DNA from: Candidatus Saccharibacteria bacterium UBA6824
GTDB taxonomy: Bacteria > Patescibacteriota > Saccharimonadia > Saccharimonadales > UBA10212
NCBI GenBank assembly: GCA_002452155.1
Contig: DKEK01000006.1
Coordinates: 22,532-86,531 of the forward strand
Direction: 5' to 3'
DNA: 64,000 nucleotides
In this document: positions 1 through 64,000 of the stretch, in pieces
How positions within the stretch are numbered: the first letter of the stretch is position 1
How the letters are laid out: each line of letters begins with the position of its first letter
The notes under the pieces: generated by a model
What the model saw: the letters and a program-made list of their open reading frames with translations, nothing else
Told to the model about the DNA's origin: nothing
Database searches by the model: none
Position numbers and translations under genes: made by a program

Positions 1-56
1 GTGGCTTTCTGCAGCTCAAGCCGAAGCTCTTCAATCTGTTTTTTTAGCGGATTCAT
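1..56 (-). CDS. 5' end of an unidentified CDS running off the window (MNPLKKQIEELRLELQKA...)
   Basis: ATG at 56 on the minus strand, open to position 1, just downstream of the M16 peptidase stop. Too short to identify. Confidence 0.3.
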   Translation of the reverse strand, partial: MNPLKKQIEELRLELQKA

Positions 57-82
57 TACGTCTTTAGTATAGCTGATCCTGC

Positions 83-1372
83 TCAGCTGCTGTGCCACAG
101 GGGCAGGAGATTGTCACTCAATTGATCGGCGATTTTGGGGTCGGTACCGCCCAATATCCCTACCCCGCCCAGGTTCTGCGCGAAGAGTTTGCGCATAGCC
201 CCGGCCAGGTCGCGTTTGGTTACACCTTTGATTCGGGCCGGCATGGCACGCAAGTCTTCAATGTGGCCGTCGAAGAAATAACGGGAGTAGGCGCTTGAGA
301 CGCTCTGGACAGTTTGCAGTGAGCGCTGAAAAGAGCCGAGCGCATACTGTTTGGCGGTTTCCAGTTCGGCTTCATCGATGATACCATTTTGGATTTTTTT
401 GATCTCGGCCAGCACAATGTCGGCCAGCGCCGACGCATTGCTTGGCAAAACCTGGGCACTCAGCCACCACTCGGTCACGCGGCTGGAAATATGGTGGCCC
501 GAGCTAACGTGGTAAACTAACCCCTTATCGCGCGCCTGTCCAAAAATTCGCGAATAAAGTGTATCGGTTAACATAACCCGGGCGATGGCCAGGGCATCAT
601 CGTCTTTTTGGTTAATGATGTCATTAAAGTGGGTACTGATAATCAGATAAATATTCGGCACTGTTTCGTTAGTAATAAATGTCGGGGCGCTAGGCTTTTT
701 AGCCTTTTCTTCCGGCAACTTAGCACGCGACGAGCCTACCGGCAGTTCCAGTTCTTCCAGCAGCTGCTTAACATTGACCCGGCGACCCCGTAGTGAGCCG
801 GCGATAATAAATCGCATATTTTTGGTGAAGTGGGTTTTCTTGTAATGCTCAATCAGATCTTCGCGCTGGACGTTAGCCATTAAATCAACCCGTTCAAAAT
901 CAGTCGCCACCGAAAATCCAAAACTCTGGCTCATTTGGCCGGCCAGCGCCCGGAAGTGGTTGTTGGTGTAGCTGACTAGCTCGTCACGGATATTGCCGAA
1001 CTCGGCATCGAATTCGGCCTGCAAAAAGAGCGGCTTGGCCAGCGATAATTGCTGCAGCCGCAGCACCCGGTCCCACTCAAAATCGGCCACCTCGCCGACA
1101 TAGGCCACCGAGTAGTAGCTGGTGTAGGCATTGACGTAAGCGCCGTTTTTGCTCATTTCGGCATTGAAAATGGTGCGGTCGGGATATTGTTCATTGGCAC
1201 CGGCCGACACCATGTGCTCCAAAATGTGCGGCGTTTCCCATTTCTTGCGCGGCACCAAAAACTCGCCGGCACGGAAATTGAGTTCGTAGCTGGTGACACT
1301 GGCCCCAGGTACGTCAATTAACAGTCCCCGAGCGCCGTTTTTTAACTGGACCTCACTAACTGTATGTTTCAA
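83..1372 (-). CDS. M16 (pitrilysin/insulinase) family zinc peptidase
   Basis: 429-aa ORF with the inverted zinc motif HxxEH (HILEH) near the N-terminus and a length typical of the M16 family. Confidence 0.85.
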   Translation of the reverse strand: MKHTVSEVQLKNGARGLLIDVPGASVTSYELNFRAGEFLVPRKKWETPHILEHMVSAGANEQYPDRTIFNAEMSKNGAYVNAYTSYYSVAYVGEVADFEWDRVLRLQQLSLAKPLFLQAEFDAEFGNIRDELVSYTNNHFRALAGQMSQSFGFSVATDFERVDLMANVQREDLIEHYKKTHFTKNMRFIIAGSLRGRRVNVKQLLEELELPVGSSRAKLPEEKAKKPSAPTFITNETVPNIYLIISTHFNDIINQKDDDALAIARVMLTDTLYSRIFGQARDKGLVYHVSSGHHISSRVTEWWLSAQVLPSNASALADIVLAEIKKIQNGIIDEAELETAKQYALGSFQRSLQTVQSVSSAYSRYFFDGHIEDLRAMPARIKGVTKRDLAGAMRKLFAQNLGGVGILGGTDPKIADQLSDNLLPLWHSS

Positions 1373-1374
1373 GG

Positions 1375-4014
1375 CTATTTCCGTTTTTTCTTTTTAGCGA
1401 CCGTTTTTTTCTTGCGTTGGCGTTCGGCTTTGCGGGATTTCTTGCGCTGGTTATGCAGGCGGGCCTGGTCCGTCGCGGCGGATTCGTCTTTGCCGGTTTT
1501 AAAGTCGGCTTCGTCGTAGTGTTCGGTCTGCACAATCTGCCTGGCGTTGTCGACCGAACTGCGGGCCGCCCGGGTCAGGTCAGTTTCAACTACTTCTTGC
1601 AGTTGGGACTCTAGCGGCTGGGCGTGCATGATTGCCCGGATGATTTCATGACGCAGTGTCAGCTGCATCTCATCAAAGATCCGCTGGCTTTGGCGGCGGT
1701 ATTCCACCAGCGGGTCGCGTTGGCCAACGCTTATCCAGTGGATGCCTTCGCGCAGATGGTCCATGTTTTCCAGGTGCTGCATCCATAAATTATCCAGTAC
1801 TTGCAAATAAACGTCGCGCTCGACTTTGCGCATAATGTCGGCGCCAAAGACTTTTTCCTGGTTACGATAGAGCTTTTGGGCGGCGGCGGCCAGTGTAGCC
1901 TCAAACTGGCTGGCTTCAGCGTCAAAAAGTGTGTCCAGAGTTTTATCATCCAGCGGGAAAGTCTCATTCAGTATGGCCTCAAAGTTTTGGCTCAAGCTAT
2001 CCGGGTGGCCAGCCAAAAACTCGGCTTCCTCGTCAATAAATTTTTTGATTCGGGGGCTGATGTCCTCGGCCCGCAAGACCTCGCGCCGGACGGCGTAAAT
2101 GGCCCGACGGTGACGGTTCATAACATCGTCGTACTGAACAACGTTTTTACGCTGGTCAAAATTAAAACCTTCAACTTTCTTTTGGGCGCCCTCTAAACTC
2201 TTGCTTATCATACGGCTTTCGATTGGCGTATCGTCGTCGACCTTTAGGCGGTCCATGACGGCCGCGATCCGCTCACCGCCGTAAATCCGCATTAGATCGT
2301 CTTGGCAGGAGACATAAAATTGGGTCATGCCGGGGTCGCCCTGGCGGCCGCTACGGCCGCGCAGCTGGTTATCGATGCGGCGTGATTCGTGGCGCTCACT
2401 GCCCAGTACAAACAGCCCGCCCAGGTTGGTCACGCCTTTGCCCAGTACAATGTCGGTACCGCGGCCGGCTATGTTGGTGGCCAGCGTCACGGCGCCCCGC
2501 TCACCCGCTTTGGCGACAATCGCCGCTTCGCGTTCGTTATTCTTAGCGTTCAAAACCTCATGTTTGATGCCGGCTTTTTTGAGCAAGCCGCTTAGCAACT
2601 CGTTTTTTTCGACGCTGACTGTGCCGATCAAAACCGGCTGGCCCCTTTTTTGGAGATCGGCAAGCTCGCGGACAATAGCCTGCATTTTGCCGGCCTCGGT
2701 TTTATAAATCCTATCAGATAGGTCGTTACGGACGAGCGGCCGGTTAGCCGGTATTTCGACCACGTTGAGTTTATAAATTTGGTGAAATTCTTCGCTTTCG
2801 GTCATGGCCGTCCCGGTCATACCGGCCAGTTTTTTATAAAGACGGAAATAATTTTGGAAAGAAATGGTGGCCAGCGTCATGGACTCTTCCTGAACTTCCA
2901 CGCCTTCTTTGGCTTCAATCGCCTGGTGCAGGCCTTCGTTATAGCGGCGGCCTTTTAGCAGGCGGCCGGTGAAATCGTCGACAATTATAATCTCGCCGTC
3001 GTTGCTGACGACGTAGTGCTTGTCGCGCTGGAACAGGGCGTGGGCTTTGAGAGCTTGTTCGAGGTGGTAAATTGTCCGCAAGTTTTCGGTCGAGTAAAGG
3101 CTCTCTATGCCCAGAATCTTCTGGATAAACTCAATGCCGGCGTCGGTCAGGATGACGCTACGGCGTTTTTCATCCTTTTCGAAGTGTTCGGTTTCTTTGA
3201 GTTGGAGTACCACCCGGGCAAATTGATCGTAGGCCGTGGCACTAGCTGCCGCCGAGGCGCTAATAATCAATGGCGTGCGGGCCTCGTCGATTAAGATCGA
3301 GTCGACTTCGTCAACGATAGCGTAGTGCAGGTCGCGCTGGCGCAACTGGTCGGTTTCGCGGACCATGTTGTCACGCAGGTAGTCAAACCCGAATTCGTTG
3401 TTGGTGCCATAAGTAACGTCAGCTTGGTAGGCCTCTTGGCGGGTGGCCGGCCGCAGGTGTTGCATGCGCGGATCATAATGCTCTTTATTTTCATAGCTTG
3501 GATCATATACATAAGACTCGTCGGGAATAATAACGCCCACGCTCAAGCCCAAGAAATGATAGATCTGGCCCATCCAGCCAGCGTCGCGCTGGGCTAGATA
3601 ATCGTTAACGGTTACAACGTGCACGCCCTTGCCCTCCAGGGCGTTGAGGTAAACCGACAGCGTCGCCACCAGGGTTTTACCCTCGCCGGTTTTCATTTCT
3701 GATACGCCGCCCTCGTGCAGTACCATACCGCCAATTAGCTGGACGTCAAAGTGACGCTGTTTTAGGGTGCGGGTGGCGGCTTCGCGGACAGCCGCAAATG
3801 CTTCCGGCAAAAGCTGGTCCAGGCTGGTGCCTTTTTCCAGGCGTTTTTTGAATTCGGCTGTCTGTTGTTTGATTTGGGCGTCAGTCATTTTTTGATACTT
3901 CGGCGCCAGGGCATTAACTTGCACGACGCGTTTTTTCAGGCGTTTAATAGTTGCTGCCTGGGGATCGCCCAAGACACGTTTTAGCGGCTTTGTACTAAAT
4001 TTTAATTTCAACAA
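1375..4014 (-). CDS. secA: preprotein translocase ATPase SecA
   Basis: 879-aa ORF with SecA DEAD-like motor motifs (MKTGEGKTL, DEVDSILIDEARTPLII, TNMAGRGTDI-like TNIAGRGTDI) and a Lys/Arg-rich C-terminal tail. Confidence 0.95.
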   Translation of the reverse strand: MLKLKFSTKPLKRVLGDPQAATIKRLKKRVVQVNALAPKYQKMTDAQIKQQTAEFKKRLEKGTSLDQLLPEAFAAVREAATRTLKQRHFDVQLIGGMVLHEGGVSEMKTGEGKTLVATLSVYLNALEGKGVHVVTVNDYLAQRDAGWMGQIYHFLGLSVGVIIPDESYVYDPSYENKEHYDPRMQHLRPATRQEAYQADVTYGTNNEFGFDYLRDNMVRETDQLRQRDLHYAIVDEVDSILIDEARTPLIISASAAASATAYDQFARVVLQLKETEHFEKDEKRRSVILTDAGIEFIQKILGIESLYSTENLRTIYHLEQALKAHALFQRDKHYVVSNDGEIIIVDDFTGRLLKGRRYNEGLHQAIEAKEGVEVQEESMTLATISFQNYFRLYKKLAGMTGTAMTESEEFHQIYKLNVVEIPANRPLVRNDLSDRIYKTEAGKMQAIVRELADLQKRGQPVLIGTVSVEKNELLSGLLKKAGIKHEVLNAKNNEREAAIVAKAGERGAVTLATNIAGRGTDIVLGKGVTNLGGLFVLGSERHESRRIDNQLRGRSGRQGDPGMTQFYVSCQDDLMRIYGGERIAAVMDRLKVDDDTPIESRMISKSLEGAQKKVEGFNFDQRKNVVQYDDVMNRHRRAIYAVRREVLRAEDISPRIKKFIDEEAEFLAGHPDSLSQNFEAILNETFPLDDKTLDTLFDAEASQFEATLAAAAQKLYRNQEKVFGADIMRKVERDVYLQVLDNLWMQHLENMDHLREGIHWISVGQRDPLVEYRRQSQRIFDEMQLTLRHEIIRAIMHAQPLESQLQEVVETDLTRAARSSVDNARQIVQTEHYDEADFKTGKDESAATDQARLHNQRKKSRKAERQRKKKTVAKKKKRK

Positions 4015-4070
4015 AAAACACAGACCTCCTCTAGTTGGCTCATACTATTCTAGCGCAAAACCGCTCGGAT

Positions 4071-5369
4071 TTACAGAGTAGCTTGACCGTGCATGTAGGG
4101 CTGCAGGGCTTTGGGAACCCTTACCGTACCGTCCTCATTCTGATAATTTTCGATGATGGCCACCATTGTCCGTCCCATTGCGAAAGCCGTTGCGTCGTTA
4201 TTGTGTACAAAAACGTTTCCGTCGCTAGTCTTGGCACGAGTCCCCGTGCCTTCGGCCTGGAAGTCGCTGATGAAGTCCGCGGTGTGGGTCTCGCAGTATT
4301 TATTTTGGCCCGGTAGCCAGGCTTCTATATCTACGCCCCGGGCATTGGGAAAACCGATATCGGCCGTGCATTTATTTAACACGTGGTATGGCAGGTTCAG
4401 CTGCTGCATCAAATACTCCTGGATGGCAATCATAAAAAGGTGCTCATTCATACCATCTTCGGGCAGCGTGAAGCTTTCCATCTCTAATTTATCAAACTGG
4501 TGGAGGCGGATAATACCTTCCAAGTCCTTGCCGTACGTCCCAGCTTCGCGGCGGAAGGCTGTGGTGTAGCCGACGTAGCGTAGCGGCAGCTGCTGCCCGT
4601 CCAAAATTTCACCCATAAACATGGGCGCCAGAGTGTGTTCGGCGCTGGCGTTGAGCCACAAGTCTTCACCCTCCAGCTTGTAGGTCTGCTCCTCTTTATT
4701 GAGCCGGCCAGTGGCTTCGTAGACTTCGGTGCGGGCAACGGCCGGCGGCAGAGTTGGAGTAAAGGCTTCGGTTGATATATTTTTTAGACCGGCCTCACTT
4801 GCAACTGACTGCAGGATCTTTTCGTCTGTTAAAACCTTCAACGCGAATTGCACCAGCCCAAATTGCAGCTTTACAAGGTCGCCCAGCATATAAGCGAAAC
4901 GTGCGCCAGCAACCTTGGCCGCCCGCTGCTTGTCAATTAGGCCGCGGGGTTCGGCGATTTCCCAGTGCGTTTTGGGCTTGAAGTCAAACTCCGGCTTTTT
5001 GCCCCACTCTTTTACGACTACATTGTCGGCTTCGCTGGTACCGACCGGCACATCGTCTGCCGGCATATTGGGGACAGCTTTAAGTAGTTCTAAAAATTCC
5101 ACTTGCACCGGTTCTAGTTCCAGTTCAAGTTTCTTGAGTTTTTTCTTAAGACCCTGTCCTTTTACTTGATCTTCTTCCGATGGTTTTTGGTCCTTTGTCC
5201 GAGCCGCCAATTCGTTGCGCTCGGCACGGACAGCTTCAATTTCGGCCATCAAGTGGCGGCGATCCTCATCCAGCTGCAGCAGGTGTTTGATATTGACCCT
5301 GTAGCCTTTTTGGCCGGCCTTTTTTTCTACCTCCTCTGGATTTTCCCTGATAAAGCTGATGTCTAACAT
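4071..5369 (-). CDS. serS: seryl-tRNA synthetase
   Basis: 432-aa ORF with an N-terminal coiled-coil arm (MLDISFIRENPE...) and a class II catalytic core (TAFRREAG, GQNKYCETHT..). Confidence 0.95.
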   Translation of the reverse strand: MLDISFIRENPEEVEKKAGQKGYRVNIKHLLQLDEDRRHLMAEIEAVRAERNELAARTKDQKPSEEDQVKGQGLKKKLKKLELELEPVQVEFLELLKAVPNMPADDVPVGTSEADNVVVKEWGKKPEFDFKPKTHWEIAEPRGLIDKQRAAKVAGARFAYMLGDLVKLQFGLVQFALKVLTDEKILQSVASEAGLKNISTEAFTPTLPPAVARTEVYEATGRLNKEEQTYKLEGEDLWLNASAEHTLAPMFMGEILDGQQLPLRYVGYTTAFRREAGTYGKDLEGIIRLHQFDKLEMESFTLPEDGMNEHLFMIAIQEYLMQQLNLPYHVLNKCTADIGFPNARGVDIEAWLPGQNKYCETHTADFISDFQAEGTGTRAKTSDGNVFVHNNDATAFAMGRTMVAIIENYQNEDGTVRVPKALQPYMHGQATL

Positions 5370-5382
5370 ACAGTCATTATAA

Positions 5383-6144
5383 CTACTTTTTAGTTTGCAG
5401 AGCTTTTAGCGTAAGTTCGGTGCGGGCACGGGCATAAGCGCAGTGCTCACAGTCGGGATCTTCTTTGGGCATATCGCCTTCCAAAGTCTGTTTGATTTTT
5501 TCCAGAGTTGGCTCTACCCATTTGTCGCTACCTTTATATGGAAAAATGTTGGTGCGAAATTCTACTTTGTTAAAGAAGCCTTTGCCGCTTGAAATGCCAT
5601 TGGCGTAGACAAAATAGCCGGTGTCGCTGACTTTGTGGCCTTCGCCGCGCAGTAGCCATTGGTAAACTTCCATCTGGCGGCGGTAGCTATCGTGCCATTT
5701 GGACTCCTCCAGATCGGTAATCTCTTTATTTTTAGCAGTGGCTTTATAATCTACGACTACCAGTTTGTCGTCGGGTGTCACCCAAACATCGTCGACACCG
5801 CCGAAAATCAGCAGATTAGTCGCTTGGTGCAGATGCTGAACGCCTGTAAATACATGACGCCAGCGCTCTAGGTCCTTATGGGCAAACGGTTTGGCATCGA
5901 CCTTAAATTCAATCTGCCAGGGGTGTTGCTTGCCTTCTTTTCTATAGACATCAAACTCAGTTTTTAGCAGTGTATCTACGGCGCTATTGATTAGAAATGG
6001 TGGCGAGCTGGGCTGGTTAATTTTGAGGCGCTGGGCCAGCCAGAAACAGCGCGGACAGCGCACAAAATTCTCAATCCGGCTGCGACTTAATTTATAAACT
6101 TCTTTTTGGCCGGGCTTGTAAGCCGGCGATCTCTCGTATGCCAT
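5383..6144 (-). CDS. PD-(D/E)XK nuclease, Cas4/RecB-like with Fe-S cysteines
   Basis: 253 aa with an N-terminal CPRC and C-terminal CEHC cysteine pair bracketing a D..(VVVDYK) D/ExK core and a QMEVYQ (QxxxY) motif. No cas neighbours. Confidence 0.65.
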   Translation of the reverse strand: MAYERSPAYKPGQKEVYKLSRSRIENFVRCPRCFWLAQRLKINQPSSPPFLINSAVDTLLKTEFDVYRKEGKQHPWQIEFKVDAKPFAHKDLERWRHVFTGVQHLHQATNLLIFGGVDDVWVTPDDKLVVVDYKATAKNKEITDLEESKWHDSYRRQMEVYQWLLRGEGHKVSDTGYFVYANGISSGKGFFNKVEFRTNIFPYKGSDKWVEPTLEKIKQTLEGDMPKEDPDCEHCAYARARTELTLKALQTKK

Positions 6145-6168
6145 TAGACACCATTGTATCAGGCGGCT

Positions 6169-6264
6169 TTAGCCAGCCAGCTGAACCGCCAAGAACGATA
6201 CCAGGGCTAGAAATGCGGCGATGACTAAAATCAAAGGGCCGTATTTTTTAAGATTTGGTTGCAT
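6169..6264 (-). CDS. possible 31-aa single-pass membrane peptide (MQPNLKKYGPLILVIAAFLALVSFLAVQLAG)
   Basis: Hand-translated small ORF not in the track. TATACT lies 7 nt upstream of the ATG (leaderless pattern). Hydrophobic core. Confidence 0.3.
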   Translation of the reverse strand: MQPNLKKYGPLILVIAAFLALVSFLAVQLAG

Positions 6265-6344
6265 AAATTTTAGTATAGACCTTTTTCTTGAGCAAAGGGC
6301 GCGGGCAATAATGCCCGCGCCCAGCAAGTTTTGTGAGGTTTATA

Positions 6345-6653
6345 TTATCGTTTGACCCAGCGACCAACCAGGCCTACGACCAGGTAGCCGGCAGCGGCAT
6401 AGAATGCCATGGCGGCCAGGGCGACATAGTCAACCACCCAACCACGGCTGACCACATCGGTCGTGGTAAAGAAATTGCGCAGCGGTTCCAGCAACACCTG
6501 GGTATTGCTGTAGACCCAATGCACAAACGTAGCATCCGGATTCGCATTAAAGAACCGCAGCACCGCGCGGAGCAAGAGCAACAGTTCGGCCAGGCCGACG
6601 AACAAGTTGACCATGCCGGCAACTGATTGCTTGCTTACCTTGTAAAGATCCAT
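6345..6653 (-). CDS. YggT-like small integral membrane protein
   Basis: 102 aa, two hydrophobic segments, LRxxLRFF...P..FV motif resembling the YggT family. Strong SD (AAGGGAGGA) upstream. Confidence 0.5.
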   Translation of the reverse strand: MDLYKVSKQSVAGMVNLFVGLAELLLLLRAVLRFFNANPDATFVHWVYSNTQVLLEPLRNFFTTTDVVSRGWVVDYVALAAMAFYAAAGYLVVGLVGRWVKR

Positions 6654-6773
6654 AAGATCCTCCCTTAATTAGTAATAACTTCATAATATTCCTAGGCGTG
6701 CAAACTTACAATATAGATATCCACAGTTCGCCCCGTCCAGATTTTTATTTAAGTGCCGCCACTCGGGCTTTAA

Positions 6774-6802
6774 TTGACTAAAGTTTCCCGCCTTAGTACG
6801 AT
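6774..6802 (+). promoter_or_regulatory. sigma70-like promoter TTGACT-17-TACGAT
   Basis: Hexamers at 6774-6779 and 6797-6802 with a 17-nt spacer, ~35 nt upstream of the 6837 ATG. Confidence 0.55.
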
Positions 6803-6836
6803 TAAAAAATCATAAGCGTAACGCGGGGGTATTAAA

Positions 6837-7646
6837 ATGAAGGTCATCAAAGATGAGCGCGGCATGTTCCATCCTTTACTAATTGGACTAATTGTAGTGG
6901 TTGTGGCGGCCATTGGTTTTGCCGGCTACAAAGTGTCAAACAAAAACGACAAAAAATCTGTAACTCCTACGGCGGCGGTGGCCTCAAACAGCGCCGCAGA
7001 AAGCGCCTGTAATAAAGAAATAAGCGATAAGACCTTTTGTAAGTTTGTTTCGCATTTTAGCTTAAACAGCGCTTATAAAGCGACAATTGCCAGTACCGAT
7101 AGTAGCGGTATGGTCAGTAAGGTAGAGCTCCAAAATGACAGCAAAAGCAACAGCACAATGGTCACCAAAGATGCCAACGGCAAAGAGACCAGTGCCTTCA
7201 TAACGCTAGACAATAGCAGCTATATAAAGGACGAGTCAGACAATTCCTGGACTAAGTACACCTCTTCCACCGCAACTGATACGACTAAGCCGACTAGCGA
7301 CATTAAGATCGACACTAACGACATTACCAGCAAAAACACCATCAGCTACAAAAATCTGGGCACCGAAGCCTGCGGCAAATTAACCTGTTACAAATATCAG
7401 GTCGTTGATAGTGCCAATGCCGGCACAACCCAGTACATTTGGTTCGATAACAAAAACTATATGATGCAGCGTTGGTACAGCAAGGATGCGAACGGCACCA
7501 TGGACATGAGCTTCACCTATCAGAGCGTCAATATCACCGCCCCGTCACCAGTCAAAGAAGCCTCTACCCAATCAGGCGCTAATGCAGCCGACGTTAATGC
7601 CGCCATTCAGGCCGCCCAACAATCTGCCCAGTACGGAAGTCAGTAG
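6837..7646 (+). CDS. membrane-anchored/secreted Ser/Thr/Asn-rich protein, unknown function
   Basis: 269 aa with an N-terminal hydrophobic anchor (LLIGLIVVVVAAIGFAGY) and a polar extracytoplasmic-looking body. Confidence 0.6.
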   Translation: MKVIKDERGMFHPLLIGLIVVVVAAIGFAGYKVSNKNDKKSVTPTAAVASNSAAESACNKEISDKTFCKFVSHFSLNSAYKATIASTDSSGMVSKVELQNDSKSNSTMVTKDANGKETSAFITLDNSSYIKDESDNSWTKYTSSTATDTTKPTSDIKIDTNDITSKNTISYKNLGTEACGKLTCYKYQVVDSANAGTTQYIWFDNKNYMMQRWYSKDANGTMDMSFTYQSVNITAPSPVKEASTQSGANAADVNAAIQAAQQSAQYGSQ

Positions 7647-7653
7647 TCCAAAT

Positions 7654-8145
7654 TTAGACCGAGGCGTAGGGTACATGACACATTCCACGCCCCGTCTTTT
7701 CAGTGAATTTTTGGTGGTAGGCTTCGGCTAGCCACCATTTACCCGCCGGCTCAAGAGTTGTAACGATTTTGCCGTCGTATTTTTCAGGGTTTAGTTTGTC
7801 GATAATTTTCTGGGCAGCTTCTTTTTGTTTTTCATTAATATAATAAATTGCCGAGCGGTAACTATCGCCTACATTGACCCCGTCCGGGGCATTTTGGGCG
7901 GTTGGGTCCTGGATGCGGAAAAAGTGCTGCAGAAGCGTTTCGTAGCTGACTTTCTTCGGATCAAAGGTAACTTTTACGGCTTCGGCGTGGCCAGTTTTGT
8001 GTTTGTAAACTTCCTCATAGCTTGGGTTATCTTTGTAGCCGCCGGTGTAGCCGGCTTCTGTTTGCAAAACTCCAGGCACTTGCTCGAAATAATACTGCAC
8101 ACCCCAAAAACACCCAGCCGCGAAAATTGCTGTTTCTTTCTTCAT
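7654..8145 (-). CDS. msrA: peptide-methionine (S)-S-oxide reductase
   Basis: 163 aa with the catalytic GCFWG motif near the N-terminus and MsrA-like length. Confidence 0.95.
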   Translation of the reverse strand: MKKETAIFAAGCFWGVQYYFEQVPGVLQTEAGYTGGYKDNPSYEEVYKHKTGHAEAVKVTFDPKKVSYETLLQHFFRIQDPTAQNAPDGVNVGDSYRSAIYYINEKQKEAAQKIIDKLNPEKYDGKIVTTLEPAGKWWLAEAYHQKFTEKTGRGMCHVPYASV

Positions 8146-8220
8146 CCCGTTAGAGCTCCAGTTCGCTGCCAGCGAACTGGCAGATTTTATCTTTGATAAA
8201 ATACTTAGCTCTAACGGGAT
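8144..8220 (-). promoter_or_regulatory. 77-nt three-stem structured intergenic element covering the msrA SD and start codon
   Basis: 14-bp outer stem (8144-8157 with 8207-8220) enclosing a 10-bp hairpin (8158-8180) and an 8-bp hairpin (8184-8202). All pairings read directly from the sequence. Confidence 0.45.
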
Positions 8221-8667
8221 TCATAAATTTATTTTACTTAAGTCCCCATCTAAAACCGCTGTACTCATTCCATAGACCTCTTCGTAGGTGTTGGCGTCCT
8301 TGCTAACGCCATTTAGGATAAAAACAGGCTTTTTCAAAAAATAGGCCAGCCCCCATTCCATAGTCGCGTTTGGGCCAATATACCTAGGCTGACCCAGTTT
8401 GTCATCATTAACGATTAATATGGCGTCACCTTTGGAGACTTCATTAAAGTGATCCATGGCCAGTTGATGCTTTATTTTGAAGAGCTCTGAATTATTCATC
8501 CATGTCTTCACTTTCGAGATGTCATAATCACCATGACCCTTCATTTTCTTGGCCGTAGCGGGCACAACAACTTTATAGCCCATTTGTCTTAGCTCGTCAG
8601 CAATCTGATTAACATGTTTGTAGAACGAACCGCTCGAGCAAATAACAATCGTTTTGGGTTTACTCAT
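8221..8667 (-). CDS. nucleoside 2-deoxyribosyltransferase-like protein
   Basis: 148 aa with a Rossmann-like N-terminus (IVICSSGSF) and a conserved Glu context (MEWGLAYFLKKPVFIL) typical of the family. Confidence 0.55.
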   Translation of the reverse strand: MSKPKTIVICSSGSFYKHVNQIADELRQMGYKVVVPATAKKMKGHGDYDISKVKTWMNNSELFKIKHQLAMDHFNEVSKGDAILIVNDDKLGQPRYIGPNATMEWGLAYFLKKPVFILNGVSKDANTYEEVYGMSTAVLDGDLSKINL

Positions 8668-8672
8668 TTACG

Positions 8673-10196
8673 TCAGGCTTTAAGGTTGAGGCGTTTTATT
8701 AACCAGTCGCGCGGCAAGACCTGCAGGAACCAGCCGGCGCGCGGGCCGCTTTTTTCACCAATCAGAGCGCTGTAGAGCGTCTCGAACATAGCTTTTGGCT
8801 CCATACCGACTTCATCTTTTAGATCATAAAGGGTTTTATGGAACCACTCGCCGCCTGCATCCTTTGGCGCCCCTGCGATTTTTTCGGCTAATTTGGCTAG
8901 AAAACTCTTCTCTTGGTCCGAAAATTCGGACTGACTTATTCCCTTGCGTAGCTCGAATTTGACTTCGTCAGGCGCCCACTTGGCCAGCCATTGGTCGATG
9001 AAGATCAGCTCTTTTTTTATAATTGGTCGCTGTTTTTGCACCACTTGGCCGTGCTCGGTACGTTTAATAATCTCCAGAGTTTTATCGGGGTCTTTCAGGG
9101 AGGCTTGGTAGCTAGCCATCAAGTGGGAAAACGGTATGTTGCTGATGACCGAATCTAAGCCGCCAGTCGAGAGTTCCATCAGCTGGGCTTCGGCCTCGGT
9201 CTTATTTTGCTTGGACTGCAACTGGGCAAACTCGTCGATAAGCTGGGAGATGTGCATCGGATCGAAATAAAGTCGTTTTTGCGGTGCGTAACGCAACATG
9301 AAAAAGCGGATGATCTCCGGCGGCAGAATCCGCATGACTTCGGCGGCGGTTATGCCCGTGCCGGCACTAGCGCTCATCTTTTTGGTATCGCCGGTCCGGT
9401 TGACGAAATCATAAGCCACGGCTATTGGCGGCTTGGCCTTAAAGACCTGGTGCATTATAGCTTCGCCGGTATCAATGGAGCTGCCTTTCGTTGAATGGTC
9501 CCTACCCGAAGGCTCGAGACCAACCTTAAGCAGCCACCATCGGGCCGGCCAGTCGATCCGCCAATCAAGCTTTACCTGCCCTTGGTCGTAGCGTATGGAC
9601 TGTTCTAGGCCAGCTTTATCTTCGTAGTGCAGCGTCTGGGCGGTTTTGTCTAACTTTAAAAAATGACGCTTTTTCAAGTATTCATCTTCCATTATCTGAA
9701 TTGGCGACCAGGTGTCTTCAAGCTGTCGACCCGAAACTTCTTCCAAAATTTTACGCAAGTCGTCTGCCTGCTCCAGAGCCTTTTCTATGGCAGCCACAAA
9801 AAAACCTTCCCGGTATTTTTGGCGGCCACTCAGAAACTCCATTTTAATACCCAGGGCTTTGGCGCTGTCGCGAAGGTCTTTTAAGAAAAAATCGCCATAA
9901 CTGCCGCTGCCTTTGGGGGCTGGGATATCGGCCAGCGGCTGACCAAGGTATTTTTCGTACTGAGACGGTATGTTTTTAGGGATTTTTCTAAGCGCGTCAA
10001 AATCATCGACTACATGGACGTGACGCCCCTGCCGACCACGGCGCTCTACTTCCCTTAAAACCGCGTCAGCCGTGATAATCTCACGCAAGTGACCAACGTG
10101 GTAAGGCCCCGATGGCGCCGAACCGGACTCGATTATGACCTCACCTTCAGGCTGGCGGTTTATAAGTTGATCGACAACGTCATTAAGCCACTGCAT
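8673..10196 (-). CDS. lysK: class I lysyl-tRNA synthetase
   Basis: 507 aa with a HIGH-type motif (HVGHLRE) and a KMSKS-type motif (KMSAS). TATAAT lies 6 nt upstream of the ATG. Confidence 0.9.
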   Translation of the reverse strand: MQWLNDVVDQLINRQPEGEVIIESGSAPSGPYHVGHLREIITADAVLREVERRGRQGRHVHVVDDFDALRKIPKNIPSQYEKYLGQPLADIPAPKGSGSYGDFFLKDLRDSAKALGIKMEFLSGRQKYREGFFVAAIEKALEQADDLRKILEEVSGRQLEDTWSPIQIMEDEYLKKRHFLKLDKTAQTLHYEDKAGLEQSIRYDQGQVKLDWRIDWPARWWLLKVGLEPSGRDHSTKGSSIDTGEAIMHQVFKAKPPIAVAYDFVNRTGDTKKMSASAGTGITAAEVMRILPPEIIRFFMLRYAPQKRLYFDPMHISQLIDEFAQLQSKQNKTEAEAQLMELSTGGLDSVISNIPFSHLMASYQASLKDPDKTLEIIKRTEHGQVVQKQRPIIKKELIFIDQWLAKWAPDEVKFELRKGISQSEFSDQEKSFLAKLAEKIAGAPKDAGGEWFHKTLYDLKDEVGMEPKAMFETLYSALIGEKSGPRAGWFLQVLPRDWLIKRLNLKA

Positions 10197-10259
10197 GAAA
10201 GAATTATAGCGTAAGTGAGTAATTTTTCTTCTCGGGAAGAAGAGCCGGTGTCAGCCGTT

Positions 10260-10721
10260 TTAGGAGATAGAAGTGATTTTGTAGCTGGTTTCTTCGGCGG
10301 GTGTTTTAATTTCAACCTGGTCGCCGACTTTTTTGTTTAGCAGCACTTTGCCGATTGGTGATTCGTCACTTATTTTACCACTCAGAGGGTCGGCCTCCAT
10401 GGTACCAACCACCTGGAACTGGGTCGGCTTGCCTTTGGCGCTTTTGAGCTTGACGGTCGAACCGAGCTTGACGTGGCCATTGGTTTTGGGCTTTTTAATA
10501 ATCTTGCTGTTTTGGACTACGTGCTCCAGTTCACCAATGCGCGATTCCAGGCGGTCTTGTTCTTCGCGGGCCGTCTGGTATTCAGCGTTTTCGGATAAAT
10601 CGCCCAGTTGGCGGGCTTGCTTAATCCGATCAGCAACTACGTGGCGCTGATCTAGCAGGTGGTGCAGCTCTTTTTTCAGCTCTTCCAGCCCGTCTTGGGT
10701 CAAATTGAATAACTTCTTCAT
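10260..10721 (-). CDS. greA: transcription elongation factor GreA
   Basis: 153 aa with an N-terminal coiled coil carrying acidic tip residues (GDLSENAEY) and a C-terminal FKBP-like domain. Confidence 0.9.
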   Translation of the reverse strand: MKKLFNLTQDGLEELKKELHHLLDQRHVVADRIKQARQLGDLSENAEYQTAREEQDRLESRIGELEHVVQNSKIIKKPKTNGHVKLGSTVKLKSAKGKPTQFQVVGTMEADPLSGKISDESPIGKVLLNKKVGDQVEIKTPAEETSYKITSIS

Positions 10722-10782
10722 TAGACAAGAATGTTCCTTTAAGACCTCAAATTACTCGCTATTTTGGTTGCAACTGATTATA

Positions 10783-12033
10783 TCAGTCGCGCAGTGTCTT
10801 GGCCAGCGCGCCGGGCTCGACCAATTGGACTTTATCTGAGGTTCGATTTTTTAATTCCATCGCATTTTTTTGGACTGTTTTTTTACTTACCACCAGCCGC
10901 TTTGGCAGCCCTATTAGATCGGCGTCGGCAAACATTTCGCCGGGCCGCACGTTACGGTCATCATATATTACTCCAACCCCCGCTTCTGTCAATAGTCTGT
11001 AGGCATCGTCGGCCGCTTCGACCACTGTTTTATCATCGCCCAGACGGGCCAAATAGACCTCAAATGGCGCAACGTTCTGGGGCCAGACAAGCCCCCTGTC
11101 GTCGGCGAAAATCTCGGCTAAAACGCCTAACAGCCTGGTAATGCCGATGCCGTAACTACCTAGTACTACTGGCTTTTTACTGCCGTCCTCGTCTGTAAAA
11201 TAGAGTCCCAGCTGCTGCGATTTGGTCGTACCAAAACCGAAGATATTGCCAACCTCGGCGACCGTCACCTTTTGCAGTTTGGTCTTGTCCAGGCGAAGTT
11301 GCGCCAGCACCTCATCGCTCATAACTTCTTCGTTGACGGCGATTTTTTTAGTTTTATCCAAATAGGCGGTGTCTTCACCGGCCTCACAAATGGTCTGGAA
11401 CTCATGACTAAACTGGGTGAAATCGCCGCCGGAGGCAAAGGTTAGGTAGGTCCGGTCATCAATCGCCAGACGCTTAAACACGCGGTGGTAGGCATCAATT
11501 GTCTGGTCGTAGAATTTCTGGTGCTCGGCTTGACTGCGACTGTATGAGTACATGTCTTTCATCACAAATTCGCGGGCGCGCATGACGCCGCTTTTGGCCC
11601 GCAGTTCATTTCGGAGCTTAGTTTGGAATTGGTAAACAGAGGTCGGCAGGTCCCGGTAGCTGGCAATAAATTCTTTCATCATGTCACTAATTGGCTCTTC
11701 GTGGCTCCAGCCCAGGCCAACTTCGGCGCCATTTTTAAGCATTGACTTAAACCAGACATCAACTTTTTTATCATCCCAGCGGTCGGTTTTCTGCCACAAT
11801 TCTTTGCGCTGAAGGCTGGTCATCAAAATCTCATTACTCCCCAGCCCGTCCATCTCTTCGCGGACGATTTGCTTGATCTTCTCGACTGTCGCCAGGCCAA
11901 ACGGCAGTAAGGCGTACACACCGGCGGCGTCTTTATGGATATAGCCGGCTCGGATCAGCAGCTGGGCGCTTTTGCTGGTTTCGTCAGCGGGCACCTGGTG
12001 CCGGGTTTTTACAAATAATTGTGAGCGTCTCAT
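10783..12033 (-). CDS. proS: prolyl-tRNA synthetase (short form)
   Basis: Class II ProRS similarity throughout (MRRSQLFVKT..., SHEFQ, anticodon-binding C-terminus). The track ORF starts at 12054. I prefer the ATG at 12033 because TACAAT lies within the extension. Confidence 0.88.
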   Translation of the reverse strand: MRRSQLFVKTRHQVPADETSKSAQLLIRAGYIHKDAAGVYALLPFGLATVEKIKQIVREEMDGLGSNEILMTSLQRKELWQKTDRWDDKKVDVWFKSMLKNGAEVGLGWSHEEPISDMMKEFIASYRDLPTSVYQFQTKLRNELRAKSGVMRAREFVMKDMYSYSRSQAEHQKFYDQTIDAYHRVFKRLAIDDRTYLTFASGGDFTQFSHEFQTICEAGEDTAYLDKTKKIAVNEEVMSDEVLAQLRLDKTKLQKVTVAEVGNIFGFGTTKSQQLGLYFTDEDGSKKPVVLGSYGIGITRLLGVLAEIFADDRGLVWPQNVAPFEVYLARLGDDKTVVEAADDAYRLLTEAGVGVIYDDRNVRPGEMFADADLIGLPKRLVVSKKTVQKNAMELKNRTSDKVQLVEPGALAKTLRD

Positions 12034-12056
12034 AAACTTATTTAGATTGTACAAGA

Positions 12057-12821
12057 TCAGCCGTGGAAATGGGCGAAAAAGGCGACTAGATTATTGAGCC
12101 CATGCACCATTATCGGCGCATAAAGCGCACCGCTGCGCTCACGCAAATAGACCAACACCACAGACAGGACGAAGGTATCAACGCCGGCCGCCCACAGCGC
12201 GCCGCTGACGCCAGTACTCAGGTGGGCGGCGCCAAAAAGCAGGCTGGTAATAATTAGCGCCGGCCAGAATTTTAGGCGGGAGCGCAGGCCGGAGTATAAG
12301 TAACCGCGCATTAGCGTTTCCTCGCCCAACGGCGGCAATATAACCAGAGCGACGAGGGCAATTATTCGATCTAGCGGCGTGGATAGGACGTTAAAACCGA
12401 CGTCTTGAGGCGCATTTATATCAAAACTGGGGATAAGCAAGCTTATAATGACCGTTGACAGCAGAAGCAGTCCATAAAAGGCCACAAAACCGAGCGCCGC
12501 CCATTTAGCGTCACGCCAGGCCGGACGCCGGCCAAAGCCGATAGACCGTAGCCCCAGCCGCCGGCGGCGCAAAAGCAACATAACTGTGCCGACGGCCAGG
12601 GCCTCGGCCAGTAGGATGTAAAAAAACTGGGCGGCGGCCGATTGGTCTAAAATATTTTTGCTAGCCGGCCGGATGAGACCATAAATCATTTCCAGCAGTA
12701 GTGCCGCCAGAAATTGACTAAGCAAGAAAATAGCGAAAGTGCTCCAAATTACCCGCAGAGGCCCGCCAAAATCTTTTTTAGGCGCGGTCGCGGAGGCGGG
12801 ACTAGAGGAATCGCTTGACAT
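12057..12821 (-). CDS. CPBP (CAAX) family intramembrane glutamic endopeptidase
   Basis: 254 aa, polytopic, with motifs EETLMRG, FGAAH and HGLNN. Confidence 0.85.
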   Translation of the reverse strand: MSSDSSSPASATAPKKDFGGPLRVIWSTFAIFLLSQFLAALLLEMIYGLIRPASKNILDQSAAAQFFYILLAEALAVGTVMLLLRRRRLGLRSIGFGRRPAWRDAKWAALGFVAFYGLLLLSTVIISLLIPSFDINAPQDVGFNVLSTPLDRIIALVALVILPPLGEETLMRGYLYSGLRSRLKFWPALIITSLLFGAAHLSTGVSGALWAAGVDTFVLSVVLVYLRERSGALYAPIMVHGLNNLVAFFAHFHG

Positions 12822-13971
12822 CGACGATTGTTATAAGCGCAAATAACAGCAGTAGCAGGGCCATACTGCCCCCCACTAGGCGTTCTTCCAGCTTTTTATT
12901 GAGCGGCCGCTTAAGCAAGCCGCGGCTAATTAGCATCATCGCCAGCCGCCCGCCGTCGAGCGCCGGCAGCGGCAGGACATTCATCAGCGCCAGGGTCAGC
13001 GACACCACCGCTATAATCATCAACATAAAATTAAAGCCCAAACTACCGCCATTCCAAAGCAGTGCCCCAATAGCCACGGGGCCGCCTACCTGGGCCGTAG
13101 CCTCGCTTTGGCCGTTTACCCTGGCCTCTTTATTACCCGTAAGGGTGCCGGCAATGGCCGACCCCAGACCGCCCAGAGCGTGCCCCAGCCCCTGCACCGT
13201 TAAAACAACCAGCTGACGGCTAAAACCCAGGGCCACAATCGGCGCGCTCCAGGTGGCCCGGTAAATATCCAGTTGGTTGGGCGCAATGCCTAGATAACCT
13301 TTGGGGTGGTCACTATTTTTGCTAGCCTGCACTTCAGCCGACGTCCGCAACTTTACGGTTTTTTGCCGCTGCTTACCATTATGCTTAAGCGTGAGAGTGA
13401 CCGTTTGGCCGGCGAATGCCTGTGTGGCCTGTCGCAGATCCTCGGCCGAACTGACGTTTATGGTTTGGCCGGCGGCGCTAATGGCTTTGATGACATCAGG
13501 CCCGGAAAGACCAGCGCTATCAGCCGGCGAATCGCGCTCGATATAGCCGACCAGCACTTGACGGTGAACAATTTTTGTGTCCGAAGCCACGCTAAATTGA
13601 TTGTCGATAAGTTTGGGTATACCGATAAACGCCAAAATGGTTAGAAGCAATAGTCCGGCCAGCAGGTTCATGGTTACGCCGGCCAGCATAATCTTGCTCT
13701 TGGCCCACAAGCTGGCCGCGCCAAAGCTGCCAGGCCGGTCATCGCTGTCGTGTTCGCCTTTGAGCTTCACAAAACCACCCAGCGGCAGCCAATTAAGGCT
13801 TAAAGCCATGCCCGATTTTAGTTTTCGTCTCCACGCTCGGGGCGGCAAGCCCAGCCCGAACTCCTCTACCTCTACACCGTTGCGGCGGGCGACGATAAAG
13901 TGCCCCCACTCATGGATAAGAATCAGCCCAATAAAAAGAATAAAACCAATGCCGAACACAAGTATCTGCAT
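12802..13971 (-). CDS. rseP: RIP site-2 metalloprotease (M50), RseP-like with PDZ
   Basis: 389 aa with HEWGH zinc motif in TM1, a central PDZ-like region and a C-terminal LPLPALDGG motif. TATACT lies 6 nt upstream of the ATG. Confidence 0.9.
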   Translation of the reverse strand: MQILVFGIGFILFIGLILIHEWGHFIVARRNGVEVEEFGLGLPPRAWRRKLKSGMALSLNWLPLGGFVKLKGEHDSDDRPGSFGAASLWAKSKIMLAGVTMNLLAGLLLLTILAFIGIPKLIDNQFSVASDTKIVHRQVLVGYIERDSPADSAGLSGPDVIKAISAAGQTINVSSAEDLRQATQAFAGQTVTLTLKHNGKQRQKTVKLRTSAEVQASKNSDHPKGYLGIAPNQLDIYRATWSAPIVALGFSRQLVVLTVQGLGHALGGLGSAIAGTLTGNKEARVNGQSEATAQVGGPVAIGALLWNGGSLGFNFMLMIIAVVSLTLALMNVLPLPALDGGRLAMMLISRGLLKRPLNKKLEERLVGGSMALLLLLFALITIVDVKRFL

Positions 13972-14169
13972 AGAAATAGTATAACCTTTATCCTTTCACC
14001 GTTCACCATTAATCATGCATTAACCATGATCCATTCACCGTGGAAAACGGATAACGGTAAACAGATAACGTATAGTAAAAGGTAAACAGAAAATGGTAAA
14101 TGGCTGTCGCTAGACAGCGAGGATGTATCACCATGTGCCATCGTCACTGCCGGGAGCGTCTAGAGCATC

Positions 14170-16590
14170 CTAAAGATCGGTGTCCACACGCCCCGTCTCG
14201 ATCCAGTTGGAGCCGTTATAGCGGAAGCTAATGGTACGGCTCTTGGTGTCGGCGATGGTGGCGCCGAAGGCACCGTTTTTCAAGAAGGCGGCGTTGAAAG
14301 TGATCGGTCCGGTGAAAACAGTGCCACCGCCGATGCCGTTTTTGAAGATAAAGTCGAGCCTTCCGCCAACTGTCGTTCCGAGTGAGACGGGAGCGTTGAC
14401 CGTACGGGCTGCATTGACTGCGAAGGTCCAGGTGTGCAGGTAGGCTTTGGTCGGATCCGGGCTGCCCGATCCGGCATCCGTGACTGCGAACGTGCCCCTA
14501 CCCTGAATGAAGCCCGTCGCAGAGGCGTTGACGATCATGAATTGCCCTGCCGGAAAACCGAGGAGTCGGTTGTTATCGATGAACACATTGGTGGCAGCTG
14601 CATTAACCCAGATTCCGACAGTTTGTGTAGCGCCGCCGGTGTCGTAGATACGATTGTTGATAACGTGAATCTGGTCACAGGCGGCGTTGATGTATACTCC
14701 ATTGTTCTGAATATTCCGCCAGCCGTTGTCGAAAATACGATTCCCATCGATTGTCACTTCGGCAGGTTGGCCGCCGTTGCCGGCGCTCAGCGTAATTCCG
14801 CTTAAGCCAAAATAAGAAATTGAATTACCGCGGATTTCCAGATCCCTAAGCCGCGAAGTTAGGTCAATTCCACTGGCCGAGGATGAAGCCGAACGGGCGG
14901 GAGGGGCTGCGCCAAGCGACCCATCGGGGGTAGTAATTACGGCCGTGGTGGTCGTATTGTCGTTTATTGTGGTGACAAGTCCAAGTGTTCCCGCACCGCC
15001 ACCAGCTGTAGTCATATAGAGTTTTCGCTGGGTCACACCGTAAGGGCCGATGGGGATATTGTTGGCATTAATCTTGGTGTGAGAGGCATCGGCAGTAACT
15101 GGGGCACTTAATGGACTAGCACTAGTTTCTCCTGAGGCGGTAACAAATGTCACAGCTAAGCTATGGGCTCCGGCTGTAACCTGCCCAGGAGTTGAGTCGG
15201 AAACCAGAGCCGGTGCCGGCTGCTTGGGGGCGGTTTCTCCTAACAATATATTGTTAGCAACTATTATCCGCTTTGAAAATTGAACACCAGAGGCCACATT
15301 CTTACCAAGCTGTATACCACCACCGGTAGCACCAGGCTTCAAAGCGACTAGATTAGATGAAATAACAAAATCGGTTTCAGAGAAGTCATAGTTAAGGCCC
15401 AAGGTAATGCCGGCATTGCAATCAGTTACAACATTACCCGTAACTGTTGCCAATTTATCCTCTACATTAATTCCATAACCACAGTTCCTAACCACATTGC
15501 CAGTAATAGCGACTCTGGATCCCCAAGGAATTGGTAGGCCCTTGGTATTAACTAGTCCAATGCCGTAGGTCGCACAGCCTTCGACAACATTGCCCGAAAT
15601 TGTAATATCAGATGAAGAAGGCGGGCCGGTTTCATACACGATTCCATTAGATCCTGCACCACTCGTCCCCCGAACTACGCAATTCGTAACGCTCATACGG
15701 CCGCTATTTGAACCGGCGCAATAAATCGCAAAAGTGGGTACTCCGGTCACATGTACACCACTAATCTCGTGATCCCCCCAAAGACTGTCATTAGTTGAGT
15801 TTTGAGACGAACGAACGTTGATGCCGTTTCCGATACCGGCTCCAATCCGCATTGTGTCAACGACAGTACGTCCACCAATCCAGGTCTTAGTGCACATAGA
15901 CAGATCTATCGATGTATCGAGCGTGTTATAAATGTATACGTTAGAGATTCGGACTCCGTCGACGGTATACACGGCGAGGGCGGCAAAGTCAGTTCCTGGG
16001 CCGTTAACAGTCGCGTTCGTCATATCAATATAAAGATCAGCAATCTCGAAATTGGACAGACGATTATTGGCGCCGCTATTATCGTTACTGGTGTTAACGC
16101 GTAAAAAGCAGTTAGTACCAGTGCCCGTCTTAAACTTCATAATGGTTCCCATTCCAGTGCCAGTCAGCCGAACATTCGACGTATTGAGTGTTAGTTTACC
16201 GACAAGATATGTTCCTGCTGGAAAAAGAATTGTTCCGCCAGTTGAGGGAAGCGCGTTGATCGTGGCCTGAATCGCCGTTGTGTCGTCTGCTACTCCATTA
16301 CCTATAGCCCCATAATCCTTAACATTAAGAAAGAAGTCCCCCTTAGCAACGGCACTAATGTCAGAAGGGGTTAGGGCATCGGTCCCTCCTGTGGCGTGGG
16401 TAGCCTTATGGCTGGTCGAGGCGGCAGCTAGGTTGGCTCGCGCGGTGGTGGCATCAGTGGCACCAGTACCTCCCTTGGTTAGGGGGAGAGTCTTTTGGGT
16501 GCCGTCTGGGTTATGTTCTTGGTTTAGGAAGTCATTTAGAACATCGCCCCATTTACCGTCGTCTCCGCCAGGAGTAGGAAGACGGCTCAT
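14170..16590 (-). CDS. right-handed parallel beta-helix (pectate-lyase-3/tailspike-like) protein, family copy 1
   Basis: 806 aa with the conserved N-terminus MSRLPTPGGDDGKWGDVLNDFLNQEHNPDG. It has the pectate_lyase_3-type entry motif (NVKDYGAIGNGVADDTTAIQ) and many N/G/T-rich beta-helix coils. No signal peptide. Confidence 0.9.
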   Translation of the reverse strand: MSRLPTPGGDDGKWGDVLNDFLNQEHNPDGTQKTLPLTKGGTGATDATTARANLAAASTSHKATHATGGTDALTPSDISAVAKGDFFLNVKDYGAIGNGVADDTTAIQATINALPSTGGTILFPAGTYLVGKLTLNTSNVRLTGTGMGTIMKFKTGTGTNCFLRVNTSNDNSGANNRLSNFEIADLYIDMTNATVNGPGTDFAALAVYTVDGVRISNVYIYNTLDTSIDLSMCTKTWIGGRTVVDTMRIGAGIGNGINVRSSQNSTNDSLWGDHEISGVHVTGVPTFAIYCAGSNSGRMSVTNCVVRGTSGAGSNGIVYETGPPSSSDITISGNVVEGCATYGIGLVNTKGLPIPWGSRVAITGNVVRNCGYGINVEDKLATVTGNVVTDCNAGITLGLNYDFSETDFVISSNLVALKPGATGGGIQLGKNVASGVQFSKRIIVANNILLGETAPKQPAPALVSDSTPGQVTAGAHSLAVTFVTASGETSASPLSAPVTADASHTKINANNIPIGPYGVTQRKLYMTTAGGGAGTLGLVTTINDNTTTTAVITTPDGSLGAAPPARSASSSASGIDLTSRLRDLEIRGNSISYFGLSGITLSAGNGGQPAEVTIDGNRIFDNGWRNIQNNGVYINAACDQIHVINNRIYDTGGATQTVGIWVNAAATNVFIDNNRLLGFPAGQFMIVNASATGFIQGRGTFAVTDAGSGSPDPTKAYLHTWTFAVNAARTVNAPVSLGTTVGGRLDFIFKNGIGGGTVFTGPITFNAAFLKNGAFGATIADTKSRTISFRYNGSNWIETGRVDTDL

Positions 16591-16704
16591 AGTATATGAG
16601 CCTCATTAGAACTATTTAAGCTCTCTCTTTTTTCCTCTCTCTGAAGGTTTTTGGGTTTCACCTATTTATCCCTTATGGTTATTGGCTATAGGAAGATTAT
16701 AGCA
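16591..16704 (-). promoter_or_regulatory. promoter (TGCTATAAT, 16696-16704) and ~100-nt GA-rich leader of beta-helix copy 1
   Basis: Extended -10 sits 106 nt upstream of the ATG. Purine-rich tract at 16621-16643. The block AAAAACCTTCAGAG is shared with copy 3. Confidence 0.6.
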
Positions 16705-16733
16705 TTTTGGGGGGAATAGGAAAGAGGGGGATT

Positions 16734-17297
16734 CTAAACTGTCAGGATTTCTTGCTCTTTGGCGCGGGCGAGGCTTTCGACTTGAGTTTTTTGTTTAGCT
16801 ACCAGTTCGTCTATCTGTTTTTTGGATCGCTCCAGTTCGTCTTTGCCGATGGTTTTATCTTTTTCGGCTTGCTCGAGCTTGTGGAACGCATCGTGGCGGA
16901 CTTGACGGACAGACACAAAACAATCCTCGACTTTTTGGCCGATAATTTTGACCATGGCCTGGCGGTTTTCTTGGGTCATTGGCGGCAGATTGATGCGGAC
17001 AACCCGGCCATCGTCGGTAGGTGTTAAACCCAGGGATTGGTCATTTCGAATGGCTTCGGCGATAGGCTGCAAGTTGCTCGGATCAAAGGGAGTGATTTGC
17101 AGTAGCTGGGCCTCCGGGGCGATTATAGTCCCGACGGCTTTTAGGGGCATGGGCTGGCCGTAGGCCTCCACCATAATGCTATCCAGCATGCCCGGATGAG
17201 CTCGGCCGGTCCGCAGTTTTTTCAGCTCCTCCTGCAAATGAGCCGTCGCGGCGTCAATTTTCTTTCTGGCTTCTTCCAATATTTGAGCGGGGTTCAT
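16734..17297 (-). CDS. frr: ribosome recycling factor
   Basis: Frr similarity from MNPAQILEEARKK. TATAAT (17305-17310) lies 7 nt upstream of this ATG, so the 16-codon extension in the track ORF is probably untranslated. Confidence 0.92.
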   Translation of the reverse strand: MNPAQILEEARKKIDAATAHLQEELKKLRTGRAHPGMLDSIMVEAYGQPMPLKAVGTIIAPEAQLLQITPFDPSNLQPIAEAIRNDQSLGLTPTDDGRVVRINLPPMTQENRQAMVKIIGQKVEDCFVSVRQVRHDAFHKLEQAEKDKTIGKDELERSKKQIDELVAKQKTQVESLARAKEQEILTV

Positions 17298-17314
17298 TAG
17301 CTTAATTATATAAC

Positions 17315-17323
17315 AATTCTTTG
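17315..17323. repeat. target-site duplication AATTCTTTG (left copy)
   Basis: Identical 9-mer at 18878-18886, each directly abutting a terminal inverted repeat. Confidence 0.8.
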
Positions 17324-17404
17324 GGCGACTATCCCATGACAGCAAGTAACTAGACTAGCCCTCAAACCACGTACAGGGTCACACGTGTTCTGAGGGGATA
17401 TTTA

Positions 17405-17719
17405 CTAGGTATCTTCTTTTTCGTCTTCGTGTTGCATGTAATCCACGACAATCTCCACGATTTTTCTAACGGTTTCGTTACACTCCTTGAAAACCACTTT
17501 ATCAAGAACTTCAATCCCAAAATCTCTTATAGGCTCAGTTATCAGTGCGTGAATAAAAGACTGGGTTGCGTCTTCAACACCGCTAAAGTCAAGAGCAACG
17601 TCCTGCTTTTTCTTAAGGGCGGGGATGAGTCGGGTTTGGCGTATTTCTCTCGCAATATCTTTGTCCTGCGCGAATTTACCGGAAACTTTTTCTATACGAA
17701 TTATTACTCCTGTTACCAC
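17405..17719 (-). CDS. STAS-like (DUF4325-type) small protein
   Basis: 104 aa. The core VALDFSGVEDATQSFIHAL...VVFKECNETV matches my recollection of the DUF4325 pattern (v.lDF.gV...t.sF.....f.n.n..v). The GTG start overlaps the upstream stop by 1 nt. Confidence 0.7.
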   Translation of the reverse strand: MVTGVIIRIEKVSGKFAQDKDIAREIRQTRLIPALKKKQDVALDFSGVEDATQSFIHALITEPIRDFGIEVLDKVVFKECNETVRKIVEIVVDYMQHEDEKEDT

Positions 17720-18681
17720 TAGACGAATCTCGCTTTCCTATATTTAGATTTTCTTTTATCCTTAACACCCCCAGAGTAAACAGTTCCAATAAGGTTTAAA
17801 AGTGTTTGGAACTCACTCGTACTATTGAGGGAAATATCTACGGCAACGACCGTTCCTTGCCAAAACGGAAAATCATCACGCTCAGAATGTTTGTCTACGA
17901 ACGGGTCAGCATTAAGGAACCGCACAGGTTTAGAAGCGTTTCTAAGGTGTAGTTTATAAAAGCCCGTTCCACTATAAATCATGAAAAATGACCGATTAAT
18001 GTAGGCGATTGATTTTGTAAAGAAAAGTCCCGCCCCAGCATTTTCCGCCGTCCCTCCAACCCTTTTGGTAGTGCCGGTAATACCAGGAGTCAGAGATAAT
18101 CTTATAGCGGCAAGGTCAGTGGAGGTAGGGTAAGATTCGCTTATGCTTTCTCTTATCCCTATCCCCGTATCAACTATAGCCATGCGAAAAGTATTGCTCT
18201 TCTTGAAATATTGGGCACATAGAATTGCTCCTTGTTTAGATTTAGAGTGCTCAAATACATTTCTTACTACTTCGTAAATAACATAGCGTATAGATTTAGC
18301 CTGTTCAGCTGGAAGGTGAAGTGCAGGAATCATATCTTCCAAAAACTCCGAGAGTTGCTTCGAATTCTCTATGAGCTTGAGGGGGATAAATCTTCCCGCT
18401 GATTCGTGCTCTGAAATATGAGGCGGTTTTATTTTTAAAAACTCATACAACCCCATTCTTACTAAATAATGACCGGAGGTTGCTTCAATTGGCTCACATG
18501 TAATTTTTGCCTTGTCTACTTTCATACCTAGAGCGGCTACCATAGCTAGTACCACGGGGTGAACCGAGAGCCACTTTTTATTTGCAGTAACTTCAAGCTT
18601 ACCTGGCTCAGATGGGTCAAAACCAGCTATAAAGGCATCAATATTACCTATAAACGCACTGTTAGGAAGGTGAATTTTCAT
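17719..18681 (-). CDS. GHKL (histidine-kinase-like) ATPase with a ~140-aa N-terminal domain of unknown function
   Basis: N-box YEVVRNVFEHS, G1 box VDTGIGI and G2 box GAGLFF. The start is placed at MKIHL (ATG 18681) because TAAAAT lies 7 nt upstream. The track ORF extends to 18717. Confidence 0.8.
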   Translation of the reverse strand: MKIHLPNSAFIGNIDAFIAGFDPSEPGKLEVTANKKWLSVHPVVLAMVAALGMKVDKAKITCEPIEATSGHYLVRMGLYEFLKIKPPHISEHESAGRFIPLKLIENSKQLSEFLEDMIPALHLPAEQAKSIRYVIYEVVRNVFEHSKSKQGAILCAQYFKKSNTFRMAIVDTGIGIRESISESYPTSTDLAAIRLSLTPGITGTTKRVGGTAENAGAGLFFTKSIAYINRSFFMIYSGTGFYKLHLRNASKPVRFLNADPFVDKHSERDDFPFWQGTVVAVDISLNSTSEFQTLLNLIGTVYSGGVKDKRKSKYRKARFV

Positions 18682-18692
18682 ATTTCCCATTT

Positions 18693-18737
18693 TACCGGGA
18701 ATCCCGGTAAAAATCAAAATACCGGGAATCCCGGGTA
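18693..18737. promoter_or_regulatory. twin palindromic operator-like sites TACCGGGAATCCCGGTA over the GHKL promoter
   Basis: A perfect 17-bp palindrome at 18693-18709 fills the spacer between TTGATT (18712-18717) and TAAAAT (18689-18694). A near-identical copy sits at 18720-18737, just upstream of the -35. Confidence 0.55.
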
Positions 18738-18760
18738 TTTGCTAGAATAGAACATAGATT

Positions 18761-18841
18761 ATGAGCAAGAAACTATTCAAACGACTAATTAAGCGAGCGT
18801 CGCAGCCCATTCCAAAAGAACAGGACAAACAGCTACCTTAA
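18761..18841 (+). CDS. possible 26-aa basic peptide (MSKKLFKRLIKRASQPIPKEQDKQLP) inside the element
   Basis: Hand-translated ORF. An extended -10 TGCTAGAAT (18740-18748) lies 12 nt upstream. It could equally be a decayed gene remnant. Confidence 0.2.
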   Translation: MSKKLFKRLIKRASQPIPKEQDKQLP

Positions 18842-18877
18842 TTCAATCTGTTTACTTGCTATGAAGGGATAGTCGCC

Positions 18878-18886
18878 AATTCTTTG
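18878..18886. repeat. target-site duplication AATTCTTTG (right copy)
   Basis: Identical to 17315-17323. Confidence 0.8.
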
Positions 18887-18889
18887 CCC

Positions 18890-18918
18890 TTGAAAAATAA
18901 GCTTTATAGTTTTATAAT
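18890..18918 (+). promoter_or_regulatory. near-consensus promoter TTGAAA-17-TATAAT
   Basis: Hexamers at 18890-18895 and 18913-18918 with an exact 17-nt spacer, ~60 nt upstream of the 18981 ATG. Confidence 0.7.
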
Positions 18919-18980
18919 AGCGACATCGTCAACGTGGTGTAAGGGCCAGGTTGGCCCGCACCTTCACCTGAGGAGGAGAC

Positions 18981-19292
18981 ATGATTCTCTTTGACTGGAG
19001 CTACACCTTCAGTTTTCCCTCCGAGCTGCTCTTGGTGGTGCCGCTGGCCATCGCCGGCGTCGTCATGATCTACGGGGCGCACTACCGGTATGTCCATCGT
19101 TCGAAGAAGGTGACCTGGCGAATGATGATGTTCTGGGGCTTCGGGCTTCTGGGCATGGCAGCCTACGCCGGGCTACTCATTCCTTGGCCGCACATGCACC
19201 ACGACCAGTTGATCGCTTTCAGTTGTGTCGCCGGAGCGGCGGCGCTCGGGCTGCTGGTCGACCACTTTGTCCACCCGCCACGCCGGTACTGA
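18981..19292 (+). CDS. small membrane protein (3 predicted TM segments), unknown function
   Basis: 103 aa, strong SD GAGGAGGAG, hydrophobic segments, GC-rich codon usage. Confidence 0.6.
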   Translation: MILFDWSYTFSFPSELLLVVPLAIAGVVMIYGAHYRYVHRSKKVTWRMMMFWGFGLLGMAAYAGLLIPWPHMHHDQLIAFSCVAGAAALGLLVDHFVHPPRRY

Positions 19293-19335
19293 TCCCCTAC
19301 GGCGTCTGGCCCTTCTAGACCGGAAGGAACACAAG

Positions 19336-19524
19336 ATGACGACAATGACCTGGCTGCAGTGTGGCGGGTTCTTTCTGGCCTGGGGCTGGATGGGCTGGCG
19401 GCTGCGGAAAGCCGCTCCGCATGGTAGCTGGCTGAGTTCTTCCGCCCTAGCCGGAACCATGGCTTCGTGGGGAGTGACGGTTTACTCGCTACTGGCGGCG
19501 GCCAGTCTTTACGCCAACAACTAG
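19336..19524 (+). CDS. small membrane protein (62 aa), unknown function
   Basis: In-frame ATG within track ORF 19225-19524, preceded by GGAAGGAA. Trp/Gly-rich hydrophobic sequence. Confidence 0.45.
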   Translation: MTTMTWLQCGGFFLAWGWMGWRLRKAAPHGSWLSSSALAGTMASWGVTVYSLLAAASLYANN

Positions 19525-19541
19525 CGAAAGGAGCCAAGAAA

Positions 19542-19649
19542 GTGAAGAAAGCATACCTGAAAGGCTGTATTACGGGCGTGGCAGTGATGGCGGTCATCCG
19601 TATCTTTCGGATGCATATGACTGACTACCTGCGGAGCGGACAGGCATGA
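19542..19649 (+). CDS. small membrane peptide (35 aa, GTG start), unknown function
   Basis: GTG preceded by AAAGGAG. One hydrophobic segment (CITGVAVMAVIRIF). Confidence 0.35.
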   Translation: MKKAYLKGCITGVAVMAVIRIFRMHMTDYLRSGQA

Positions 19650-19690
19650 AGAATCTTCTCTGGGGATGCGCAACCGCGCATTCCCATCAC

Positions 19691-19732
19691 GGCGGGAGCT
19701 TGAGTGGTTCGCCCACTCGTCCCGCCTTTTTT
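19691..19732 (+). terminator. rho-independent terminator
   Basis: GC-rich interrupted stem GGCGGGA..GAGTGG/CCACTC..TCCCGCC followed by TTTTTT (19727-19732). Confidence 0.7.
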
Positions 19733-19755
19733 AATAACCAAAAATACTTGACTTG

Positions 19756-20220
19756 TTAAGTAATTTCACCGAGTGCCATGCGGCTCAGCCGCCGCACCAT
19801 TATATTCTCGCCCAGCTTGGCGCCGTATTGTTTGACATAGTCGCCCACCATAATTTCGGGATTCTTGACGAACGGCTGGTCTAAAAGTGCCTTAACGTCC
19901 GCCGGTTCCGCAGCAGCAATGTGTAGGGTTAAGTCTTTGACAAGCTCTTTGAACTCATCGGTTTTGGCCACAAAATCGGTTTCGCAATTAACTTCAATAA
20001 TAACGCCGATGCGCCCGTCATGTGAGTAAGTGCCGATCAGCCCCGCTCTAGCCTCACGCTCAGCCCGTTTCTCGGCCTTGGTCAGGCCCTTTTGGCGCAT
20101 GGCGGCTAGCGCTTTATCAAAATCACCGCCGGACTCTACTAAAGCGGCCTTAGCGTCGGTGATGCCTACGCCTGTCAGTTCGCGCAGTCGCTTGACGTTT
20201 TCTATATCAATATCTGCCAT
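19756..20220 (-). CDS. tsf: translation elongation factor Ts (short form)
   Basis: 154 aa with an N-terminal UBA-like domain (VKRLRELTGVGITDAKAAL) and a position downstream of rpsB. Shorter than typical EF-Ts. Confidence 0.88.
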   Translation of the reverse strand: MADIDIENVKRLRELTGVGITDAKAALVESGGDFDKALAAMRQKGLTKAEKRAEREARAGLIGTYSHDGRIGVIIEVNCETDFVAKTDEFKELVKDLTLHIAAAEPADVKALLDQPFVKNPEIMVGDYVKQYGAKLGENIMVRRLSRMALGEIT

Positions 20221-20224
20221 ATTT

Positions 20225-21046
20225 CTAGCCTATACCTTTTACCGGCCCGGTTACAGTCTCTTTCTCTGTCTTCTGTCCTTTGTCATCCGTCTTCTGGCTA
20301 GCGGCGGCGATTTTGGCAGCGGCGGCTTCCGGCTTTTCGTCGGTCGCCACTTTTTTAATCTTGGCTTGCCCATCTGTTATAGCCTGCTTGACATATTCCA
20401 GCACCAAATCAATGGTTTTAGTAGCGTCGTCGTTACACGGAATTGGATATTCAGCAATCGACGGATCGACATTGGTATCGGCCAGCCCGACGACCGGCAC
20501 TCCCAGCTTGTGGGCTTCACGGACGGCAATAACGTCGTTTTGCATATCAACTACAAAAACAGCACCCAGCTTGGCGTGCATGTCTTTGATACCGCCGTAT
20601 AGGTGGTTCATCTCTTCGATTTCTTCCGCAAAACGCTGGACTTCCAGCTTGGAATAGCGGTTTTCCAGTTCGCCATTGGCCATCCGGTTTTCTAAGTCCA
20701 CCAGGTGCTTTATGCGGCCGTTAATGGTATTGAAGTTGGTCAGCATACCGCCCAGCCAACGCTCGGTAACGTAAGGCATTTTGGTGGCCTCGGCCACCTC
20801 TTTGACTTTATCTTTGGCTTGGCGCTTGGTGCTAACCAGCAGGATTTGCTTGCCCTCGGCAGCTATTTTGCTCAAAAACTCGAGAGCCGTGTCTAGGGCG
20901 TCGACAGTCTTGGTTAGATCGATAATATGGTTGCCGTCCCGTTTGCTATGGATAAACGGCGCCATTTTGGGGTGCCAACGGCTGGTTTGGTGGCCAAAGT
21001 GGGCCCCGGCTTCTAGTAGTTCTTTAATATCCACGGACAATGCCAT
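20225..21046 (-). CDS. rpsB: 30S ribosomal protein S2
   Basis: 273 aa with S2 signature regions (LLEAGAHFGHQTSRWHPKM) and an acidic/Lys-rich C-terminal extension. Confidence 0.95.
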   Translation of the reverse strand: MALSVDIKELLEAGAHFGHQTSRWHPKMAPFIHSKRDGNHIIDLTKTVDALDTALEFLSKIAAEGKQILLVSTKRQAKDKVKEVAEATKMPYVTERWLGGMLTNFNTINGRIKHLVDLENRMANGELENRYSKLEVQRFAEEIEEMNHLYGGIKDMHAKLGAVFVVDMQNDVIAVREAHKLGVPVVGLADTNVDPSIAEYPIPCNDDATKTIDLVLEYVKQAITDGQAKIKKVATDEKPEAAAAKIAAASQKTDDKGQKTEKETVTGPVKGIG

Positions 21047-21217
21047 GTATTTTAATCCTTCCTCACCGTTTGGGATTAGCCCGCCAGATTCTACATGAAT
21101 GTTGGCTAGGAGGATTTTCTCCCAAACTGCTTAATTTTTACTTGCTTATTGTACCCCTGTTAGCTACGCTTTGCAATAGTGGAGATTGTTGTTAATTCAT
21201 CCCTTTTATGTTAAAGT

Positions 21218-21463
21218 ATGCAGATGAAAAAGCTGAGATACGAATATGTAGAGGGCCTAACGGTGGCGGCAGCTGGTGCATATGAAATTTTAGATGGCCA
21301 GTATAATCCTGATGTCGTTTTTTGGGAGGCGGCGCTAGAAAATAATAGGGTTCAAGATCCCGGTGAATTGATTGTGGCTATTATTGCAGAGTGTGGCCTG
21401 CAAAGATACCTCGAAATACGTGATAGAATTGCCGCCGAAGAAGTTCTCACAAAAGCAGCTTAA
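21218..21463 (+). CDS. hypothetical protein
   Basis: 81-aa ORF with no recognisable motif. An alternative leaderless-type start exists at 21224. Confidence 0.4.
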   Translation: MQMKKLRYEYVEGLTVAAAGAYEILDGQYNPDVVFWEAALENNRVQDPGELIVAIIAECGLQRYLEIRDRIAAEEVLTKAA

Positions 21464-21467
21464 AGTG

Positions 21468-21496
21468 TTGACCCAACAGATTAAGAACGCTATACT
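21468..21496 (+). promoter_or_regulatory. promoter TTGACC-17-TATACT for rpmE
   Basis: Hexamers at 21468-21473 and 21491-21496. The ATG lies 9 nt after the -10. Confidence 0.65.
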
Positions 21497-21505
21497 AATC
21501 CAGTT

Positions 21506-21871
21506 ATGAAAACCGATATCCACGCTAAAAACTACCGGCCGGTTGTCTTTCAGGACCTGAACGACAGTACTACTATTTTGACTCGCTCGACCATCGAGAC
21601 CGAAGAAACTACAACCCTTGACGGCGTTGAATATCCCCTAGTTAAAGTCCATATTTCTTCCAGCTCGCACCCCTTTTTCACTGGTGAAGAGCGAATTGTA
21701 GATATCGAAGGCCGGGTAGATAAATTTAAGGCTCGCGCCGAGGCCGCCCAAAAAGCCAAGGCCGAAAAGGTCGCCAAAGCAGCTAAGAGTCCCAAGGCCA
21801 AGAAAGCTGCCAAGGAGCAGTCGCAGAAACTAGGCGCCGAAGCGCCGGCAGCCCAACCTGCTGAACAATAA
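21506..21871 (+). CDS. rpmE: 50S ribosomal protein L31 (type B, no zinc cysteines) with Ala/Lys-rich C-terminal tail
   Basis: The N-terminal 80 aa match L31 (YRPVVFQD..., [10 protein letters not shown]). They are followed by ~40 aa of AKKA-type low-complexity sequence. Confidence 0.88.
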
Positions 21872-21936
21872 TTAAAGTTTCTTAAAAACCTGCGAATATA
21901 TCTGTTTCGCGGCGTTTTTTATATACTGGAGCTACG

Positions 21937-22992
21937 ATGGATGAGCAAGAGCAAAGTTTACGCCGGGAATACGAGCAGCTGCAGGCCAAACTGCGCGATC
22001 CTTCTGTTTATTCAAGCCCGGAGTACCCTAAAATAGCCAAACGTCAGAGCCAAATAGAAAGTACCCTGGCCCTGTTTGATGATCTCAAACAGATTAAGGA
22101 CCGTGAGGCCAGCGCCCAAAAGATGGTGGACGATGGTGGCGAACTGTCCGAACTGGCAGCCGAGGAACTGGAAGAGCTGCGTGTCCAGAGATTAACGGCC
22201 GAGCAGACCCTTAATGAGGCCCTGATGCCAAAGGATCCCAATGACGAGCGTGACGCCATCATAGAAATCCGGGCAGCCGCCGGCGGCGACGAAGCTAGTT
22301 TGTTCGCCGGCGACCTGTACCGCATGTACGCCCGCTTCAGCGAAACCCATAACTACAAGGTTGAACTCATTAGTGAGAGCCCGAGCGAAGCCGGCGGCTT
22401 TAAAGAAATCATTTTCATGATTCATGGCCCCGACGCCTATAAAACGCTTAAATATGAAGCCGGCGTCCACCGCGTGCAGCGTGTGCCGAGCACCGAAAGC
22501 CAGGGGCGAATCCACACCAGCACCGTAACTGTGGCCGTACTGCCCGAAGCCGAAGAAGCCGATGTGCAGATAAAACCCGAGGATATCCGGATCGATATTT
22601 TCCGCAGCAGCGGACCCGGCGGCCAATCTGTTAACACCACCGATTCGGCGGTGCGGATTACCCACCTGCCCAGTGGCTTAGTGGTGACCCAGCAAGACGA
22701 AAAAAGCCAAATAAAAAATAAAGCCAAAGCTATGAGCGTCCTGCGGGCCCGCCTGCTCCAGCATAAAATTGATGAAGAACAGAAACAGTTGGGCGACGCT
22801 AGGCGGGCGCTGATTGGTAGCGGCGACCGCAGTGAAAAAATTCGGACTTATAATTTCCCCCAGGACCGCATCACCGACCACCGAATCGGCTATTCCCGCA
22901 GCAATCTGCCCGGCGCCCTAAACGGCGAAATCGACGATCTGATTGAACAATTGCAGAGCTTTGAGCGCCAACTCCTTCAAAATGACAAATAA
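21937..22992 (+). CDS. prfA: peptide chain release factor 1
   Basis: 351 aa with a GGQ motif ([10 protein letters not shown]) and a PST tripeptide in the codon-recognition region. Confidence 0.92.
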
Positions 22993-23806
22993 TCAGTGGC
23001 TGAAACAGGCTACTAACAACTTAAAGAAGGCAGATATCGGCAGCGCTCGCTTGGACGCCCTTATCCTTTTGGAGGACGAGATTGACCAAGACAGGGCTTG
23101 GATTTTGGCCCATCCGCAGGTCCAGATAAAACAAGAACAGCTTAGAAAATTGAACAAAAAAGTTGTTCGACGAAAGACTCACGAACCGTTAGCCTACATT
23201 CGCGGCTTTAGCCAGTTTTATGGCCGGAAATTTAGGGTTAATAAACGAGTTTTAGAGCCCCGCCCGGAGTCCGAGACCATGATTGACCTCCTGAAGGAGG
23301 TAGTCGAGAGTGGAGAGTGGAGAGCGAAGAATAAAATATCCATAGCTGATGTTGGGACTGGGAGTGGCGCGCTGGGCATTACGTCTGCCCTCGAACTGCA
23401 CGATCACAATGTCGATCTTTACGATATCGATGCCAGTTGCTTGGCTGTGGCCAGGCACAACTGCGCTCTGCATGAGCTCCACCTGCACTGTTATAAACGC
23501 GACCTGCTCAACCGCCCAGTTCGCAACTACGAAGTCATTTTAGCCAATCTACCCTACGTGCCAAACCGTTGGAAAATCAACCAGGCGGCGGCGATGGAGC
23601 CGCGGATAGCCATTTTTGGCGGAAAAGACGGCTTGGATCTGTACCGACGCCTGTTTGAACAGCTAAAAAAGCTGCCTTGGCAGCCAAAGTATATATTGAC
23701 CGAGTCCTTGCCGCCCCAACACCAGCAGCTGGCCAAGATAGCCAAAGACGGGGATTATAAATTAGCCAAAACCGAAGATTTTATCCAGCTGTTTGAGAGA
23801 TCTTGA
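22982..23806 (+). CDS. prmC: release-factor glutamine N5-methyltransferase
   Basis: SAM-binding DVGTGSGA and NLPY (NPPY-type) motifs. The start is placed at MTNNQWL (22982), overlapping the prfA end. The track ORF begins at 22943. Confidence 0.85.
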
Positions 23807-23875
23807 GCTTAACAATTTTATAAACCCAGCAGTGCCGGTTTTACAAAATTGAGAGGAGTGGCCAAGATAAACTAA

Positions 23876-26311
23876 CTAAGGTATACCAACGACGGTCGGG
23901 GTCCGGGCACTGGTGCCGGAGTTCATTGCGGGAGTGGTCGGCGGCACGGGAGAAGCGGTGTCTTGGAAGCCAGAGAAGCCAGCCGCCGGCAAGCCATTGC
24001 TTGGGGTCGTCCCCTGGATCTGGGTGGTGTTTGAGGCGACACCGACCGCGATCCAGTCGCCGGTGTTGATCCGGACCGCGGCGTTGAGCGCGACTTGGTT
24101 GAAGTTGTTAGCGTTGGCTGTGGTCGAGACCGAGACCGCCTTTTGCGTGCCCGGCACAGCACTTCGACCCGAGCCGGTGCCAGAGTAGACGGCCACTGCG
24201 ATCTGGTCGGTAGTGCCGGGAGTGGTGGAATCGATCGTGCCAATGTAGACGCCGATCTTTGAGCAGAGACCGCCCCCGGAGGTGACACGCACGTATAAGA
24301 TCCGGTTAGCGGCCCCGAGACTGCTCATAGCGGTGGTCGTTCGGGGATCGACCGCTATCGGCGCCCCGAGGCCTAGCGGGTCACGGTAATCGAGGCGGTA
24401 GAACTGGGCTCCGTTGGTGCCATCAGAGACCTCGCCGGTCAGATTGCCGGCAAAATCGTCGTTGACCGAGCGCACGCTCGTGGCAGTGGCATCGACCCGC
24501 AGGCCATAAGTCTGGAGTTTGGGGCCGCGGGTGTCGTAGCACTTGTTATGCGCCAGAGCGATGTCATTGCAGCCGGGATCGAGAGCGATACCGACCTGGT
24601 TTTGGATACTCCCACCATTGGCGGTGTTGTTGTCGATGCAGTCGTTACCGCGGATCCGGCCAACCGTCGGGGCTATGCCGCCGCTGGCCTCTAGGTAGAT
24701 CCCCGAGCGACCAAAGCCACGGACGGTGTTGTCGGTGATGTCAAAGTCGATAATCCTTCCGCTCGCCCGGATGCCGTAGGACGAGGTGGTGGTCAGTTGG
24801 CCATCTACTTGGTTGCTGCGAATCTGGAGCCGGCGGAGGTAGTTGGTCCCGACCCCCTTGGGGATATATATACCGCTGCCATTGCCGTCGGCGGCCATCA
24901 CCACAGTATTATCGTTGATGGCAAAATCGGTTTCTTCAACATCGAGATTGTTCCCCGCTTCGATCCCGATCCGGCAGTTGGAGATGACATTGTTGGAGAC
25001 CCGGACCATTTCACCGTGGGCCACTATTCCCCGCAGGCTGCCGGATGATGCGACGCCGAACTCGCTCGTCCCATCCTTGCCCCTAATTATATTGTCGGCC
25101 AACAAATACCGATGCGCGTAAATGACCCCCGACCCCGAGCTGTTCTCTGCGGCCACGCCGTGGTCGGAGAAGTCGGAGACGACATTGTTGGTGATCTGCA
25201 GGTCAAAGGCTCCTGGGGAGCCGACCTCAGCGCTAATCGCGCCGAAACAACCCTGGCTCAAATTATGGGCGGCGATCAACCTGAAGGCGTTAAGGCTGCC
25301 AACATAGATATTTTTGTCGGCCTGAACCGTAAGCGTGCCCCCGGTAGCAGCCGACGGGGTGGAGCCTATAGTAGCGGTGAAAGTCGTCGGAGACGGGACG
25401 GAGGCCACGCTTCGGTACCCGTTATAGGCTGGCACACTCACCCCGGTGACCTTGATCGGTTGTCCCACGCTCATCTTGTGGGCCGTCGATGTTGTGAAGG
25501 TGGCGACCCCGCCGCTCGCCGTCGCGGAGCTGATCGCGACGGTGGTCGTATGCTTGATGAAGCAGTGGTCGAAGATCACATCTTCTGTGTCGAGAGATGC
25601 ACCGGCCTGGGCATTGAGGGGGTTGGAGGCGCCCTGCCAGTAGCAGGTGTCGGCGGTGATGAAGGAGAAGCGAACCATGGTGCAAGAGTGGGTAGCAACA
25701 CAGTAATCGCGGCCATTGATGACGAGCAGGTGGTCGTAGTTAACGCCGTCGGTCGCATAGGACTGGATAGCTCCCGGGATCCCCCCGGCTGCCCAGGTCT
25801 GATCGCCGCCGTTGGCGTTGACGGCCAGGTTTTTGATCGCGAAGTTTTTGCGGCGTGGAGGGGTACTGCTTGAGCTGGAATTGCAGCGGATGACGTTGCG
25901 GACGCCGGTGGCGCCCGGCTTGAGGGTGATGACACTGGCCGGTCCTTCGCCGGCGATGGTAACGTTATCGATATCGATGGTGACGGTGCCCGAGATGAGA
26001 TAGTTACCGCGGGGGAAGTAAAGGGTCGCGCCGCCTGCCGGAATGGCGGCAATAGCGCTATTGATCGACGCAATGTCGTCAGTCACCCCGTCGCCTTTGG
26101 CTCCGTAGTCTTTGACGTTGATGACAAGGTCGCCTCTGCCCACGACATTAAGGTTGGTTCTAGCGGTTGGGGCATCAGTCGCTCCAGTACCGCCCTTACC
26201 TACTGAAAGAGTTTTCTGGCTACCGTCTGGGTTATGTTCTTGGTTTAGGAAGTCATTGAGGATGCCTCCCCAGGTGCCATCGTCTGAGCCGGGGGTTGGT
26301 AGTCTAGACAT
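23876..26311 (-). CDS. right-handed parallel beta-helix (tailspike-like) protein, family copy 2
   Basis: 811 aa with N-terminus MSRLPTPGSDDGTWGGILNDFLNQEHNPDG and the entry motif NVKDYGAKGDGVTDDIASIN. GC-rich, with many shadow ORFs. Convergent with prmC. Confidence 0.9.
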   Translation of the reverse strand: MSRLPTPGSDDGTWGGILNDFLNQEHNPDGSQKTLSVGKGGTGATDAPTARTNLNVVGRGDLVINVKDYGAKGDGVTDDIASINSAIAAIPAGGATLYFPRGNYLISGTVTIDIDNVTIAGEGPASVITLKPGATGVRNVIRCNSSSSSTPPRRKNFAIKNLAVNANGGDQTWAAGGIPGAIQSYATDGVNYDHLLVINGRDYCVATHSCTMVRFSFITADTCYWQGASNPLNAQAGASLDTEDVIFDHCFIKHTTTVAISSATASGGVATFTTSTAHKMSVGQPIKVTGVSVPAYNGYRSVASVPSPTTFTATIGSTPSAATGGTLTVQADKNIYVGSLNAFRLIAAHNLSQGCFGAISAEVGSPGAFDLQITNNVVSDFSDHGVAAENSSGSGVIYAHRYLLADNIIRGKDGTSEFGVASSGSLRGIVAHGEMVRVSNNVISNCRIGIEAGNNLDVEETDFAINDNTVVMAADGNGSGIYIPKGVGTNYLRRLQIRSNQVDGQLTTTSSYGIRASGRIIDFDITDNTVRGFGRSGIYLEASGGIAPTVGRIRGNDCIDNNTANGGSIQNQVGIALDPGCNDIALAHNKCYDTRGPKLQTYGLRVDATATSVRSVNDDFAGNLTGEVSDGTNGAQFYRLDYRDPLGLGAPIAVDPRTTTAMSSLGAANRILYVRVTSGGGLCSKIGVYIGTIDSTTPGTTDQIAVAVYSGTGSGRSAVPGTQKAVSVSTTANANNFNQVALNAAVRINTGDWIAVGVASNTTQIQGTTPSNGLPAAGFSGFQDTASPVPPTTPAMNSGTSARTPTVVGIP

Positions 26312-26426
26312 AGTCTAAGCTCCCACCTGCGGTGCTGGTAAAGTTCTCTCTCTCTCTCTCTCTCTGGATTTTAGACATAGCTGTTGGTTTTTACCTTCCT
26401 CATGGTGCTTGAGGTTATTGTAGCAT
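26312..26426 (-). promoter_or_regulatory. promoter (TGCTACAAT, 26417-26425) and leader of beta-helix copy 2
   Basis: Extended -10 sits 106 nt upstream of the ATG. The 61-nt block 26366-26426 matches 43742-43802 with 2 mismatches. Confidence 0.65.
26345..26365 (-). repeat. (GA)10 dinucleotide repeat in the 5' leader of beta-helix copy 2
   Basis: Perfect TC x10 on the plus strand, 34-54 nt upstream of the ATG at 26311. Confidence 0.95.
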
Positions 26427-26497
26427 GTATTATTAAAAGCCACAGGTTTTAGGTTTTAGTTTCTAGGCGACAGGTTCTATTCCCTAGCACCTGTAGC

Positions 26498-27718
26498 TTA
26501 CTGGTTTGGTGCTGCTTCTAAAGTCGCATGGATGGTCATTGTTTTGCCGTCGCGTAGAATTGTCAAATTCACAGCCTGCCCTACTTTGAACTGGCTCAAG
26601 GCGCTGGTGAGGCTGGTTTTATCATTAACGGCGGTGTTATTAACCTTGGTAATAATGTCTTTTTCATGTAGGCCGGCTTTTTGGGCCGGGCTGCCGGGCA
26701 CAATTGACGAGCCATCAGTTGACGGCACAATGTAGGCGCCGCGGTTGACGCTCAAATTATTCTGCTGGGCAATGTCATCGGTTAGCGAAACGTAGCGGAC
26801 GCCTAAATAGGGCTGTTTGAGCTGGCCGGTAGACAGGACTGAGCTTATAAGGCCTTTGAGGTCGTTTATGGGGATAGCAAAGCCGATATTATTGGCGCCG
26901 CCGGCTACGGCTGTGTTGATGCCGATAACCTCTCCGTTGATATTAACCAGCGGGCCACCGGAGTTACCGGGGTTAATAGCGGCGTCGGTTTGGAATAGAT
27001 CGGTCAGATTTTCAATGGCGGCGCCGGTTTGGTCGCCGGCCTGCACATCCCGGCCGTGACCGGAAATAATACCGGCCGTGACCGTATTTTGGAACTGGCC
27101 AAGGGCATTGCCGATAGCCACTACCCGGTCGCCGATTTGCATTTTAGACGAGTCACCAAGCGTTATGGGCGTTAGTTTTTTACCCTTTAGATCTGTAATT
27201 TTAAGAAAGGCGACGTCTAGTGAATTGCCGCCACTAGTGCGGCCGATAACCTGGACGTCCGTGTACTTGGTGCCGTCGGCCAGCGTCACGCTGACACTGC
27301 TGATGCCGGCTGGTACTACGTGGCGGTTAGTGGCGATGATGCCTTGGTCGCTAATTATGAAGCCGGTACCGGCACCCAATTGCTGCTGCGAATACTGGGT
27401 GCCAAAAAAATCTTGGGCGGTAGTTTGAGTTTGGACATTAACGGAAACGACGCTTTGGCCGGCAGTTTTGGCAATTTGGGCGATCAGCTGGCCCTCGCTG
27501 GAAACATATTGCTGTTTTTGGGCAGTGGTAGTTTTGCCCAGACTGCCATGGTTATTGACCTGCGCACCCAGCAAGCCGCCGCCAAAACCGACCAAGCCGC
27601 ACAAAACGACCAGCAGCAGATTTTTTGGCCGGCTGGCCGGCCGCCAGGCCGGCATTTGGGGCAAGTTTGGTCTGTTGAGCTTTCTTATCGCCATCTTATC
27701 TCTCCTTTTTACAGTCAT
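26498..27718 (-). CDS. htrA: HtrA/DegP family serine protease with PDZ domain
   Basis: 406 aa with an N-terminal TM anchor, a trypsin-like core (TNRHV, GNSGGPL) and a C-terminal PDZ domain. Confidence 0.9.
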   Translation of the reverse strand: MTVKRRDKMAIRKLNRPNLPQMPAWRPASRPKNLLLVVLCGLVGFGGGLLGAQVNNHGSLGKTTTAQKQQYVSSEGQLIAQIAKTAGQSVVSVNVQTQTTAQDFFGTQYSQQQLGAGTGFIISDQGIIATNRHVVPAGISSVSVTLADGTKYTDVQVIGRTSGGNSLDVAFLKITDLKGKKLTPITLGDSSKMQIGDRVVAIGNALGQFQNTVTAGIISGHGRDVQAGDQTGAAIENLTDLFQTDAAINPGNSGGPLVNINGEVIGINTAVAGGANNIGFAIPINDLKGLISSVLSTGQLKQPYLGVRYVSLTDDIAQQNNLSVNRGAYIVPSTDGSSIVPGSPAQKAGLHEKDIITKVNNTAVNDKTSLTSALSQFKVGQAVNLTILRDGKTMTIHATLEAAPNQ

Positions 27719-27738
27719 AAGCTTAGAGGAAGCTTAAC

Positions 27739-28503
27739 CTAAACCGTAGAGCCGGTCCAATCCGATAAAATAAGTACAATCAGCAAAATCGCCGACATGA
27801 TTCCCAGCATCTGGCGCTGGAGTGCCGGTGTTAAACGCTCGGTAGCGTCCAAATAATAAAGCCCGGCCAAACAGTAGCCAATGGTCGTTAAAAGAACAAT
27901 TATTTGGGCAATGGTACCGTAAAACAGCAACCAATGCCCCAATATAAAGGCCAGCGAGGCGCTAAAAAAGGCCCAGACGTGCGCCAGCAACGCCGTATGG
28001 GGCTCTTCAAAACTGGTCAAGAAGTGCCGGGCCGCCAGGTATGTAACCACCCAGGTGCCGGCCACTAGTACCGGCAAGCTGGCATCGCCAAACTTGAGAT
28101 ATAAGACTGCCAGACCTAGCAGTTGGCCAATCATTGACTGGGCCGAGACGCTGAGCACGTCGCTGCGCGGTTTGAGCCAAATTAGCCAACCCATATAAAG
28201 CACCATCCAAAACAGCTGCCACCAGGTAACGGAAGTGTTGCTCATAAACAACACCAAAGATACGCCGACTATAATATCCACGCCGTTGGCAGTGGTATTG
28301 GCCAGCCAGTAACGCGGCCGGACGGCTACAATCCGCCATTTACTGATAAGTATCAGCAAGATGGCAATCGCCACAAAATTGATCCGTACCAATATGTAGG
28401 CCAAGATAGGCAAAAGCGCCAGCAGAGCCACGTGCACAAGGTGGGAGAAGCCCTTGGCCGGCTTGATTTTACCTCGTAGTACCATTAACATCTTTGCCTG
28501 CAA
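27739..28503 (-). CDS. polytopic integral membrane protein, unknown function
   Basis: 254 aa with about 8 hydrophobic segments. Overlaps the 3' end of the LCP gene by 35 nt. Confidence 0.6.
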   Translation of the reverse strand: MQAKMLMVLRGKIKPAKGFSHLVHVALLALLPILAYILVRINFVAIAILLILISKWRIVAVRPRYWLANTTANGVDIIVGVSLVLFMSNTSVTWWQLFWMVLYMGWLIWLKPRSDVLSVSAQSMIGQLLGLAVLYLKFGDASLPVLVAGTWVVTYLAARHFLTSFEEPHTALLAHVWAFFSASLAFILGHWLLFYGTIAQIIVLLTTIGYCLAGLYYLDATERLTPALQRQMLGIMSAILLIVLILSDWTGSTV

Positions 28504-30142
28504 TTATAACAAACTTGGTGCCACTTGGGGGTGTTACGCCAAGGCCGGCCGGTAAGCTGTTTTGGGCCGTTACGCCTAGACGCTGTTCCAGATAGTGGCG
28601 GGTGTATTTGGCGGCGCCTCCGCTTAAGTCAACCAGCGTCGACTTAGCCGGGTCGGTGGCTTTTGGCAGGCTATCGACAGTGGTGACATTATAACCATAC
28701 GATTTTAGCAAAGTGGACTCTTTAGTGGCCAGGCCGGCCACGGAGGTGGCGTTATAAATCGCAACCGAGGCGTTTTCTTTGGCCAAAAAGCTATCCCGCA
28801 AAGCGTTTCGGACGTAGTTTTGGATATCACCATAAGCGCTCAGTCCGGCTTTGGGTTGTACTATTGATATGCCGCCCAGGTTACCGGTGGTAAGAAAGTC
28901 GTGCGGCGGGGTCACTAGATCGATAGAGACAATATTGCTGGCCGGAATTTTGCCCATAACCTGGTAAAGACGTGTGATATCATCGCGGGAAAAGTCTGTA
29001 TAAATGTTGCTGCCCAGGCCCGAAAGCAGGTTGGAAACTTTTACCGGATTACTGAAAGTACCGACGTTGAAGATTTTTTCTTTTAGAGCGGTTATCATCA
29101 GCCGCTGGCGTTCGGAGCGGTCGAAATCGCCGCGTGGACTGGTATAACGCGACCGGGCGTACAAAAGCGCCCTGGTGCCGTCAAAATGCTGCTGGCCAGC
29201 CAGCACATTTAAGCTATAGTTGCGATGCATGCCTTCATCCCAAAGGAAATCTTTAACACTTAACTCTTTGGGGACATTGACATCTATACCACCGACAGCG
29301 TCAACCGTTTGTCTAAAAGCCGCAAAATCGACCACCGCGTGGTAATGAATAGGGATGCCTAAGAGGGGTTCTAGGGTCTTATCGACCCAATCCACGCCAT
29401 CGGCGCTCTTTGTAGCCGAGTCTTTTGATTTACTATTGAGTTTTCCGTAGTAGTAAGCTTCGTTTATCTTGCGCGAGCCGTCGGCCGGAATCTTGACCCA
29501 TAAATCCCGCGGGATGCTTAAAAGGGCGACCTTATTATTAACCGGGTCAATACTGGCTATCATAATCGTGTCAGTTAAATCCGGGCCGTCCTGATGCTCC
29601 GGGCCGCCATTGCCCAAAAGCAATATGTTAATTCGGCCATCTCCTTCACCGCGCAGCTTGCTTATATCAATATTGGAGGCCAGCGCCGGCGCGCCACCGC
29701 CGCCCCTAAATAAATGGCGTTGGGTGATATAAAATTTTAGGCCCATAAAAAGGCCGCCGGCGATAATGAGCGCCAAGAGTGTTAGCGCGCTGCGTTTAAG
29801 GCCCCAGTTAGACAGCCAGCCGAAAGGCCAGCGTTTTTTAGCCTTTGAAACCGGAAGATCATCTAAAATAATTGGTTCATCGAGCAGCAGATCGGCTTCG
29901 GCACCGGTGACCGCCAGGCCTAGAGCGCCGGAGCCGGAACGCATTGCGTGAAAGCCTTCAGCCCGCCGCAAGTTACTACCCAGCGAATTAGCCGGCTGAG
30001 CCCGGTTAGCATGAAACGGGGTGGCCGAGGGCGCACCTAGTCTACCGTCAGGCAGTCCCAGCCGGCGGCCATCGCCGATAATTCCATCTATGGAGCGTCC
30101 GCGCCCCGCGGACGTCTGATTTTTTTTATTACCATGCATCAC
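28469..30142 (-). CDS. LytR-CpsA-Psr (LCP) family cell-envelope phosphotransferase
   Basis: 557 aa with an N-terminal anchor and the LCP core (ILLLGNGG...DTIMIASIDP...LLSIPRDLWV). Confidence 0.88.
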   Translation of the reverse strand: MMHGNKKNQTSAGRGRSIDGIIGDGRRLGLPDGRLGAPSATPFHANRAQPANSLGSNLRRAEGFHAMRSGSGALGLAVTGAEADLLLDEPIILDDLPVSKAKKRWPFGWLSNWGLKRSALTLLALIIAGGLFMGLKFYITQRHLFRGGGGAPALASNIDISKLRGEGDGRINILLLGNGGPEHQDGPDLTDTIMIASIDPVNNKVALLSIPRDLWVKIPADGSRKINEAYYYGKLNSKSKDSATKSADGVDWVDKTLEPLLGIPIHYHAVVDFAAFRQTVDAVGGIDVNVPKELSVKDFLWDEGMHRNYSLNVLAGQQHFDGTRALLYARSRYTSPRGDFDRSERQRLMITALKEKIFNVGTFSNPVKVSNLLSGLGSNIYTDFSRDDITRLYQVMGKIPASNIVSIDLVTPPHDFLTTGNLGGISIVQPKAGLSAYGDIQNYVRNALRDSFLAKENASVAIYNATSVAGLATKESTLLKSYGYNVTTVDSLPKATDPAKSTLVDLSGGAAKYTRHYLEQRLGVTAQNSLPAGLGVTPPSGTKFVIIAGKDVNGTTR

Positions 30143-30217
30143 GTCCGCTCTAGTATAACATTTGGCGACGGCCGCTTAAGCTTAGTTAAGCGCATCGTTA
30201 GGTTATAATTAAGATTA

Positions 30218-30823
30218 ATGGAATCCCAAAATTTCTCGGGCCGCTTTAGGCGGACTTTAAATAATGAATGGCTATCGGCCGCATTGTTTATCGCCGGCGT
30301 GGCTTTAGTCTATTTTTTTATCCAGGGCTTTTTAATTCGTACCTACCTGGTGGAGGGCCAAAGCATGGAAACTACGCTGCAAAACGGCGACCGCTTGATT
30401 ATAGATAAAGTACCGCGGACGCTCGCCAGGCTAACCGGCCACGCATATATACCACACCGTGGCGATATTATCATTTTTAACCAGTCGGGCTTGGTGATTG
30501 GCTCCGGCGGCGAAAGACAGCTTATCAAAAGGGTTGTCGGCTTGCCCGGCGAACGGGTGGTAGTCAAAAATGGCAGCCTCATCATCTACAGCCAGGCCCA
30601 ACCGGGTGGTTATGAGCCCGATAAAACCGGTCTCTACCACATAGACGCTTTGTCTACAGCCGGCAATGTTGATGTTACCCTTGCGGCCGGCGAAATTTTT
30701 GTCTGCGGCGATAACCGGGCCAATTCCGAGGATTCGCGTTATTTTGGGCCGGTGAATGCCGACAAAGTTGTTGGCAAATTATCGCTACGCTTTCTGCCGC
30801 CTGGCAAAGCCCAGAAGTTTTAA
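30218..30823 (+). CDS. lepB: signal peptidase I
   Basis: 201 aa with a TM anchor, the catalytic Ser context GQSMETTL, and the KRVVGLPGE and GDNRANSEDSRYFG boxes. Confidence 0.9.
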   Translation: MESQNFSGRFRRTLNNEWLSAALFIAGVALVYFFIQGFLIRTYLVEGQSMETTLQNGDRLIIDKVPRTLARLTGHAYIPHRGDIIIFNQSGLVIGSGGERQLIKRVVGLPGERVVVKNGSLIIYSQAQPGGYEPDKTGLYHIDALSTAGNVDVTLAAGEIFVCGDNRANSEDSRYFGPVNADKVVGKLSLRFLPPGKAQKF

Positions 30824-30840
30824 ACCTGTGAACAAATATT

Positions 30841-31701
30841 TTATCCCAGGTCTTGGGCCAATTTTTCGAGGTCGGTTTCGTTTTTGAAATGAATAATTAA
30901 TTGGCCCCCCTTGGCCGTGTGTCTAACCTTCACCTCGCGGCCCAGTTTTTTAGCCAAATCCTTGGTCAGTCTTGTTTCACTAGCGGTTTTGCCCTTGGCT
31001 TGGTCCAGGCTGGCACCTCTTTTAGCAGCCACCACAAACTGTTCGGCTTGGCGGACAGTCCAGCCGCTGTTTAATATACAACTCAGAAGTTCGGCTTGTT
31101 TGTCGGGTTTACCTTTTAGGGCCAGCACGGCCCGGGCGTGCCCTTCGTTTATCTTGCCTTCTTGGAGGGCTAGCCTGGCGGCCTCCGGTAACTGTAGTAG
31201 GCGGCCCAAATTACTGAGCGTGGAGGGGGCTTTGCCGAGTTTTTCGGCGATGGCTTCAAGAGATAAACTGAATTGATGTTGTAATTTATACACTGCCATT
31301 GCCTGCTCAAGCGGAGATAGGTCTACCCGCTGAATATTCTCGATTATGGCTAGTTCTATCTGCTCTAGTTCCTCTAGTGAGCGAACAATAGCCGGCAGGT
31401 GCGTCAGCCCGGCTTCGTCGGCTGCCCGCCAGCGACGCTCCCCGGCGACTATTTGATAGCCTTTTCCGCCACTTCTGCGAACCACAATGATAGGCTGCAG
31501 CACCCCATGCTTTTTAATCGACGCGGCTAAACCCGATTGTTCGCTCTCATCGAACTGCCGTCGCGGCTGGCCGGCATTGGGGACCAGGTCGGTGATGAGT
31601 ATCTTTTGTATGCGGGCTGAGTCCTCGCCCAAAATTGAAGCGTCTAGATCGGTGGGGATTAAGGCCCCGAGGCCCTTGCCGAGACTGAGCTTTTTAGCCA
31701 T
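30841..31701 (-). CDS. parB: chromosome partitioning protein ParB
   Basis: 286 aa with the ParB box GERRWRA, an HTH region, and a position downstream of parA. Confidence 0.9.
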   Translation of the reverse strand: MAKKLSLGKGLGALIPTDLDASILGEDSARIQKILITDLVPNAGQPRRQFDESEQSGLAASIKKHGVLQPIIVVRRSGGKGYQIVAGERRWRAADEAGLTHLPAIVRSLEELEQIELAIIENIQRVDLSPLEQAMAVYKLQHQFSLSLEAIAEKLGKAPSTLSNLGRLLQLPEAARLALQEGKINEGHARAVLALKGKPDKQAELLSCILNSGWTVRQAEQFVVAAKRGASLDQAKGKTASETRLTKDLAKKLGREVKVRHTAKGGQLIIHFKNETDLEKLAQDLG

Positions 31702-32458
31702 CCAGTTTATTCTCCAGTTCCTGAGCTAAGGCTTTATAGGCCCGGGCGCCCTTACTCCACTTATCGTGCTCGTGGATCGATTTGCCAAAGCTGGGGGCTT
31801 CGGCCAGCCGGATGTTGCGCGGGATCATCGTACTAAAAAGTTTATCACCAAAATGGCGCTCTAGCTCGCTTTTAACCTGTTCGGAGAGCGATGTGCGGTT
31901 ATCGTAAAGGGTTATTACTACTCCCAGAAGGTTCAAGCTGGGGTTAAGGGCCTGGCGAACTTGGCTAATGGTGGAAAGGAGCTGGCTTAGGCCCTCCATG
32001 GCGTAATATTCGGCTTGGACCGGTACTAAAACATCGGTGGCGGCGCAGAGGGCATTGACGCTCAGAAGTCCGAGTGAAGGTGGGCAATCTATAAAGACGT
32101 AGTCGTACTCTAACAGCTCAAGATTTTTTTTGAGTTTCAGCTCCCGGCCTTGTTGGGCCACTAGCTCAACTTCGGCTCCGGCCAGACTCCCATTAGCCGG
32201 CAGCAAATAAAGATTTTTGATATTAGTCGCATGAATAGTCTTATCCAGCTGTGAGCGCGAAAACAGTACGTCGTACAATGTCGCGTCAAGCGAGTTCTTA
32301 TCAAAGCCGAGACCGCTAGTAGTATTGGCCTGGGGATCAGCGTCGCAAATCAAAACCGAACGGCCCTCACGGGCTAAATAAGCGGCCAGGTTGATGGCGG
32401 TGGTGGTTTTACCCACCCCGCCCTTTTGATTTAAGACCGCAATTATATGTTTAGGCAT
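31694..32458 (-). CDS. parA: chromosome partitioning ATPase ParA/Soj
   Basis: 254 aa with the deviant Walker A motif NQKGGVGKTT. Confidence 0.9.
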   Translation of the reverse strand: MPKHIIAVLNQKGGVGKTTTAINLAAYLAREGRSVLICDADPQANTTSGLGFDKNSLDATLYDVLFSRSQLDKTIHATNIKNLYLLPANGSLAGAEVELVAQQGRELKLKKNLELLEYDYVFIDCPPSLGLLSVNALCAATDVLVPVQAEYYAMEGLSQLLSTISQVRQALNPSLNLLGVVITLYDNRTSLSEQVKSELERHFGDKLFSTMIPRNIRLAEAPSFGKSIHEHDKWSKGARAYKALAQELENKLDG

Positions 32459-32525
32459 TTTGTTTTTATGTTCCCTCTACTGCCTATAAGGTTATCATGA
32501 CAGAGGCAGACTAGCGAAAAACTTT

Positions 32526-35500
32526 CTAGTACTTGATTATGTAGTTCAGTGTGAGGTAAGCCCCGCTGTCGAGTGGCGAGCCGGTTGGTCCGATGGTGAC
32601 ATTGCTGTGCGTACCGCTGCCGTCGTTTCTCGCCACGGCGTTGTTCCCATCGCCACAACAGTCCACCGTATCGAGAAGATGATGAGACTTTGGGGTGCGA
32701 TTTGCAAGTGTGGCCCCCTCATTATTAGCAAGAGCATTGACGTCGGTGTTGGAAGAGTTGAGTCCAACCGGCGCTCGACCCCGCAGGTCGGGGAGATTAA
32801 AGGTGGTAGAACCATCACCCACCCCGTAGGTCGTGCCGACGACAGCGAAGAGAGAGGCATAGGTTGTTCGCGAGACGGCCGAACCATCGGCAAGCAGGTA
32901 ACCCGTCGGGGCGCTCGACCCGGCAAAAGGCACAACTGTTCCGGCCGGATTAATCACGGCGCTGCCGCTGAGATCACTCCAGGTACCGCTGGCACAGCCA
33001 CGGAAGGTACCGGAATTGGAGTTATAGTAGATGGCACCGTCGATACAGGTAGGATCACCAGAGGTGTTTTTATTGCCCAGCACCAGCAAAACCGGCGTCG
33101 AGCCGGCAGCACCCAGCGTAATCTTGGAATTGGTGGTGTCGACGCTAAACAAGCTGGCAGTCGAGGTGTTCTGAATCTGGAAAACAGCAGTATTATCAGT
33201 ACCCGGTTTGACAATTACGCCGCCCGTAGCACCCGCCGGGCTAAGGTTAATGTTGCCGGTGCCGGACTGAAGAAGAAGTGAACTGGCAGCTACGGTGGAG
33301 CCAATGGTGATGACGTTTTTGCCAGTGGAAGTAGCTGTAGCACCGATGTTAATGGTGTTGGTGTTGCCTGAAGCGACATTGCCGTTACCAATGTTTATGG
33401 TTTCGCCGGCGGTGGATCGGCCAAAAATTAGGCTGCCAGTGTTAGCCGTAGAGCCCACTGTTACAGTATTGACGTTGGTAGTGCCAATGGAGATAGTGCC
33501 CGAGGTGCCAGCACTCAGGCCAATCGCACTAGCACCAGTACCACCTTGAATGGTCGTGGCCGAAGTGCCGAGTAAATTGCCGATAGTTACATTGGTAGTT
33601 GAGGAAGCAGTGGCGTTGTTGCCAACGTTGACGGTTTGGGCAACAGCTCCGGTAGTAGTTCCAATCTGTACTGTGCCAGCTATGCCGCCGTTGCCTAGCT
33701 CAACTGAGGCGCCGGAGGTATTGACCAGCAGATAGTTGTTGCCGGCCAAGTTTTGAATCCGAAAAGCAGTAGTGGAATCGGCCGCATTTTGGGCCAAAAA
33801 TGTGCCACTGAATTTGTTATTACCGGTGAAGGTCTGCGGGCCGGTGCCGTTTAGCAGAGCGACATTACCAGAGAGTCTAGCATCAGCTACCGTACCAGAG
33901 CTTATGTTCGAGCCGTTGAGACTGGTTAGCGAAGCACCAGAGCCGGAGAAAGTGCCGGCAATGGCCGTGCCGGAGATGTTGAGGTTGCCGGTTTGAGCAG
34001 AACCTGGGGTAGAACCTTGTAATTGAACATAGCCACTACCGCCAATTGATGGAGCATAGCCAGAACAGACAGAGCCAGTCGTACAAATGATGCCGGTTTC
34101 GGCCGGCAGGGTGAGACTGAAGGTGCCCGCCCCAGGATTGGCAGCTTGGAGGGAAATATTACCAGAACCACCGGAGTTATAGAGGGTTAAGTTACCGGTA
34201 AGGGTTGAGGCTTTACCTAAAACTACCCTGGAGCCAGAGGTGTCCACCAGCAGCAGTTCATTGCCGGCCAGGTTTTGAATCCTAAAGGCAGTGGTGGAGT
34301 CGGCCGCGTTTTGGGCCAAAAATGTGCCACTGAATTTGTTATTACCGGTAAAGGTTTGCGGGCCGGTGCCGTTTAGCAGAGCGACATTACCAGATAGACG
34401 GGCGTCAGCTACCGTACCAGAGCTTATGTTGGAGCCGTTGAGACTGGTTAAGTTAACTCCGGAAACAGCTGGCAATTGGGTCGAGCCATTTAACTGAACA
34501 AGTTGCGAGGCCCCGTTAAAGCTGTTGCCCTGCAGTGTGACATTAGAGCTCAGGCGAATATCAGCCACTGTCCCCGAGCTTAGGTTGGAACCGTTTAAAT
34601 TAGTTAGGCTGGCGCCGTTGCCAGAGAATGTACCAGCGATAATAGTGCCCGAAACATTGATATTGCCAGTTTCCTGAGTTCCCGGCGTGCTAGCTTGCAA
34701 GCTGACGCAGTTGCCGAAGGCACAGCTGCCGGTACCGGGTGGACCGGCTGGACCGGTTGGACCGGTGGCGCCATTAGTACCATTTGTGCCAGCGGTACCC
34801 GTGGCGCCGGCTGGACCGGTGGCACCAGGGACACCGGTGGCGCCGGTTGCACCCTGAAGACCTCCCGCGCCAGTGGGACCGCTGCCGGTACAGCCGGTGG
34901 CTGTACAGACCAATACTTTATTAATAGTAAGGCCGGAGTTATTGAGGGAGCTGGTACCGCCGGAGGCAGCCAGACTGCCGCTGGCGGTGAAGCCGCCACT
35001 CAGTTGTAATACACCAGTGGTTGGTTCTGCGACCAGTTGGCCGAGTGTCAGGTTTTTGCCCTTGGCCAGGACGGTGTCGAGGTTTAGGGTCAGCTGGCCG
35101 CCTTTGGTGCTCAGGAGGGCGGAGTCGCTGGCTTGGGAACTTAGGTCGGTGGCCGGCGGTTTATTTTGGCGTAGCAGGCCGGAAAGGGCGAAGGCACCAG
35201 AGACTAAAGCTATGAGTGCCACAAAAGCCAGGCCTACAAAGATTGGCCGGTGGAAAAAAAGACCTGTTCGTCGGGGACCACTGCCCGAATCTTCGATGCC
35301 GCTGTTTACAGGGGCCGACGTAGCTTCCCCCAGCTCAGGAACGGCGGCTAGAGGCACCGAAGTTAATTGATTAATTAAGGAGGGGTGAAGCGGCGGTGTA
35401 CCTATAACCGTTGGCGGGCTAGCCGGCGGCTGCCAGGAGTTTTCCAGCTGCCGCCAGTCAGTGGGGCTGGGGTGGTTGTTGGCAAGGGGTGGTGCGGGAA

Positions 35501-35951
35501 ATGGCGTAGTCTCGAGTGATTTAATTTCTGAGGTTGTGGATGGCGCCCAAGACGGCGCTGCTGCCGGTTGAGCCGGGGGCGCCTCAGACAGAGGTTGGAC
35601 TGGAGATGACGGTGGTGCCTGAGGGGTGGTAAGGGTTGAGGGTGAGGTAATTGCTTGGGAGTTCTCAAAACCGGCCCACCCGGGTAAATCGTCTTCAGCC
35701 ACCCCAGTGCTACTATCGTAATTATCTATGGGCGCTTCCGCTATGGCCGGCGCCAAGGCCCGTAGGCCTAGTGAGCCTTTTAGCTCATCCTCTAATTGCG
35801 CTCCCAGCCGGGCCAGCTTATCGGGCGCAAGCTTGATCGCCTGGCTGGCTCTAAAGACGCGTTTTCGGCAACGCGCCGAACAGACCTTGGCATTGGGCCG
35901 GCCTTCAAACTGCTCATTGCAACCTGGACATAGCTTAGTTTTGGGAGCCAT
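32526..35951 (-). CDS. 1141-aa membrane-anchored fibre protein: N-terminal zinc ribbon, Pro-rich linker, TM helix, collagen-like Gly-X-Y tract, repeated fibre modules, phage tail-collar domain
   Basis: CPGC...CSARC near the N-terminus and the TM segment IFVGLAFVALIALVSGAFAL. GXY repeats are encoded at ~34731-34885. The tail-collar-type motif PFAGSSAPTGYLLADGS...TTFNLPDLRGRAPVG is encoded at 32763-32948. Confidence 0.85.
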   Translation of the reverse strand: MAPKTKLCPGCNEQFEGRPNAKVCSARCRKRVFRASQAIKLAPDKLARLGAQLEDELKGSLGLRALAPAIAEAPIDNYDSSTGVAEDDLPGWAGFENSQAITSPSTLTTPQAPPSSPVQPLSEAPPAQPAAAPSWAPSTTSEIKSLETTPFPAPPLANNHPSPTDWRQLENSWQPPASPPTVIGTPPLHPSLINQLTSVPLAAVPELGEATSAPVNSGIEDSGSGPRRTGLFFHRPIFVGLAFVALIALVSGAFALSGLLRQNKPPATDLSSQASDSALLSTKGGQLTLNLDTVLAKGKNLTLGQLVAEPTTGVLQLSGGFTASGSLAASGGTSSLNNSGLTINKVLVCTATGCTGSGPTGAGGLQGATGATGVPGATGPAGATGTAGTNGTNGATGPTGPAGPPGTGSCAFGNCVSLQASTPGTQETGNINVSGTIIAGTFSGNGASLTNLNGSNLSSGTVADIRLSSNVTLQGNSFNGASQLVQLNGSTQLPAVSGVNLTSLNGSNISSGTVADARLSGNVALLNGTGPQTFTGNNKFSGTFLAQNAADSTTAFRIQNLAGNELLLVDTSGSRVVLGKASTLTGNLTLYNSGGSGNISLQAANPGAGTFSLTLPAETGIICTTGSVCSGYAPSIGGSGYVQLQGSTPGSAQTGNLNISGTAIAGTFSGSGASLTSLNGSNISSGTVADARLSGNVALLNGTGPQTFTGNNKFSGTFLAQNAADSTTAFRIQNLAGNNYLLVNTSGASVELGNGGIAGTVQIGTTTGAVAQTVNVGNNATASSTTNVTIGNLLGTSATTIQGGTGASAIGLSAGTSGTISIGTTNVNTVTVGSTANTGSLIFGRSTAGETINIGNGNVASGNTNTINIGATATSTGKNVITIGSTVAASSLLLQSGTGNINLSPAGATGGVIVKPGTDNTAVFQIQNTSTASLFSVDTTNSKITLGAAGSTPVLLVLGNKNTSGDPTCIDGAIYYNSNSGTFRGCASGTWSDLSGSAVINPAGTVVPFAGSSAPTGYLLADGSAVSRTTYASLFAVVGTTYGVGDGSTTFNLPDLRGRAPVGLNSSNTDVNALANNEGATLANRTPKSHHLLDTVDCCGDGNNAVARNDGSGTHSNVTIGPTGSPLDSGAYLTLNYIIKY
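33741..33928 (-). repeat. internal repeat copy A of the fibre gene
   Basis: ~190 bp nearly identical to 34263-34450 (period 522 bp). Encodes ...NGSNISSGTVADARLSGNVALLNGTGPQTFTGNNKFSGTFLAQNAADSTTAFRIQNLAGN. Confidence 0.9.
34263..34450 (-). repeat. internal repeat copy B of the fibre gene
   Basis: See 33741-33928. Confidence 0.9.
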
Positions 35952-35980
35952 TTTTTTGTGTTTTTGCGGTTTTTCTTTTT

Positions 35981-36000
35981 TATATACGCGCGCGTATATA
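35981..36000. promoter_or_regulatory. perfect 20-bp alternating Py-Pu palindrome TATATACGCGCGCGTATATA in the fibre-gene promoter region
   Basis: Read directly. It lies 30-49 nt upstream of the ATG at 35951 and contains TATATA -10-like hexamers on both strands. Confidence 0.5.
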
Positions 36001-36020
36001 TGTGAACATCTTTAAGTATT

Positions 36021-36071
36021 AAGCATAAGCGTCCCGTTGTCAAGAGTTACGGAACGTTTTTGTCCCGCTTT
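36021..36071 (+). repeat. 51-bp direct repeat copy 1, containing a plus-strand terminator-like hairpin + T5
   Basis: Identical to 36214-36264 (period 193 bp). Hairpin CGTCCCGT/ACGGAACG at 36030-36056, followed by TTTTT. Confidence 0.85.
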
Positions 36072-36213
36072 GGCAGGCACCTTAGTTGGTTGGCTTGATT
36101 GCACCGGATCTGCGCCCTCATTTTGGGCCAGCTTAGCGGCTCCCTAGGGCCGCCCGCTTCCTTGCTCTTTGACAGACGGGTTTTCAAGTAACCTGTAGGG
36201 AATAAGACAGTAT

Positions 36214-36264
36214 AAGCATAAGCGTCCCGTTGTCAAGAGTTACGGAACGTTTTTGTCCCGCTTT
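36214..36264 (+). repeat. 51-bp direct repeat copy 2, containing a plus-strand terminator-like hairpin + T5
   Basis: Identical to 36021-36071. Confidence 0.85.
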
Positions 36265-36271
36265 TTTATGA

Positions 36272-36595
36272 CTATTTTTTAGATGCTGCGTTGCCTATTT
36301 TGGTTATCTTAATCCTTGTCAATTTTTGGCGGTGGCCGCGGCGCTTATTGACCCGCTTTTTGGCTTTATAACGGATGGCCACCACCTTGTCGGCCTTAAC
36401 TTCGGCCTCGATTATCTCGGCTGAGACTTTAACTCCGGCCACAATCGGTGTACCGAGGCTAATTTTTTCACCATCAATCAGAAGTAAGGCCTCAAATTCG
36501 GCCTGCTTATCGCTTCCCAACTTCTCTACCTCCAGCTCTTCGCCTTCAGATACGAGGTATTGGTGGCCGCCAGTCAAAATAACCGCTTTTTTCAT
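36272..36595 (-). CDS. rplU: 50S ribosomal protein L21
   Basis: 107 aa with L21-like sequence (AVILTGGHQYLVSEGE...KRRGHRQ). Confidence 0.9.
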   Translation of the reverse strand: MKKAVILTGGHQYLVSEGEELEVEKLGSDKQAEFEALLLIDGEKISLGTPIVAGVKVSAEIIEAEVKADKVVAIRYKAKKRVNKRRGHRQKLTRIKITKIGNAASKK

Positions 36596-36667
36596 AAATT
36601 TCTCTTCTTGGATCCCAAAAGTTACGTACTTGAGCTTAACAGATAGGAACCCTTTTCACAAGTCCCC

Positions 36668-39568
36668 TTAAGCCTTGGAGAGGCTTATTTTAACCTCTCT
36701 CCCATCTACTTTAACCGTTTGGTTGTAATCCCCTTCCCCCTTAAGCTCACCACTGGCCAGGGCTTCGGCATAAATTTGGTCCCTAAATTGCTCGTAGGCA
36801 TCTGTTATAAGCTTGTTTTTGGCTTCTATGCGCAGCTTTATGCGGTCATCGACGTTTAGGCCGGCTTTTTTACGGGCATTTTGGATATTGCGCACCAGCT
36901 CACGCATAACGCCTTCGGCTCTTAGCTCATCCGTTAACTTAGTGTTTAATTTAATGGCCGGTTTACCCCGTTTGAATTTAACTTCTTTGACGTTTAATTC
37001 ATCGGCTACAACCTCATAAAACTCCTTGGGTTTAGCGATTTGAGAGTTAATTAGGGCCGCAGCCAAGGGCTGACGGACTTTTATGCCAGCTGCCGCGCGC
37101 TGGGCGTGGCCCTCCTTTATTAAGTTTCTAATTTCATTCATATCATCTAGCACTTTAAGACTAGCATTATCCGGCTTATTAACAGATGGCCAGTCACTTA
37201 AGTGGACTGATTTTGGCTGGTCGGTTCCATCTACCAAGTCGCGCCAGATATGATCGGGTAAAAAGGGCGCGAAGGGCGCCATTAACTGACTAATGCGCAG
37301 GAGTACATAATGGAGTGTTTGGTAAGCCTGTTCCTTATCTAGGTCGTTTTCACTCTTCCAAAAGCGCCGCCGCGACCGCCGGACATACCAGTTAGAAATG
37401 TCGTCCAGCAACTCGGTAATCGGTCGGGCGGCTTTATCTAGTCGGTAGGCTTCCATGCCCTCCGTAACCTGGGCCACGGCCTGGTCCAGCCGAGCTAGCA
37501 CCCACTGATCTAAAATACTGCTGCTTTTGAGTTTTTTTAAGGGGTCGCTTGGCTGCCATTTATCGACATCGGCGTATAGTCTATAAAAGCTGTAGGTGTT
37601 ATTGAGGCTCATCAGTACGTTGCGCTGGACATCGCGCAGATATTCGACCGAGAACCGTGTATCTTCGCCATTCATCAGGGGTGAGCTGGCCATGAAAAAG
37701 CGCATGGTATCAACACCGTACTCATCGAAGACTTCGTCCATTGGGGCATAGTTTTTCTTGCGCTTGCTTAGTTTTTCACCGTCGGCGGCCACAATCCAGC
37801 CGCTACAGATGGCATTTTTGAATACCGGACTGTCAAATAGGGCCGTACCAAGTACATGGAGGGTGTAAAACCAGCCCCGGGTTTGGTCAACGGCTTCGGC
37901 GATGAAGTCGGCCGGAAACTTTTTTTCCCACTGCTGCTTGTTTTCAAACGGATAGTGGTCCTGGGCGTAAGGCATAGCGCCCGATTCGAACCAGCAGTCC
38001 AAGACTTCGGGGATACGCTTGGCGATTTTACCAGAGTCAGTTTTAATTTCGACTTCGTCAATGTAGGGCCGGTGCAGATCGCCGATTTTACTAGGGTTAA
38101 CGGCCTTTTCTTTTAGCTCTTTGAGGCTGCCGACCACGACTACTTCGCCGTCGTCGGTGACCCATATCGGTAGCGGCGCGCCCCAGAAGCGATTGCGAGA
38201 AATACTCCAGTCGCGGGCGCCTTCCAGCCACTTGCCGAAGCGTCCATCACGAATATGTTCCGGCACCCATTTAATTTTTTGATTATTGGCTACCAATTTA
38301 TCCCGAACATCTGTCACTTTAATCAGCCAGTTATCGGTGGCGTAATAGAGCAGCGGCGTGTCACAGCGCCAGCAAAACGGATAAGTATGTTCAAAGGTTT
38401 CGGCGGCGTAGACTCGGTCCTTCTTGGTCAAATAAGTGATTATCGGCTCGTCGGCGTCTTTGAAAAACTTGCCGGCGATATCTGCCGCCAGACCGATGTT
38501 GTTCTGGACATGGCCGTTTTCATCGACCGTGATAAAAATCGGCAGACTTTTGTCTTTGGCCAGGTTCAGGTCATCCTCACCGAAGGCCGGCGCCACGTGC
38601 AGCACGCCCGTGCCCTCTTCCAGGCTGACAGAGTCGGCCGTCCAAACTCTGTAGAGCTTTTTATTGTTGGCCTCTTTCAGGTTCTTTAAGTGAAATAGCG
38701 GCTCGTAGCCTTTGCCGGCGAGTTGCTCGCCCGTAACTTCTTTGACGATGTGGTAATCGTCAATGTTTAATACCTCCAATCGCTCGCGGGCCAGCACCAG
38801 CACTTCTTCTTGGCCGTTATCATCTTTCAAGCGCACATAGACATATTTGGCGCCCGGCTTGACAGCCAGTGCGGCGTTGCCCGGCAGGCTCCAGGGCGTG
38901 GTGGTCCAGCCTAACAAATAGCCATCCTCGTCCGTTAGCTTGAACTTCACAAACAAACTGGGGTCCTGCACGCCGTCTTGGTAGCCCTGATTGAGCTCGA
39001 AATTAGAGAGGGGTGTGGCGCAGCGCGGACAGTACGGTGAGCTACGAAAATCTTTATAAACCAGCCCTTTATCATGCAAGGTCTTTAAGGTCCACCAGAC
39101 GCTCTCTATATAGCTCTCATCAAGGGTTGAATAGGTGTTTTCGTAGTCCGCCCAGCGTCCGACGCGGCGGAACATCTTTTCCCAGACGTCCTTGTACTTA
39201 AAAACCGATGCCCGGCACTCCTGGTTAAACTTATCGATACCATAGGCGATGATGTCCTTTTTACTCTTGAAACCATGCTCTTTTTCTATGGCATACTCTA
39301 CCGGCAAACCGTGGGTGTCCCAGCCGACCCGGCGTGGGACATAGAAGCCCTGCATGGTTTTATAGCGGGTGACGGTATCTTTGATGGTGGTTTGTTCCAG
39401 GTGGCCATAGTGCGGCACGCCATTGGCAAATGGCGGGCCATCATAAAAGCTAAACAGCGGGCCGTCACGGCGGTTTTGCAGGCTGAGTTCAAAGGTGTTT
39501 TCTTTCTCCCAGGTGGCTAAAATCTGCTCTTCAATTTCAGCCAGAAAATGCTTTTTGGTCTCACTCAC
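36668..39568 (-). CDS. ileS: isoleucyl-tRNA synthetase
   Basis: 966 aa with a HIGH-type motif (PHYGHL), a KMSKS-type motif (KLSKRKKN), and the CP1 editing domain present. Confidence 0.95.
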   Translation of the reverse strand: MSETKKHFLAEIEEQILATWEKENTFELSLQNRRDGPLFSFYDGPPFANGVPHYGHLEQTTIKDTVTRYKTMQGFYVPRRVGWDTHGLPVEYAIEKEHGFKSKKDIIAYGIDKFNQECRASVFKYKDVWEKMFRRVGRWADYENTYSTLDESYIESVWWTLKTLHDKGLVYKDFRSSPYCPRCATPLSNFELNQGYQDGVQDPSLFVKFKLTDEDGYLLGWTTTPWSLPGNAALAVKPGAKYVYVRLKDDNGQEEVLVLARERLEVLNIDDYHIVKEVTGEQLAGKGYEPLFHLKNLKEANNKKLYRVWTADSVSLEEGTGVLHVAPAFGEDDLNLAKDKSLPIFITVDENGHVQNNIGLAADIAGKFFKDADEPIITYLTKKDRVYAAETFEHTYPFCWRCDTPLLYYATDNWLIKVTDVRDKLVANNQKIKWVPEHIRDGRFGKWLEGARDWSISRNRFWGAPLPIWVTDDGEVVVVGSLKELKEKAVNPSKIGDLHRPYIDEVEIKTDSGKIAKRIPEVLDCWFESGAMPYAQDHYPFENKQQWEKKFPADFIAEAVDQTRGWFYTLHVLGTALFDSPVFKNAICSGWIVAADGEKLSKRKKNYAPMDEVFDEYGVDTMRFFMASSPLMNGEDTRFSVEYLRDVQRNVLMSLNNTYSFYRLYADVDKWQPSDPLKKLKSSSILDQWVLARLDQAVAQVTEGMEAYRLDKAARPITELLDDISNWYVRRSRRRFWKSENDLDKEQAYQTLHYVLLRISQLMAPFAPFLPDHIWRDLVDGTDQPKSVHLSDWPSVNKPDNASLKVLDDMNEIRNLIKEGHAQRAAAGIKVRQPLAAALINSQIAKPKEFYEVVADELNVKEVKFKRGKPAIKLNTKLTDELRAEGVMRELVRNIQNARKKAGLNVDDRIKLRIEAKNKLITDAYEQFRDQIYAEALASGELKGEGDYNQTVKVDGREVKISLSKA

Positions 39569-39609
39569 AATGGTATAAATTGTAGCTTAAAACAGATACA
39601 AAGGATAGG

Positions 39610-39939
39610 CTAAGCCGCCAGTGGCTGGACCACGTGTAGGCGATGGCCGCCAGCCCTTGTGTAGTCGTGAGTTTCTTGGTCGCGGGTATAATAATCGAGC
39701 TCATCCATCAGCGGTATGGGGCTGCCCTGCCACAGCCGCTGCAGCGTGCCGCTGTCGCTAATGGCTAGGAATGCCGGGTACTGGGTGATGTCGTACAGCC
39801 GGGCGTAGTCGGCCCCGGCTTGGGTTTCCAGGCTAATTAACTCTAGTTTCTTGGCCTTGAAGCGCTGGTAGTCGCGGGCAAAATCCTGGACCAGCCCGTC
39901 CTGCTCTGAATGCGGATGATAGAGCACTATCACTTTCAT
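39610..39939 (-). CDS. thioredoxin-fold-like hypothetical protein (no CxxC)
   Basis: The start is set at MKVIVLY (39939) because TGCTACAAT (39946-39954) lies 6 nt upstream. Confidence 0.5.
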   Translation of the reverse strand: MKVIVLYHPHSEQDGLVQDFARDYQRFKAKKLELISLETQAGADYARLYDITQYPAFLAISDSGTLQRLWQGSPIPLMDELDYYTRDQETHDYTRAGGHRLHVVQPLAA

Positions 39940-39991
39940 AAAGCTATTGTAGCACTCCAAATAAAGCCTTACCCCCTAAAATTTAGTGCTA

Positions 39992-40020
39992 TTGCTTATT
40001 AAGGCACTAAATATTATAAT
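39992..40020 (+). promoter_or_regulatory. promoter TTGCTT-17-TATAAT
   Basis: Hexamers at 39992-39997 and 40015-40020. A 9-bp inverted repeat ATTTAGTGC/GCACTAAAT (39981-40012) brackets the -35. Confidence 0.6.
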
Positions 40021-40123
40021 ATGCTTGTCTTGAGGTGTTCGCTGGCAGTTCTTCCGGTGAACGCACCCCAACAAGATCCCTCCGGAGATTGGGCTAATCT
40101 CTAGTGCTCCGAAAGGACGAGTC

Positions 40124-40474
40124 GTGAAGAATAACTCGATTTGTATCGCGGTATACGCGCTTCTGGGTCTGGGCTTTGCCCTCAGCGTCGGTCTGCCGCC
40201 AAGCATCGCTGCGGCGGCGGCGGTTGGCGGTGGTCTGTTGGGCATCTGCGTCATGCTGGACCCCTTCAGGGCTTACATCGTTGGCTGGGTGACCTTCTGG
40301 GTGACCGTCAGTCTCGCCATCACCAACTACGTATTCGGCTTTGGCCTCGGGCTGATGACCGTTTTCGCGGCCGCAACACTGGTCGTTTCCGCTGTCGTCG
40401 GCTACGTGCTGCCCACCGTGGTTTTCGCCGGTCTCGTCGGTCATCGCTATGAAGACGAGATTCGTTACGGCTAA
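40124..40474 (+). CDS. small polytopic membrane protein (GTG start), unknown function
   Basis: 116 aa with 4 hydrophobic Gly/Ala/Val-rich segments. GC-rich. It has its own promoter and terminator. Confidence 0.55.
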   Translation: MKNNSICIAVYALLGLGFALSVGLPPSIAAAAAVGGGLLGICVMLDPFRAYIVGWVTFWVTVSLAITNYVFGFGLGLMTVFAAATLVVSAVVGYVLPTVVFAGLVGHRYEDEIRYG

Positions 40475-40511
40475 GCGCCTACCGTCCGCTCAGCGAAGAA
40501 ACGGACGTTCT

Positions 40512-40550
40512 GCCCCCAACTGTATTGCCAAAAGCAATGCAGTTGGGGGC
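40512..40550 (+). terminator. long-stem terminator hairpin
   Basis: 17-bp stem GCCCCCAACTGTATTGC / GCAATGCAGTTGGGGGC (one G-T pair), loop CAAAA, followed by a T-rich tail. Confidence 0.6.
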
Positions 40551-40584
40551 CTCTTAATTTATTATCACCTTAGCTTTGGTCGTC

Positions 40585-40719
40585 TCAAGAGCAGCCGGTT
40601 GTGGAACCGCAGGAAGTACAGACATAGCAGCTGCCGGCTCTTTGGGTTTGGTTACCGCAGTTGTAGCATAGCGGCGCAGCGTCATCTAGGCGGATAGTAT
40701 CCTCCTTTGGCTCAGGTGG
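40585..40719 (-). pseudogene. orphan duplicate of the nrdJ 3' end (last 44 codons + stop)
   Basis: Encodes PPEPKEDTIRLDDAAPLCYNCGNQTQRAGSCYVCTSCGSTTGCS*, identical to the C-terminus of the intact nrdJ (43867-44001). The frame is closed directly upstream by TGA (40720-40722) and has no start codon. Confidence 0.85.
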
Positions 40720-40721
40720 TC

Positions 40722-41432
40722 AGAGGACGTTCCTCTATAGGTGTTAATCTATGCTAGTTTAATTCAATAATTAGCTAACTGGTATTTAAATTCGCTTAGC
40801 ATGTTTTTTTGCTCTTCGTAATCGGCTACGAATTTTAGGTAATCTGCTCTGGAAGCAAATAGTTTTAAAGCCATCGAGGTATTGAGCCACTGCGGCTCGT
40901 GTCCGGCCAGGTAATAATTGAGGCTTGAGAAGCGATAGTTTCGCCATAGTCTAGGGTTAAGATGTATGTAACGGGTGATGTGTTGCAGGTATGAGTCGTT
41001 GTCGAGCCTGACGGCTTTATAGCGGCTTTCGAACAAAGGCCCGCTGCGCTGGTATTTAAGGTTGAAATAACGGCTGTAGCTGGTCATTAAACTGCGCATT
41101 AGCTTCTCCAGATAAGGCACGTCTTTTTGATAAACCAGCAGGTGCAGATGGTTGGACATAAGACAGTAAGCCAGCAATTGCACCCTGCCCCGATAGTGCG
41201 GGTATGGCTCGCCGGTTTTACTGAGTGCTGATTTGTTAGACAGGTATCTTTCAAACAAAGCCAAAAAGTACTTATAGTCGGCTGCTTCGAGAAATATCTT
41301 TTGTTGGTTAGCTCCCCTAGTGTAAATGTGATAGTACGAGTCGGGAGCTTGTTCTTTATTAACATTGCGCGATGGCATGGAGCAATTATACTGAAACTAG
41401 CACCAAATTACACCTATAGAGGAACGTCCTCT
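40722..41432. mobile_element. RAYT-type unit: Y1 (HUH) transposase gene flanked by perfect 22-bp inverted, hairpin-forming repeats
   Basis: AGAGGACGTTCCTCTATAGGTG (40722-40743) is the exact reverse complement of 41411-41432. Each end contains the hairpin AGAGGA-CGT-TCCTCT. Confidence 0.75.
40764..41378 (-). CDS. REP-associated tyrosine (IS200/IS605-like Y1, HUH) transposase
   Basis: 204 aa with YHIYTRG, the HUH motif in CLMSNHLHLLV, and the catalytic Tyr context RYIHLNP. Confidence 0.85.
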   Translation of the reverse strand: MPSRNVNKEQAPDSYYHIYTRGANQQKIFLEAADYKYFLALFERYLSNKSALSKTGEPYPHYRGRVQLLAYCLMSNHLHLLVYQKDVPYLEKLMRSLMTSYSRYFNLKYQRSGPLFESRYKAVRLDNDSYLQHITRYIHLNPRLWRNYRFSSLNYYLAGHEPQWLNTSMALKLFASRADYLKFVADYEEQKNMLSEFKYQLANY

Positions 41433-41462
41433 AAATTCCTTAAACGTCCTCTAAATTCCTTA
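41423..41462. repeat. 2 x 20-bp tandem repeat AACGTCCTCTAAATTCCTTA overlapping the right inverted repeat
   Basis: Two exact adjacent copies. The first 10 nt of each unit equal the terminal 10 nt of the inverted repeat. Confidence 0.9.
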
Positions 41463-41488
41463 AATTATTTCATCTGTTAGTTCGTTGG

Positions 41489-43660
41489 TCATACGGTTGA
41501 TGAATCCACGATCAGGCCGGTCGCCGCAAGCGCGGTCAGCAGCGACGCCAGGGCTGCGTTCCCTCCGCGCGATCCTGTGACGGTCTGCTGCGTTGCTGTC
41601 GCGTGGTTGTAAAAGCCGAGATTCGCGCCAAGATGCCGAAGGTCGAGGGTAACGTGGAGCGAGTCGTCCGTCTTGAGCACGTCGGCGGCACTGCGGTAGA
41701 GGATCGTGTCGAGGGAACCCGCGCCACTACCCCATCGGATCGCACCGTCAGCGCGAAGCAGCCAGCGGGCGAAGCCGTCGCCAGTAACGAGTCCCTGAAG
41801 CTGTGTGGAGGTTGAGAGAGCGCCAGTGGCCGAGATGAGTGCCCCTGACCCCAAAGAGAAGACACCACTGACCGGATTGAGCGTGAACATACCCACCCCG
41901 GCATTGCGAATCGTAATTATGCCGTCGTGACTAAAATTGACAAGATTGTAAGTTCCAGTGCTCGACTGGAACTGCACTATATCAGAGGTTTGCCCCCCGG
42001 TTTTTTCACGGAATATGACCGGCACCACATCTGCGGTGGGCACGACAATTTGGGGCGTCGAAGGTGACAAGAGCACTGACGACAGCCGGGGATCAGTGGT
42101 TCCCACCGCTGCAACCCATCCGGTCTTGCCCGAACCGGTTTCCTTTACGTAGAGCGATGTCGATGCACCGCCATCGGTGCGACTGTACGCGGAGCCAACG
42201 GGGGCATACAGTACGCCTTCAGGCGAGCCACTACCAATCGCCTCCCGCACAAACCCAGCAGGCGGGGCCATCCCAAGACCGGCGCCACTTTCAACCTCGC
42301 GGTAGTCACGAATTACGCAGTTCAGGAAAACGTCGGGGTCGGCAAACGCGCCTGATCCCACCAGCATCCCCAATGTGACACGGCTATTGTTCGCCTGTTC
42401 GATTACCCCTGAGATCACGCACCCGTCGATTGTGTGACCGCGCGCAACATTGTCAGGGGATCCATCGGCGTTGATTTTTGCGAAAGCGACCCCCTCGGTG
42501 AAAGCCGCACCCGCCGTGCCGATAATATTTTTCAGGTTGACGGTGATCCTGATGTTCCTGTAAACGAGCGCGGTCGTACTGGTGAAAGACACAAGGATGG
42601 GGGCTGCTCCTTGGATACTCCCATCGCTCTCACGGTCATAGTAGTTCAGGGTGATGTTTTCAACCGAGTCGGTGTAACCAACTTTCGAGCTGTTCGACTG
42701 GTTCTTCGCTCTGACAGTAACCTCGTGATTCTTGGCTCCGTACACGAAGTAGGCACGACCTGGGCTGTCGGCATCTACCATCGCCACTAGGTCATCCCCG
42801 GAGTTCTGACAACTCAGCGGATAGAAAGTAAGACTTGTCTTGATGCGCGCATTGATTTGCCGACTCTTATAACTGTCAGGGTCTGAAATGGCCTTTTGGA
42901 ACGCGACGCCAGCACGACCGCCGATTAGTTCCACGTCGAGGTTGATGCCCACACAACCCTGGTAGAACATGAGCAGGTCACGACCCACCTGGCCGTTGCC
43001 GCTGGAGACATCCTGGGACGTGAACTTGAGCCTACCAATGTCGATGTTGTTGCAGGCGCTGAAGCCAAAAAGCACGCCGACCTGTGATCCCGTGAAGGTG
43101 TAGGTGTCGGCAATGCTCGCACCTGACCCCCAGATTTTGATGCCGCGAAGGTTTGTGAAGAGATAGAGAGTAGCGAGACCTGACACCTTGTAAGTGCCTG
43201 CGTCGGGAAAGAACAAGGTGCCACCACCGGAAGCCTGGAGGGCTGCGCACGCCGCAGTTATCGCAGTCGTATCGTCAGCAACGTTATTACCGACCGCACC
43301 GTAAGCTTTGACATTAAAGACTTGGGAGCCTTTGTCTAAGAAAGTGCCGGCATTAAAGGTTTTAGTTCCGGTAATAGTTTCAGTACCAGCCAGGTGAACC
43401 ACAGCCGAATCAGTCGCTTTGGCGGCTAGGTCTGAGGTTAAGTTAGTGATTTTAGATTCAGAGATGACTGAAACATCGGCGTCGGTGATATTAAGAGCAG
43501 CTAGTTTTGACTTAACAATAGCAGCCGTGGACGCTACCTTGGCATTGGTAATAATTCCGTCTTTGAGCGTGCCGTCTGGGTTATGTTCTTGGTTTAGGAA
43601 GTCATTGAGGATGTCTCCCCAGGTGCCATCATCAGAGCCGGACTTTGGTAGTCTAGACAT
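41489..43660 (-). CDS. right-handed parallel beta-helix (tailspike-like) protein, family copy 3
   Basis: 723 aa with N-terminus MSRLPKSGSDDGTWGDILNDFLNQEHNPDG and the entry motif NVKAYGAVGNNVADDTTAIT. The C-terminal motif is LGFYNHATATQQTVTGSRGGNAALASLLTALAATGLIVD. GC-rich. Confidence 0.9.
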   Translation of the reverse strand: MSRLPKSGSDDGTWGDILNDFLNQEHNPDGTLKDGIITNAKVASTAAIVKSKLAALNITDADVSVISESKITNLTSDLAAKATDSAVVHLAGTETITGTKTFNAGTFLDKGSQVFNVKAYGAVGNNVADDTTAITAACAALQASGGGTLFFPDAGTYKVSGLATLYLFTNLRGIKIWGSGASIADTYTFTGSQVGVLFGFSACNNIDIGRLKFTSQDVSSGNGQVGRDLLMFYQGCVGINLDVELIGGRAGVAFQKAISDPDSYKSRQINARIKTSLTFYPLSCQNSGDDLVAMVDADSPGRAYFVYGAKNHEVTVRAKNQSNSSKVGYTDSVENITLNYYDRESDGSIQGAAPILVSFTSTTALVYRNIRITVNLKNIIGTAGAAFTEGVAFAKINADGSPDNVARGHTIDGCVISGVIEQANNSRVTLGMLVGSGAFADPDVFLNCVIRDYREVESGAGLGMAPPAGFVREAIGSGSPEGVLYAPVGSAYSRTDGGASTSLYVKETGSGKTGWVAAVGTTDPRLSSVLLSPSTPQIVVPTADVVPVIFREKTGGQTSDIVQFQSSTGTYNLVNFSHDGIITIRNAGVGMFTLNPVSGVFSLGSGALISATGALSTSTQLQGLVTGDGFARWLLRADGAIRWGSGAGSLDTILYRSAADVLKTDDSLHVTLDLRHLGANLGFYNHATATQQTVTGSRGGNAALASLLTALAATGLIVDSSTV

Positions 43661-43802
43661 AGTCTAGACCTCCAGCTGCAGGGCTGTTTAAGCTCTCCCT
43701 CTGAAGGTTTTTCTGGGTGGGTAAGAGTGTGTGGGTGTGTGGGATTTTAGACATAGCTGTTGGTGTTTACCCTCCTCATGGTGCTTGAGGTTATTGTAGC
43801 AT
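43661..43802 (-). promoter_or_regulatory. promoter (TTGCAG-16-TGCTACAAT, -10 at 43793-43801) and ~125-nt leader of beta-helix copy 3
   Basis: The extended -10 and the 61-nt leader block are shared with copy 2. The AAAAACCTTCAGAG block is shared with copy 1. SD GGAGG lies 10 nt before the ATG. Confidence 0.65.
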
Positions 43803-43866
43803 AAGGACCAAGAACTGCAATTAATTTTATAGCAAATTTTGACCATTTTAAATCTAGGATAGCGGA

Positions 43867-46734
43867 TCAACTGCAGCCAGTGGTGCTGCCACAGGAAGTG
43901 CAGACGTAGCACGAGCCGGCTCTTTGGGTTTGGTTACCGCAGTTGTAGCATAGCGGCGCAGCGTCATCTAGGCGGATAGTATCCTCCTTTGGCTCAGGCG
44001 GGCTGGTAGTCTCCTGCTGGAGATGTTTGAGGTCAGCCGTGCTGGCGGCTACAGTCGTGACGGCTTCGGTGATGGCGGCTTCGGCCTGGGCTACGGTCTC
44101 AAGAGCTTGTTCAACAATTACATCCTGGGGGGCCGCCGCTTCGGATAGTAAGCTGGTTTGGCCCGGCGGCTGGTCGTCTATGCTGGCCAGGCCGACTTCC
44201 AGGCGTTCGTCGAAGCTCAAGTAGGTTTTACCAAGCCGGCGGAAAATATAGTCAATCAGCGAACTGGCAGTCCGGATTTCCGGGTCATCGGTAATGCCGG
44301 CCGGCGCGAAGCTAGTGTTGGCAAATACCCGAACATAACTTTTTAGCGGTACGCCGTATTGCAGGCCATAACTAACGGCTATACCGAAGGCGTCCATGAC
44401 GCCCCGCAGGGTCGAACCCATTTTAGAACTGCTGATGAACAACTCACCGGGCGTACCGTCGTCGTATTCACCAACAATCACGTAGCCCCGGGTGCCGGCG
44501 ACTGTAAATTTAAAGTTTTTGGCGTTGCGGATTCGCGGCAGGTCGCGACGGACCGCTGTATGCGGCACCAGGCTTTCGTTAAATGTAGCAACGAGGGCTG
44601 CCGGACTGGCGTTGCCGGCGGTGGCCACGGACGCCGGTTCTTCTTTAGCGCCGTCTTTTTTGGCCATCGAAAGCGGCTGGGCAACTTTGCAGTTATCGCG
44701 GTAAATAGCCACCGCTTTGAGGCCCATCTTCCAAGCGTCCATGTGCAACTGTTCGACATCCTCAACACTAACGTCCTCGGGCATGTTGACGGTTTTGGAA
44801 ATGGCGCCGGAAATAAACGGCTGGACGGCACTCATCATTTTGACGTGGCCCAAGTAGTGGATGGCGTTATCGCCCATGCTGCAGGCAAAGACCGGTTCGT
44901 GATCTTTTTTCAGATGCGGTGCGTGAAGAATGGTCTTTTCAACGTCGATGTAATTGACGATGTCATCGATCTGGGACTTGTTGTAGCCCAGCGCCTTAAG
45001 CGCCCGCGGCACGGTTTGGTTGACGATGTGCATGGTGCCGCCACCGACCAGTTTTTTGACCTTAACCAGCCCTAAGTCCGGTTCAATACCGGTGGTATCA
45101 CAGTCCATCATTAGGCCAATGGTGCCGGTTGGCGCCAGCACAGTAGCTTGGGAGTTGCGCATGCCGTGCAGCTCGGACAGCTCGACAGCCTCGTCCCAGG
45201 AGCTAGCAGCGGCGGAGAGTAGTTCTTCGGCCGCCAGCGACGGATCAATTTTTTTGACTTCATCGCGGTGCATCTTGAGCACTTTATTCATCCCCTCCAC
45301 GTCTTTGTCATAGCCAGCAAAAGGGCCGACCCGCTTGGCAATTTTGGCGCTGGTAGCGTAAGCGTGGCCGGTCATGAGGGCCGTGATGGCCGCCGCTTGG
45401 GCCCGGCCCTCGTCGCCGTCATAAGGCAGGCCTTGAGCCATTAGCAGCGCGCCAAGATTGGCATAACCGAGTCCCAGCTCGCGATAAGCTCGGGCGGTTT
45501 TAGCGATGCTTTTGGTCGGGTACTCGCTATAGCCGACCAGAATTTCCTGGGCCGTAAACATCAGCTCGACAGTGTGGCGGAAGGCCTCAATATCGAAACT
45601 AAAGTCGTCGTTTAGGTATTTGAGCAAGTTAATCGAAGCCAAGTTGCAAGCCGAATTATCGAGGTGCATATATTCACTGCAGGGGTTAGAAGCATTGATA
45701 CGGCCAGCGTTGGGCGCCGTGTGCCAGCGGTTGATAGTGGTATCAAACTGCATGCCGGGATCGGCGCACTCCCAGGCGGCTTCGGCGATTTGGCGGAAAA
45801 TATCCCGGGCCTTAACCCGCGCTACGGCCTTGCCGGTGGTAACAGCGCTCAGATTCCAGTCGTCGTCGTTTTGGACAGCCTGCATAAAATCATCAGTTAC
45901 ACGCACCGAATTGTTGGCGTTTTGGTACTGGACCGAGAAAGAATCCTTGCCGTCAAGCGTCATGTCAAAACCGGCCGTTTCCAGCACCCGGGTCTTGCGC
46001 TCTTCTATAGCCTTGCACCAAATAAACTCCTGCACGTCCGGGTGGCTGGCGTTTAAGATGACCATTTTGGCCGCCCGGCGAGTTTTGCCGCCGCTTTTAA
46101 TAGCGCCGGCCGATGAATCGGCGCCGCGCATAAATGACAGCGGCCCGGAAGCCGTGCCGGCACTCTTGCCCAGCGGCTCGCGGGAGCTGCGTAGGCTGCT
46201 GACATTGATACCCGACCCACTGCCGCCCTTAAAGATCATGCCCTCTTCGTAGTACCAGTTAAGGATGGCCGGCATGGTGTCTTCAACCGCCAAAATAAAG
46301 CAGGCGCTGGCCTGCTGGGAACGGCCGTGGGCGCCAATATTAAACCAGACCGGGCTGTTAAAGGCCGCCCGCTGGGTGGCTAAGATGTACTTAAGTTCTT
46401 CGCGGAAATCCTCGGCCTCGGCGGGGCTGACAAAATAGCCACCTTGGACGCCTTCACGGGTAATGGTATCGACAACCCGGTTGATAAGTTGTTTGAGGGA
46501 TCGTTCGCGACCCTGGGTATCGGGAGTACCGGTAAAATATTTTTGGGCGACGATGTTGATGGCGTTAAGGCTCCAGCCGTCGGGAAAATCGACATCTTTT
46601 TGTTCAAATACCGGCTTGCCGGTGCCCGGATTAGTGATTAATGAATCGCGTTTGGTCCATGATAGGCTGTCGTAGGCCTTAGTTTTTGGCTTCGTGAAAA
46701 GCCGACGAACCGACAACGTGGCTGCTTGTGCCAT
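43867..46734 (-). CDS. nrdJ: adenosylcobalamin-dependent (class II) ribonucleotide reductase with C-terminal Cys4 zinc-ribbon tail
   Basis: Class II RNR similarity (NPCSEY..., TGIEPD). The start is set at MAQAATLSV (46734), preceded by AAGGAGAGGG. The track ORF extends to 46848. Confidence 0.9.
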   Translation of the reverse strand: MAQAATLSVRRLFTKPKTKAYDSLSWTKRDSLITNPGTGKPVFEQKDVDFPDGWSLNAINIVAQKYFTGTPDTQGRERSLKQLINRVVDTITREGVQGGYFVSPAEAEDFREELKYILATQRAAFNSPVWFNIGAHGRSQQASACFILAVEDTMPAILNWYYEEGMIFKGGSGSGINVSSLRSSREPLGKSAGTASGPLSFMRGADSSAGAIKSGGKTRRAAKMVILNASHPDVQEFIWCKAIEERKTRVLETAGFDMTLDGKDSFSVQYQNANNSVRVTDDFMQAVQNDDDWNLSAVTTGKAVARVKARDIFRQIAEAAWECADPGMQFDTTINRWHTAPNAGRINASNPCSEYMHLDNSACNLASINLLKYLNDDFSFDIEAFRHTVELMFTAQEILVGYSEYPTKSIAKTARAYRELGLGYANLGALLMAQGLPYDGDEGRAQAAAITALMTGHAYATSAKIAKRVGPFAGYDKDVEGMNKVLKMHRDEVKKIDPSLAAEELLSAAASSWDEAVELSELHGMRNSQATVLAPTGTIGLMMDCDTTGIEPDLGLVKVKKLVGGGTMHIVNQTVPRALKALGYNKSQIDDIVNYIDVEKTILHAPHLKKDHEPVFACSMGDNAIHYLGHVKMMSAVQPFISGAISKTVNMPEDVSVEDVEQLHMDAWKMGLKAVAIYRDNCKVAQPLSMAKKDGAKEEPASVATAGNASPAALVATFNESLVPHTAVRRDLPRIRNAKNFKFTVAGTRGYVIVGEYDDGTPGELFISSSKMGSTLRGVMDAFGIAVSYGLQYGVPLKSYVRVFANTSFAPAGITDDPEIRTASSLIDYIFRRLGKTYLSFDERLEVGLASIDDQPPGQTSLLSEAAAPQDVIVEQALETVAQAEAAITEAVTTVAASTADLKHLQQETTSPPEPKEDTIRLDDAAPLCYNCGNQTQRAGSCYVCTSCGSTTGCS

Positions 46735-46874
46735 AGTTTTACCCTCTCCTTGTGGGTTTATTTTGTTTTTAAGTTTTTGTTTAGAGCTAGCCCCAAATTG
46801 CTCCTTCAGACAATTCTTATGATAACTCATAAGCAGTGGCCAAAGCAACCGGCTATTTTTCTCTCTCGCTTAAA

Positions 46875-47348
46875 TTAGGCTTTTTTAGTGTCGGTTTTGC
46901 TCTTTCGGATCCGCGACAGTTCTTTTTCAAAACTGGAAATATCACGGAACTTGCGATAAACGCTGGCAAAACGGACATATGCAACTTCGTTGAGCTTAGA
47001 CAGACCCTGCATGACCAGCTCACCAATGTCGGTGCTGGTAACTTCCGGCTCGCCGCGGCCGTAGAGTTCGCGTTCAACTCCGGCTACAAAGTTCTCGAGC
47101 TGCAGAGATGATAGAGAAGTTTTTTCGCTGGCGTGCTGCAAGCCGCTCATTAGCTTATCGCGGGAGAATAGTTCCCGCGTCCCGTCGCGTTTAATGACGA
47201 CCAAGCTGGGCCGCTCAATTCGCTCGTAGGTAGTAAAGCGGTAACCGCACTTCAGGCACTCCCGGCGGCGGCGGATAGCCTCGCCTTCAGCCACATCGCG
47301 AGATTCTACTACTTTATTGTCTGTTGAGCTACATTGGGCGCATTTCAC
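46875..47348 (-). CDS. nrdR: transcriptional repressor NrdR
   Basis: 157 aa with an N-terminal zinc ribbon (MKCAQCSSTD...CLKCGYRFTTYE) and an ATP-cone domain. Confidence 0.95.
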   Translation of the reverse strand: MKCAQCSSTDNKVVESRDVAEGEAIRRRRECLKCGYRFTTYERIERPSLVVIKRDGTRELFSRDKLMSGLQHASEKTSLSSLQLENFVAGVERELYGRGEPEVTSTDIGELVMQGLSKLNEVAYVRFASVYRKFRDISSFEKELSRIRKSKTDTKKA

Positions 47349-47389
47349 TTATCTGACCTCTTTTAAGCTGTGTTTGTTCAAGGTACGAT

Positions 47390-47403
47390 CACTACATGTA
47401 GTG
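47390..47403. promoter_or_regulatory. candidate NrdR box CACTACATGTAGTG
   Basis: Perfect 14-bp palindrome 42 nt upstream of nrdR. It resembles the NrdR-box consensus acaCwAtATaTwGtgt. A degenerate second site lies ~21 bp away (47411-47424). Confidence 0.5.
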
Positions 47404-47497
47404 GTTGTGAAACTAATACTAGCCCCACAAGTAGCGCCCGTGCAAGTTTTTTTTGATGTGCTTTTCACAAACATGGATTATTATTCAAGCGATTCAA

Positions 47498-48964
47498 TTA
47501 GTTTTTGGGCTGCGAATCTTGAGCACCTTTTTTAGTCTTTTTGTCGTCTTTGGCTTCATCCTTGGCTGACTTTGGGCTTTGGCTTTCGCCCGCTCCCTCA
47601 TCAGTTATTTGACCATATTCATTAGTCTTTTTGGCGTCAGGCTCAACCAGTGATTCATCGCCTTTTTGCCCACCTGACTCGTCGTCGCTTTGCCTTTCTT
47701 GCACCGCCTCATCGCCGCCAGCTGGCTTTTCCTTGCGGCGGCCAAAACGACGTAAAAACGACGGCTTATCAATTTCTTTATCGGCCAATTCGTCGGCGTG
47801 GCTGTCGCCACTCATATTTTGCTCGTCGCCAATTGTCCAAATGTTGGGAGCTTCTTCACTATGAAAATCATGGTCGGCTTTCCCCCGTTCGCCCATATCC
47901 ATGTCGATATCGGCCATGGTGGCATCATCTACCTGGGCGGGTGCCGCGCTTTCATCTTTGCCAGTTTGTTTTATCAGCCGGGCGGCCGCCGGGTTGCGCC
48001 GGGCATAATAGGCATCGTCAAAACCAGTCGCCACAACCGTTACGATTAGTTCGCCCTCGAGCTCTGGGTTAATGGTGGCGCCAAAGATGATAGTGGCTTC
48101 TTCATCGGCTGCGCCGGTAATGGTTTCGGCTACGGTGTTAATTTCGTGCATCGACATATCCAGGCCGCCGATGACGTTGAACAGGATGCCGCGGGCACCG
48201 TCGATAGAAACTTCCAATAGTGGCGAGGAGATAGATTGCTGGGCGGCTTCGATGGCCCGGTTTTCACCGCTGGCCCGGCCGATGCCCATAAGTGCCGTAC
48301 CGGCGCTTTGCATAACCGTCTTAACGTCGGCAAAGTCCAGGTTGACCAGCCCATGGACAGTAATAAGGTCAGAAATGCCCTGGACGCCCTGGCGCAGTAC
48401 ATCATCAGCCACTTTGAAAGCTTCCAGTAGCGGTGTCCGGCGGTCGATAGTTTGCAGCAGTTTATCGTTGGGAATAATAATTAGTGTGTCGACGTTGCGG
48501 CTGAGTTTTTCAATCGCCGTCTCGGCATTACGTCGGCGTTTTTCACCTTCAAAAGCAAACGGCTTGGTGGCAAACCCGACCGTAAGCGCCCCGGCATCCT
48601 GGGCGGCTTTAGCCACAATATAACCGGCACCGCTGCCGGTACCGCCGCCGGCACCAATGGTGACAAAGACCATGTCGGCGCCCTCGACAGCTTTTTCAAT
48701 ATCTTCTTTAGACTCCTCGGCGGCTTTTTGGCCCAGCTGCGGATCGGCGCCGACTCCCAAACCCTTGGAAGTTTCTTTGCCGATATGAACTTTTTGGCTG
48801 GCTTTGGAATGATGCAGAGCCTGGGCGTCGGTATTAATAGCCACAAAATCGACCCCTGTAATTCCCGATTCAACCATCCGGTTGATGGCCGCGCCACCGG
48901 CACCGCCGACCCCTACTACTTTAATACGGGCAAATGTCTCGATGGCTGGCTCTACTTGGGGCAT
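47498..48964 (-). CDS. ftsZ: cell division GTPase FtsZ
   Basis: 488 aa with the tubulin signature GGGTGSGA and a long acidic/Lys-rich C-terminal linker. Confidence 0.95.
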
Positions 48965-49063
48965 ATCTGATCCTCCGCTTCTCTAATTGTCCATTATACG
49001 CAAAAATAATATTTGAATGCAATTCCTACTCACCCAAAAAATCCGCAGGAAACTTTGAATAAT

Positions 49064-50323
49064 TTATTGGTTCAGTTTATTTGATTTTCGCTTGAGCTGG
49101 CCTAGAATGCTGTTCAGCGGTGCTTTAACAGATGCAAAAAGGCTGCTGCTGACCTCGTCAAAACTACTAACCGTAGCCGGGCCGAGGTACATATCGAGCA
49201 GCATCAGGCCGACAGCCGGGGCGAAAATTTGGTCGTCCAGCCCATCAACCACTTTGGACACTTGTTTGCTGCTGCCTACCCGGGCCGGTAGTTGTAGTGT
49301 TTCCTTGGCGAAATCTACCAGACCCGGTAGTTTGGCCGTGCCGCCGACAAAAACTACGCCACCGGGCAATTTCCGGGAGCGGTGGATTTTCTTAAACTCC
49401 TTGTCGACGTACTCCAGTATCTCTTCTACCCGGGCCTCGGCAATTAGGCGCATCATCTCCCGGTCAAAGCGGACTTCTTCGCCATTTTTGACAAAACTGC
49501 CCTCGCCCGATACATGCTTGCTGAGACTGGCGTGCTTGACTTTTATTAAATCAGCTACGTCCAGGTCAGTCTTAAGGCCGATGGCCAGATCGTTGGTGAT
49601 ATGGGTACCGCCCATCGGAATGACGGCTATATGCTCGACTTCTCCGTCTTCAATAACCACCACGTTGGTTGTGGCGGCGCCTATATCGACGACGGCTACG
49701 CCTGATTCTTTCTGCGGCCTGGCCAGCACCGCTTCGGCAGCCGCTAAACTGCTGACGCTCCGGTGAGAGGCCTGCAGTTCCGCCTGCCCGAGGACCTGGT
49801 CCAGCATCTTAAGTCCCGGCGCTGAAGCCAGCAGGATATGGGTGTCGACCTCCAGCCGAACGCCGTGCATGCCGACCGGGTCTTTGATATTTTCCTGGCC
49901 GTCCAGACGATAGTTTTTGGCGAAAATCTGAATGATATTTTTATTGGCCGGCAGCTGGACAATGGTGGCCGCTTCTTCGGCCCGCAGCCGGTCGTCAACC
50001 GCTATTTCACGGTCGGGTGAGGAAATAGCAATTACACCTTTACTATTGATCCCCTGCACGTGGGCGCCATTGACGTTGATGGTTGCCGACTTAATTTGCC
50101 GCCCAGAGACGCGTTCGGCTTCTGTCACGGCGCTGATTACGGCTTGGGCGACTTCCTCAACGTGGGCCACATTGCCCTTTCTCATGCCCCCGTTAGGCGC
50201 CTCCGAAAAGGCAATGATGCTTGGTAAGTTAGCGTCCGGGGTTAGTTCTCCAACCACACAGCGCACGGCCGTGGTGCCGATATCCAGTCCGACAAAATAG
50301 GAAAACTTTTCTTCTGATGACAT
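49064..50323 (-). CDS. ftsA: cell division protein FtsA
   Basis: 419 aa with an actin-like ATPase fold (VGLDIGTT, VVDIGAATT) and a position upstream of ftsZ. Confidence 0.9.
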   Translation of the reverse strand: MSSEEKFSYFVGLDIGTTAVRCVVGELTPDANLPSIIAFSEAPNGGMRKGNVAHVEEVAQAVISAVTEAERVSGRQIKSATINVNGAHVQGINSKGVIAISSPDREIAVDDRLRAEEAATIVQLPANKNIIQIFAKNYRLDGQENIKDPVGMHGVRLEVDTHILLASAPGLKMLDQVLGQAELQASHRSVSSLAAAEAVLARPQKESGVAVVDIGAATTNVVVIEDGEVEHIAVIPMGGTHITNDLAIGLKTDLDVADLIKVKHASLSKHVSGEGSFVKNGEEVRFDREMMRLIAEARVEEILEYVDKEFKKIHRSRKLPGGVVFVGGTAKLPGLVDFAKETLQLPARVGSSKQVSKVVDGLDDQIFAPAVGLMLLDMYLGPATVSSFDEVSSSLFASVKAPLNSILGQLKRKSNKLNQ

Positions 50324-50374
50324 GTTTATTTGAATATATTATCCATCTGCAGTATAGCGCTTAAGCTACCGAAA

Positions 50375-51127
50375 TTAAAGGCTGGTCAAGATTTCGGCGC
50401 CATTTTTGGTAACCAGCACCGTGTGTTCGAAGTGGGCGCCCAAGCTGCCGTCGCGCATAACCACTGTCCAGCCATCGCTGGCTGTATCAATATGCCAATC
50501 GCCCAAAGACGCCATTGGTTCAACCGCAATTGTCACCCCAGCCGGCAGCACCGGGCCGGTGCCGGCCACGCCGTAGTTGGGGATACTGGGTTCTTCGTGG
50601 ATTTTATCGCCAATGGCGTGACCGACGAGGTCACGTATGACCCCCAGCTTGTGCTTATCCAGGGTGTCTTGAATGGCAGCCGAAATATCACCAACTCTGG
50701 TTCCGCCGCCAGAAATCGCATTAATGCCGGCTTCCAAGGCGCGCTTGGTGCCTTCCAGCAGGCGTTTGACATCGGCCGGCGGCTCGCCGGAACCGGCGTA
50801 AACGCTGAGGGCGGAATCAAGGATCAGATTTTTATAGCCGATGGTCAGGTCCAATTTAACGACATCGCCGTCTTTAAACGCTTTTTTGCCCGGCATACCG
50901 TGAACAATGGCTTGGTTAACCGATATGCAAAGCACATCCGGGAAACCTTCATAACCCTTCAGTATGGGCTGCAAACCAGCTTTTTTAACTTCCACTTCGG
51001 CGATATCTGCCAGCTGCCGCGGGGTGATGCCCGGCTGGACTTTTTTGGCCAAGATATCAAGCGTCCTGGCCAGCTTTTTGCCGCCCTCGCGCATAATTTC
51101 AATCTCGGCCGGCGTCTTAGCCCGCAT
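50375..51127 (-). CDS. map: type I methionine aminopeptidase
   Basis: The start is set at MRAKTPAEIEIMREGG (51127), overlapping the adk end. Metal-ligand contexts are present (DLTIGY, HGMPG, FEHTVLVT). Confidence 0.9.
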   Translation of the reverse strand: MRAKTPAEIEIMREGGKKLARTLDILAKKVQPGITPRQLADIAEVEVKKAGLQPILKGYEGFPDVLCISVNQAIVHGMPGKKAFKDGDVVKLDLTIGYKNLILDSALSVYAGSGEPPADVKRLLEGTKRALEAGINAISGGGTRVGDISAAIQDTLDKHKLGVIRDLVGHAIGDKIHEEPSIPNYGVAGTGPVLPAGVTIAVEPMASLGDWHIDTASDGWTVVMRDGSLGAHFEHTVLVTKNGAEILTSL

Positions 51128-51665
51128 TTTTAGTCTCCAAAACTGCCTGGATACTTTTTTCGACTTGGTCGGATGGCGGCGAGCCGTTGATTTCATCGAC
51201 TTTGTAACCTTCCTGACCCAGATAATCCAATACCGGCGTAGTGATTTTGGCGTATTCATCCAGTCGGCGCCGGATGATATCTTCTTTGTCGTCCAGACGT
51301 CCGCGTTTTACCAACCGCTCAACTACGGTCCGAACCGGTACTTTTAGATAGATGATAGCCGTGAATTTGACCTCTCCGGCTTCTATTTTGCTAATAAGCC
51401 ACTTGGCTTGAGGGATTGAGCGCGGCGAGCCATCAAGAATGAACTCGTTTTTATCGGCGTCTACCTTTTTTAGCTCAGGCCCCAAAAGGTCCAGGATATC
51501 TTGGTCGCTTACCAGCGTACCCTCGGCGATTTGCTGCAAATGTCTCGGATCGGCCGCTTGCCTGAGCAGCTGGCTGGTAGAAACTCGGGGGCAATCTAGG
51601 TGTTTTACTAAACGTTCGCCCTGTTCTGTTTTGCCAGATCCTATCGCCCCAAAAAGGACAATCAT
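51117..51665 (-). CDS. adk: adenylate kinase (short-lid form)
   Basis: 182 aa with the P-loop GAIGSGKTEQ. Confidence 0.88.
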   Translation of the reverse strand: MIVLFGAIGSGKTEQGERLVKHLDCPRVSTSQLLRQAADPRHLQQIAEGTLVSDQDILDLLGPELKKVDADKNEFILDGSPRSIPQAKWLISKIEAGEVKFTAIIYLKVPVRTVVERLVKRGRLDDKEDIIRRRLDEYAKITTPVLDYLGQEGYKVDEINGSPPSDQVEKSIQAVLETKNAG

Positions 51666-51667
51666 TA

Positions 51668-52114
51668 CTAGCTCAAATTCTCTTTTACCAGACGAGCAAT
51701 AACAGCACCGTCGGCGCTGGGGCCGGCTTTTTGCTTCACAGCACCGATGATCTTACCCATATCGGCCATTGTCGGCGCGGCGGCGGCGGCGATTTCTTTC
51801 TTGACCAACTGCGCAACTGCCGCGTCATCTAATTGCTCGGGCAAATAGCCTTCGATTATGGCTTTTTCGGCCAGTTCGGCCTTGGCCCTCTCGGTTTCAC
51901 CAGCCTCTTTGTAAATATCGGCTGCTTCCTGGCGTTTTTTGGCTTCACGAGCTAGGACTTTCTGGCTCTGCTCCTCGCTCAGCTGGCGATCGGCCGGATT
52001 TTGGGCTACGGCTTCGTATTGCAGGGCGTTTTTTAGGCCTCTTAGTACTTCGGCGCGCTGTTTATCACCTGCCAACATGGCGCTTTTTAAGTCGCTGTCC
52101 AGCATGTCTAGCAT
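51668..52114 (-). CDS. GatB/YqeY domain-containing protein
   Basis: 148 aa with typical YqeY sequence (LKSAMLAGDKQRAEVLRGLKNAL...). Confidence 0.85.
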   Translation of the reverse strand: MLDMLDSDLKSAMLAGDKQRAEVLRGLKNALQYEAVAQNPADRQLSEEQSQKVLAREAKKRQEAADIYKEAGETERAKAELAEKAIIEGYLPEQLDDAAVAQLVKKEIAAAAAPTMADMGKIIGAVKQKAGPSADGAVIARLVKENLS

Positions 52115-52119
52115 AGCCG

Positions 52120-52332
52120 TTATTTTCCGAGTTTGAGTTTTTTAATCTTAGCGGCTTTGCGCTGGCCACGCAAAATAGCCTTAGTCCGGCGATCGCGCTT
52201 GGAAATCGGCTTTTCAAAATATTGGCCCTGTTTAGCAGTAGCCAATACGCCGGCCTGGGAAACCTTACGCGAAAAGCGCCTGAGCATATTTTCAACCGAT
52301 TCTTTACCGTCTTTTCTGGTGACTTGGATCAT
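52120..52332 (-). CDS. rpsU: 30S ribosomal protein S21
   Basis: 70 aa (MIQVTRKDGKESVENMLRRFSRKV...). Confidence 0.9.
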   Translation of the reverse strand: MIQVTRKDGKESVENMLRRFSRKVSQAGVLATAKQGQYFEKPISKRDRRTKAILRGQRKAAKIKKLKLGK

Positions 52333-52628
52333 AGTTGCTGACGTTTACTCTGGCTGGCGCGTTGGGATTTGAGCACAATACTTTGGAGCTCCTTAAAAAT
52401 TGGGAATTGCTTGTTAGTGTAGTAAATTTTGGTATTGCTTTGACGCTCGCTGATCAAAAAACCAATCTTTTCCAGGCGCTTCAGCTCGCGCTGGATGTTA
52501 CCGGCGTCTTCTTTGATGAGCTTAGCCAAACCCCTTACATGCGTCCTAAAATCGGGGTATTTAGCATATACCACGATGATTTTTCGACGCACCCGGGAAG
52601 TGATAAACGTATCTAACACTGGCAACAC
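52329..52628 (-). CDS. winged-helix (ArsR/MarR-like) DNA-binding protein
   Basis: 99 aa with HTH-like HVRGLAKLIKEDAGNIQRELKRLEKIGFL. Overlaps the rpsU start by 4 nt. Confidence 0.65.
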   Translation of the reverse strand: MLPVLDTFITSRVRRKIIVVYAKYPDFRTHVRGLAKLIKEDAGNIQRELKRLEKIGFLISERQSNTKIYYTNKQFPIFKELQSIVLKSQRASQSKRQQL

Positions 52629-52756
52629 CTTTTTACTTAGTTGATCGACGTAAAGTATACATCACCCTGCCCTAAGCGGGCAAGTTAAAAGCCAAAAGTC
52701 CCTAGCTATGAGCCACTCTATCTTCTAGCTTTGAGCATTAAGCTTTGAGCTTTCAG

Positions 52757-52762
52757 CTAGAA
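52757..52762 (+). promoter_or_regulatory. -10 box TAGAAT, 7 nt upstream of the priA ATG (leaderless-type)
   Basis: GCTAGAATAGAAC followed by ATG at 52770. The same 13-mer occurs at 18741-18753. Confidence 0.5.
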
Positions 52763-52769
52763 TAGAACT

Positions 52770-54719
52770 ATGTTCTATTACGAGGTATATTTGGCCGATA
52801 GTCACTACCGCAGTAGCACGCCGTTGACTTATGGCTCGGCAAATAAACTAAAGCCGCTATCGATCGTCACGTTGCCGCTGCAGAACCGGATGGTAACCGG
52901 CTTTGTGCTGCGTGAAGTAAAAAAGCCCAGCTTTGCCACCAAACCGATAAAAACACTTTTGAGCGACCAACCTCTGCCGAAGCAATGCCTGCAGCTGGCC
53001 CAGTGGCTAGCCGATTATTATGCCACCAGCCTGAGTGATAGCCTGCGCCAATTTACGCCGGTTACGACCACCCTCCGGCGCAGCCGGGCCGAGAATGAGC
53101 AGTCCATGACTGCCACACCGGCTGTCCAAATTGAATTTGATCTGCCTCTAACAGATGACCAGGGTGGGGCAATCAAGGCCATTTCAAGCAGTAAAAATAC
53201 GACGGTCCTGCTGCACGGCGATACCGGCACTGGTAAAACCCGCGTTTATTTAGAGTTGGCCCGCGGGACACTGGCGGCCGGCCAATCGGTAATGCTGCTA
53301 ACTCCAGAGATCGCCCTGACCACCCAGCTGGCAGCAGCTGTGCAGCAGCTGCTGCCCTACCCCGCTTATATACTGCACTCCCAACTGGCGGCCGCCGAAC
53401 GCAAAAAACTGTGGTTCTCGATTTTAGAATCTAGCCAGCCAGTGGTAATTATAGGCCCCCGCTCGGCCCTGTTCGCGCCGGTCAAAAATCTCGGTCTGAT
53501 TGTGGTTGATGAGGCTCACGAGCCGGCCTACAAACAAGAGCAGTCGCCGCGCTACTATGCCCTACGGGTAGCCAGCCAGCTAGGCGTCATATCGGGCGCT
53601 AAGGTTATTTTGGGCACGGCCACGCCCTCAGTTGTCGATTATTATATCGCGCAGCAGAAAAAGACCGTGGTCAGAATGAAAACGTTGGCAATTGCCCATA
53701 ACTATGGCGAACCAGCAGCCGAAATCATCGATATCAAAGACCGCAGGGATTTTAGTCGAAACCCATACCTATCAAATCGACTAATTGATGAGATGAATAC
53801 AACGTTATCCGCCAAAAAACAGGTTATGATTTACTTAAATCGGCGCGGCTCGGCCCGCCTGATTTTGTGCGATAACTGTGGCTGGCAGATGCTCTGCCCG
53901 AACTGCGACGTACCCCTGGTCTACCACAGTGATAAACATATTGCCCGCTGCCATATCTGCGGCCACGCCGAAGCACCACCGCTAAAGTGCCCGGCCTGCC
54001 AGAATCCAGACATTATATATAGGAGCATCGGCACCAAAGCGCTGATAGAAAATATCGCCAAATTGTTCCCCCAGTACCGTCTGGCCCGCTTCGATAGCGA
54101 CAACCTGGCCGGCGAGCATATAAATGAGGTCTACACGAAGTTGCGAGCCGGTGAAGTCGACATCTTGGTCGGCACCCAGCTACTGGCCAAGGGCTTTGAC
54201 CTGCCCAAACTCAACCTGGTAGGTATAGTGAATGCCGAAACCTCACTGGCCCTACCCGATTTCACCAGCCAGGAACGGGCCTTTGCGCTGCTTTATCAGG
54301 TTATGGGACGCGTTGGCCGGGGCCACAGCCGTGGGCACGTTATTATCCAAAGTATCGATCCGGCCAATATCGTGGTTAAAAGCGCTGTTGCACGCGATTG
54401 GCGTAGCTTCTACAATCACGCCCTGGCCGAACGCCAAGCTTTCCGTTTTCCACCCTTTGCCTACCTTATGCAGCTGACCTGCCGCCGGACTACAGATAGC
54501 GGTGCCAAAAACGCGGCTGAGAATTTAAAAAAGAAACTGGCCGGCCAAAAACTGCCGGTTGAAATTATCGGGCCGGCAGCCAGTTTTTATGCCCGCCGGG
54601 GCAAATATTATTACTACCAGCTGGTTTGCAAAAGCAAAGACCGGCAGCACCTGCTCAAACTGGCCAAAGAAGTTCCTGCAGATTGGATCACTGACCTAGA
54701 CCCCGTAAATTTATTATAG
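52770..54719 (+). CDS. priA: primosomal protein N' (replication restart helicase PriA)
   Basis: 649 aa with Walker A GDTGTGKT, a DEAH-type box (VVDEAHE) and a Cys-rich zinc insertion (CDNCG...CPNC...CHICG...CPAC). Confidence 0.9.
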   Translation: MFYYEVYLADSHYRSSTPLTYGSANKLKPLSIVTLPLQNRMVTGFVLREVKKPSFATKPIKTLLSDQPLPKQCLQLAQWLADYYATSLSDSLRQFTPVTTTLRRSRAENEQSMTATPAVQIEFDLPLTDDQGGAIKAISSSKNTTVLLHGDTGTGKTRVYLELARGTLAAGQSVMLLTPEIALTTQLAAAVQQLLPYPAYILHSQLAAAERKKLWFSILESSQPVVIIGPRSALFAPVKNLGLIVVDEAHEPAYKQEQSPRYYALRVASQLGVISGAKVILGTATPSVVDYYIAQQKKTVVRMKTLAIAHNYGEPAAEIIDIKDRRDFSRNPYLSNRLIDEMNTTLSAKKQVMIYLNRRGSARLILCDNCGWQMLCPNCDVPLVYHSDKHIARCHICGHAEAPPLKCPACQNPDIIYRSIGTKALIENIAKLFPQYRLARFDSDNLAGEHINEVYTKLRAGEVDILVGTQLLAKGFDLPKLNLVGIVNAETSLALPDFTSQERAFALLYQVMGRVGRGHSRGHVIIQSIDPANIVVKSAVARDWRSFYNHALAERQAFRFPPFAYLMQLTCRRTTDSGAKNAAENLKKKLAGQKLPVEIIGPAASFYARRGKYYYYQLVCKSKDRQHLLKLAKEVPADWITDLDPVNLL

Positions 54720-54759
54720 CTTTTACCTATTAACAGAGGTGGGTTATACTGTCTTCATT

Positions 54760-55332
54760 ATGTCTGCCAAAGATCTGATTATTAGCCTGCCCCATCCGCA
54801 TTTGCGCGGCCGGTCAAAAAAAGTCGCTATCTTCACCGATCAAGTTCATAAGGTGATCGCGGACATGAAGGCGGCAACACTGGATTGGGAGGCTGGCCGA
54901 CCCCACGAGGTAGGTGTAGCCCTGGCGGCTGTCCAGATCGACCAGCCGCTACGGATAATAATCATCCGCAGCGATTTCGATAACAAGAAGGACAAGACTT
55001 TTGCCGTCTTTATAAACCCCGAAATAGTCAAAAAAGAGGGTGAAATCGGGGCCGATTATGAAGGCTGCTTAAGCGTCCAAGACATTTACGGCAAAGTCCC
55101 CCGCTACCCTAAAATACGTATGAAAGCGCTTGATGAACAGGGGCGTGAAGTCCGGGTCCGAGCGGAAGGCTTTTTGGCCCGCGTCATCCAGCATGAGCTT
55201 GACCACCTAAAGGGCAAGCTATTCATTGATTACATAGAAGACAAGCCTGAAGCTTTTTATAAACTGACACCAGCTGGCAAATTAATTAATATACCCCAAG
55301 ATGAAATCACAAAAACTGGTATTTTTCGGTAG
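54760..55332 (+). CDS. def: peptide deformylase
   Basis: EGCLS and HELDH motifs. The ATG at 54760 lies 9 nt after TATACT. The track ORF begins at GTG 54739. Confidence 0.9.
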   Translation: MSAKDLIISLPHPHLRGRSKKVAIFTDQVHKVIADMKAATLDWEAGRPHEVGVALAAVQIDQPLRIIIIRSDFDNKKDKTFAVFINPEIVKKEGEIGADYEGCLSVQDIYGKVPRYPKIRMKALDEQGREVRVRAEGFLARVIQHELDHLKGKLFIDYIEDKPEAFYKLTPAGKLINIPQDEITKTGIFR

Positions 55333-56176
55333 CGGTCCGGTTGCCGCCTCGGCCCTTCGGCTACTAGTCAAAGGTTTTGATATTGAGGCCATAATTACCA
55401 AGCCGCGGCCAGCGCACCACCGCGGCGAAGTGCCGATTCTGGCAGCGGCGCAGGAGCTAAGCCTTCCAATTTTTACGGCCGCCAATAAGCAAGAGCTTGA
55501 TGAATTATTTTCAACCAACCCCGTCAGTAGCCGGCTGGCCGTCTTAATCGATTTCGGCATAATTGTTTCACAAAAAATCATCGATTACTTCCCTCTGGGC
55601 ATCATCAACAGCCATTTTTCGCTACTGCCCCAGTGGCGCGGTGCTGACCCTATCACCTTCGCCATACTCAGCGGACAAGCAAGGACCGGTGTCAGCTTGA
55701 TGCTGCTAGTTGAAGCTATGGACGAAGGGCCGCTACTGGCTTTTGGCGAGTATAGTCTGCCGCCTGATATGACCACACCCAAATTAACAGATGAGCTTAT
55801 CGAGCTCAGCCACGCCCTGCTTTTAGAAGCACTGCCCAAATACATCGCTGGCCAGTTGCAGCCGGTGCCGCAAAGTACTACCAAACAGCCGGTCTCGTAT
55901 TCGCGCAAGCTAATCAAAGCCGATGGGGCCGTGGACTTCCGCAAACCGGCCGAGCAAATCGAACGCGAGGTCAGAGCCTACGCCGGCTGGCCCAAGAGCC
56001 GGACCAAAATTTTCGGGCATGATGCAATTATCACAAAAACCCGCCTGGCTAAGGATAAAAACGACGGTGCTCTAGTTATGCAGTGCCGGCCCGGCTATCT
56101 GGAACTAGTCGAGTTAATTGCACCCAGCGGGCGGAAAATGTCTGGCGCCGACTTCTTACGTGGCTACAGAAAGTAG
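55301..56176 (+). CDS. fmt: methionyl-tRNA formyltransferase
   Basis: 291 aa with the formyltransferase core (INSHFSLLPQWRGADPI) and a position downstream of def. Confidence 0.9.
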   Translation: MKSQKLVFFGSGPVAASALRLLVKGFDIEAIITKPRPAHHRGEVPILAAAQELSLPIFTAANKQELDELFSTNPVSSRLAVLIDFGIIVSQKIIDYFPLGIINSHFSLLPQWRGADPITFAILSGQARTGVSLMLLVEAMDEGPLLAFGEYSLPPDMTTPKLTDELIELSHALLLEALPKYIAGQLQPVPQSTTKQPVSYSRKLIKADGAVDFRKPAEQIEREVRAYAGWPKSRTKIFGHDAIITKTRLAKDKNDGALVMQCRPGYLELVELIAPSGRKMSGADFLRGYRK

Positions 56177-56177
56177 T

Positions 56178-56531
56178 CTAGGCAGCTTTGGGCGCTTCGG
56201 TTGGGCCGCCGCCCATTTCCTTCATTGTGGACTCGACGATGGCCGGGGCCTGTTCTTTGATCTCAGCTTTTAGTTTTTCCAGCTCGTCGGCTACGACTTG
56301 TTTATAGTTGGGGAAGTTAGTTTCCAGCCACTTCAGGGCACCGCCTTCGTCATTGGCGTCTATAAATTTTTCAAATTCATCCAATTGGGCATCGGTCATC
56401 TGTTCGGCCAGCTTCATGCCCACCCGCAGTTCCAGGGTTTCATAAATATGGGCCAACATCTTATTTTTCTCGGCCGGCGGCAAAGTCCCCAGGCCAAGCT
56501 CACGCAGTAAATTGTCATCAAGCTGAAACAT
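56178..56531 (-). CDS. hypothetical acidic helical protein
   Basis: 117-aa ORF with no motif I can name. Confidence 0.5.
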   Translation of the reverse strand: MFQLDDNLLRELGLGTLPPAEKNKMLAHIYETLELRVGMKLAEQMTDAQLDEFEKFIDANDEGGALKWLETNFPNYKQVVADELEKLKAEIKEQAPAIVESTMKEMGGGPTEAPKAA

Positions 56532-56575
56532 AACTGGTCTTATTTTATCACACGACCTCTATGAGAAAAGCCGAT

Positions 56576-58339
56576 CTAAAGGGTGCGGGTTTTGGTTTCG
56601 CGAGTATAAAGTTCCAGGCGGTCGCCCTCGGCTACATCCAGTTTAGCTTCAGTTTTGAGGCTAAGGCCGCTCATTTCGCCTGTCTGGACTTCCTTGACAT
56701 CGGTTGGCCCGCGTTTGAGGTTGGTAACTTCCAGTTCGTCGGCGATAGTCTCTTTGGCGCGGGACAACCGGGCCAGAGCCGGTACGACCAGCTTACCCTT
56801 GGTTACTTCGCCGCCAATAATAGCCTGGGTTGGACTGAGTTTAAATATGCCCTTAACAATTAAGGCTCCCGTTACTTGTTCAATAACCTCCGGAGCCAGC
56901 AGACTTTCCAGTTCCTTTTTGACATCGTCGATAAGTTCGTAAATTACGCTGTAGAGGCGGATAGGTACGTGGTCGCGGGCAGCCAACTGCTTGAGGCTAG
57001 CTGGTAAATTGGTATGAAAACCGTAAATAATAGCGCCGCTGGTAGCCGCCGAATGGACATCACTTTCACTAATTACGCCGACGCCGGAACTGACTATTTT
57101 AACCGCCACTTCTTCTGTATCCAGCGCCCGCAAGCTATCAACAACAGAGGTCAGCGAGCCTTGAACATCGGCTTTAACAATAATATTAAATTCGTTCAAC
57201 TTATTTGTTCGGCTGATAATGCGAAGTAGCTCGCTGCCGCTGGTAGTGCTGGCGGCGCCGTCATCTTTTTTAATTTGATTTTTCTCGGCGGCTTTGTCGC
57301 GGGCTTCTTTTTCGCTGCCAACGACAAAGAATTCTTCGCCAAAATCCGGCAATTCTTTTAGCCCAGTAATGATGACCGGCGTCGACGGCCCGGCGGATTT
57401 TAAAACTTCGCCGGTAGTCGTTTCTAGGTTGCGCACCTTGGCGTAGGTACTGCCGGCCACCACGAAATCACCGGCCGACAGTGTGCCTTGTTCCACCAGG
57501 GCAATGGCTACCCGGCCGCGGCCGGTTTCCATGTGCGATTCAATGATAATCCCTTGGGCGGGGCCCCCCGTATCGGCTTTCAGCTCTTCGACATCGGCCA
57601 CCAAAACAACCATGTCCAGCAGCTCCGGTAGGCCTTCTTTAGTTTTAGCCGATACCGGCAGTACAACCGTATCGCCGCCCCAATCATCCGGCATTAGCTC
57701 GTTTTCACTGAGTTGTTGTTTGAGGCGGTTTATATCGGCGTCCGGCTTGTCCATTTTATTGGCCGCCACGATTATCTTGACACCGGCGTTTTTAGCAAAG
57801 CGTATGGCTTCGATGGTTTGTGGCTTAATGCCTTCATCGGCTGCTACAACTAGCACCACTAGGTCGGTCAGACGGGCGCCGTGTTCCCGCAGGGCGGCAA
57901 AAGCCTCGTGCCCCGGTGTATCGATAAATGTCAGCAGTCGGCCCTTATGCTCGGCTTGGTAGGCGCTAAGGTGCTGGGTTATACCGCCGGCTTCACCCTT
58001 GACTACTTCGGCGCCTCTAATTGCGTCCAATAAGCTGGTCTTACCATGGTCGACGTGACCCATAACCGCCACCACAGGCGGCCGTAGACTGGCATCTTTG
58101 CTAGTCTCACGTTTGACCCGTGCTGCCGGTCCGGTTTGGACTTTTTTGGCTAGTTCAACCTCTGGTAAATCCAGCTCGCCGACAATGATCTGGGCCGTAT
58201 CAAAATCAATATTCTCATTAACGGTCGCCATGACGCCGTTTTTAAAAAGTTCGGCTATTAATTTGGAGACGGGCAAATCAAGCAGACTGGCCAATGCGCC
58301 AACGCTGATTTGCTCGTCAATTTCAATAGTTTTTGCCAC
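56576..58339 (-). CDS. infB: translation initiation factor IF-2 (short N-terminus)
   Basis: 587 aa with a GTPase domain ([21 protein letters not shown]). Confidence 0.95.
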
Positions 58340-58352
58340 TTTTTGACTACTT

Positions 58353-59426
58353 TCATTTCTTTACGTCTTTAAGCGACAAGGCGATTTTTCGGTTCTCTTT
58401 GTCGATTTCCAGCACCTTGAACTTTTTCTTTTCGTTGAGCTTGAACAGCTTTTCGGGGTCGATGCCTTCGTCGTCGCTCATTTCCGATACGTGCACCAGG
58501 GCTTCGACGGCCGGCGACAGCTGGACAAAGGCGCCAAAGGGCGTAATACGGGTAATTTTACCCTCAACAATGTCGCCGGCGGCGAAAGCTTTAACTTCAG
58601 CCATCCAGGGGTCTTCGCTCATTTGTTTAATGGACAAACTTAGACGGTCTTTGTCGATGGCAATAATTTTGGCCTTAACCACCTCGCCGACTTTGACATA
58701 AGCTTTAGGGTCTTCCACCCGTTCCCAGGAAATTTCGCTAATATGCACCAGACCTTCGATGCCATTGACGTTCACAAAGGCGCCAAAATCAATCACCCCT
58801 GTTACTACGCCCTCGACCATGTCGCCGACTTTTAGATCGGCCAGGCGTGATTGCATGTCATCACGCACGGCTTCTTTTTCGGAAAAGATCAGCTTATTAT
58901 CCTTGCGGCTGACATCCAAAATACGTACCCGCAGGGTCTTGCCGACTAGACTGCTAAGTTTGGTCAGGATTTCATCTTTATCGGCATCAGAAACGCGCGG
59001 ATAATTTTCGGCCGACAGCTGGCTAACCGGCATAAAACCACGGATGCCTTCCAGTTCGACCAACAGCCCGCCGCGGTTGGCGCTATAAGGCACAACCTCT
59101 ACGATTTCCTGGGCGTCAAAAATCCGCTGCAGCTCACCCCAGCCGCGGTCTTTGCTGGCCCGTTTCATGGAAAGCAGGGCGTAACCTTCGTCTAACTCGG
59201 GGTCGACAACACTGGCCGAAATGGTTTCGCCCTCGGCCATGGCAGTGCCGCCGATTTCGCGGCGGAAAATAACGCCTACCCCGTTGGGGCCTAGGTCGAT
59301 CCAAATTTCGTGTTTTTTGACCGAGCTAACTACACCCTCCACCACGTCGCCGGCTTTAATCTGGGCAACGTCAGAACCCGCCAATAGCTCGTCCATAGTT
59401 AAATTTTTAGTGGCAGTCTTCGGCAT
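58353..59426 (-). CDS. rpsA: 30S ribosomal protein S1 (four S1 domains)
   Basis: 357 aa with a repeated S1 OB-fold pattern (G..V.G.V....fGaFV). Confidence 0.88.
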   Translation of the reverse strand: MPKTATKNLTMDELLAGSDVAQIKAGDVVEGVVSSVKKHEIWIDLGPNGVGVIFRREIGGTAMAEGETISASVVDPELDEGYALLSMKRASKDRGWGELQRIFDAQEIVEVVPYSANRGGLLVELEGIRGFMPVSQLSAENYPRVSDADKDEILTKLSSLVGKTLRVRILDVSRKDNKLIFSEKEAVRDDMQSRLADLKVGDMVEGVVTGVIDFGAFVNVNGIEGLVHISEISWERVEDPKAYVKVGEVVKAKIIAIDKDRLSLSIKQMSEDPWMAEVKAFAAGDIVEGKITRITPFGAFVQLSPAVEALVHVSEMSDDEGIDPEKLFKLNEKKKFKVLEIDKENRKIALSLKDVKK

Positions 59427-59591
59427 GAACAGATACGTTCCCTTCTCGTGAGCATATTTCCGCTTAAGAACATTTAAAGTTAATAAAGCAGATTAAGCAC
59501 TATTGTAAGGGGTAATTTCTCTTTTGTAAAGAGAAATAGCCCTTAGCCTTTAGCTCTTAGCTATCAGCTATGTGCTATCGGCTGCCAGAGT

Positions 59592-59600
59592 TGCTAAACT
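59592..59600 (+). promoter_or_regulatory. extended -10 TGCTAAACT, 6 nt upstream of the ROK kinase ATG (leaderless-type)
   Basis: Read directly. ATG at 59607. Confidence 0.5.
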
Positions 59601-59606
59601 AGACAT

Positions 59607-60416
59607 ATGTATTTGGGGATCGATGTGGGCGGAACAAAAACCTTATTAGCCGCCTTTTCGTCAGGCGGCCAGATTAAAAAAGAATATAAGTTCCCCACCC
59701 CCAAAAAATACCAGGATTTCCTGGATGAGCTCAAAAAAGCCCTCCAGGAATTTAGTGAATACCGCATTAGCGCTTGTTGCTGTGCCATACCGGGCAAGGT
59801 TGATCGTCAAAAAGGCATTGGGCTGGTTTTTGGCAACTTAGGCTGGCACAATACACCAATCAAAAACGACCTTGCCAGGCTGCTGGACCATGCCAAAATA
59901 CTGGTTGAAAATGACTCAAACCTAGCCGGACTCCATGAGGCACTCATATTTCATAAAAAGTATAAAAAGGTGCTTTATATAACAGTTGGTACGGGTATCG
60001 GCGATGGAATTATCATGGACGGTAAGATTGATCCCGATTTTGCCGATAGCGAATCTGGTCAAATGGTGCTCGATTATAATGGAAAGCTTGTACGCTGGGA
60101 AGATATTGCTTCCGGCCGGGCCCTCAAAAAACGCTATGGCAAGCCAGCCAGCGAAATTGAAGATCCCAAGATCTGGCGGCAGTTTGCTAAAGATTTAAGC
60201 CTTGGTCTAGTTGAGCTAGTGGCGACCCTTCAGCCGGATGTGATAATTATCGGCGGCGGCATTGGCACCCATTTTGACAAATACGGACGGTTTTTGGAGG
60301 CTGAGCTAAAGCGGCACGAAAATCCCATGGTGCCAATGCCGCCGGTTATTAAAGCAAATAAGCCCGAGGAGGCTGTAATCTATGGCTGTTACGATTACAT
60401 TGTCCAGCACAACTAA
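59607..60416 (+). CDS. ROK family sugar kinase (glucokinase-like)
   Basis: 269 aa with an N-terminal ATP-binding motif (LGIDVGGTK) and an ENDSNLAG motif. Confidence 0.8.
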   Translation: MYLGIDVGGTKTLLAAFSSGGQIKKEYKFPTPKKYQDFLDELKKALQEFSEYRISACCCAIPGKVDRQKGIGLVFGNLGWHNTPIKNDLARLLDHAKILVENDSNLAGLHEALIFHKKYKKVLYITVGTGIGDGIIMDGKIDPDFADSESGQMVLDYNGKLVRWEDIASGRALKKRYGKPASEIEDPKIWRQFAKDLSLGLVELVATLQPDVIIIGGGIGTHFDKYGRFLEAELKRHENPMVPMPPVIKANKPEEAVIYGCYDYIVQHN

Positions 60417-60867
60417 AAAGTTTATCCGTGATGTCGGCAAAGACTACCCCGACTTTACAATCGAGCGCGGCAGACAAGAACATTGGTCACCCAAGTCCAA
60501 CACTATTACCTTCAACCCCAGCCAAACGCCGGAACGAATCCGCTTTGGTATCTTGCACGAACTGGCCCATGGCCTGCTGGACCATAGCACTTACCAAAGC
60601 GACTTTGAGCTGCTGAAGATGGAGAGTGAGGCTTGGCACTTGGCGTCACAAATCGGCCTAAAGTACGGTGTTAGTATTCCCCAAGACCATATTCAAGATT
60701 GCCTGGATACCTACCGCGACTGGCTGCATCACCGCAGTGCCTGCCCGACCTGCGGCATGCATGTCTTACAAGATAGCGACTCGAGTTATAAATGTTTTAA
60801 CTGCGGCACGGTCTGGGACGTTAGCAGCGGCCGATTTGTGCGACCCTACAGAAGGACCCGCAAATAG
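60382..60867 (+). CDS. ImmA/IrrE-like zinc metallopeptidase with C-terminal zinc ribbon
   Basis: 161 aa with HExxH in ILHELAHGLLDH and CPTCG...CFNCG at the C-terminus. Overlaps the ROK gene end by 35 nt. Confidence 0.6.
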   Translation: MAVTITLSSTTKKFIRDVGKDYPDFTIERGRQEHWSPKSNTITFNPSQTPERIRFGILHELAHGLLDHSTYQSDFELLKMESEAWHLASQIGLKYGVSIPQDHIQDCLDTYRDWLHHRSACPTCGMHVLQDSDSSYKCFNCGTVWDVSSGRFVRPYRRTRK

Positions 60868-60918
60868 CAAAAACCATCCGCCAAAGCGGATGGTTTTTAC
60901 AGTCTCTCGTAAGATCTT

Positions 60919-61122
60919 TTAAGCAGCGATTTTGGACTTGCCGCGGCGGCTAATTCGGCCACCAAGGGCACCAGCTTTGCGGGCTAGATCGCGGTTAGCG
61001 TAAAAGCCACCAGTGTGGCCCATCTTACCGCCCATAGCCCCGATGCGGGCGTAAAAGTCTTTGCCGTACTTGTTCTTGTTAGTTGAAGCCGCTTTGCGGC
61101 CACCATCTTTAGTACCAGCCAT
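60919..61122 (-). CDS. KGG-repeat general stress protein
   Basis: 67 aa, Gly/Lys-rich with repeated GG(K/R) units (GAMGGKMGHTGGF, AGALGGRISRRG). Confidence 0.65.
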   Translation of the reverse strand: MAGTKDGGRKAASTNKNKYGKDFYARIGAMGGKMGHTGGFYANRDLARKAGALGGRISRRGKSKIAA

Positions 61123-61155
61123 AAATAACTCCTTTGATTAATGACTTTCTCGATA

Positions 61156-61227
61156 CAAAAAGAGGGCGCAAACCCTCTCTTTCATCGAAACTACGCTTAT
61201 GGTATCACTCTATAGCTCACTTGTCAA
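61156..61227 (-). promoter_or_regulatory. promoter TTGACA-17-TACCAT plus a leader containing a terminator-like hairpin + T5
   Basis: -35 at 61222-61227, -10 at 61199-61204. Hairpin AGAGGG/CCCTCT at 61161-61178, followed on the minus strand by TTTTT (61156-61160). All lie upstream of the SD AAAGGAG. Confidence 0.5.
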
Positions 61228-61317
61228 CAAGATATTAATGCTTAAAAATGTTTGTGCTGCCCCTCCTTTCTATGGCTTATGCTTGCGTAGATTTCGAATG
61301 GGAATAAAATTACAAAC

Positions 61318-61815
61318 ATGTCAGAACATTTAGGTGAAGGGCTACCGGATGGCTTATCAGAAGATGACCTTAGATACGTTCACCCGCAGCTGTTTCCCCC
61401 TTCTATGGCAATGCAGGGCTGGAACACAGTACTTAAGTTTGATATTGATGGTAATCCTTATAAAGTCGATTATCGCCTAGCTCGTCCACTAGATGCCGAT
61501 TTTGGTATAGAGGAATTTTCCAAACTAGCGAGTCAAGTCGGCATATTTAATGAAGAGGAAGACATTCTTCCCTCATATACTTTCAGGATCGATACTTTCG
61601 GGGAAGGTCGGACCGAATACGATGCGCTTCATGACGCCATAAACCCCCACGTCGATACTTCTCGACTTCTAATATTTGAGTTTTGCGGCTTCCCCACCAA
61701 CCAGACTATGGATGTAATGATAGCTTTAGAGAAAGCCTTCCAGCCTCAGCCAAAAAAAGGCTTAGTCTCCCGAATACTAGGGCGTTTCAGTCTAGGTACG
61801 GCCGCAAGGGAATAA
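61318..61815 (+). CDS. hypothetical protein
   Basis: 165-aa ORF. TAAAAT lies 7 nt upstream of the ATG. No motif recognised. Confidence 0.5.
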   Translation: MSEHLGEGLPDGLSEDDLRYVHPQLFPPSMAMQGWNTVLKFDIDGNPYKVDYRLARPLDADFGIEEFSKLASQVGIFNEEEDILPSYTFRIDTFGEGRTEYDALHDAINPHVDTSRLLIFEFCGFPTNQTMDVMIALEKAFQPQPKKGLVSRILGRFSLGTAARE

Positions 61816-61949
61816 ACTGGCTAACAAAAAGTTTAAAATTTTAGGCTTATGCAATATAGGCAAGACCTAGTCAATACCTATGCAGTAACAGATAACATAC
61901 TTGTCATTATTACAAACAAGTTAAATTAAAGTAACGCCCTGAAGAGACG

Positions 61950-62426
61950 CTACTGGGCGGCGGCTGGTTGGCTAGTGCCGATGTTGACCGGAGCGATTTC
62001 GATGATTTTATTGGTTAAAGGCCGGTAGAGTATAGCCTTTTTAGCTTGGGTATAGATTAAAACTTGGTCGCCGACTTTTGCGTTAGCAAAAAAGGCTTGG
62101 TCTTTAAGTTTAGCCGGGTCGTTCACGGTAGCTAAGGTTGGAGTCTCCCCGGACGGCAAATCGACTAATCGGCCTATTTTAGTCACGGCATCACTAACTT
62201 GGACTTTGGCCGATGTTTGTGGGTTGGACAGTTGGGCTACCTTCTTTTGAGAGTCGTGGTACTTATTGTAGTAATAACTCCCGCCGATGGCCAATGCTAC
62301 AATCAGCAACGCGGAAACTAACATCATTAAAGACTTTTTATTATTGAGCGTTTTTAAATTAACCAATTTACTTCTCCTTCTTAAATCAATTAGATTAATC
62401 ATAGCAAGCAGATAACGCTTGTGCAA
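61950..62426 (-). CDS. membrane-anchored protein, tandem paralog 1
   Basis: 158 aa with one TM segment. The C-terminal ~80 aa are homologous to the neighbour (PTLATV.D..KLK.Q.FFANA..GD.VL.Y..AKKAILYRP..NKI.E). Confidence 0.6.
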   Translation of the reverse strand: MHKRYLLAMINLIDLRRRSKLVNLKTLNNKKSLMMLVSALLIVALAIGGSYYYNKYHDSQKKVAQLSNPQTSAKVQVSDAVTKIGRLVDLPSGETPTLATVNDPAKLKDQAFFANAKVGDQVLIYTQAKKAILYRPLTNKIIEIAPVNIGTSQPAAAQ

Positions 62427-62444
62427 TGAGTAATTTCTTGAATA

Positions 62445-62996
62445 TTACGGTGAGGGCTGATTGGTGGAACTCAAGGGGGTCATTTCTACTATTTTATTTA
62501 GGCTAGGACGATACAAAATAGCTTTTTTAGCTTTTTCATAGACCAACACTTTGTCGCCGTTAGCGGCGTTGGCAAAGAATGACTGACCTTTTAGTTTGGA
62601 TAAATCTGTAACTGTAGCCAGTGTTGGCTTTTCGTCATTTGGCAAGACAACTAGTTTGCCCACTTGCCCTACTACTTCTTTTACCGCCTCTTCGAGGCTT
62701 GTTGGGCCTTGTAATTTTTGTTGTAAATCGTTAAGCTTTTTTTCGGTATTTTTGTTTTGAGCGTAAAAATAAACCGTCGGAATAATCGCAATTATTAATA
62801 CGAGGCCTACGTAAAGCCACTTTTTATTGGCCGGCAAGCGTAGTCTTAAAGTCCGAATTGTCGGTGATTGAGCAACTTGTGTACTCGGCCATGACCCCTG
62901 TTGTATCTGCTCAATTTTACGTGGACGACCACGGCCGCGCTTAGCTGGCTGCGTAGTTTCGGTCAATAAATTATTTCTTTTTTTAAATAATGCCAT
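62445..62996 (-). CDS. membrane-anchored protein, tandem paralog 2
   Basis: 183 aa with a basic N-terminus and one TM segment. It has the same C-terminal domain as 61950-62426. Confidence 0.6.
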   Translation of the reverse strand: MALFKKRNNLLTETTQPAKRGRGRPRKIEQIQQGSWPSTQVAQSPTIRTLRLRLPANKKWLYVGLVLIIAIIPTVYFYAQNKNTEKKLNDLQQKLQGPTSLEEAVKEVVGQVGKLVVLPNDEKPTLATVTDLSKLKGQSFFANAANGDKVLVYEKAKKAILYRPSLNKIVEMTPLSSTNQPSP

Positions 62997-63173
62997 TTTT
63001 GAATTAATTACCTAAGTTGTCTTTGCCATTAGCGATATTTTACCAATTAAACTGTCTCTTCGCCATTCGTAAAACCTTCTCGCTTAATGAACTTACGGTT
63101 AATTGTATTGGTGCCGATGTCATATTGCAAGATTAATTTTAGAACTGGCGCACTATAATTTATAATGACCTGG

Positions 63174-64000
63174 ATGAATAAGGTTAAGTTTTTCCGTGCT
63201 CACAGAATTCTAGTTTCTATTGTAATAGTTGCCTTACTGGCCATCATTTTTTGGTTGGTTTACGCTATGACGATCGCCACCGAAACCTCCAACTCGAAAA
63301 AATGGGTTGCTGAACATCCTTTGTTGAGTAAAAGGCTCTCAATTGAAGCTCAAAATGATATATTGATTAATTTCGCCCCTTTACGCGAAGCACTGCAACT
63401 ATACTTCTCGAGGATTGACGCTAAATACAGTTTCTATTTTGAATATCTGCCTACAGGTACTTCCATACAGATAGGTGATAATACCGAACTGGTTAGTGCC
63501 TCGCTCCTTAAACTGCCTTTAGTTATGGATTTGTATAAAACTGTTGAGCTTGGAACTACTAGTCTTGATAAAGAGGTTACTATTGCCCAAAAAGACGTAG
63601 ACCCCCTTTATGGTTCTCTTTGGGAGAAAGGGGCAGGAGCAAAATTATCCTTGAAGGAGGCGGTCCGTCTTACCCTGGTAGACTCCGATAATACGGCCGC
63701 AAACCTACTGACCGATGAAGTTGTACCTAGACTCCCTCCTCAACAGGGTTCTTTCAGCCAGTTGGATATCCCTACTGATAAAAACAACATGTCAATATCA
63801 GTTATTACTGCTAAAGCCTACAGCTCAACCCTAAAGTGCTTATACCTATCCTGTTTCCTCAAACCAGAAGATTCTCAGCAGATTCTAGGTCTCTTGGCCC
63901 TGAGCGATAATCCCCGCATCAAAGCCGGAGTGCCTTCCTACATAACCGTTGCGGACAAAATTGGTACTTTCAGCACTAAAGTTCAGAGCGACTGCGGTAT
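63174..64000 (+). CDS. class A beta-lactamase-like serine hydrolase (3'-truncated by the window edge)
   Basis: Hand-translated, open to the window end. N-terminal TM anchor, SxxK (SASLLK), SDN (DSDNTAANLL) and a KIG (KTG-like) motif. Confidence 0.65.
   Translation, partial: MNKVKFFRAHRILVSIVIVALLAIIFWLVYAMTIATETSNSKKWVAEHPLLSKRLSIEAQNDILINFAPLREALQLYFSRIDAKYSFYFEYLPTGTSIQIGDNTELVSASLLKLPLVMDLYKTVELGTTSLDKEVTIAQKDVDPLYGSLWEKGAGAKLSLKEAVRLTLVDSDNTAANLLTDEVVPRLPPQQGSFSQLDIPTDKNNMSISVITAKAYSSTLKCLYLSCFLKPEDSQQILGLLALSDNPRIKAGVPSYITVADKIGTFSTKVQSDCG

Follow-up and report, generated by a model that had tools for sequence, protein, structure and literature searches.

A widespread N-terminal head on candidate phage-like surface spikes encoded in a Saccharibacteria chromosome

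Introduction

Modular receptor-binding proteins (RBPs) with a short conserved N-terminal anchor have been described in phages, for example as the depolymerases of Klebsiella phages (Latka et al., 2019; PMC6872550). Three genes of Candidatus Saccharibacteria bacterium UBA6824, here called A, B and C and located within one stretch of 64 kb, which is the whole DNA analysed and is referred to as the window, resemble these proteins as well as the tailspikes of P22, Sf6 and HK620 and BppU/BppL of TP901-1 in that a conserved N-terminal module precedes exchangeable beta-helix or fibre bodies. Equally shared are necks of the BppL_N, T4 gp10 and GGTGAT types, the absence of a signal peptide and recombination breakpoints at the module border. 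On the other hand, A, B and C lie scattered over the chromosome between essential genes and are apparently equipped with their own promoters, their N-terminal module (the head) has no sequence match to described anchor domains in Pfam, NCBIfam or the PDB, and the family to which they belong resides overwhelmingly in cells of Patescibacteria. A position within or next to a phage tail or baseplate module, as is typical for virion RBPs, is found for a few homologues on viral contigs and not for the three genes considered here.

A different kind of likeness exists to Tat hitchhiking, which is an established mechanism (PMC4273604; PMC6708511), TatA/TatC having been reported in Saccharimonadia (PMC9166423). 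As in the E. coli hitchhikers HybOC, DmsAB and PaoABC, a presumably folded protein without signal is encoded, in other genomes of the family, beside a small signal-bearing partner, which combines the motif S-R-R/K-x-F-L with a hydrophobic segment, the pair lying inside the tat operon or next to it. Unlike in these hitchhikers, the partner is just about 65 aa long, has no globular domain and would probably remain as a membrane anchor, its motif is mostly RK, the candidate cargo is a family of large fibrous proteins and the window is without tat genes.

Multigene families of variable surface proteins with a conserved 5' end and divergent bodies are known as vlp/vsa in Mycoplasma, pilE/pilS in Neisseria and vls in Borrelia. 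Common to these families and the genes A, B and C are a shared promoter, leader and N-terminus, apparent gene conversion, a simple repeat in the leader and a small host-dependent genome, whereas neither a signal peptide or lipobox nor silent cassettes occur here, all three copies having putative promoters, the repeat does not vary in length among five assemblies, and instead of repetitive antigens the bodies form beta-helices like those of enzymes.

Three chromosomal genes among housekeeping genes

Gene A (14170-16590, 806 aa), gene B (23876-26311, 811 aa) and gene C (41489-43660, 723 aa) are all located on the minus strand and, as a preliminary description of the window had proposed, each combines an extended -10 motif, a purine-rich leader and a near-identical N-terminus; Shine-Dalgarno sequences are present ahead of all three open reading frames. 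Also as described before, each gene is co-oriented with the gene upstream, which codes for RRF (frr), an HtrA-type protease and a class II RNR (nrdJ), respectively, so that the three genes are flanked by frr/rseP, htrA/prmC and nrdJ/IS200-like. The loci are 100% identical between independent assemblies (three of A, five of B and three of C), and the slot between HtrA and prmC is occupied by a head gene in another Saccharibacteria MAG as well, with HtrA at 59% identity and a head gene of different length.

The whole window consists of housekeeping genes. Integrase, terminase, portal, capsid and tail genes, by which a prophage would be recognised, are missing from these 64 kb, and phage-like items are limited to the Tail Collar domain of an open reading frame at 32526-35951 and an IS200-like Y1 transposase. 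In our reading, all three genes belong to the chromosome proper and not to a prophage. The open reading frame at 32526-35951 represents a fourth tail-fibre-like gene, without the head. Its product is TM-anchored, which indicates that fibre-like proteins fixed in the membrane and bearing domains of phage type are made by the organism.

The extended -10 motif TGCTAYAAT is found on the minus strand at 16696-16704 for A (TGCTATAAT), at 26417-26425 for B (TGCTACAAT) and at 43793-43801 for C (TGCTACAAT), in the last case with a possible -35 element, TTGCAG, 16 nt upstream. As the window holds five copies versus 1.0 expected, the remaining two at 39946 and 62295, the motif can be considered the common strong -10 motif of the organism and not specific for the family. 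The proposed promoters of A, B and C were not called by a two-hexamer sigma-70 scan owing to weak -35 elements, the assignment of promoters being made from the extended -10 motif only.

Between the -10 motif and the ATG, the purine-rich leaders (minus strand) span 105 nt in A (16591-16695), 105 nt in B (26312-26416) and 132 nt in C (43661-43792). The first approximately 60 nt after the -10 motif are about 97% identical between B and C, while the leader of A is much more diverged from both. The leader of B contains a 5' hairpin, CCTCA-N7-TGAGG, an (AG)n tract (26345-26365) and an upstream open reading frame of 24 codons (26304-26378) with its stop overlapping the start region of the gene. C has a CA-rich insert in place of the (AG)n tract and a 33-codon upstream open reading frame (43653-43754) in frame with the one of B. 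Two regulatory roles were considered and rejected. A structured, riboswitch-like leader is disfavoured by the absence of Rfam matches in the window and by folding no more stable than that of shuffled sequences (z-scores -0.17, -0.95 and -1.51). Phase variation at the (AG)n tract is disfavoured by a tract of the same length in five assemblies of B, consensus assemblies being prone to hide minority variants. Leader and head together are also common to paralogues in some other genomes, leader sharing being a feature within a genome.

Spike-like bodies behind a common N-terminus

The N-termini are nearly identical over 33 residues in all three proteins and over about 54 residues between A and B. 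In A, the head (residues 1-33; codons at 16492-16590, minus strand) is followed by a GGTGAT..ARxNL fibre motif at residues 34-56, a neck, a right-handed beta-helix with an inserted domain and a C-terminal beta-rich module. B equally has the head and the GGTGAT fibre motif, then a beta-helix modelled at residues 61-220 and 370-620, an inserted domain matching phrog_9998 at 249-329 and a C-terminal module. In C, the head (1-33) is followed by a BppL_N-like helical neck (a weak match), a beta-helix entry at 115-173, a body unrelated to those of A and B and, at residues 625-700, a C-terminal module common to other members of the family. The fibre motif after the head, GGTGAT..ARxNLG, matches the tail fibres 7z47 and 8vbx.

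A beta-helix entry of the pectate-lyase-3 type had been recognised in all three proteins, and PF12708 indeed passes its gathering cut-off of 27 bits in each, with 55.1 bits in A (15913-16332, minus strand, residues 87-226), 65.1 bits in B (25889-26122, minus strand, residues 64-141) and 28.9 bits, barely above the cut-off, in C (43142-43318, minus strand, residues 115-173). Fold and entry motif, 'NVKDYGAxGDGxxDDTxAIQxAI', are those of PF12708/AlgE-type and GH28-type enzymes. The bodies had, however, been regarded as all unrelated and completely diverging after the N-terminus, which is true for C only, as those of A and B are homologous and can be aligned at 27-37% identity (residues 289-452 with 335-505 and 569-683 with 508-627).

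PHROG tail-spike families match the proteins with E-values down to 1e-25. The AF2 model of B displays beta-helix segments at pLDDT 70-93 and, in Foldseek, retrieves the AlgE epimerase and the Pam1, Sf6, HK620, CBA120 and phi29 gp12 tailspikes (E 1e-7 to 1e-5), while the model of C is poor (pLDDT 46) and usable for the head and the beta-helix entry alone. Scores against equivalog models of NCBIfam fall well short of the cut-offs (34 versus 500 bits), so that a specific enzyme activity cannot be claimed for the beta-helix bodies. In the wider family, bodies match BppL_N (12), PF12708 (10), GDSL (7) and DUF5907 (5), besides polysaccharide deacetylase, T4 Gp10_C, BNR, GH39, CBM5/12 and collagen. 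Judged from these domain matches, the bodies of the family constitute the toolbox of phage RBPs.

A large family of head proteins

The head of about 33 residues follows the pattern M-S/A-R-L-P-x-P-G-x-D-D-G-x-W-G-D-I-L-N-D-F-L-x-x-x-H-N-x-D-G-x-L/Q-K and is predicted by AF2, with a moderate pLDDT of about 60-77, as an extended segment and one helix. It has no match in Pfam, NCBIfam or the PDB, the particle-binding domains described there included. The lack of a signal peptide claimed before is confirmed by N-terminal hydropathy, with no hydrophobic segment in A, B or C (maximal Kyte-Doolittle 19-residue mean at most 0.96 over the first 60 residues); equally, a twin-arginine signal peptide on the three proteins themselves is absent, the heads being net acidic with a single R and no hydrophobic stretch.

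Searching with a single head sequence in a word-indexed protein search retrieved just eight short proteins, with A, B and C themselves not among them, so that a profile search was needed. With proteins clustered at 50% identity, the exhaustive profile search recovered 6,635 clusters at E<=1e-3, of which 4,565 are at E<=1e-10, in proteins of 54-2,474 aa and with the head almost always at residue 1. Species-representative genomes contain 288 confirmed head stretches. The best 78 loci belong almost all to Saccharibacteria or other Patescibacteria, often with multiple copies and tandem arrays; within them, the head is about 60-80% identical across phylum-level lineages, while the bodies cannot be aligned. 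MAGs of Saccharibacteria and other Patescibacteria also harbour the closest relatives of A, B and C. A head locus in Gordonia aichiensis (L042) is without clear prophage context. No description of the head family or of the tat-operon peptide was found in the literature searched.

What had been introduced as a three-copy family is therefore only the local share, three genes, of a family that comprises thousands of clusters, and the architecture of a conserved head on variable spike-like bodies extends far beyond the source genome. The head is a generic N-terminal module in front of many unrelated bodies, a finding which the preliminary description had named as speaking against its reading. The head family is very large, overwhelmingly cellular and Patescibacteria-wide and, to judge from the literature searched, previously undescribed.

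Head-bearing spikes in viruses

The core of the canonical head, WGD[IV]LNDFL, which is present in 48 of 88 genomic heads, has no match among 2.9 million viral contigs, while a looser pattern is found on nine of these contigs; an initial conclusion that the head is absent from viruses was consequently dropped for its being rare in viruses. True head homologues, exemplified by MSRLPTVGADSNTWGAVLNDFLSVAHNADGSIK, are encoded by UViG_3300005471_000027 and UViG_3300037071_004542 of IMG/VR and by the Streptomyces phages BRock (gp186) and GiJojo (gp34), in the latter two within a tRNA-rich region. The proteins of the viral contigs and the Streptomyces phages possess the same PF12708-type beta-helix entry after the head, with the viral heads forming a slightly divergent subtype in which A, I or T replaces D16. 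On two viral contigs, the gene lies in the structural module beside the tape measure or head proteins of the phage. One of these contigs (L178) encodes portal, scaffold, major head, neck, major tail, tape measure and head-bearing spike, the other (L171) terminase, portal, protease, major head, head-bearing spike and tail fibre, in these orders. The earlier statement that phage structural genes are absent thus holds for the window and not for all relatives, as the head is also borne by Streptomyces phages and, on spikes within structural modules, by a small number of viral contigs. No Tat-signal-like peptide accompanies the head in phage structural modules, and the native partner of the head may therefore be a phage tail component.

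These viral modules and the two Streptomyces phages, together with bodies and necks composed of phage RBP modules and a lack of signal peptides that is the norm for virion proteins, would be accounted for if A, B and C were trans-encoded spikes of a prophage or tailocin-like particle encoded elsewhere, with the head as virion-docking peptide. This explanation is nevertheless rather unlikely considering 64 kb without a phage structural gene, the absence of any phage structural family from the 25 commonest Pfam families among 124 head-gene neighbours at 78 genome loci, the scarcity of the head among viral contigs, and genes with apparent promoters of their own beside essential genes, one slot being kept between genomes; moreover, it leaves the recurrent linkage to the tat operon unexplained.

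Linkage to Tat export genes in other genomes

The only recurrent partner found for head genes is, in other genomes, the tat operon with a small Tat-signal-like peptide. When the 124 genes closest to head genes at the 78 loci are sorted by Pfam family, TatC comes first (17, the next family 3), and TatC is present at 24 of the 78 loci. The membrane peptide of about 65 aa (RR/RK) is encoded at most 800 nt upstream of 16 of 79 head genes, its stop and the start of the head gene abutting at three loci (L015, L025, L050). Metagenome loci anchored on the peptide show a head start at most 300 nt downstream in 23 of 71 cases and TatC upstream in 37 of 53; elsewhere TatA follows. The peptide has an amphipathic N-terminus, the motif S-R-K/R-E-F-L, a single transmembrane helix and a tail of the form GYGSSAYGG-K/R, with R-K rather than R-R in most sequences (98 of 120), and the head proteins encoded behind it range from 187 to 1,439 aa. 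Neither tatC nor tatA nor the RR peptide occurs in the 64-kb window, roughly three quarters of the head genes lack tat as a neighbour, two thirds of the peptide loci have no adjacent head gene, and the gene tables of cultivated Southlakia hold no entry 'TatC' or 'twin-arginine translocase'.

The best explanation, which we consider somewhat probable, is that the three genes encode surface spikes of the cell itself, phage-like in build and provided with a short head for docking or export. Expressed from putative TGCTAYAAT promoters of their own with long purine-rich leaders, the signal-less spikes would fold in the cytoplasm, the head would act as common handle for export and/or docking on a shared cell-surface partner, and the variable bodies may bind or cleave polysaccharides on the surface of the bacterium that serves these epibionts as host. 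The frequent position of head genes behind Tat export genes makes it probable that interchangeable surface spikes share the head as their handle for export or docking. No common surface structure of the kind on which the spikes had been proposed to dock was found, the sole recurrent partner being the tat operon with its peptide in other genomes. The Tat translocase for folded proteins with the single-pass peptide of about 65 aa would be the best candidate partner; the location of the peptide directly upstream of head genes, in a quarter to a third of the loci in other genomes, suggests a route of hitchhiker plus anchor, and Tat-linked hitchhiker export would be plausible. A further-reaching proposal is tentative and, on balance, somewhat doubtful, namely that Patescibacteria possess a hitherto unrecognised hitchhiker-and-anchor system that depends on Tat and for which the head would be the docking module on the cargo side. 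In this system, the peptide would bind the head of folded phage-derived spikes, carry them through TatAC and tether them at the membrane.

Equally to be weighed is a head that serves self-assembly, as trimerisation or folding nucleus or as a cap, without dedicated partner, adjacency to tat being inherited synteny or an insertion preference downstream of conserved operons and export proceeding by an unrelated route. A head as short as 33 aa, modelled as one helix plus turn and functioning before many body types and in phages, would fit, as would the genes behind frr, htrA and nrdJ, if a location downstream of an essential operon is a general rule. It is unlikely all the same: very high head identity across phylum-level lineages combined with unalignable bodies suggests that a conserved external partner constrains the head, TatC exceeds every other neighbouring family about fivefold, and the peptide stop abuts the head start in several lineages.

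Probable gene conversion among the three loci

That a 35-bp stretch is identical in all three loci was noticed early, and the 35-mer CCGTCTGGGTTATGTTCTTGGTTTAGGAAGTCATT occurs exactly three times in the window, at 16502-16536 in A, 26223-26257 in B and 43572-43606 in C, with none expected in shuffles. It corresponds to codons 19-30 of the head and probably represents a short gene-conversion tract. At identical residues, A matches B or C in only 1-2 of 11-12 codons over codons 2-18, versus 11-12 of 12 over codons 19-30 (Fisher p = 6e-4 and 1e-5). Paralogue pairs in other genomes show a weak excess of codon matches, 52% versus 43% (p = 0.03).

Identity of the 35-mer in three paralogues next to synonymous sites saturated between A and B/C could also be produced by a functional nucleic-acid element, such as a site for a recombinase or the target of a regulatory RNA, in place of a conversion tract. 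In 87 heads from other genomes, however, all synonymous alternatives are used at the same codons (N19 as AAT in 63 and AAC in 24, L22 with six codons), the window has no Rfam match and an exact scan of a metagenome collection for the 35-mer found nothing, which makes such an element very improbable and led us to discard the 35-mer as a universal nucleotide motif.

Gene conversion thus remains the favoured origin of the island. Leader and head would constitute a recombination handle, with B and C carrying one 5' module before unrelated bodies and the 35-nt tract tying A to both. Exchange by gene conversion, as proposed before, has accordingly left a probable footprint, but one that homogenises the head and does not swap bodies. 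Behind A lies a 5' stub (14119-14168, minus strand), all that is left of a fourth head gene. Frameshifted and B/C-like in sequence, with its ATG 1 nt past the stop codon of A, it marks a deleted tandem copy; it is followed by a hairpin, GCTGTC-TAGC-GACAGC, and a T-rich run (14103-14118, minus strand), to judge from the sequence the probable terminator of A. The stub, the splitting of the gene at the syntenic slot of another genome (L069) into open reading frames of 173 and 320 aa and the IS200-like transposase adjoining C could be taken for signs of decaying prophage remnants or horizontally acquired phage genes without current cellular role, a view that deserves hardly any credence given three intact open reading frames of 723-811 codons, each preceded by a strong -10 motif and a Shine-Dalgarno sequence, complete identity over three to five independent assemblies and strong purifying selection on the head in thousands of clusters.

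Implications for the biology of Patescibacteria

Cultivated Patescibacteria live attached to other bacteria, and, type IV pili aside, little is known to us of the molecules by which they recognise and breach the surface of their host. In this context, thousands of clusters annotated as 'hypothetical protein' display the architecture of phage receptor binding in cellular genes. The 33-residue head is a universal handle that can be searched for, tagged and mutated, and its profile provides a ready marker with which CPR genomes can be surveyed for candidate determinants of host specificity. That the spikes are homologous to those of phages suggests exchange of modules between epibionts and phages; BRock and GiJojo infect Actinobacteria, which are known hosts of cultivated Saccharibacteria.

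If the linkage with Tat and the peptide is functional, it would constitute a new way to export and anchor large folded fibres and would explain the retention of Tat in redox-poor, metabolically minimal ultrasmall cells. Should the hitchhiker-anchor reading be true, these epibionts would possess a plug-in surface armoury to recognise and cut the cell-wall glycans of their hosts.

Anatomy of the three tailspike-like genes

The three minus-strand loci of the preliminary description are occupied by open reading frames, termed gene A (14170-16590, 806 aa), gene B (23876-26311, 811 aa) and gene C (41489-43660, 723 aa), all of which carry the database name 'hypothetical protein'. The three proteins start with MSRLP..G.DDG.WG..LNDFLNQEHNPDG, and the 35-bp stretch common to the three genes occurs exactly three times in the window versus not at all in shuffled sequences. 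Equally, a beta-helix entry is recognized by PF12708 above the Pfam threshold and PHROG tail-spike families are matched in A, B and C, the absence of a signal peptide is borne out by the lack of a hydrophobic N-terminal segment, and the co-oriented upstream genes are indeed frr (A), an HtrA-type protease (B) and a class II RNR (C). The similarity of the A and B proteins reaches approximately to residue 54, with C departing after residue 33. The bodies, the variable remainder behind the conserved N-terminal head of approximately 33 residues, had been considered to be all unrelated, which has to be corrected as the bodies of A and B are homologous (27-37% identity in two long stretches), leaving the body of C as the only different one. 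Overall, the original observation is confirmed and larger than first reported.

The AF2 model of B, which covers neither the insert nor the C-terminus, has a mean pLDDT of 53, with a beta-helix at residues 61-220 and 370-620 (pLDDT 70-93) and a helix at head residues 14-25. Foldseek matches of this model include AlgE epimerase modules and the tailspikes of Pam1, Sf6, HK620, CBA120 and phi29 (gp12) with E values of 1e-7 to 1e-5. For C, the model is of low quality (pLDDT 46) except for the beta-helix entry and the head (pLDDT 73-77), which has the same helix as B. Residues 625-700 of C, its C-terminal module, show 60-67% identity over approximately 50 residues to parts of the head-bearing proteins P0086, P0044 and P0087; as these proteins are otherwise unrelated, mosaic module shuffling occurs at the C-terminal end too.

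The window encodes in addition a 1,141-aa protein without head (32526-35951, minus strand). Cys-rich at its N-terminus, it has a Pro-rich linker, a single strong transmembrane helix (residues 237-255), collagen-like repeats and fibre segments with internal repetition, as well as a Phage Tail Collar domain (PF07484, E 6e-24) at the C-terminus. This protein, of which a cluster member is named 'microcystin-dependent protein' in one source, is predicted to be membrane-anchored and tail-fibre-like. Upstream of its gene, a perfect 52-nt direct repeat (36020-36071 and 36213-36264, spacing 193 nt) provides in each copy a promoter-like TTGACA-N17-TATGCTTA on the minus strand. The approximately 140 nt between the copies are assigned neither to an ORF nor to an Rfam family, and the region may be a duplicated promoter or encode a small RNA.

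A widespread head family with variable bodies

A head profile, built from ten heads and searched against 1.84 billion cluster representatives, matched 6,635 proteins with E<=1e-3, of which 4,565 reached E<=1e-10, with the match almost always at residue 1 of proteins of 54-2,474 aa. With one genome per species searched, 288 head stretches were confirmed. Almost all of the best 78 of these 288 loci derive from Saccharibacteria (Saccharimonadales) or, among the other Patescibacteria, from Levyi-, Parcu- and Woesebacteria; the few exceptions are Gordonia aichiensis, one MAG of the Limnocylindrales and one bin of the Rhizobiaceae. Many genomes harbour several head copies, frequently in tandem. The majority of 108 head-protein representatives is without any Pfam domain; the domains found are BppL_N, PF12708, GDSL esterases, DUF5907, polysaccharide deacetylase, T4 Gp10_C, BNR, GH39, CBM5/12 and collagen, the toolbox of phage receptor binding. 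The head itself has no match in Pfam, NCBIfam or PDB, only the GGTGAT..ARxNLG motif subsequent to the head matches solved tail fibres, and a literature search did not find a description of the head family.

Leaders and recombination

The extended -10 element TGCTAYAAT was correctly recognized, being located 105 (A), 105 (B) and 132 (C) nt ahead of the ATG. The element is, however, not specific to the family, because five copies occur in the window (1.0 expected), two of them away from A, B and C (39946, ahead of IleRS, and 62295); it is thus best regarded as the putative strong -10 type of the organism. The fourth TGCTACAAT (39946-39954, minus strand) precedes the start of IleRS (39568) by approximately 380 nt, and the long leader in between has no Rfam T-box match at the gathering threshold. 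The leaders of A, B and C equally lack an Rfam match and their folding stability is not unusual. The B leader contains a 21-nt (AG)n microsatellite (26345-26365, minus strand), which shows no length variation among 5 assemblies; a (CT)n run is present in the leader of one head gene of the homologous locus L011. ATG-initiated upstream ORFs on the minus strand are found in the leaders of B (26304-26378, MSKIQRERERENFTSTAGGSLDYV) and C (43653-43754, MSKIPHTHTLLPTQKNLQRESLNSPAAGGLDYV). Their frame is kept across a 27-nt indel, and their TAG stop overlaps codons 2-3 of the respective main gene. Their start ATGTCTAAAAT is similar to the main-gene start ATGTCTAGACT and they have no well-placed Shine-Dalgarno sequence; the A leader is without such an ORF.

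Codon usage of the head points to exchange within the genome. At identical residues of codons 2-18, the same codon is used in 2/12 (A versus B) and 1/11 cases (A versus C), versus 11/12 and 12/12 cases in codons 19-30, which encompass the identical 35-bp island (Fisher p = 6e-4 for A/B and 1e-5 for A/C); B and C agree in their codons throughout the head. In 87 heads of other genomes all synonymous codons are used at the island positions. This free synonymous variation rules out the island as a universal nucleotide signal and suggests a genome-specific short conversion tract. B and C have further in common the -10 with approximately 60 nt of leader (approximately 97% identity) and subsequently the last approximately 45 nt of leader with 33 codons, whereas the leader middles differ ((AG)n tract in B, CA-rich insert in C) and the bodies are unrelated, which indicates transfer of the 5' module. 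Paralogues in other genomes equally have leader and head in common, with breakpoints within the head. Starting 1 nt after the A stop, 50 nt correspond to the 5' end of a further head gene (ATGCTCTAGACGCTCCCGGCAGTGACGATGGCACATGGTGATACATCCTC, 14119-14168, minus strand), B/C-like but frameshifted, with a terminator-like hairpin (14103-14118) behind it; a deleted tandem paralogue appears to have left this scar. Directly downstream of gene C, an IS200-like Y1 transposase is encoded (40764-41378, minus strand; PF01797, E 3e-9), which may be relevant to the arrival of the C body behind a B-like 5' module.

Linkage to tat operons in other genomes

Clustering of all ORFs of 78 genome loci identified one non-head family, TatC (Pfam E 1e-39 to 1e-56), in 24 of the 78 loci. 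Among 124 proteins, the two nearest neighbours per head gene, TatC likewise ranks first of the Pfam families, with 17 members versus 3 for the second. Between tatC and the head gene, an ORF of approximately 65 aa is located, with an amphipathic N-terminus, an S-R-[KR]-E-F-L motif, a single hydrophobic helix and a GYGSSAYGG[KR] tail. Of the 79 head genes with sufficient flank, 16 have this peptide encoded <=800 nt upstream, the head proteins behind it ranging from 187 to 1,439 aa, and the peptide stop abuts the head start in three loci (L015, L025 and L050). In the reciprocal test, which started from the peptide in 78 metagenome loci, a head start follows <=300 nt downstream in 23/71 loci and TatC is located upstream in 37/53; a typical TatA is the next gene in many loci without an adjacent head start. 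The arrangement of tatC, peptide and head gene (or tatA) spans 4720-6001 in L006, 4760-6001 in L015, 4942-6001 in L025 and 4626-6001 in L050 and recurs in the metagenome loci L084-L161. The peptide family comprises 1,486 clusters at 90% identity, all unnamed ('hypothetical'), of 59-90 aa and without Pfam domain, with the motif containing RK in 98/120 and RR in 19/120 cases. In patescibacterial tat operons, the peptide is apparently a component or a substrate that has not been described before.

TatA and TatC have been reported in Saccharimonadia (PMC9166423) and Tat hitchhiking is an established mechanism (PMC4273604). On the other hand, the 64-kb window contains neither tat genes nor the peptide, tatC and the peptide were not found elsewhere in the same genome among the matches listed, and no TatC entry was found in the Southlakia gene tables. 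Correlative and seen in other genomes, not in the window, the tat-operon linkage is the strongest clue to the partner of the head.

Cellular context and viral homologues

With SecA, several aminoacyl-tRNA synthetases, RseP, RRF, EF-Ts, S2, RF1, PrmC, HtrA, an LCP protein, signal peptidase, ParAB, NrdJ, NrdR, FtsZ, FtsA, MAP, PriA, Fmt, IF2 and S1 encoded in the window, the genomic context of A, B and C is, judged by gene content, cellular. The loci are identical in all matching assemblies (NCBI GCA_036804945.1 and JGI contigs). The slot between HtrA and prmC is occupied by a head gene also in the Saccharibacteria MAG L069 (HtrA identity 59%), and the MAG L020 has frr-uppS-rseP without an intervening head gene. 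The L069 head gene (5995-7631) is present as two ORFs, one for head and neck (173 aa) and one for the beta-helix (320 aa), which represents a frameshift, a pseudogene or an assembly error. Phage structural families are absent from the 25 commonest Pfam families of the 124 head-gene neighbours.

Clear head homologues are, however, encoded by the Streptomyces phages BRock, GiJojo and relatives, in a tRNA-rich region outside the tail module in BRock and GiJojo; GiJojo gp34 combines the head with a PF12708-like beta-helix. The canonical pattern WGD[IV]LNDFL, present in 48/88 genomic heads, has zero matches in IMG/VR, while a looser pattern retrieved nine contigs. In the viral contig L178, portal, scaffold, major head, neck, major tail and tape measure genes are directly followed by a head-bearing beta-helix spike (544-4467, minus strand); in L171, such a spike (6283-8016, plus strand) is located subsequent to terminase, portal, protease and major head and before a tail fibre. 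In these two phages the conserved head is the N-terminus of a probable virion spike. The head of phages thus occupies the expected site of a virion-docking N-terminus, sometimes directly before the beta-helix. This placement fits a short docking peptide such as those described for the RBP systems of Klebsiella phages (PMC6872550). The peptide and TatC are absent from all nine viral loci.

These viral homologues keep alive the main rival explanation, that A, B and C function for a phage or a tail-like particle whose genes are located elsewhere. Most likely, A, B and C are members of a family of cell-encoded phage-like spikes or fibres with a short universal docking or export head, which would diversify through recombination at head and leader.

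Follow-up and report, generated by a model that had tools for sequence, protein, structure and literature searches.

A length-variable GA repeat in the leader of a tailspike-like beta-helix gene: a candidate contingency locus in a Saccharibacteria-type bacterium

A beta-helix gene family among housekeeping genes

We analysed a 64 kb stretch of DNA, called here the window, of an uncultured bacterium of the Saccharibacteria type (Patescibacteria). Three paralogous genes are found in it, copy 1 (14170..16590), copy 2 (23876..26311) and copy 3 (41489..43660), with an almost invariant N-terminal module, MSRLPxPGxDDGxWGxxLNDFLNQEHNPDG, and a diverging remainder. The module is common in genomes of Saccharibacteria and of other Patescibacteria. 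The neighbours of the paralogs are housekeeping genes (RRF, RF1, PrmC, ribonucleotide reductase, SecA, FtsZ and tRNA synthetases); copy 2 is a chromosomal gene. Contig DAIRRK010000001.1 of assembly GCA_036804945.1 is identical to the window throughout their overlap. The features considered in this study are as follows.

16621..16643, minus strand: interrupted purine tract of copy 1, CAGAGAGAGGAAAAAAGAGAGAG, aligned gaplessly to the GA tract of copy 2; invariant in the assemblies seen
23876..26311, minus strand: copy 2, gene of an 811-aa right-handed beta-helix, tailspike-like protein, downstream of the GA tract (Pfam PF12708, PHROG and PDB matches)
26295..26327, minus strand: predicted hairpin in which the Shine-Dalgarno region is paired with codons just 3' of the AUG (fold, -11.3 kcal/mol)
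26304..26378, minus strand: upstream reading frame MSKIQRERERENFTSTAGGSLDYV and its stop, with a relic ATG as start, holding the GA tract (from the sequence); its TAG overlaps the main start (ATGTCTAG)
26320..26324, minus strand: Shine-Dalgarno-like GGGAG, 8 nt 5' of the ATG (read from the sequence)
26337..26395, minus strand: predicted helix of GGUAAA (26395..26390) with UUUACC (26342..26337), closing a large loop (fold)
26345..26365, minus strand: A(GA)10 microsatellite in the 5' leader (sequence and repeat finder), with alleles of 10, 11 and 14 units in public assemblies
26398..26414, minus strand: predicted 5'-terminal leader hairpin CCUCA-N7-UGAGG (fold)
26417..26425, minus strand: predicted extended -10 box TGCTACAAT (read from the sequence), conserved in paralogs and homologues
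43727..43743, minus strand: CA-rich imperfect repeat of copy 3, CCCACACACCCACACAC, at the position of the copy 2 GA tract; invariant in the assemblies seen

The product of copy 2 has a pectate-lyase-like beta-helix domain (PF12708) and is matched by several PHROG tail-spike families; its sequence matches in the PDB include a beta-1,3-glucanase, a mannuronan C5-epimerase and a pectin lyase. Glycan-recognising proteins of the tail-spike kind are typical targets of phase variation. We assume that the copy 2 protein is exposed at the surface; its N-terminus, as read off the alignment, has no recognisable signal peptide.

Among full-length homologues, the one closest to copy 2 (54% identity; locus L164, Logan SRR30224739) was found in a phage-like array of small overlapping genes. 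A homologue of the gene at locus L022, discussed below, lies in a similar array (L166, Logan SRR29408807), and a Gp80-family gene is present in one of these two arrays. Given homologues in such surroundings, the chromosomal beta-helix family looks phage-derived. Two scans of viral contigs, one by protein family and one by a leader pattern allowing a gap of variable length, yielded no match; a metagenome scan gave no close relative of copy 2, the best match having 64% identity over 128 residues.

Several other features of the window are of separate interest. Directly 3' of copy 3 there is an IS200-like Y1 transposase gene (40764..41378), and the gap that separates it from copy 3 contains 2.1 perfect tandem copies of the 20-nt AACGTCCTCTAAATTCCTTA (41423..41464). 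The gene at 32526..35951 (minus strand), the second of phage-fibre-like type amid housekeeping genes, encodes a 1141-aa protein in which collagen-like repeats are combined with a phage tail-collar domain at the C-terminus; it contains 9-nt tandem repeats at 34734..34853. The lysyl-tRNA synthetase encoded at 8673..10196 (minus strand) belongs to class I (PF01921), a type seldom met in bacteria. There was no mutS or mutL among the ORFs annotated in the window, that is, in 64 kb and not the whole genome.

The GA tract and its leader

On the plus strand positions 26345..26365 read TCTCTCTCTCTCTCTCTCTCT, i.e. (TC)10.5, and the coding (minus) strand reads A(GA)10. The repeat is perfect, as the first-pass annotation had it: Tandem Repeats Finder gives it a period of 2, a copy number of 10.5 and a match rate of 100%. 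No other dinucleotide repeat of at least 6 units exists in the window. In 100 dinucleotide-preserving shuffles of the window we found 0 matches to the 21-mer with up to 3 mismatches allowed; since no shuffle reproduced it, the tract cannot be chance and is a product of slippage.

The tract is situated within a gap of 186 nt, bounded on one side by the stop of the gene for an HtrA-like protease (26498) and on the other by the start codon (ATG, 26311) of the ORF 23876..26311 (minus strand). Its start is ~52 nt 3' of the predicted extended -10 box and its end 33 nt 5' of the ATG. The box, in the form TGCTA(C/T)AAT, is also present 5' of copy 1, of copy 3 and of close metagenome homologues. From its position we infer a transcription start of copy 2 at about 26410, in which case the tract would fill roughly +46 to +66 of a ~99-nt leader. 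The order promoter, tract, ribosome-binding site, proposed in the first-pass annotation, thus fits the sequence, with both flanking elements being predictions. We considered a second promoter-like pair further downstream, TTTACC-19-TAGACT, and rejected it because transcription from it would start past the ATG.

By location and composition A(GA)10 belongs to the repeats that define contingency loci, i.e. perfect slippable repeats in a promoter, a leader or a 5' coding region. A classical promoter-spacer switch was rejected for this tract, which is ~52 nt 3' of the -10 box; the spacer layout does occur in two homologous loci, L021 and L057, described below.

The predicted fold of the leader has three elements. 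A 19-mer with the 5'-terminal hairpin, AACCTCAAGCACCATGAGG, is identical in copy 3, and the stem recurs, with differing loops, in three homologous loci (L091, L094 and L099). The loop closed by the predicted GGUAAA/UUUACC helix contains the start of the upstream frame and the GA tract, the latter unpaired; the predicted fold of copy 3 is alike, with GGGUAA/UUACCC around the CA-rich tract. A hairpin at the start site is predicted for copy 3 (43646..43674, minus strand; -15.7 kcal/mol, z = -3.1) as well as for copy 1 (16578..16604, minus strand; -11.7 kcal/mol, z = -3.4), in copy 1 with a different sequence. Judging from these folds, the start-site hairpin may restrain translation across the gene family.

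It had also been suggested that the repeat acts via RNA structure, and for this we found no support: the tract lies in a predicted loop, between 4 and 16 units the folding energy of the leader changes by under 4 kcal/mol and the pairing scheme stays constant, and the leader has no advantage in folding over shuffled sequence (z = -0.47). A search of the leader against Rfam 15 gave no family; the sole match, to sok, is on the opposite strand, with 13.7 bits for a gathering score of 59 (E = 0.93).

Leaders of the paralogs and origin of the upstream start

The leaders of the other two copies have no perfect repeat, in agreement with the first-pass annotation. In copy 1 the corresponding position is taken by the interrupted purine tract CAGAGAGAGGAAAAAAGAGAGAG; its gapless alignment to the GA tract indicates that a polypurine element is common to the gene family in this genome, copy 2 carrying the perfect-repeat version of it. 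In copy 3 there is a CA/CCCA-rich stretch (43743..43727) and then CAGAGGGAGAG.

Copies 2 and 3 are 97% identical over 61 nt of promoter and early leader (26366..26426 versus 43742..43802); their coding regions are far more diverged, which suggests gene conversion or strong constraint on the shared segment. Past the 61 nt the two part, with the GA tract in copy 2 and CCCACACACCCACACAC and further sequence in copy 3.

Four homologous loci (L091, L094, L098 and L099) have the same -10 box and a leader, AACCTCAAGCAC, that runs directly into the main start ATGGCTAGACTACC. At the position of this main start, copy 2 has the ATG at 26378 (ATGTCTAAAATCC). As the two positions coincide, the ATG at 26378 is a relic of an ancestral start codon; comparison of the leaders indicates that 66 to 93 nt were inserted between it and its gene, and that the start region is repeated at the end of this insertion. 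In the leaders of both copy 2 and copy 3 (26376..26378 and 43752..43754, minus strand) the relic start reads ATGTCTAAAATCC, compared with ATGTCTAGACTACC in the relatives. At its present start copy 3 has an 11-nt tandem duplication (TCTAGACTATG, 43649..43669).

Recurrence of slippable repeats upstream of homologues

The set of homologues comprised 77 loci from species-representative genomes and 80 metagenome loci, 157 genes and 601 kb altogether, all from other Patescibacteria. These sequences were scanned for G/C homopolymers of at least 8 nt and dinucleotide repeats of at least 6 units. Four such repeats were found in the 601 kb, every one no more than 150 nt 5' of a family gene and all four in the 77-locus set. 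The 80 metagenome loci had none of the scanned repeat types, so that at most ~3% of the family genes carry such a repeat. With the window included (665 kb) there are five repeats, each just 5' of a family gene, in different species and of different types. Under a null model that places repeats in non-coding sequence only, this placement has P ~0.005 without the window and ~0.001 with it.

Two of the repeats, G9 in L021 (279..287) and G10 in L057 (613..622), are each in an 18-nt spacer between TTGAC(C/A) and TA(A/C)ACT, where they occupy the 3' half; both loci are from Patescibacterial genome bins, and their proteins have the N-terminal module alone in common. The other two are dinucleotide tracts. 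In L022 a (CT)10 tract (2434..2453) is in the leader, 28 nt 3' of a predicted -10 box, and inside a frame beginning ATGAAATTTATC; one other assembly of this locus, from Logan for run SRR8554898, has the same gene spacing. In L076 a (GA)15 tract (2362..2391) is 110 to 139 nt 5' of the ATG, inside a short frame that has a strong Shine-Dalgarno site (AAGGAGaacccccATG) and encodes the peptide MRFT(ER)n; a protein search with the L076 gene returned no near-identical protein, hence there was no allele with which (GA)15 could be compared. In both loci, of the three possible exit frames of the tract, one or two stop within a few nucleotides of the main ATG.

As a separate observation, ATAAGC and its complement GCTTAT are enriched in the upstream 100 nt of 154 family loci (L006-L162), in 31 and 17 loci, with ~6 and ~4 given by shuffles. 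The motif is sometimes a few nucleotides 3' of a -10-like box and may represent a motif conserved at transcript starts in these bacteria.

The scan bears on the most serious alternative to an expression switch: that the purine-rich element shared by the paralogs became a perfect repeat in copy 2 as a neutral by-product, so that the tract slips with no selected effect on expression. In copy 1 the interrupted tract of equal length argues that a polypurine element is conserved regardless of its perfection; the GA tract is predicted to be unpaired in a fold insensitive to unit number, the main gene has its own Shine-Dalgarno site, and the 80 metagenome loci do without such repeats. On the other hand, a neutral origin does not lead one to expect that the five long G/C or dinucleotide repeats in 665 kb should all be located just 5' of one gene family, nor that two of the five should be poly-G tracts in promoter spacers, where by established promoter mechanics length matters. 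We regard the neutral explanation as a real possibility, though one less likely than not.

Length alleles among assemblies

For the proposal of an expression switch the first question is whether the tract varies. Assemblies of the same clone were retrieved by exact-protein look-up with the beta-helix protein, its shorter 755-aa gene call, two versions of HtrA, and PrmC; for HtrA the 406-aa ORF matched nothing, and the shorter-start versions of 398 aa and 385 aa gave matches. Eleven distinct assemblies, several of them probably from the same runs and thus not all independent, span the GA tract. Nine have (GA)10: JGI 3300001536, 3300013763, 3300013766 and 3300039109, GCA_036804945.1, GCA_036771655.1, ENA ERZ27248603, Logan SRR1586269 and Logan SRR1586256. 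One has (GA)11 (L169; ENA ERZ27248658, contig k119_229516), with 100% identity to the window elsewhere in the 3033 nt compared. One has (GA)14 (L184; JGI 3300011992, contig Ga0120146_1003509), with identity elsewhere in the 4326 nt compared except for a scaffold gap of 10 N, which also accounts for an apparently split gene. The GA tract is therefore the sole real difference between these two contigs and the window, and both variants are expansions, by one and by four units. An apparent 1-nt indel in another contig (L183) was dismissed as Nextera adapter at the contig end.

In other places 0 to 5 substitutions over 7 to 10 kb separate the assemblies from the window, and the leaders of copies 1 and 3, taken as controls, are identical in all assemblies seen. 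We conclude that the GA tract slips: its length varies among otherwise identical assemblies, as had been anticipated from the sequence. The first-pass annotation had named uniform length across related strains as the observation that would speak against it; with alleles of 10, 11 and 14 units among same-clone assemblies the length is not uniform. Heterogeneity within a sample is hidden by assembly consensus. In five short-read assemblies (L169, L170, L172, L182 and L183) the contigs break 75 to 150 nt inside the beta-helix gene; these breaks fall in the N-terminal module repeated among the three paralogs and not at the GA tract.

One may ask if the tract is in fact stable at 10 units, the alleles of 11 and 14 units being PCR stutter or artefacts of de Bruijn-graph assembly. 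Ten units are indeed found in 9 of the 11 assemblies; the variant contigs are short (about 3.0 to 5.2 kb), which fits low coverage, so that the 11-unit allele could be stutter; and the scaffolded L184 contains a run of N, suggestive of an older short-k assembler in which a k-mer loop was possibly miscounted. Still, the contig with 11 units comes from an assembly with k = 119, and its 23-nt tract must therefore have been spanned by reads. PCR stutter mostly removes one unit, and a gain of four units is atypical of it. Moreover, the variant contigs contain no other error bar the N gap and adapter at contig ends. These considerations make an artefact quite improbable.

The GA repeat is thus unstable and, with 10-, 11- and 14-unit alleles accompanied by no other nearby difference, may serve as a switch of expression. 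Changes in tract length would then act as a contingency switch, generating heritable and reversible differences in the amount of protein; to this reading, which is built on sequence comparison, we give an even chance.

The upstream reading frame and a possible mechanism

The tract is inside the short frame that opens at the relic ATG and, with a unit of 2 nt, each slip shifts this frame. With n = 10, 13 and so on the upstream frame stops on the main AUG (ATGTCTAG); with n = 11, 14 and so on it stops at a TAG 3 nt 5' of the AUG; with n = 9, 12 and so on it extends 67 nt into the gene, out of frame.

This frame, with its ATG 12 nt 5' of the tract, is what might recommend a frame switch within the true 5' end of the beta-helix gene, in the manner of the Helicobacter pylori CT/GA genes; we rejected such a switch as hardly credible, because a TAG in the main frame (26317..26315) separates the tract from the ATG, so that the two can fuse at no repeat number, and because the conserved N-terminus MSRLP begins at ATG 26311 in all paralogs and homologues.

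Returning to a switch that acts from the leader, one can envisage two routes. In route (a) a slip would move the stop of the upstream frame relative to the main AUG, and ribosomes translating the leader would melt the predicted hairpin that hides the Shine-Dalgarno site and the AUG. In route (b) repeat number would set a graded yield or stability of the transcript, as in hmw of Haemophilus influenzae; a purine-rich transcript on a pyrimidine-rich template can hinder elongation.

An ATG reading into the tract within 20 nt is present at all three dinucleotide loci (window, L022 and L076); given a base rate of 0.23, this has P ~0.012 in a post hoc test. Similarly, at each of the three loci at least one of the frames leaving the tract stops within a few nucleotides of the main ATG (P = 0.12, 0.08 and 0.18); combined by hand with Fisher's method, these values give ~0.05, in a test devised after the data had been seen. 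Within the family it is common for an upstream frame to stop close to the main ATG, as happens at 25 of 152 loci. At n = 10 the upstream frame of L022 has a TGA stop right after the tract. An argument against route (a) is that the main gene has a good Shine-Dalgarno site of its own and may not need the upstream frame. We tentatively place route (b) slightly ahead of route (a).

A more specific version of route (a), extended to the dinucleotide tracts of the whole family, would be a three-state translational phase switch, in which n modulo 3 sets the stop of the leader frame and hence the opening of the start-site hairpin. The three sites of termination would be directly behind the tract, on the main start codon, and past this codon in the wrong frame. 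Such a switch, in a symbiont of the candidate phyla radiation, would correspond at the level of translation to the leader-peptide mechanism of pil1. We consider it unlikely.

Significance

Saccharibacteria and other Patescibacteria are ultrasmall, and the cultured ones live attached to host bacteria; to our knowledge, little is known of the ways in which they diversify proteins in contact with the host or its phages. We class the leader of copy 2 as a simple-sequence contingency locus, a known class, with a regulatory effect that we infer. Full-text literature searches on phase variation in Saccharibacteria and on simple-sequence repeats in the candidate phyla radiation returned no such locus; the nearest case described is a hypervariable coding repeat in a Gracilibacterium (PMC6851277). 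If the switch is real, a slippable repeat placed before a tailspike-like protein that binds or cuts glycans would provide reduced genomes with a cheap and reversible way to diversify a population, the same purpose that contingency loci serve in pathogens. The poly-G promoter tracts and the other dinucleotide tracts before homologues in other species point likewise. What adds interest is that a Patescibacterial tailspike-like family repeatedly has such tracts, and that these may act through a leader frame.

Comparison with known systems

Switching by homopolymers in promoter spacers is known for porA and opc of Neisseria meningitidis and for the fim genes of Bordetella. This classical layout has its likeness in G9 of L021 and G10 of L057 with their 18-nt spacers; the tract in the window differs in being outside the spacer, ~52 nt past the -10 element. 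In Helicobacter pylori, oipA and sabA, which are genes of outer-membrane proteins, have CT/GA repeats in the 5' part of the coding sequence. The repeat motif is the same, copy numbers are similar, and switching by reading frame, here a proposal, is a further likeness; the tract in the window differs in being outside the main frame, with an in-frame stop between the two. In Moraxella catarrhalis, AGAT repeats in the 5' untranslated region of uspA2 affect the expression level of a surface protein. As in our case (where transcription of the leader is predicted), a simple repeat is within the transcribed leader; the uspA2 repeat differs in being tetranucleotide and is reported to be necessary for wild-type expression, not to be an on/off switch.

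In the pil1 locus of Streptococcus gallolyticus, GCAGA repeats are found in a leader-peptide gene, and ribosomes on the leader melt a downstream stem-loop (PMC3894217). Both there and here the repeat is in a short upstream frame, its unit is not a multiple of 3 and slippage alters the length of the frame; here each slip shifts the upstream-frame stop with respect to the hairpin predicted over the Shine-Dalgarno site and AUG. The difference is that the stem-loop of pil1 is a transcription terminator, whereas the copy 2 hairpin lacks a U-tract and would affect the initiation of translation.

The adhesin genes hmw1A and hmw2A of Haemophilus influenzae have 7-bp tandem repeats 5' of the gene, in 9-28 copies, and more repeats generally lead, as that paper relates in citing Dawid et al., to stepwise less transcript and protein (PMC2424069). 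The likeness is as follows: a simple repeat is 5' of the start codon of a gene for a large protein (secreted or at the surface in hmw, and assumed to be so here), downstream of a promoter (here a predicted one) and upstream of the ATG, and the genes are paralogous with independent tracts, repeat number in hmw varying within and between isolates. The differences are in the unit (2 nt in 10-14 copies here, 7 nt in 9-28 copies in hmw), in the host, which is an uncultured Patescibacterium, in the perfect tract being present in one of three paralogs, and in the locus being known here from sequence. On this comparison hmw1A/hmw2A and uspA2 appear closest to the copy 2 locus in layout, and pil1 appears closest to route (a).

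Follow-up and report, generated by a model that had tools for sequence, protein, structure and literature searches.

A predicted membrane-anchored bacterial fibre that joins a collagen-like tract to a phage tail-collar head

A 1141-residue protein (ATG start, plus stop codon in the ORF list), encoded in the window, the whole 64,000-nt stretch of DNA analysed here, is read with moderate confidence as a trimeric, type-II-anchored adhesion fibre, chromosomal and owned by the cell, that would recognise the surface of another cell and be analogous to the MAT (mosaic adhesive trimer) fibres of Bdellovibrio. From N- to C-terminus it comprises a Cys4 zinc finger, a 200-residue Pro-rich linker, a transmembrane (TM) helix, a Gly-X-Y tract, stalk modules and a Collar domain (Table 1). 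The finger and linker are predicted to stay in the cytoplasm; the C-terminal part of ~880 residues would be exported and would assemble as a homotrimer, a state suggested by its two obligately trimeric modules, a collagen-like helix of 17 triplets bracketed by C-x4-C pairs and a collar of the T4 gp12 type. The collagen rod and duplicated stalk modules would keep the collar head at a distance from the cell, with the hypervariable tip insert, between collar core and C-terminal strand, as the candidate ligand-binding site. The initial annotation of this gene is confirmed in its observation and supported in its interpretation; it gave no strand, which is minus.

Table 1. Features of the fibre gene and its upstream region, in window positions (aa, residues of the 1141-aa protein)
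Feature	Position	Strand	Basis
Whole fibre gene	32526..35951	-	ORF list; sequence-identical, N-terminally shortened JGI protein P0001
Cys4 zinc finger and basic helix, aa 1-35 (C8, C11, C24, C28, CRKR), predicted cytoplasmic	35847..35951	-	alignment A5
Pro/Ala/Ser-rich linker, aa 36-236, predicted cytoplasmic	35244..35846	-	composition
Transmembrane helix / signal anchor, aa 237-260	35172..35243	-	Kyte-Doolittle; homologue conservation
Juxtamembrane ectodomain, aa 261-357, ending VCTATGC (C349-x4-C354)	34881..35171	-	alignment A3
Collagen-like tract, 17 Gly-X-Y triplets, aa 358-408, then C410-x4-C415	34728..34880	-	regex run; Pfam Collagen
Stalk module copy 1, aa 409-641	34029..34727	-	self-comparison, motif positions
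Second stalk module, aa 642-755, a recent duplicate of copy 1 within the gene	33687..34028	-	self-comparison
Gly/Thr/Asn/Ser/Ile-rich short repeats, aa 756-915, beta-helix-like	33207..33686	-	weak internal repeats; PHROG profiles
Third DNTAVFQIQN beta-meander and neck, aa 916-1003, LLVLGNKNTSGDPTC..YYNS..FRGC	32943..33206	-	motif scan
Phage tail collar domain core, aa 1004-1064	32760..32942	-	Pfam, PDB sequence match, Foldseek
Variable distal tip insert, aa 1065-1127, including SHH and CC1098-1099	32571..32759	-	relatives' alignment; pLDDT 60-70
Conserved C-terminal strand, aa 1128-1141, AYLTLNYIIKY	32529..32570	-	alignment A1; pLDDT >90
Proximal promoter-like site, 52-nt repeat copy, A-rich SD-less leader	35952..36071	-	promoter scan, perfect 52-nt repeat, 77% A
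Distal promoter-like site and second 52-nt repeat copy, just past the rplU stop	36209..36264	-	promoter scan, repeat

Collar head, distal tip and stalk

The tail-collar motif proposed near the C-terminus is borne out by Pfam (Collar, PF07484, residues 1004-1061; E 5.6e-24; 84.3 bits, cut-off 24), by matches of the C-terminus to PHROG tail-protein families (best E 1e-26) and by a sequence match of the collar to the tail fibre PDB 8kec (E 5.7e-7). The AF2 model of the C-terminal region (pLDDT 74 overall, >90 in the collar) adopts the fold of T4 gp12 and phage tail fibres, with Foldseek probabilities of at least 0.94 to 8kec, T4 gp12 (1ocy/1pdi/5iv5) and the bacterial collar protein 6ov6, and also resembles the gp37 tip. 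In the C-terminal strand, positions N226, I228, I229 and K230 are nearly invariant among the 100 collar proteins of alignment A1. Identity to five Saccharibacteria-type relatives reaches 75-84% in the collar and 79-86% in the C-terminal strand; the tip insert falls to 30-40% identity across the collar-tipped relatives and differs strongly in length, the tip encoded in the window being the shortest of that group and lacking the G-H-x-H motif present in the tips of P0123, P0016 and P0022.

Proximal to the head, the collagen-like run described in the initial annotation is present, at 17 rather than about 14 triplets; the Pfam Collagen model scores 26.1 bits, just short of its 27.2-bit cut-off, and the underlying DNA is a 9-nt periodic repeat (family D1). 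Compared across homologues, both rod elements vary in length, the Gly-X-Y tract from 0 to 19 triplets and the repeats from 1 to 10 copies. The first stalk module, containing LQASTPG..QETGNINVSG, two SGTVAD.RLS repeats, a DSTTAFRIQN beta-meander and CTTGSVC, is homologous to the stalks of P0002-P0060, and the second copy retains 81-96% amino-acid identity to it (96% for residues 671-724 against 497-550), with 89.6% DNA identity over 222 nt and 86% over 238 nt (D2), in agreement with the repeated fibre modules first described. PHROG tail collar fibre and tail protein profiles span residues 725-1059 and 771-1079, the AF2 monomer model is poor over residues 756-915, and conservation of the neck extends to P0002, P0014-16, P0022, P0026 and P0123. 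The monomer model of the stalk (pLDDT 58) gave no significant fold match. The stalk had no detectable match among 50,697 phage records, so that only the C-terminal third of the fibre is demonstrably phage-like.

A structural envelope component, namely a wall-spanning spacer or a surface-coat or S-layer-like fibre that would shape or protect the surface without a specific partner, is an unlikely reading of this architecture: strong consensus promoters in tandem suggest an abundant product, the gene keeps a conserved position beside the envelope genes lepB, LCP and HtrA, the collagen rod, together with the conserved juxtamembrane block, could serve to span the wall, and the tip is very short, yet the head is the module with which phage fibres bind receptors, variation is concentrated at the distal tip of a conserved scaffold, and tips are swapped among family members, as is typical of recognition proteins and not of coats.

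Cytoplasmic region, topology and start site

The N-terminal Cys4 zinc ribbon initially proposed stands as a Cys4 finger (C8-x2-C11...C24-x3-C28), in which the four Cys, F15, A21, S25 and R29 are invariant across 21 homologues (alignment A5), although it may lie closer to the treble-clef/FCS type than to a classical ribbon; matches to DUF2256, DUF2116 (treble clef) and YacG all fall below Pfam gathering scores, with weak treble-clef-type matches in 18/21 and 11/21 family members. Residues 41-235 contain 16% Pro and precede the sole segment of the protein whose Kyte-Doolittle hydropathy exceeds 1.6 (residues 237-260), as expected from the ~200 Pro-rich residues and single TM helix originally noted. 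Within the linker, the motif SLET.P...W.QL.NSWQ.P (residues 145-176; window 35424-35519) is invariant in alignment A3 at L146, E147, T148, W166, Q168, L169, N171, S172, W173, Q174 and P176. The TM segment SGAFALSGLL is nearly invariant among homologues, and the following juxtamembrane block LNLDTVLAKGK...SGG.S.LNNSGL.I.KV.VCT..GC, invariant in alignment A3, is shared with P0002, P0006, P0009, P0011 and P0018.

A type II (N-in, C-out) single-pass topology is probable, since positive charge is higher on the N-side of the single TM, a Cys4 finger suits the reducing cytoplasm, and homologues whose TM is preceded by no more than 10-20 residues (P0003-P0005, P0013 and others) place a classical signal-anchor ahead of the same stalk; these features locate the fibre outside the membrane rather than in the cytoplasm, and the short signal-anchor before homologous stalks also supports export.

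The conserved finger raises the prospect of a transmembrane contact sensor, in which engagement of the fibre would be relayed through the TM to a finger and W.QL.NSWQ motif that bind a cytoplasmic protein or nucleic acid, adhesion being secondary. Retention of the finger (9 positions invariant across 21 sequences) and linker motif despite differing ectodomains, the strongly basic stretch CRKR..R.K behind the finger, the finger's weak resemblance to DUF2116, DUF2256 and YacG of the treble-clef type, and its occurrence in stand-alone ORFs of 69-140 aa would fit such a role, which is nevertheless rather improbable: no sigma factor, kinase or regulator adjoins the gene (its neighbours are rplU and parA), the finger is without the ZAS H-x3-C-x2-C motif, every Pfam similarity is sub-threshold, and many relatives with the same stalk have no cytoplasmic domain, so the fibre evidently functions without one.

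The adhesion-fibre reading includes the N-terminal region in the product. The JGI annotation (P0001, named microcystin-dependent protein) is a 943-aa protein beginning at V199, and would make the true product a shorter one from a GTG start, leaving the zinc-finger/Pro-rich part as a separate small gene or untranslated; besides this gene call, in L003 the finger forms its own 77-aa ORF, in another frame and with its end 14 nt upstream of the fibre ATG, and several finger-only short ORFs are known. This is highly unlikely, because a single unbroken frame runs from the ATG at 35951, neither an SD nor a promoter-like site lies upstream of V199, and at four loci the promoter and conserved A-rich leader lie immediately 5' of the ATG that opens the long frame. 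The finger, linker motif and TM also remain in frame in P0017, P0121, L005 (at the DNA level), P0244, P0249, P0267, P0268 and P0272. In P0017, P0121 and P0122 all three, together with the juxtamembrane block, keep the frame at an identity of 50-53%; this conservation supports the long start.

Upstream, two promoter-like sites lie in tandem, a proximal TTGACA-17-AATACT (36015-36043; 10/12 consensus match) and a distal TTGACA-16-TATACT (36209-36236; 11/12), the latter within the second copy of a perfect 52-nt repeat (copies at 36020-36071 and 36213-36264, 100% identical, 193-nt spacing), and a similar promoter and A-rich leader precede the homologues in L001, L003 and L005. The SD-less, A-rich leader remarked on initially is real (77% A); the absent SD is ordinary for the genome, as SD-like motifs precede only 17/46 ORFs in the window.

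A mosaic family in a chromosomal setting

An exhaustive search of 1.84 billion entries gave 43 cluster representatives of the fibre family; many are 1200-3600 aa long and share its N-terminus, a further argument for the long start. The family is small and unnamed; as judged from its sequences, it shares the zinc-finger/TM anchor and has mosaic stalks and apparently swappable tips, with at least 10 different C-terminal endings and other ectodomains that include GH43_C2/LamG-like and Kelch. The conserved anchor, variable stalk repeats and interchangeable tips are the grounds on which a role as an adhesin or recognition fibre is proposed.

The fibre gene is flanked by ileS, rplU, parA, parB, lepB, an LCP protein gene and HtrA. 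The order fibre-parA-parB-lepB-LCP-HtrA recurs for P0016 and ileS-rplU-fibre in L003 and L004, and the rplU-fibre or fibre-parAB arrangement is found again in three other genomes. The initial annotation had the gene replacing rpmA after rplU; rpmA is indeed absent from the 64,000-nt window, and 'replaces' is best taken as a remark on position. Three tailspike-like beta-helix paralogues within the window and the syntenic housekeeping context lend support to the phage-like adhesion hardware it envisaged, surface display and adhesion themselves being predicted.

That the gene belongs to a prophage or tailocin, as a remnant or an active virion tail fibre, is rejected as extremely improbable: the Collar domain, the PHROG tail families, a head common to 484 phage records (including minor tail proteins of Arthrobacter/Microbacterium phages, ~36% identity) and the three tailspike-like proteins are outweighed by housekeeping neighbours without phage structural, packaging or lysis genes, the recurrence of the same chromosomal slot in other genomes, an N-terminus that is a finger and TM anchor instead of a baseplate-attachment domain, a GC3 of 0.56 (inside the host range) and a stalk absent from phage genomes.

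The cell-owned fibre would act in the manner of a phage receptor-binding protein. Its owner is probably a Saccharibacteria-type, ultrasmall epibiont, a lifestyle assumed from the names of homologues (Candidatus Saccharibacteria / Patescibacteria), and the target may plausibly be the epibiont's host bacterium. Adhesins are essential in a cultivated Saccharibacterium (PMC10633639); the supplementary annotation tables for S. epibionticum, which has been studied genetically, contain neither the term 'Collar' nor 'Collagen', and the essentiality data are therefore not transferable to the fibre.

Comparison with known systems

The finger resembles the treble-clef Cys4 fingers of DUF2116, DUF2256 and YacG in its C-x2-C ... 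C-S-x2-C-R pattern and in the basic helix behind it, but those proteins are small and soluble, whereas in the fibre it forms the N-terminal end of a giant membrane protein with a single pass. The same collar domain occurs on bacterial chromosomes in 'microcystin-dependent protein'/COG4675 Collar proteins (for example, Bizionia argentinensis C24, PDB 6ov6), which are mostly of 150-400 aa and have no anchor, collagen tract or stalk, in contrast to the anchored, 1141-aa fibre. With the T4 gp12 short tail fibre and PF07484 receptor-binding proteins (cyanophage A-1(L), 8kec), the fibre shares the collar core, in fold and sequence, and a head/tip region inserted ahead of a conserved C-terminal strand; it differs in lying outside a virion gene cluster, in an N-terminal membrane anchor in place of a baseplate-binding region, in a much shorter tip, and in having only 'SHH' where an H-x-H metal motif is nearly invariant in alignment A1.

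Scl/BclA-type collagen-like proteins are held by a C-terminal LPXTG anchor or by N-terminal attachment to the exosporium basal layer; the Scl head is N-terminal, and that of BclA is TNF-like. Like Scl1/Scl2 (Streptococcus), BclA (Bacillus/Clostridioides exosporium) and Pasteuria fibres, the protein has a Thr/Pro-rich Gly-X-Y rod that would present a globular head; it differs in its N-terminal TM anchor with a predicted cytoplasmic finger and in its phage collar head, and its NCBIfam SclA match is far under the cut-off (17 against 400 bits). Triplet number differs among relatives here as in bacterial collagen-like surface proteins (PMC6238073).

For the MAT superfamily of Bdellovibrio bacteriovorus, fibres have been described on the predator surface whose N-terminus is conserved and whose tips are swapped (PMC10769870). 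The full fibre protein has no match at E<=1 to solved MAT structures, and Pfam detects no S74 chaperone domain in it; the N-terminal domain of MAT fibres attaches to an outer-surface element, whereas the fibre is anchored by finger and TM in what is presumably a monoderm envelope, and the collagen tract and gp12-type collar head are features of the fibre. Both are nonetheless cell-encoded, phage-tail-fibre-like proteins of multi-member mosaic families, with an invariant cell-proximal N-terminus, a long stalk built of repeats and C-terminal tips that can be exchanged, in bacteria that live on other bacteria, a lifestyle assumed in the case of the fibre's owner.

Architecture, head and stalk

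The fibre gene is a single unbroken open reading frame with an ATG start, located on the minus strand, a point on which the initial annotation is corrected, and every element previously described for it was found in the translation: finger, Pro-rich part, transmembrane helix, Gly-X-Y tract, stalk modules and collar (Table). A script run on the 1141-aa translation places the four finger cysteines at positions 8, 11, 24 and 28 (CPGC...CSARC), with the spacing C-x2-C-x12-C-x3-C. The claimed tail-collar domain (Pfam accession: PF07484) scores far above its cut-off (aa 1004–1061, E 5.6e-24, 84.3 bits against 24), covering profile positions 1–57 of 57, and matches to PHROG tail, tail-collar and tail-fibre families are confined to aa 725–1120 (best E 1e-26); an NCBIfam scan of the protein returned nothing informative. 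The collagen-like tract is likewise present, with 17 rather than about 14 triplets, scoring 26.1 bits against the Pfam Collagen profile (PF01391; cut-off 27.2) and labelled 'weak' in the match precomputed by JGI.

An AlphaFold2 monomer model of aa 911–1141, built from a 100-sequence alignment, has a mean pLDDT of 74, exceeding 90 in the collar and the last strand. Foldseek comparison of this head with the PDB identified the cyanophage A-1(L) tail fibre (8kec, E 1e-5), found by sequence search too; T4 gp12 (1pdi, 5iv5 and 1ocy, E 5e-5 to 2.5e-4); and the T4 gp37 tip (2xgf), Bizionia collar protein C24 (6ov6) and a Pseudomonas phage tail fibre. The Foldseek probability is 1.00 for 8kec, 1pdi, 5iv5 and 1ocy, with TM-scores that are low (0.29–0.35) because a monomer model is set against intertwined trimers. 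Residues N226, I228, I229 and K230 (alignment numbering) are nearly invariant in the 100 collar sequences, the fibre protein having LTLNYIIKY. The head matches 484 phage records, including Arthrobacter phage minor tail proteins with ∼36% identity across 80% of the query sequence; Microbacterium and Arthrobacter phages are enriched among these homologues, and a reading of this enrichment as pointing to an actinobacterial host was set aside, the collection being strongly biased by SEA-PHAGES sampling. The combination of a conserved scaffold with a variable tip typifies receptor-binding proteins, and variation concentrated in the distal tip is the pattern expected for host-range determinants; the tip of the window protein is the shortest, featuring SHH and a CC pair and lacking the G-H-x-H found in three relatives.

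The stalk is internally duplicated, with DNA copies 86–90% identical across 222–238 nt at a spacing of 522 nt. With the stalk as tblastn query, none of 50,697 phage records matched, so that 'phage-like' cannot be claimed for this region by sequence. Its monomer model is poor (pLDDT 58); values of 70–80 are reached solely in a three-strand beta-meander, built around D(S/N)T.AF.IQN, that occurs three times, and this low-confidence model has no PDB match with E<0.1 in Foldseek. Judged by sequence, the family of ∼60 homologues is clearly mosaic: an N-terminal transmembrane helix or signal-anchor is featured in nearly all, and length variation in the Gly-X-Y tract and repeats, proposed earlier for comparison, is evident as 0–19 triplets and 1–10 SGT..D.RLS repeats. 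At least 10 kinds of C-terminal ending occur, including NYIIKY, WCQGKNVR, FDYMVQQ, YYWVIE and GFRVAR, alongside a GH43_C2/LamG-like domain in homologue P0002 and a Kelch ectodomain in P0272. The C-x4-C pairs flanking the collagen tract could act as interchain staples.

Coordinates of the fibre protein segments (aa) and of nucleotide features in the window or in the named homologous locus
Feature	Position	Strand	Remarks
Linker	aa 41–235		Rich in Pro/Ala/Ser; Pro 16%
Sole hydrophobic segment	aa 237–260		RR..HR on N side, R.NK on C side
C-x4-C pair	C349/C354		Conserved as VCT..GC
Gly-X-Y tract	aa 358–408		17 uninterrupted triplets
C-x4-C pair	C410/C415		Conserved as C..G.C.SLQ
Stalk	aa 409–1003
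Stalk duplication	aa 497–550, 671–724		96% identity
Collar core	aa 1004–1064		75–84% identity to window protein, five collar-tipped relatives
Tip insert	aa 1065–1127		30–40% identity, several-fold length variation, same five relatives
C-terminal strand (AYLTLNYIIKY)	aa 1128–1141		79–86% identity, same five relatives
Fibre gene	32526–35951	-	1141 aa
Direct repeat, copy 1	36020–36071	-	Perfect, 52 nt
Direct repeat, copy 2	36213–36264	-	193 nt apart from copy 1
Beta-helix paralogue	14170–16590	-
Beta-helix paralogue	23876–26311	-
Beta-helix paralogue	41489–43660	-
61-nt upstream element	26366–26426, 43742–43802		97% identity
RNR 3' end duplication	40585–40719, 43867–44001		135 nt, 90% identity, ∼3.3 kb apart
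IS200/Y1-transposase-like ORF	40764–41378	-	-10-like hexamer before start
ORF	4071–5369		-10-like hexamer before start
ORF	8673–10196		-10-like hexamer before start
ORF	12802–13971		-10-like hexamer before start
ORF	28469–30142		-10-like hexamer before start
ORF	30218–30823		-10-like hexamer before start
ORF	52770–54719		-10-like hexamer before start
L003 finger ORF	7754–7987		77 aa
L003 fibre ORF	8001–12062		Different frame from finger ORF
Site of fibre gene beside further ORF >1200 aa	L002 2–3823
Site of fibre gene beside further ORF >1200 aa	L007 2–2092
Site of fibre gene beside further ORF >1200 aa	L003 12861–16961

Proposed orientation and function

Four lines of evidence drawn from the primary structure favour an N-in, C-out orientation: the transmembrane segment is the only one; positive charge is greater on its N-terminal side; a Cys4 finger requires a reducing compartment; and in relatives with only 10–20 residues before the transmembrane segment (for example, P0003–P0005 and P0013) a classical signal-anchor precedes the same stalk. 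In the examples known, collagen tracts and collar domains alike are obligate trimers. Under the proposed mechanism, expression would be driven by strong tandem promoters and an A-rich leader independent of a Shine-Dalgarno (SD) sequence; the transmembrane helix would serve as a signal anchor, with the ectodomain exported and subsequently trimerising; and the resulting fibre would project its small variable tip to bind a surface ligand on another cell.

A trimeric, type-II-anchored adhesion fibre is the probable explanation. The architecture and family pattern of the protein are solid, and the reading in the initial annotation is upheld in substance; function (a cellular phage-fibre-like adhesin), oligomeric state and localisation are inferred. 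That the protein is an envelope or coat component, rather than an adhesin with a receptor-binding type of tip, appears unlikely. A contact sensor using the cytoplasmic finger, a role compatible with adhesion, is rated as decidedly unlikely.

Start site, finger module and expression signals

The public JGI call (3300039109, Ga0120178_000001) begins at V199, giving a 943-aa 'microcystin-dependent protein' (P0001) that omits the zinc finger and cytoplasmic linker, leaving ∼0.9 kb after rplU unannotated; the public annotation is short by 198 N-terminal residues. The long form is better supported, since its N-terminal 357 residues are common to homologues P0017 (1598 aa), P0121 and P0122, since 43 relatives of the N-terminal module exist, many of them beginning with the finger at residue 1, and since a near-consensus promoter and A-rich leader lie directly upstream of the long ATG at four loci. 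Across those 357 residues identity is 50–53%, encompassing all four cysteines, the linker motif SLET.P...W.QL.NSWQ.P and the transmembrane helix SGAFALSGLL, with the juxtamembrane block LNLDTVLAKGK ... VCT..GC also conserved; P0122, read from L005 DNA, likewise starts with the finger. The 43 relatives (E<=1e-3) were recovered when 1.84 billion cluster representatives were searched exhaustively with HMMER, which was needed because a word-indexed search with the N-terminus had missed P0017 owing to low-complexity words; many are 1200–3600 aa long, with the transmembrane helix at residue 120–300.

That the 943-aa product is the real protein is considered very unlikely: it would accord with the separate finger ORF of locus L003 (GCA_040961535.1), which stops 14 nt upstream of the fibre ATG, and with stand-alone finger ORFs of 69–140 aa elsewhere (P0254, P0263, P0274–P0277), and is opposed by conservation of finger, linker motif and transmembrane helix in P0017, P0121 and P0122. 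The split in L003 and the finger-only ORFs indicate either a separable finger module or frameshifts in some assemblies.

Nine finger positions (M1, C8, C11, F15, A21, C24, S25, C28 and R29) are invariant among 21 sequences. Matches to Pfam fall below gathering score, with DUF2256 found for 18 of the 21 members (best E 0.0025), DUF2116, described as a 'probable treble clef', for 11 of the 21 (8.7e-5), and further sub-threshold matches to YacG and NinG; the window protein's own finger reaches 12.5 bits against a cut-off of 25 in the DUF2116, DUF2256 and YacG comparison. Used as a profile query against the PDB, the alignment of the zinc fingers yielded noise only and no relative. Assignment as a zinc-binding anti-sigma factor (ZAS) was rejected, the finger being without H-x3-C-x2-C and the neighbours being rplU and parA, with no adjacent ECF sigma gene. 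The zinc-finger/transmembrane anchor is previously undescribed, and its family is small and unnamed.

The contact-sensor reading is the source of a further, highly improbable proposal, that of a bifunctional polar organiser, in which the external fibre would fix the cell pole to a host whilst the cytoplasmic module (a treble-clef-like finger, a basic helix and W.QL.NSWQ) would tether or signal to a partner inside the cell, possibly nucleic acid or ParAB; a family fibre gene adjoins parAB in two genomes. Were this true, host contact would be coupled to polarity and division in an epibiont budding from the pole opposite the host, and phage receptor-binding parts would have given rise to adhesins of a new class, signalling from the outside in.

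Between rplU and the fibre gene lies a perfect 52-nt direct repeat, each copy carrying a near-consensus promoter-like site (TTGACA-16-TATACT and TTGACA-17-AATACT), from which tandem promoters for the fibre gene are predicted. For the 141 nt separating the copies, a structured sRNA finds no support (fold z-score 0.12, folding being no better than in shuffled controls), and a permissive Rfam scan of the spacer gave chance-level matches only (E>=2). The A-rich leader and a TTGACA...cgcttat(a/g)ctt promoter are kept upstream of family members at four loci (the window, L001, L003 and L005). An A-rich leader without SD, as noted initially, is confirmed for the fibre gene (77% A), although the missing SD is ordinary in the window because, even under a lax criterion, an SD-like motif precedes only 17 of 46 ORFs. 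A -10-like (TATAAT-like) hexamer ends 5–9 nt before the start codon of at least 10 of the 46 (examples in the Table), which suggests that leaderless mRNAs or SD-independent initiation are apparently common in the source genome.

Genomic setting and known systems

The fibre gene is a resident cellular gene and not a prophage remnant. The gene order, upstream to downstream and all on the minus strand, is ileS, rplU, fibre gene, parA and parB, followed by a plus-strand signal peptidase gene and then genes for an LCP protein, an unknown ORF and HtrA, with SecA and class II ribonucleotide reductase (RNR) encoded at greater distance; no phage genes were found near the fibre gene. With rpmA absent from the window, the proposal that the fibre gene replaces it is a positional remark only. 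The chromosomal position is conserved, because collar-tipped relative P0016 is followed by parA, parB, lepB, LCP, unknown ORF and HtrA, P0002 in L003 comes after RNR...ileS-rplU, and P0121 in L004 comes after ileS...rplU plus a short ORF; P0022 and P0026 lie elsewhere, in a slot that is just as much a housekeeping one, beside ROK kinase, S1 and IF-2 genes. Source names of the homologues are Candidatus Saccharibacteria or Patescibacteria.

A prophage or tailocin fibre is extremely improbable given the housekeeping flanks, the anchor N-terminus and the conserved chromosomal position, prophage origin being rejected on context and on synteny in other genomes. A virion tail fibre was rejected on the same locus, which lies outside any phage structural cluster, and on an N-terminus made of Cys4 finger, Pro-rich linker and transmembrane helix rather than a baseplate or tail-docking domain; recent horizontal acquisition was rejected on a host-like GC3 (0.56, with neighbours at 0.50–0.73). 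Rfam at gathering threshold and ARAGORN gave no matches over the whole window, and no template/variable repeat pair of a diversity-generating retroelement involving the fibre C-terminus was found within it.

Family fibre genes adjoin further large ORFs at three sites, which suggests that some Saccharibacteria-type genomes carry fibre paralogues in tandem arrays. Elsewhere in the window, three paralogous proteins of 720–810 aa, with pectate-lyase-like beta-helix (PF12708) and PHROG 'tail spike' matches and conserved 5' ends, add another set of surface hardware of phage-like type amid housekeeping genes, two of them having a 61-nt upstream element in common. Separately, the 3' end of the RNR gene is duplicated, with a copy beside an IS200/Y1-transposase-like ORF, suggesting local rearrangement mediated by that element.

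Apart from type IV pili and a handful of adhesin domains of a generic kind, little is known of the means by which ultrasmall epibiotic Patescibacteria recognise their host cells and hold on to them (PMC10633639, PMC11623550). In cultivated Saccharibacteria, adhesins have been shown to be indispensable to epibiotic growth, those named being VCBS, dockerin and FnIII proteins and not collar fibres (PMC10633639). The supplementary tables for S. epibionticum contain no 'Collar' or 'Collagen' term, and in the literature searched no collar or tail-fibre-like protein is described for Saccharibacteria or Patescibacteria. The locus defines a small fibre family in which phage receptor-binding hardware is reused on a cell-owned membrane anchor; if confirmed, it would provide concrete host-specificity factor candidates in uncultivated Saccharibacteria and a new N-terminal anchoring module combining zinc finger and transmembrane helix.

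The closest functional analogue is found in the Bdellovibrio MAT superfamily, trimeric fibres on the predator surface in which the N-terminal part is invariant and the adhesive tips are exchanged (PMC10769870). The likeness, the same anchor here carrying collar, LamG/GH43_C2-like, Kelch and other tips, is one of analogy and not membership, as the full fibre protein has no match at E<=1 to MAT structures in the PDB and thus no detectable homology to the solved fragments; nor does the low-confidence stalk model give a significant fold match that would liken it to the MAT beta-helix stalk with capping loops. If confirmed, the Saccharibacteria fibres would constitute a second independent case, after Bdellovibrio MAT, of bacteria-on-bacteria lifestyles converging on phage-like fibres.
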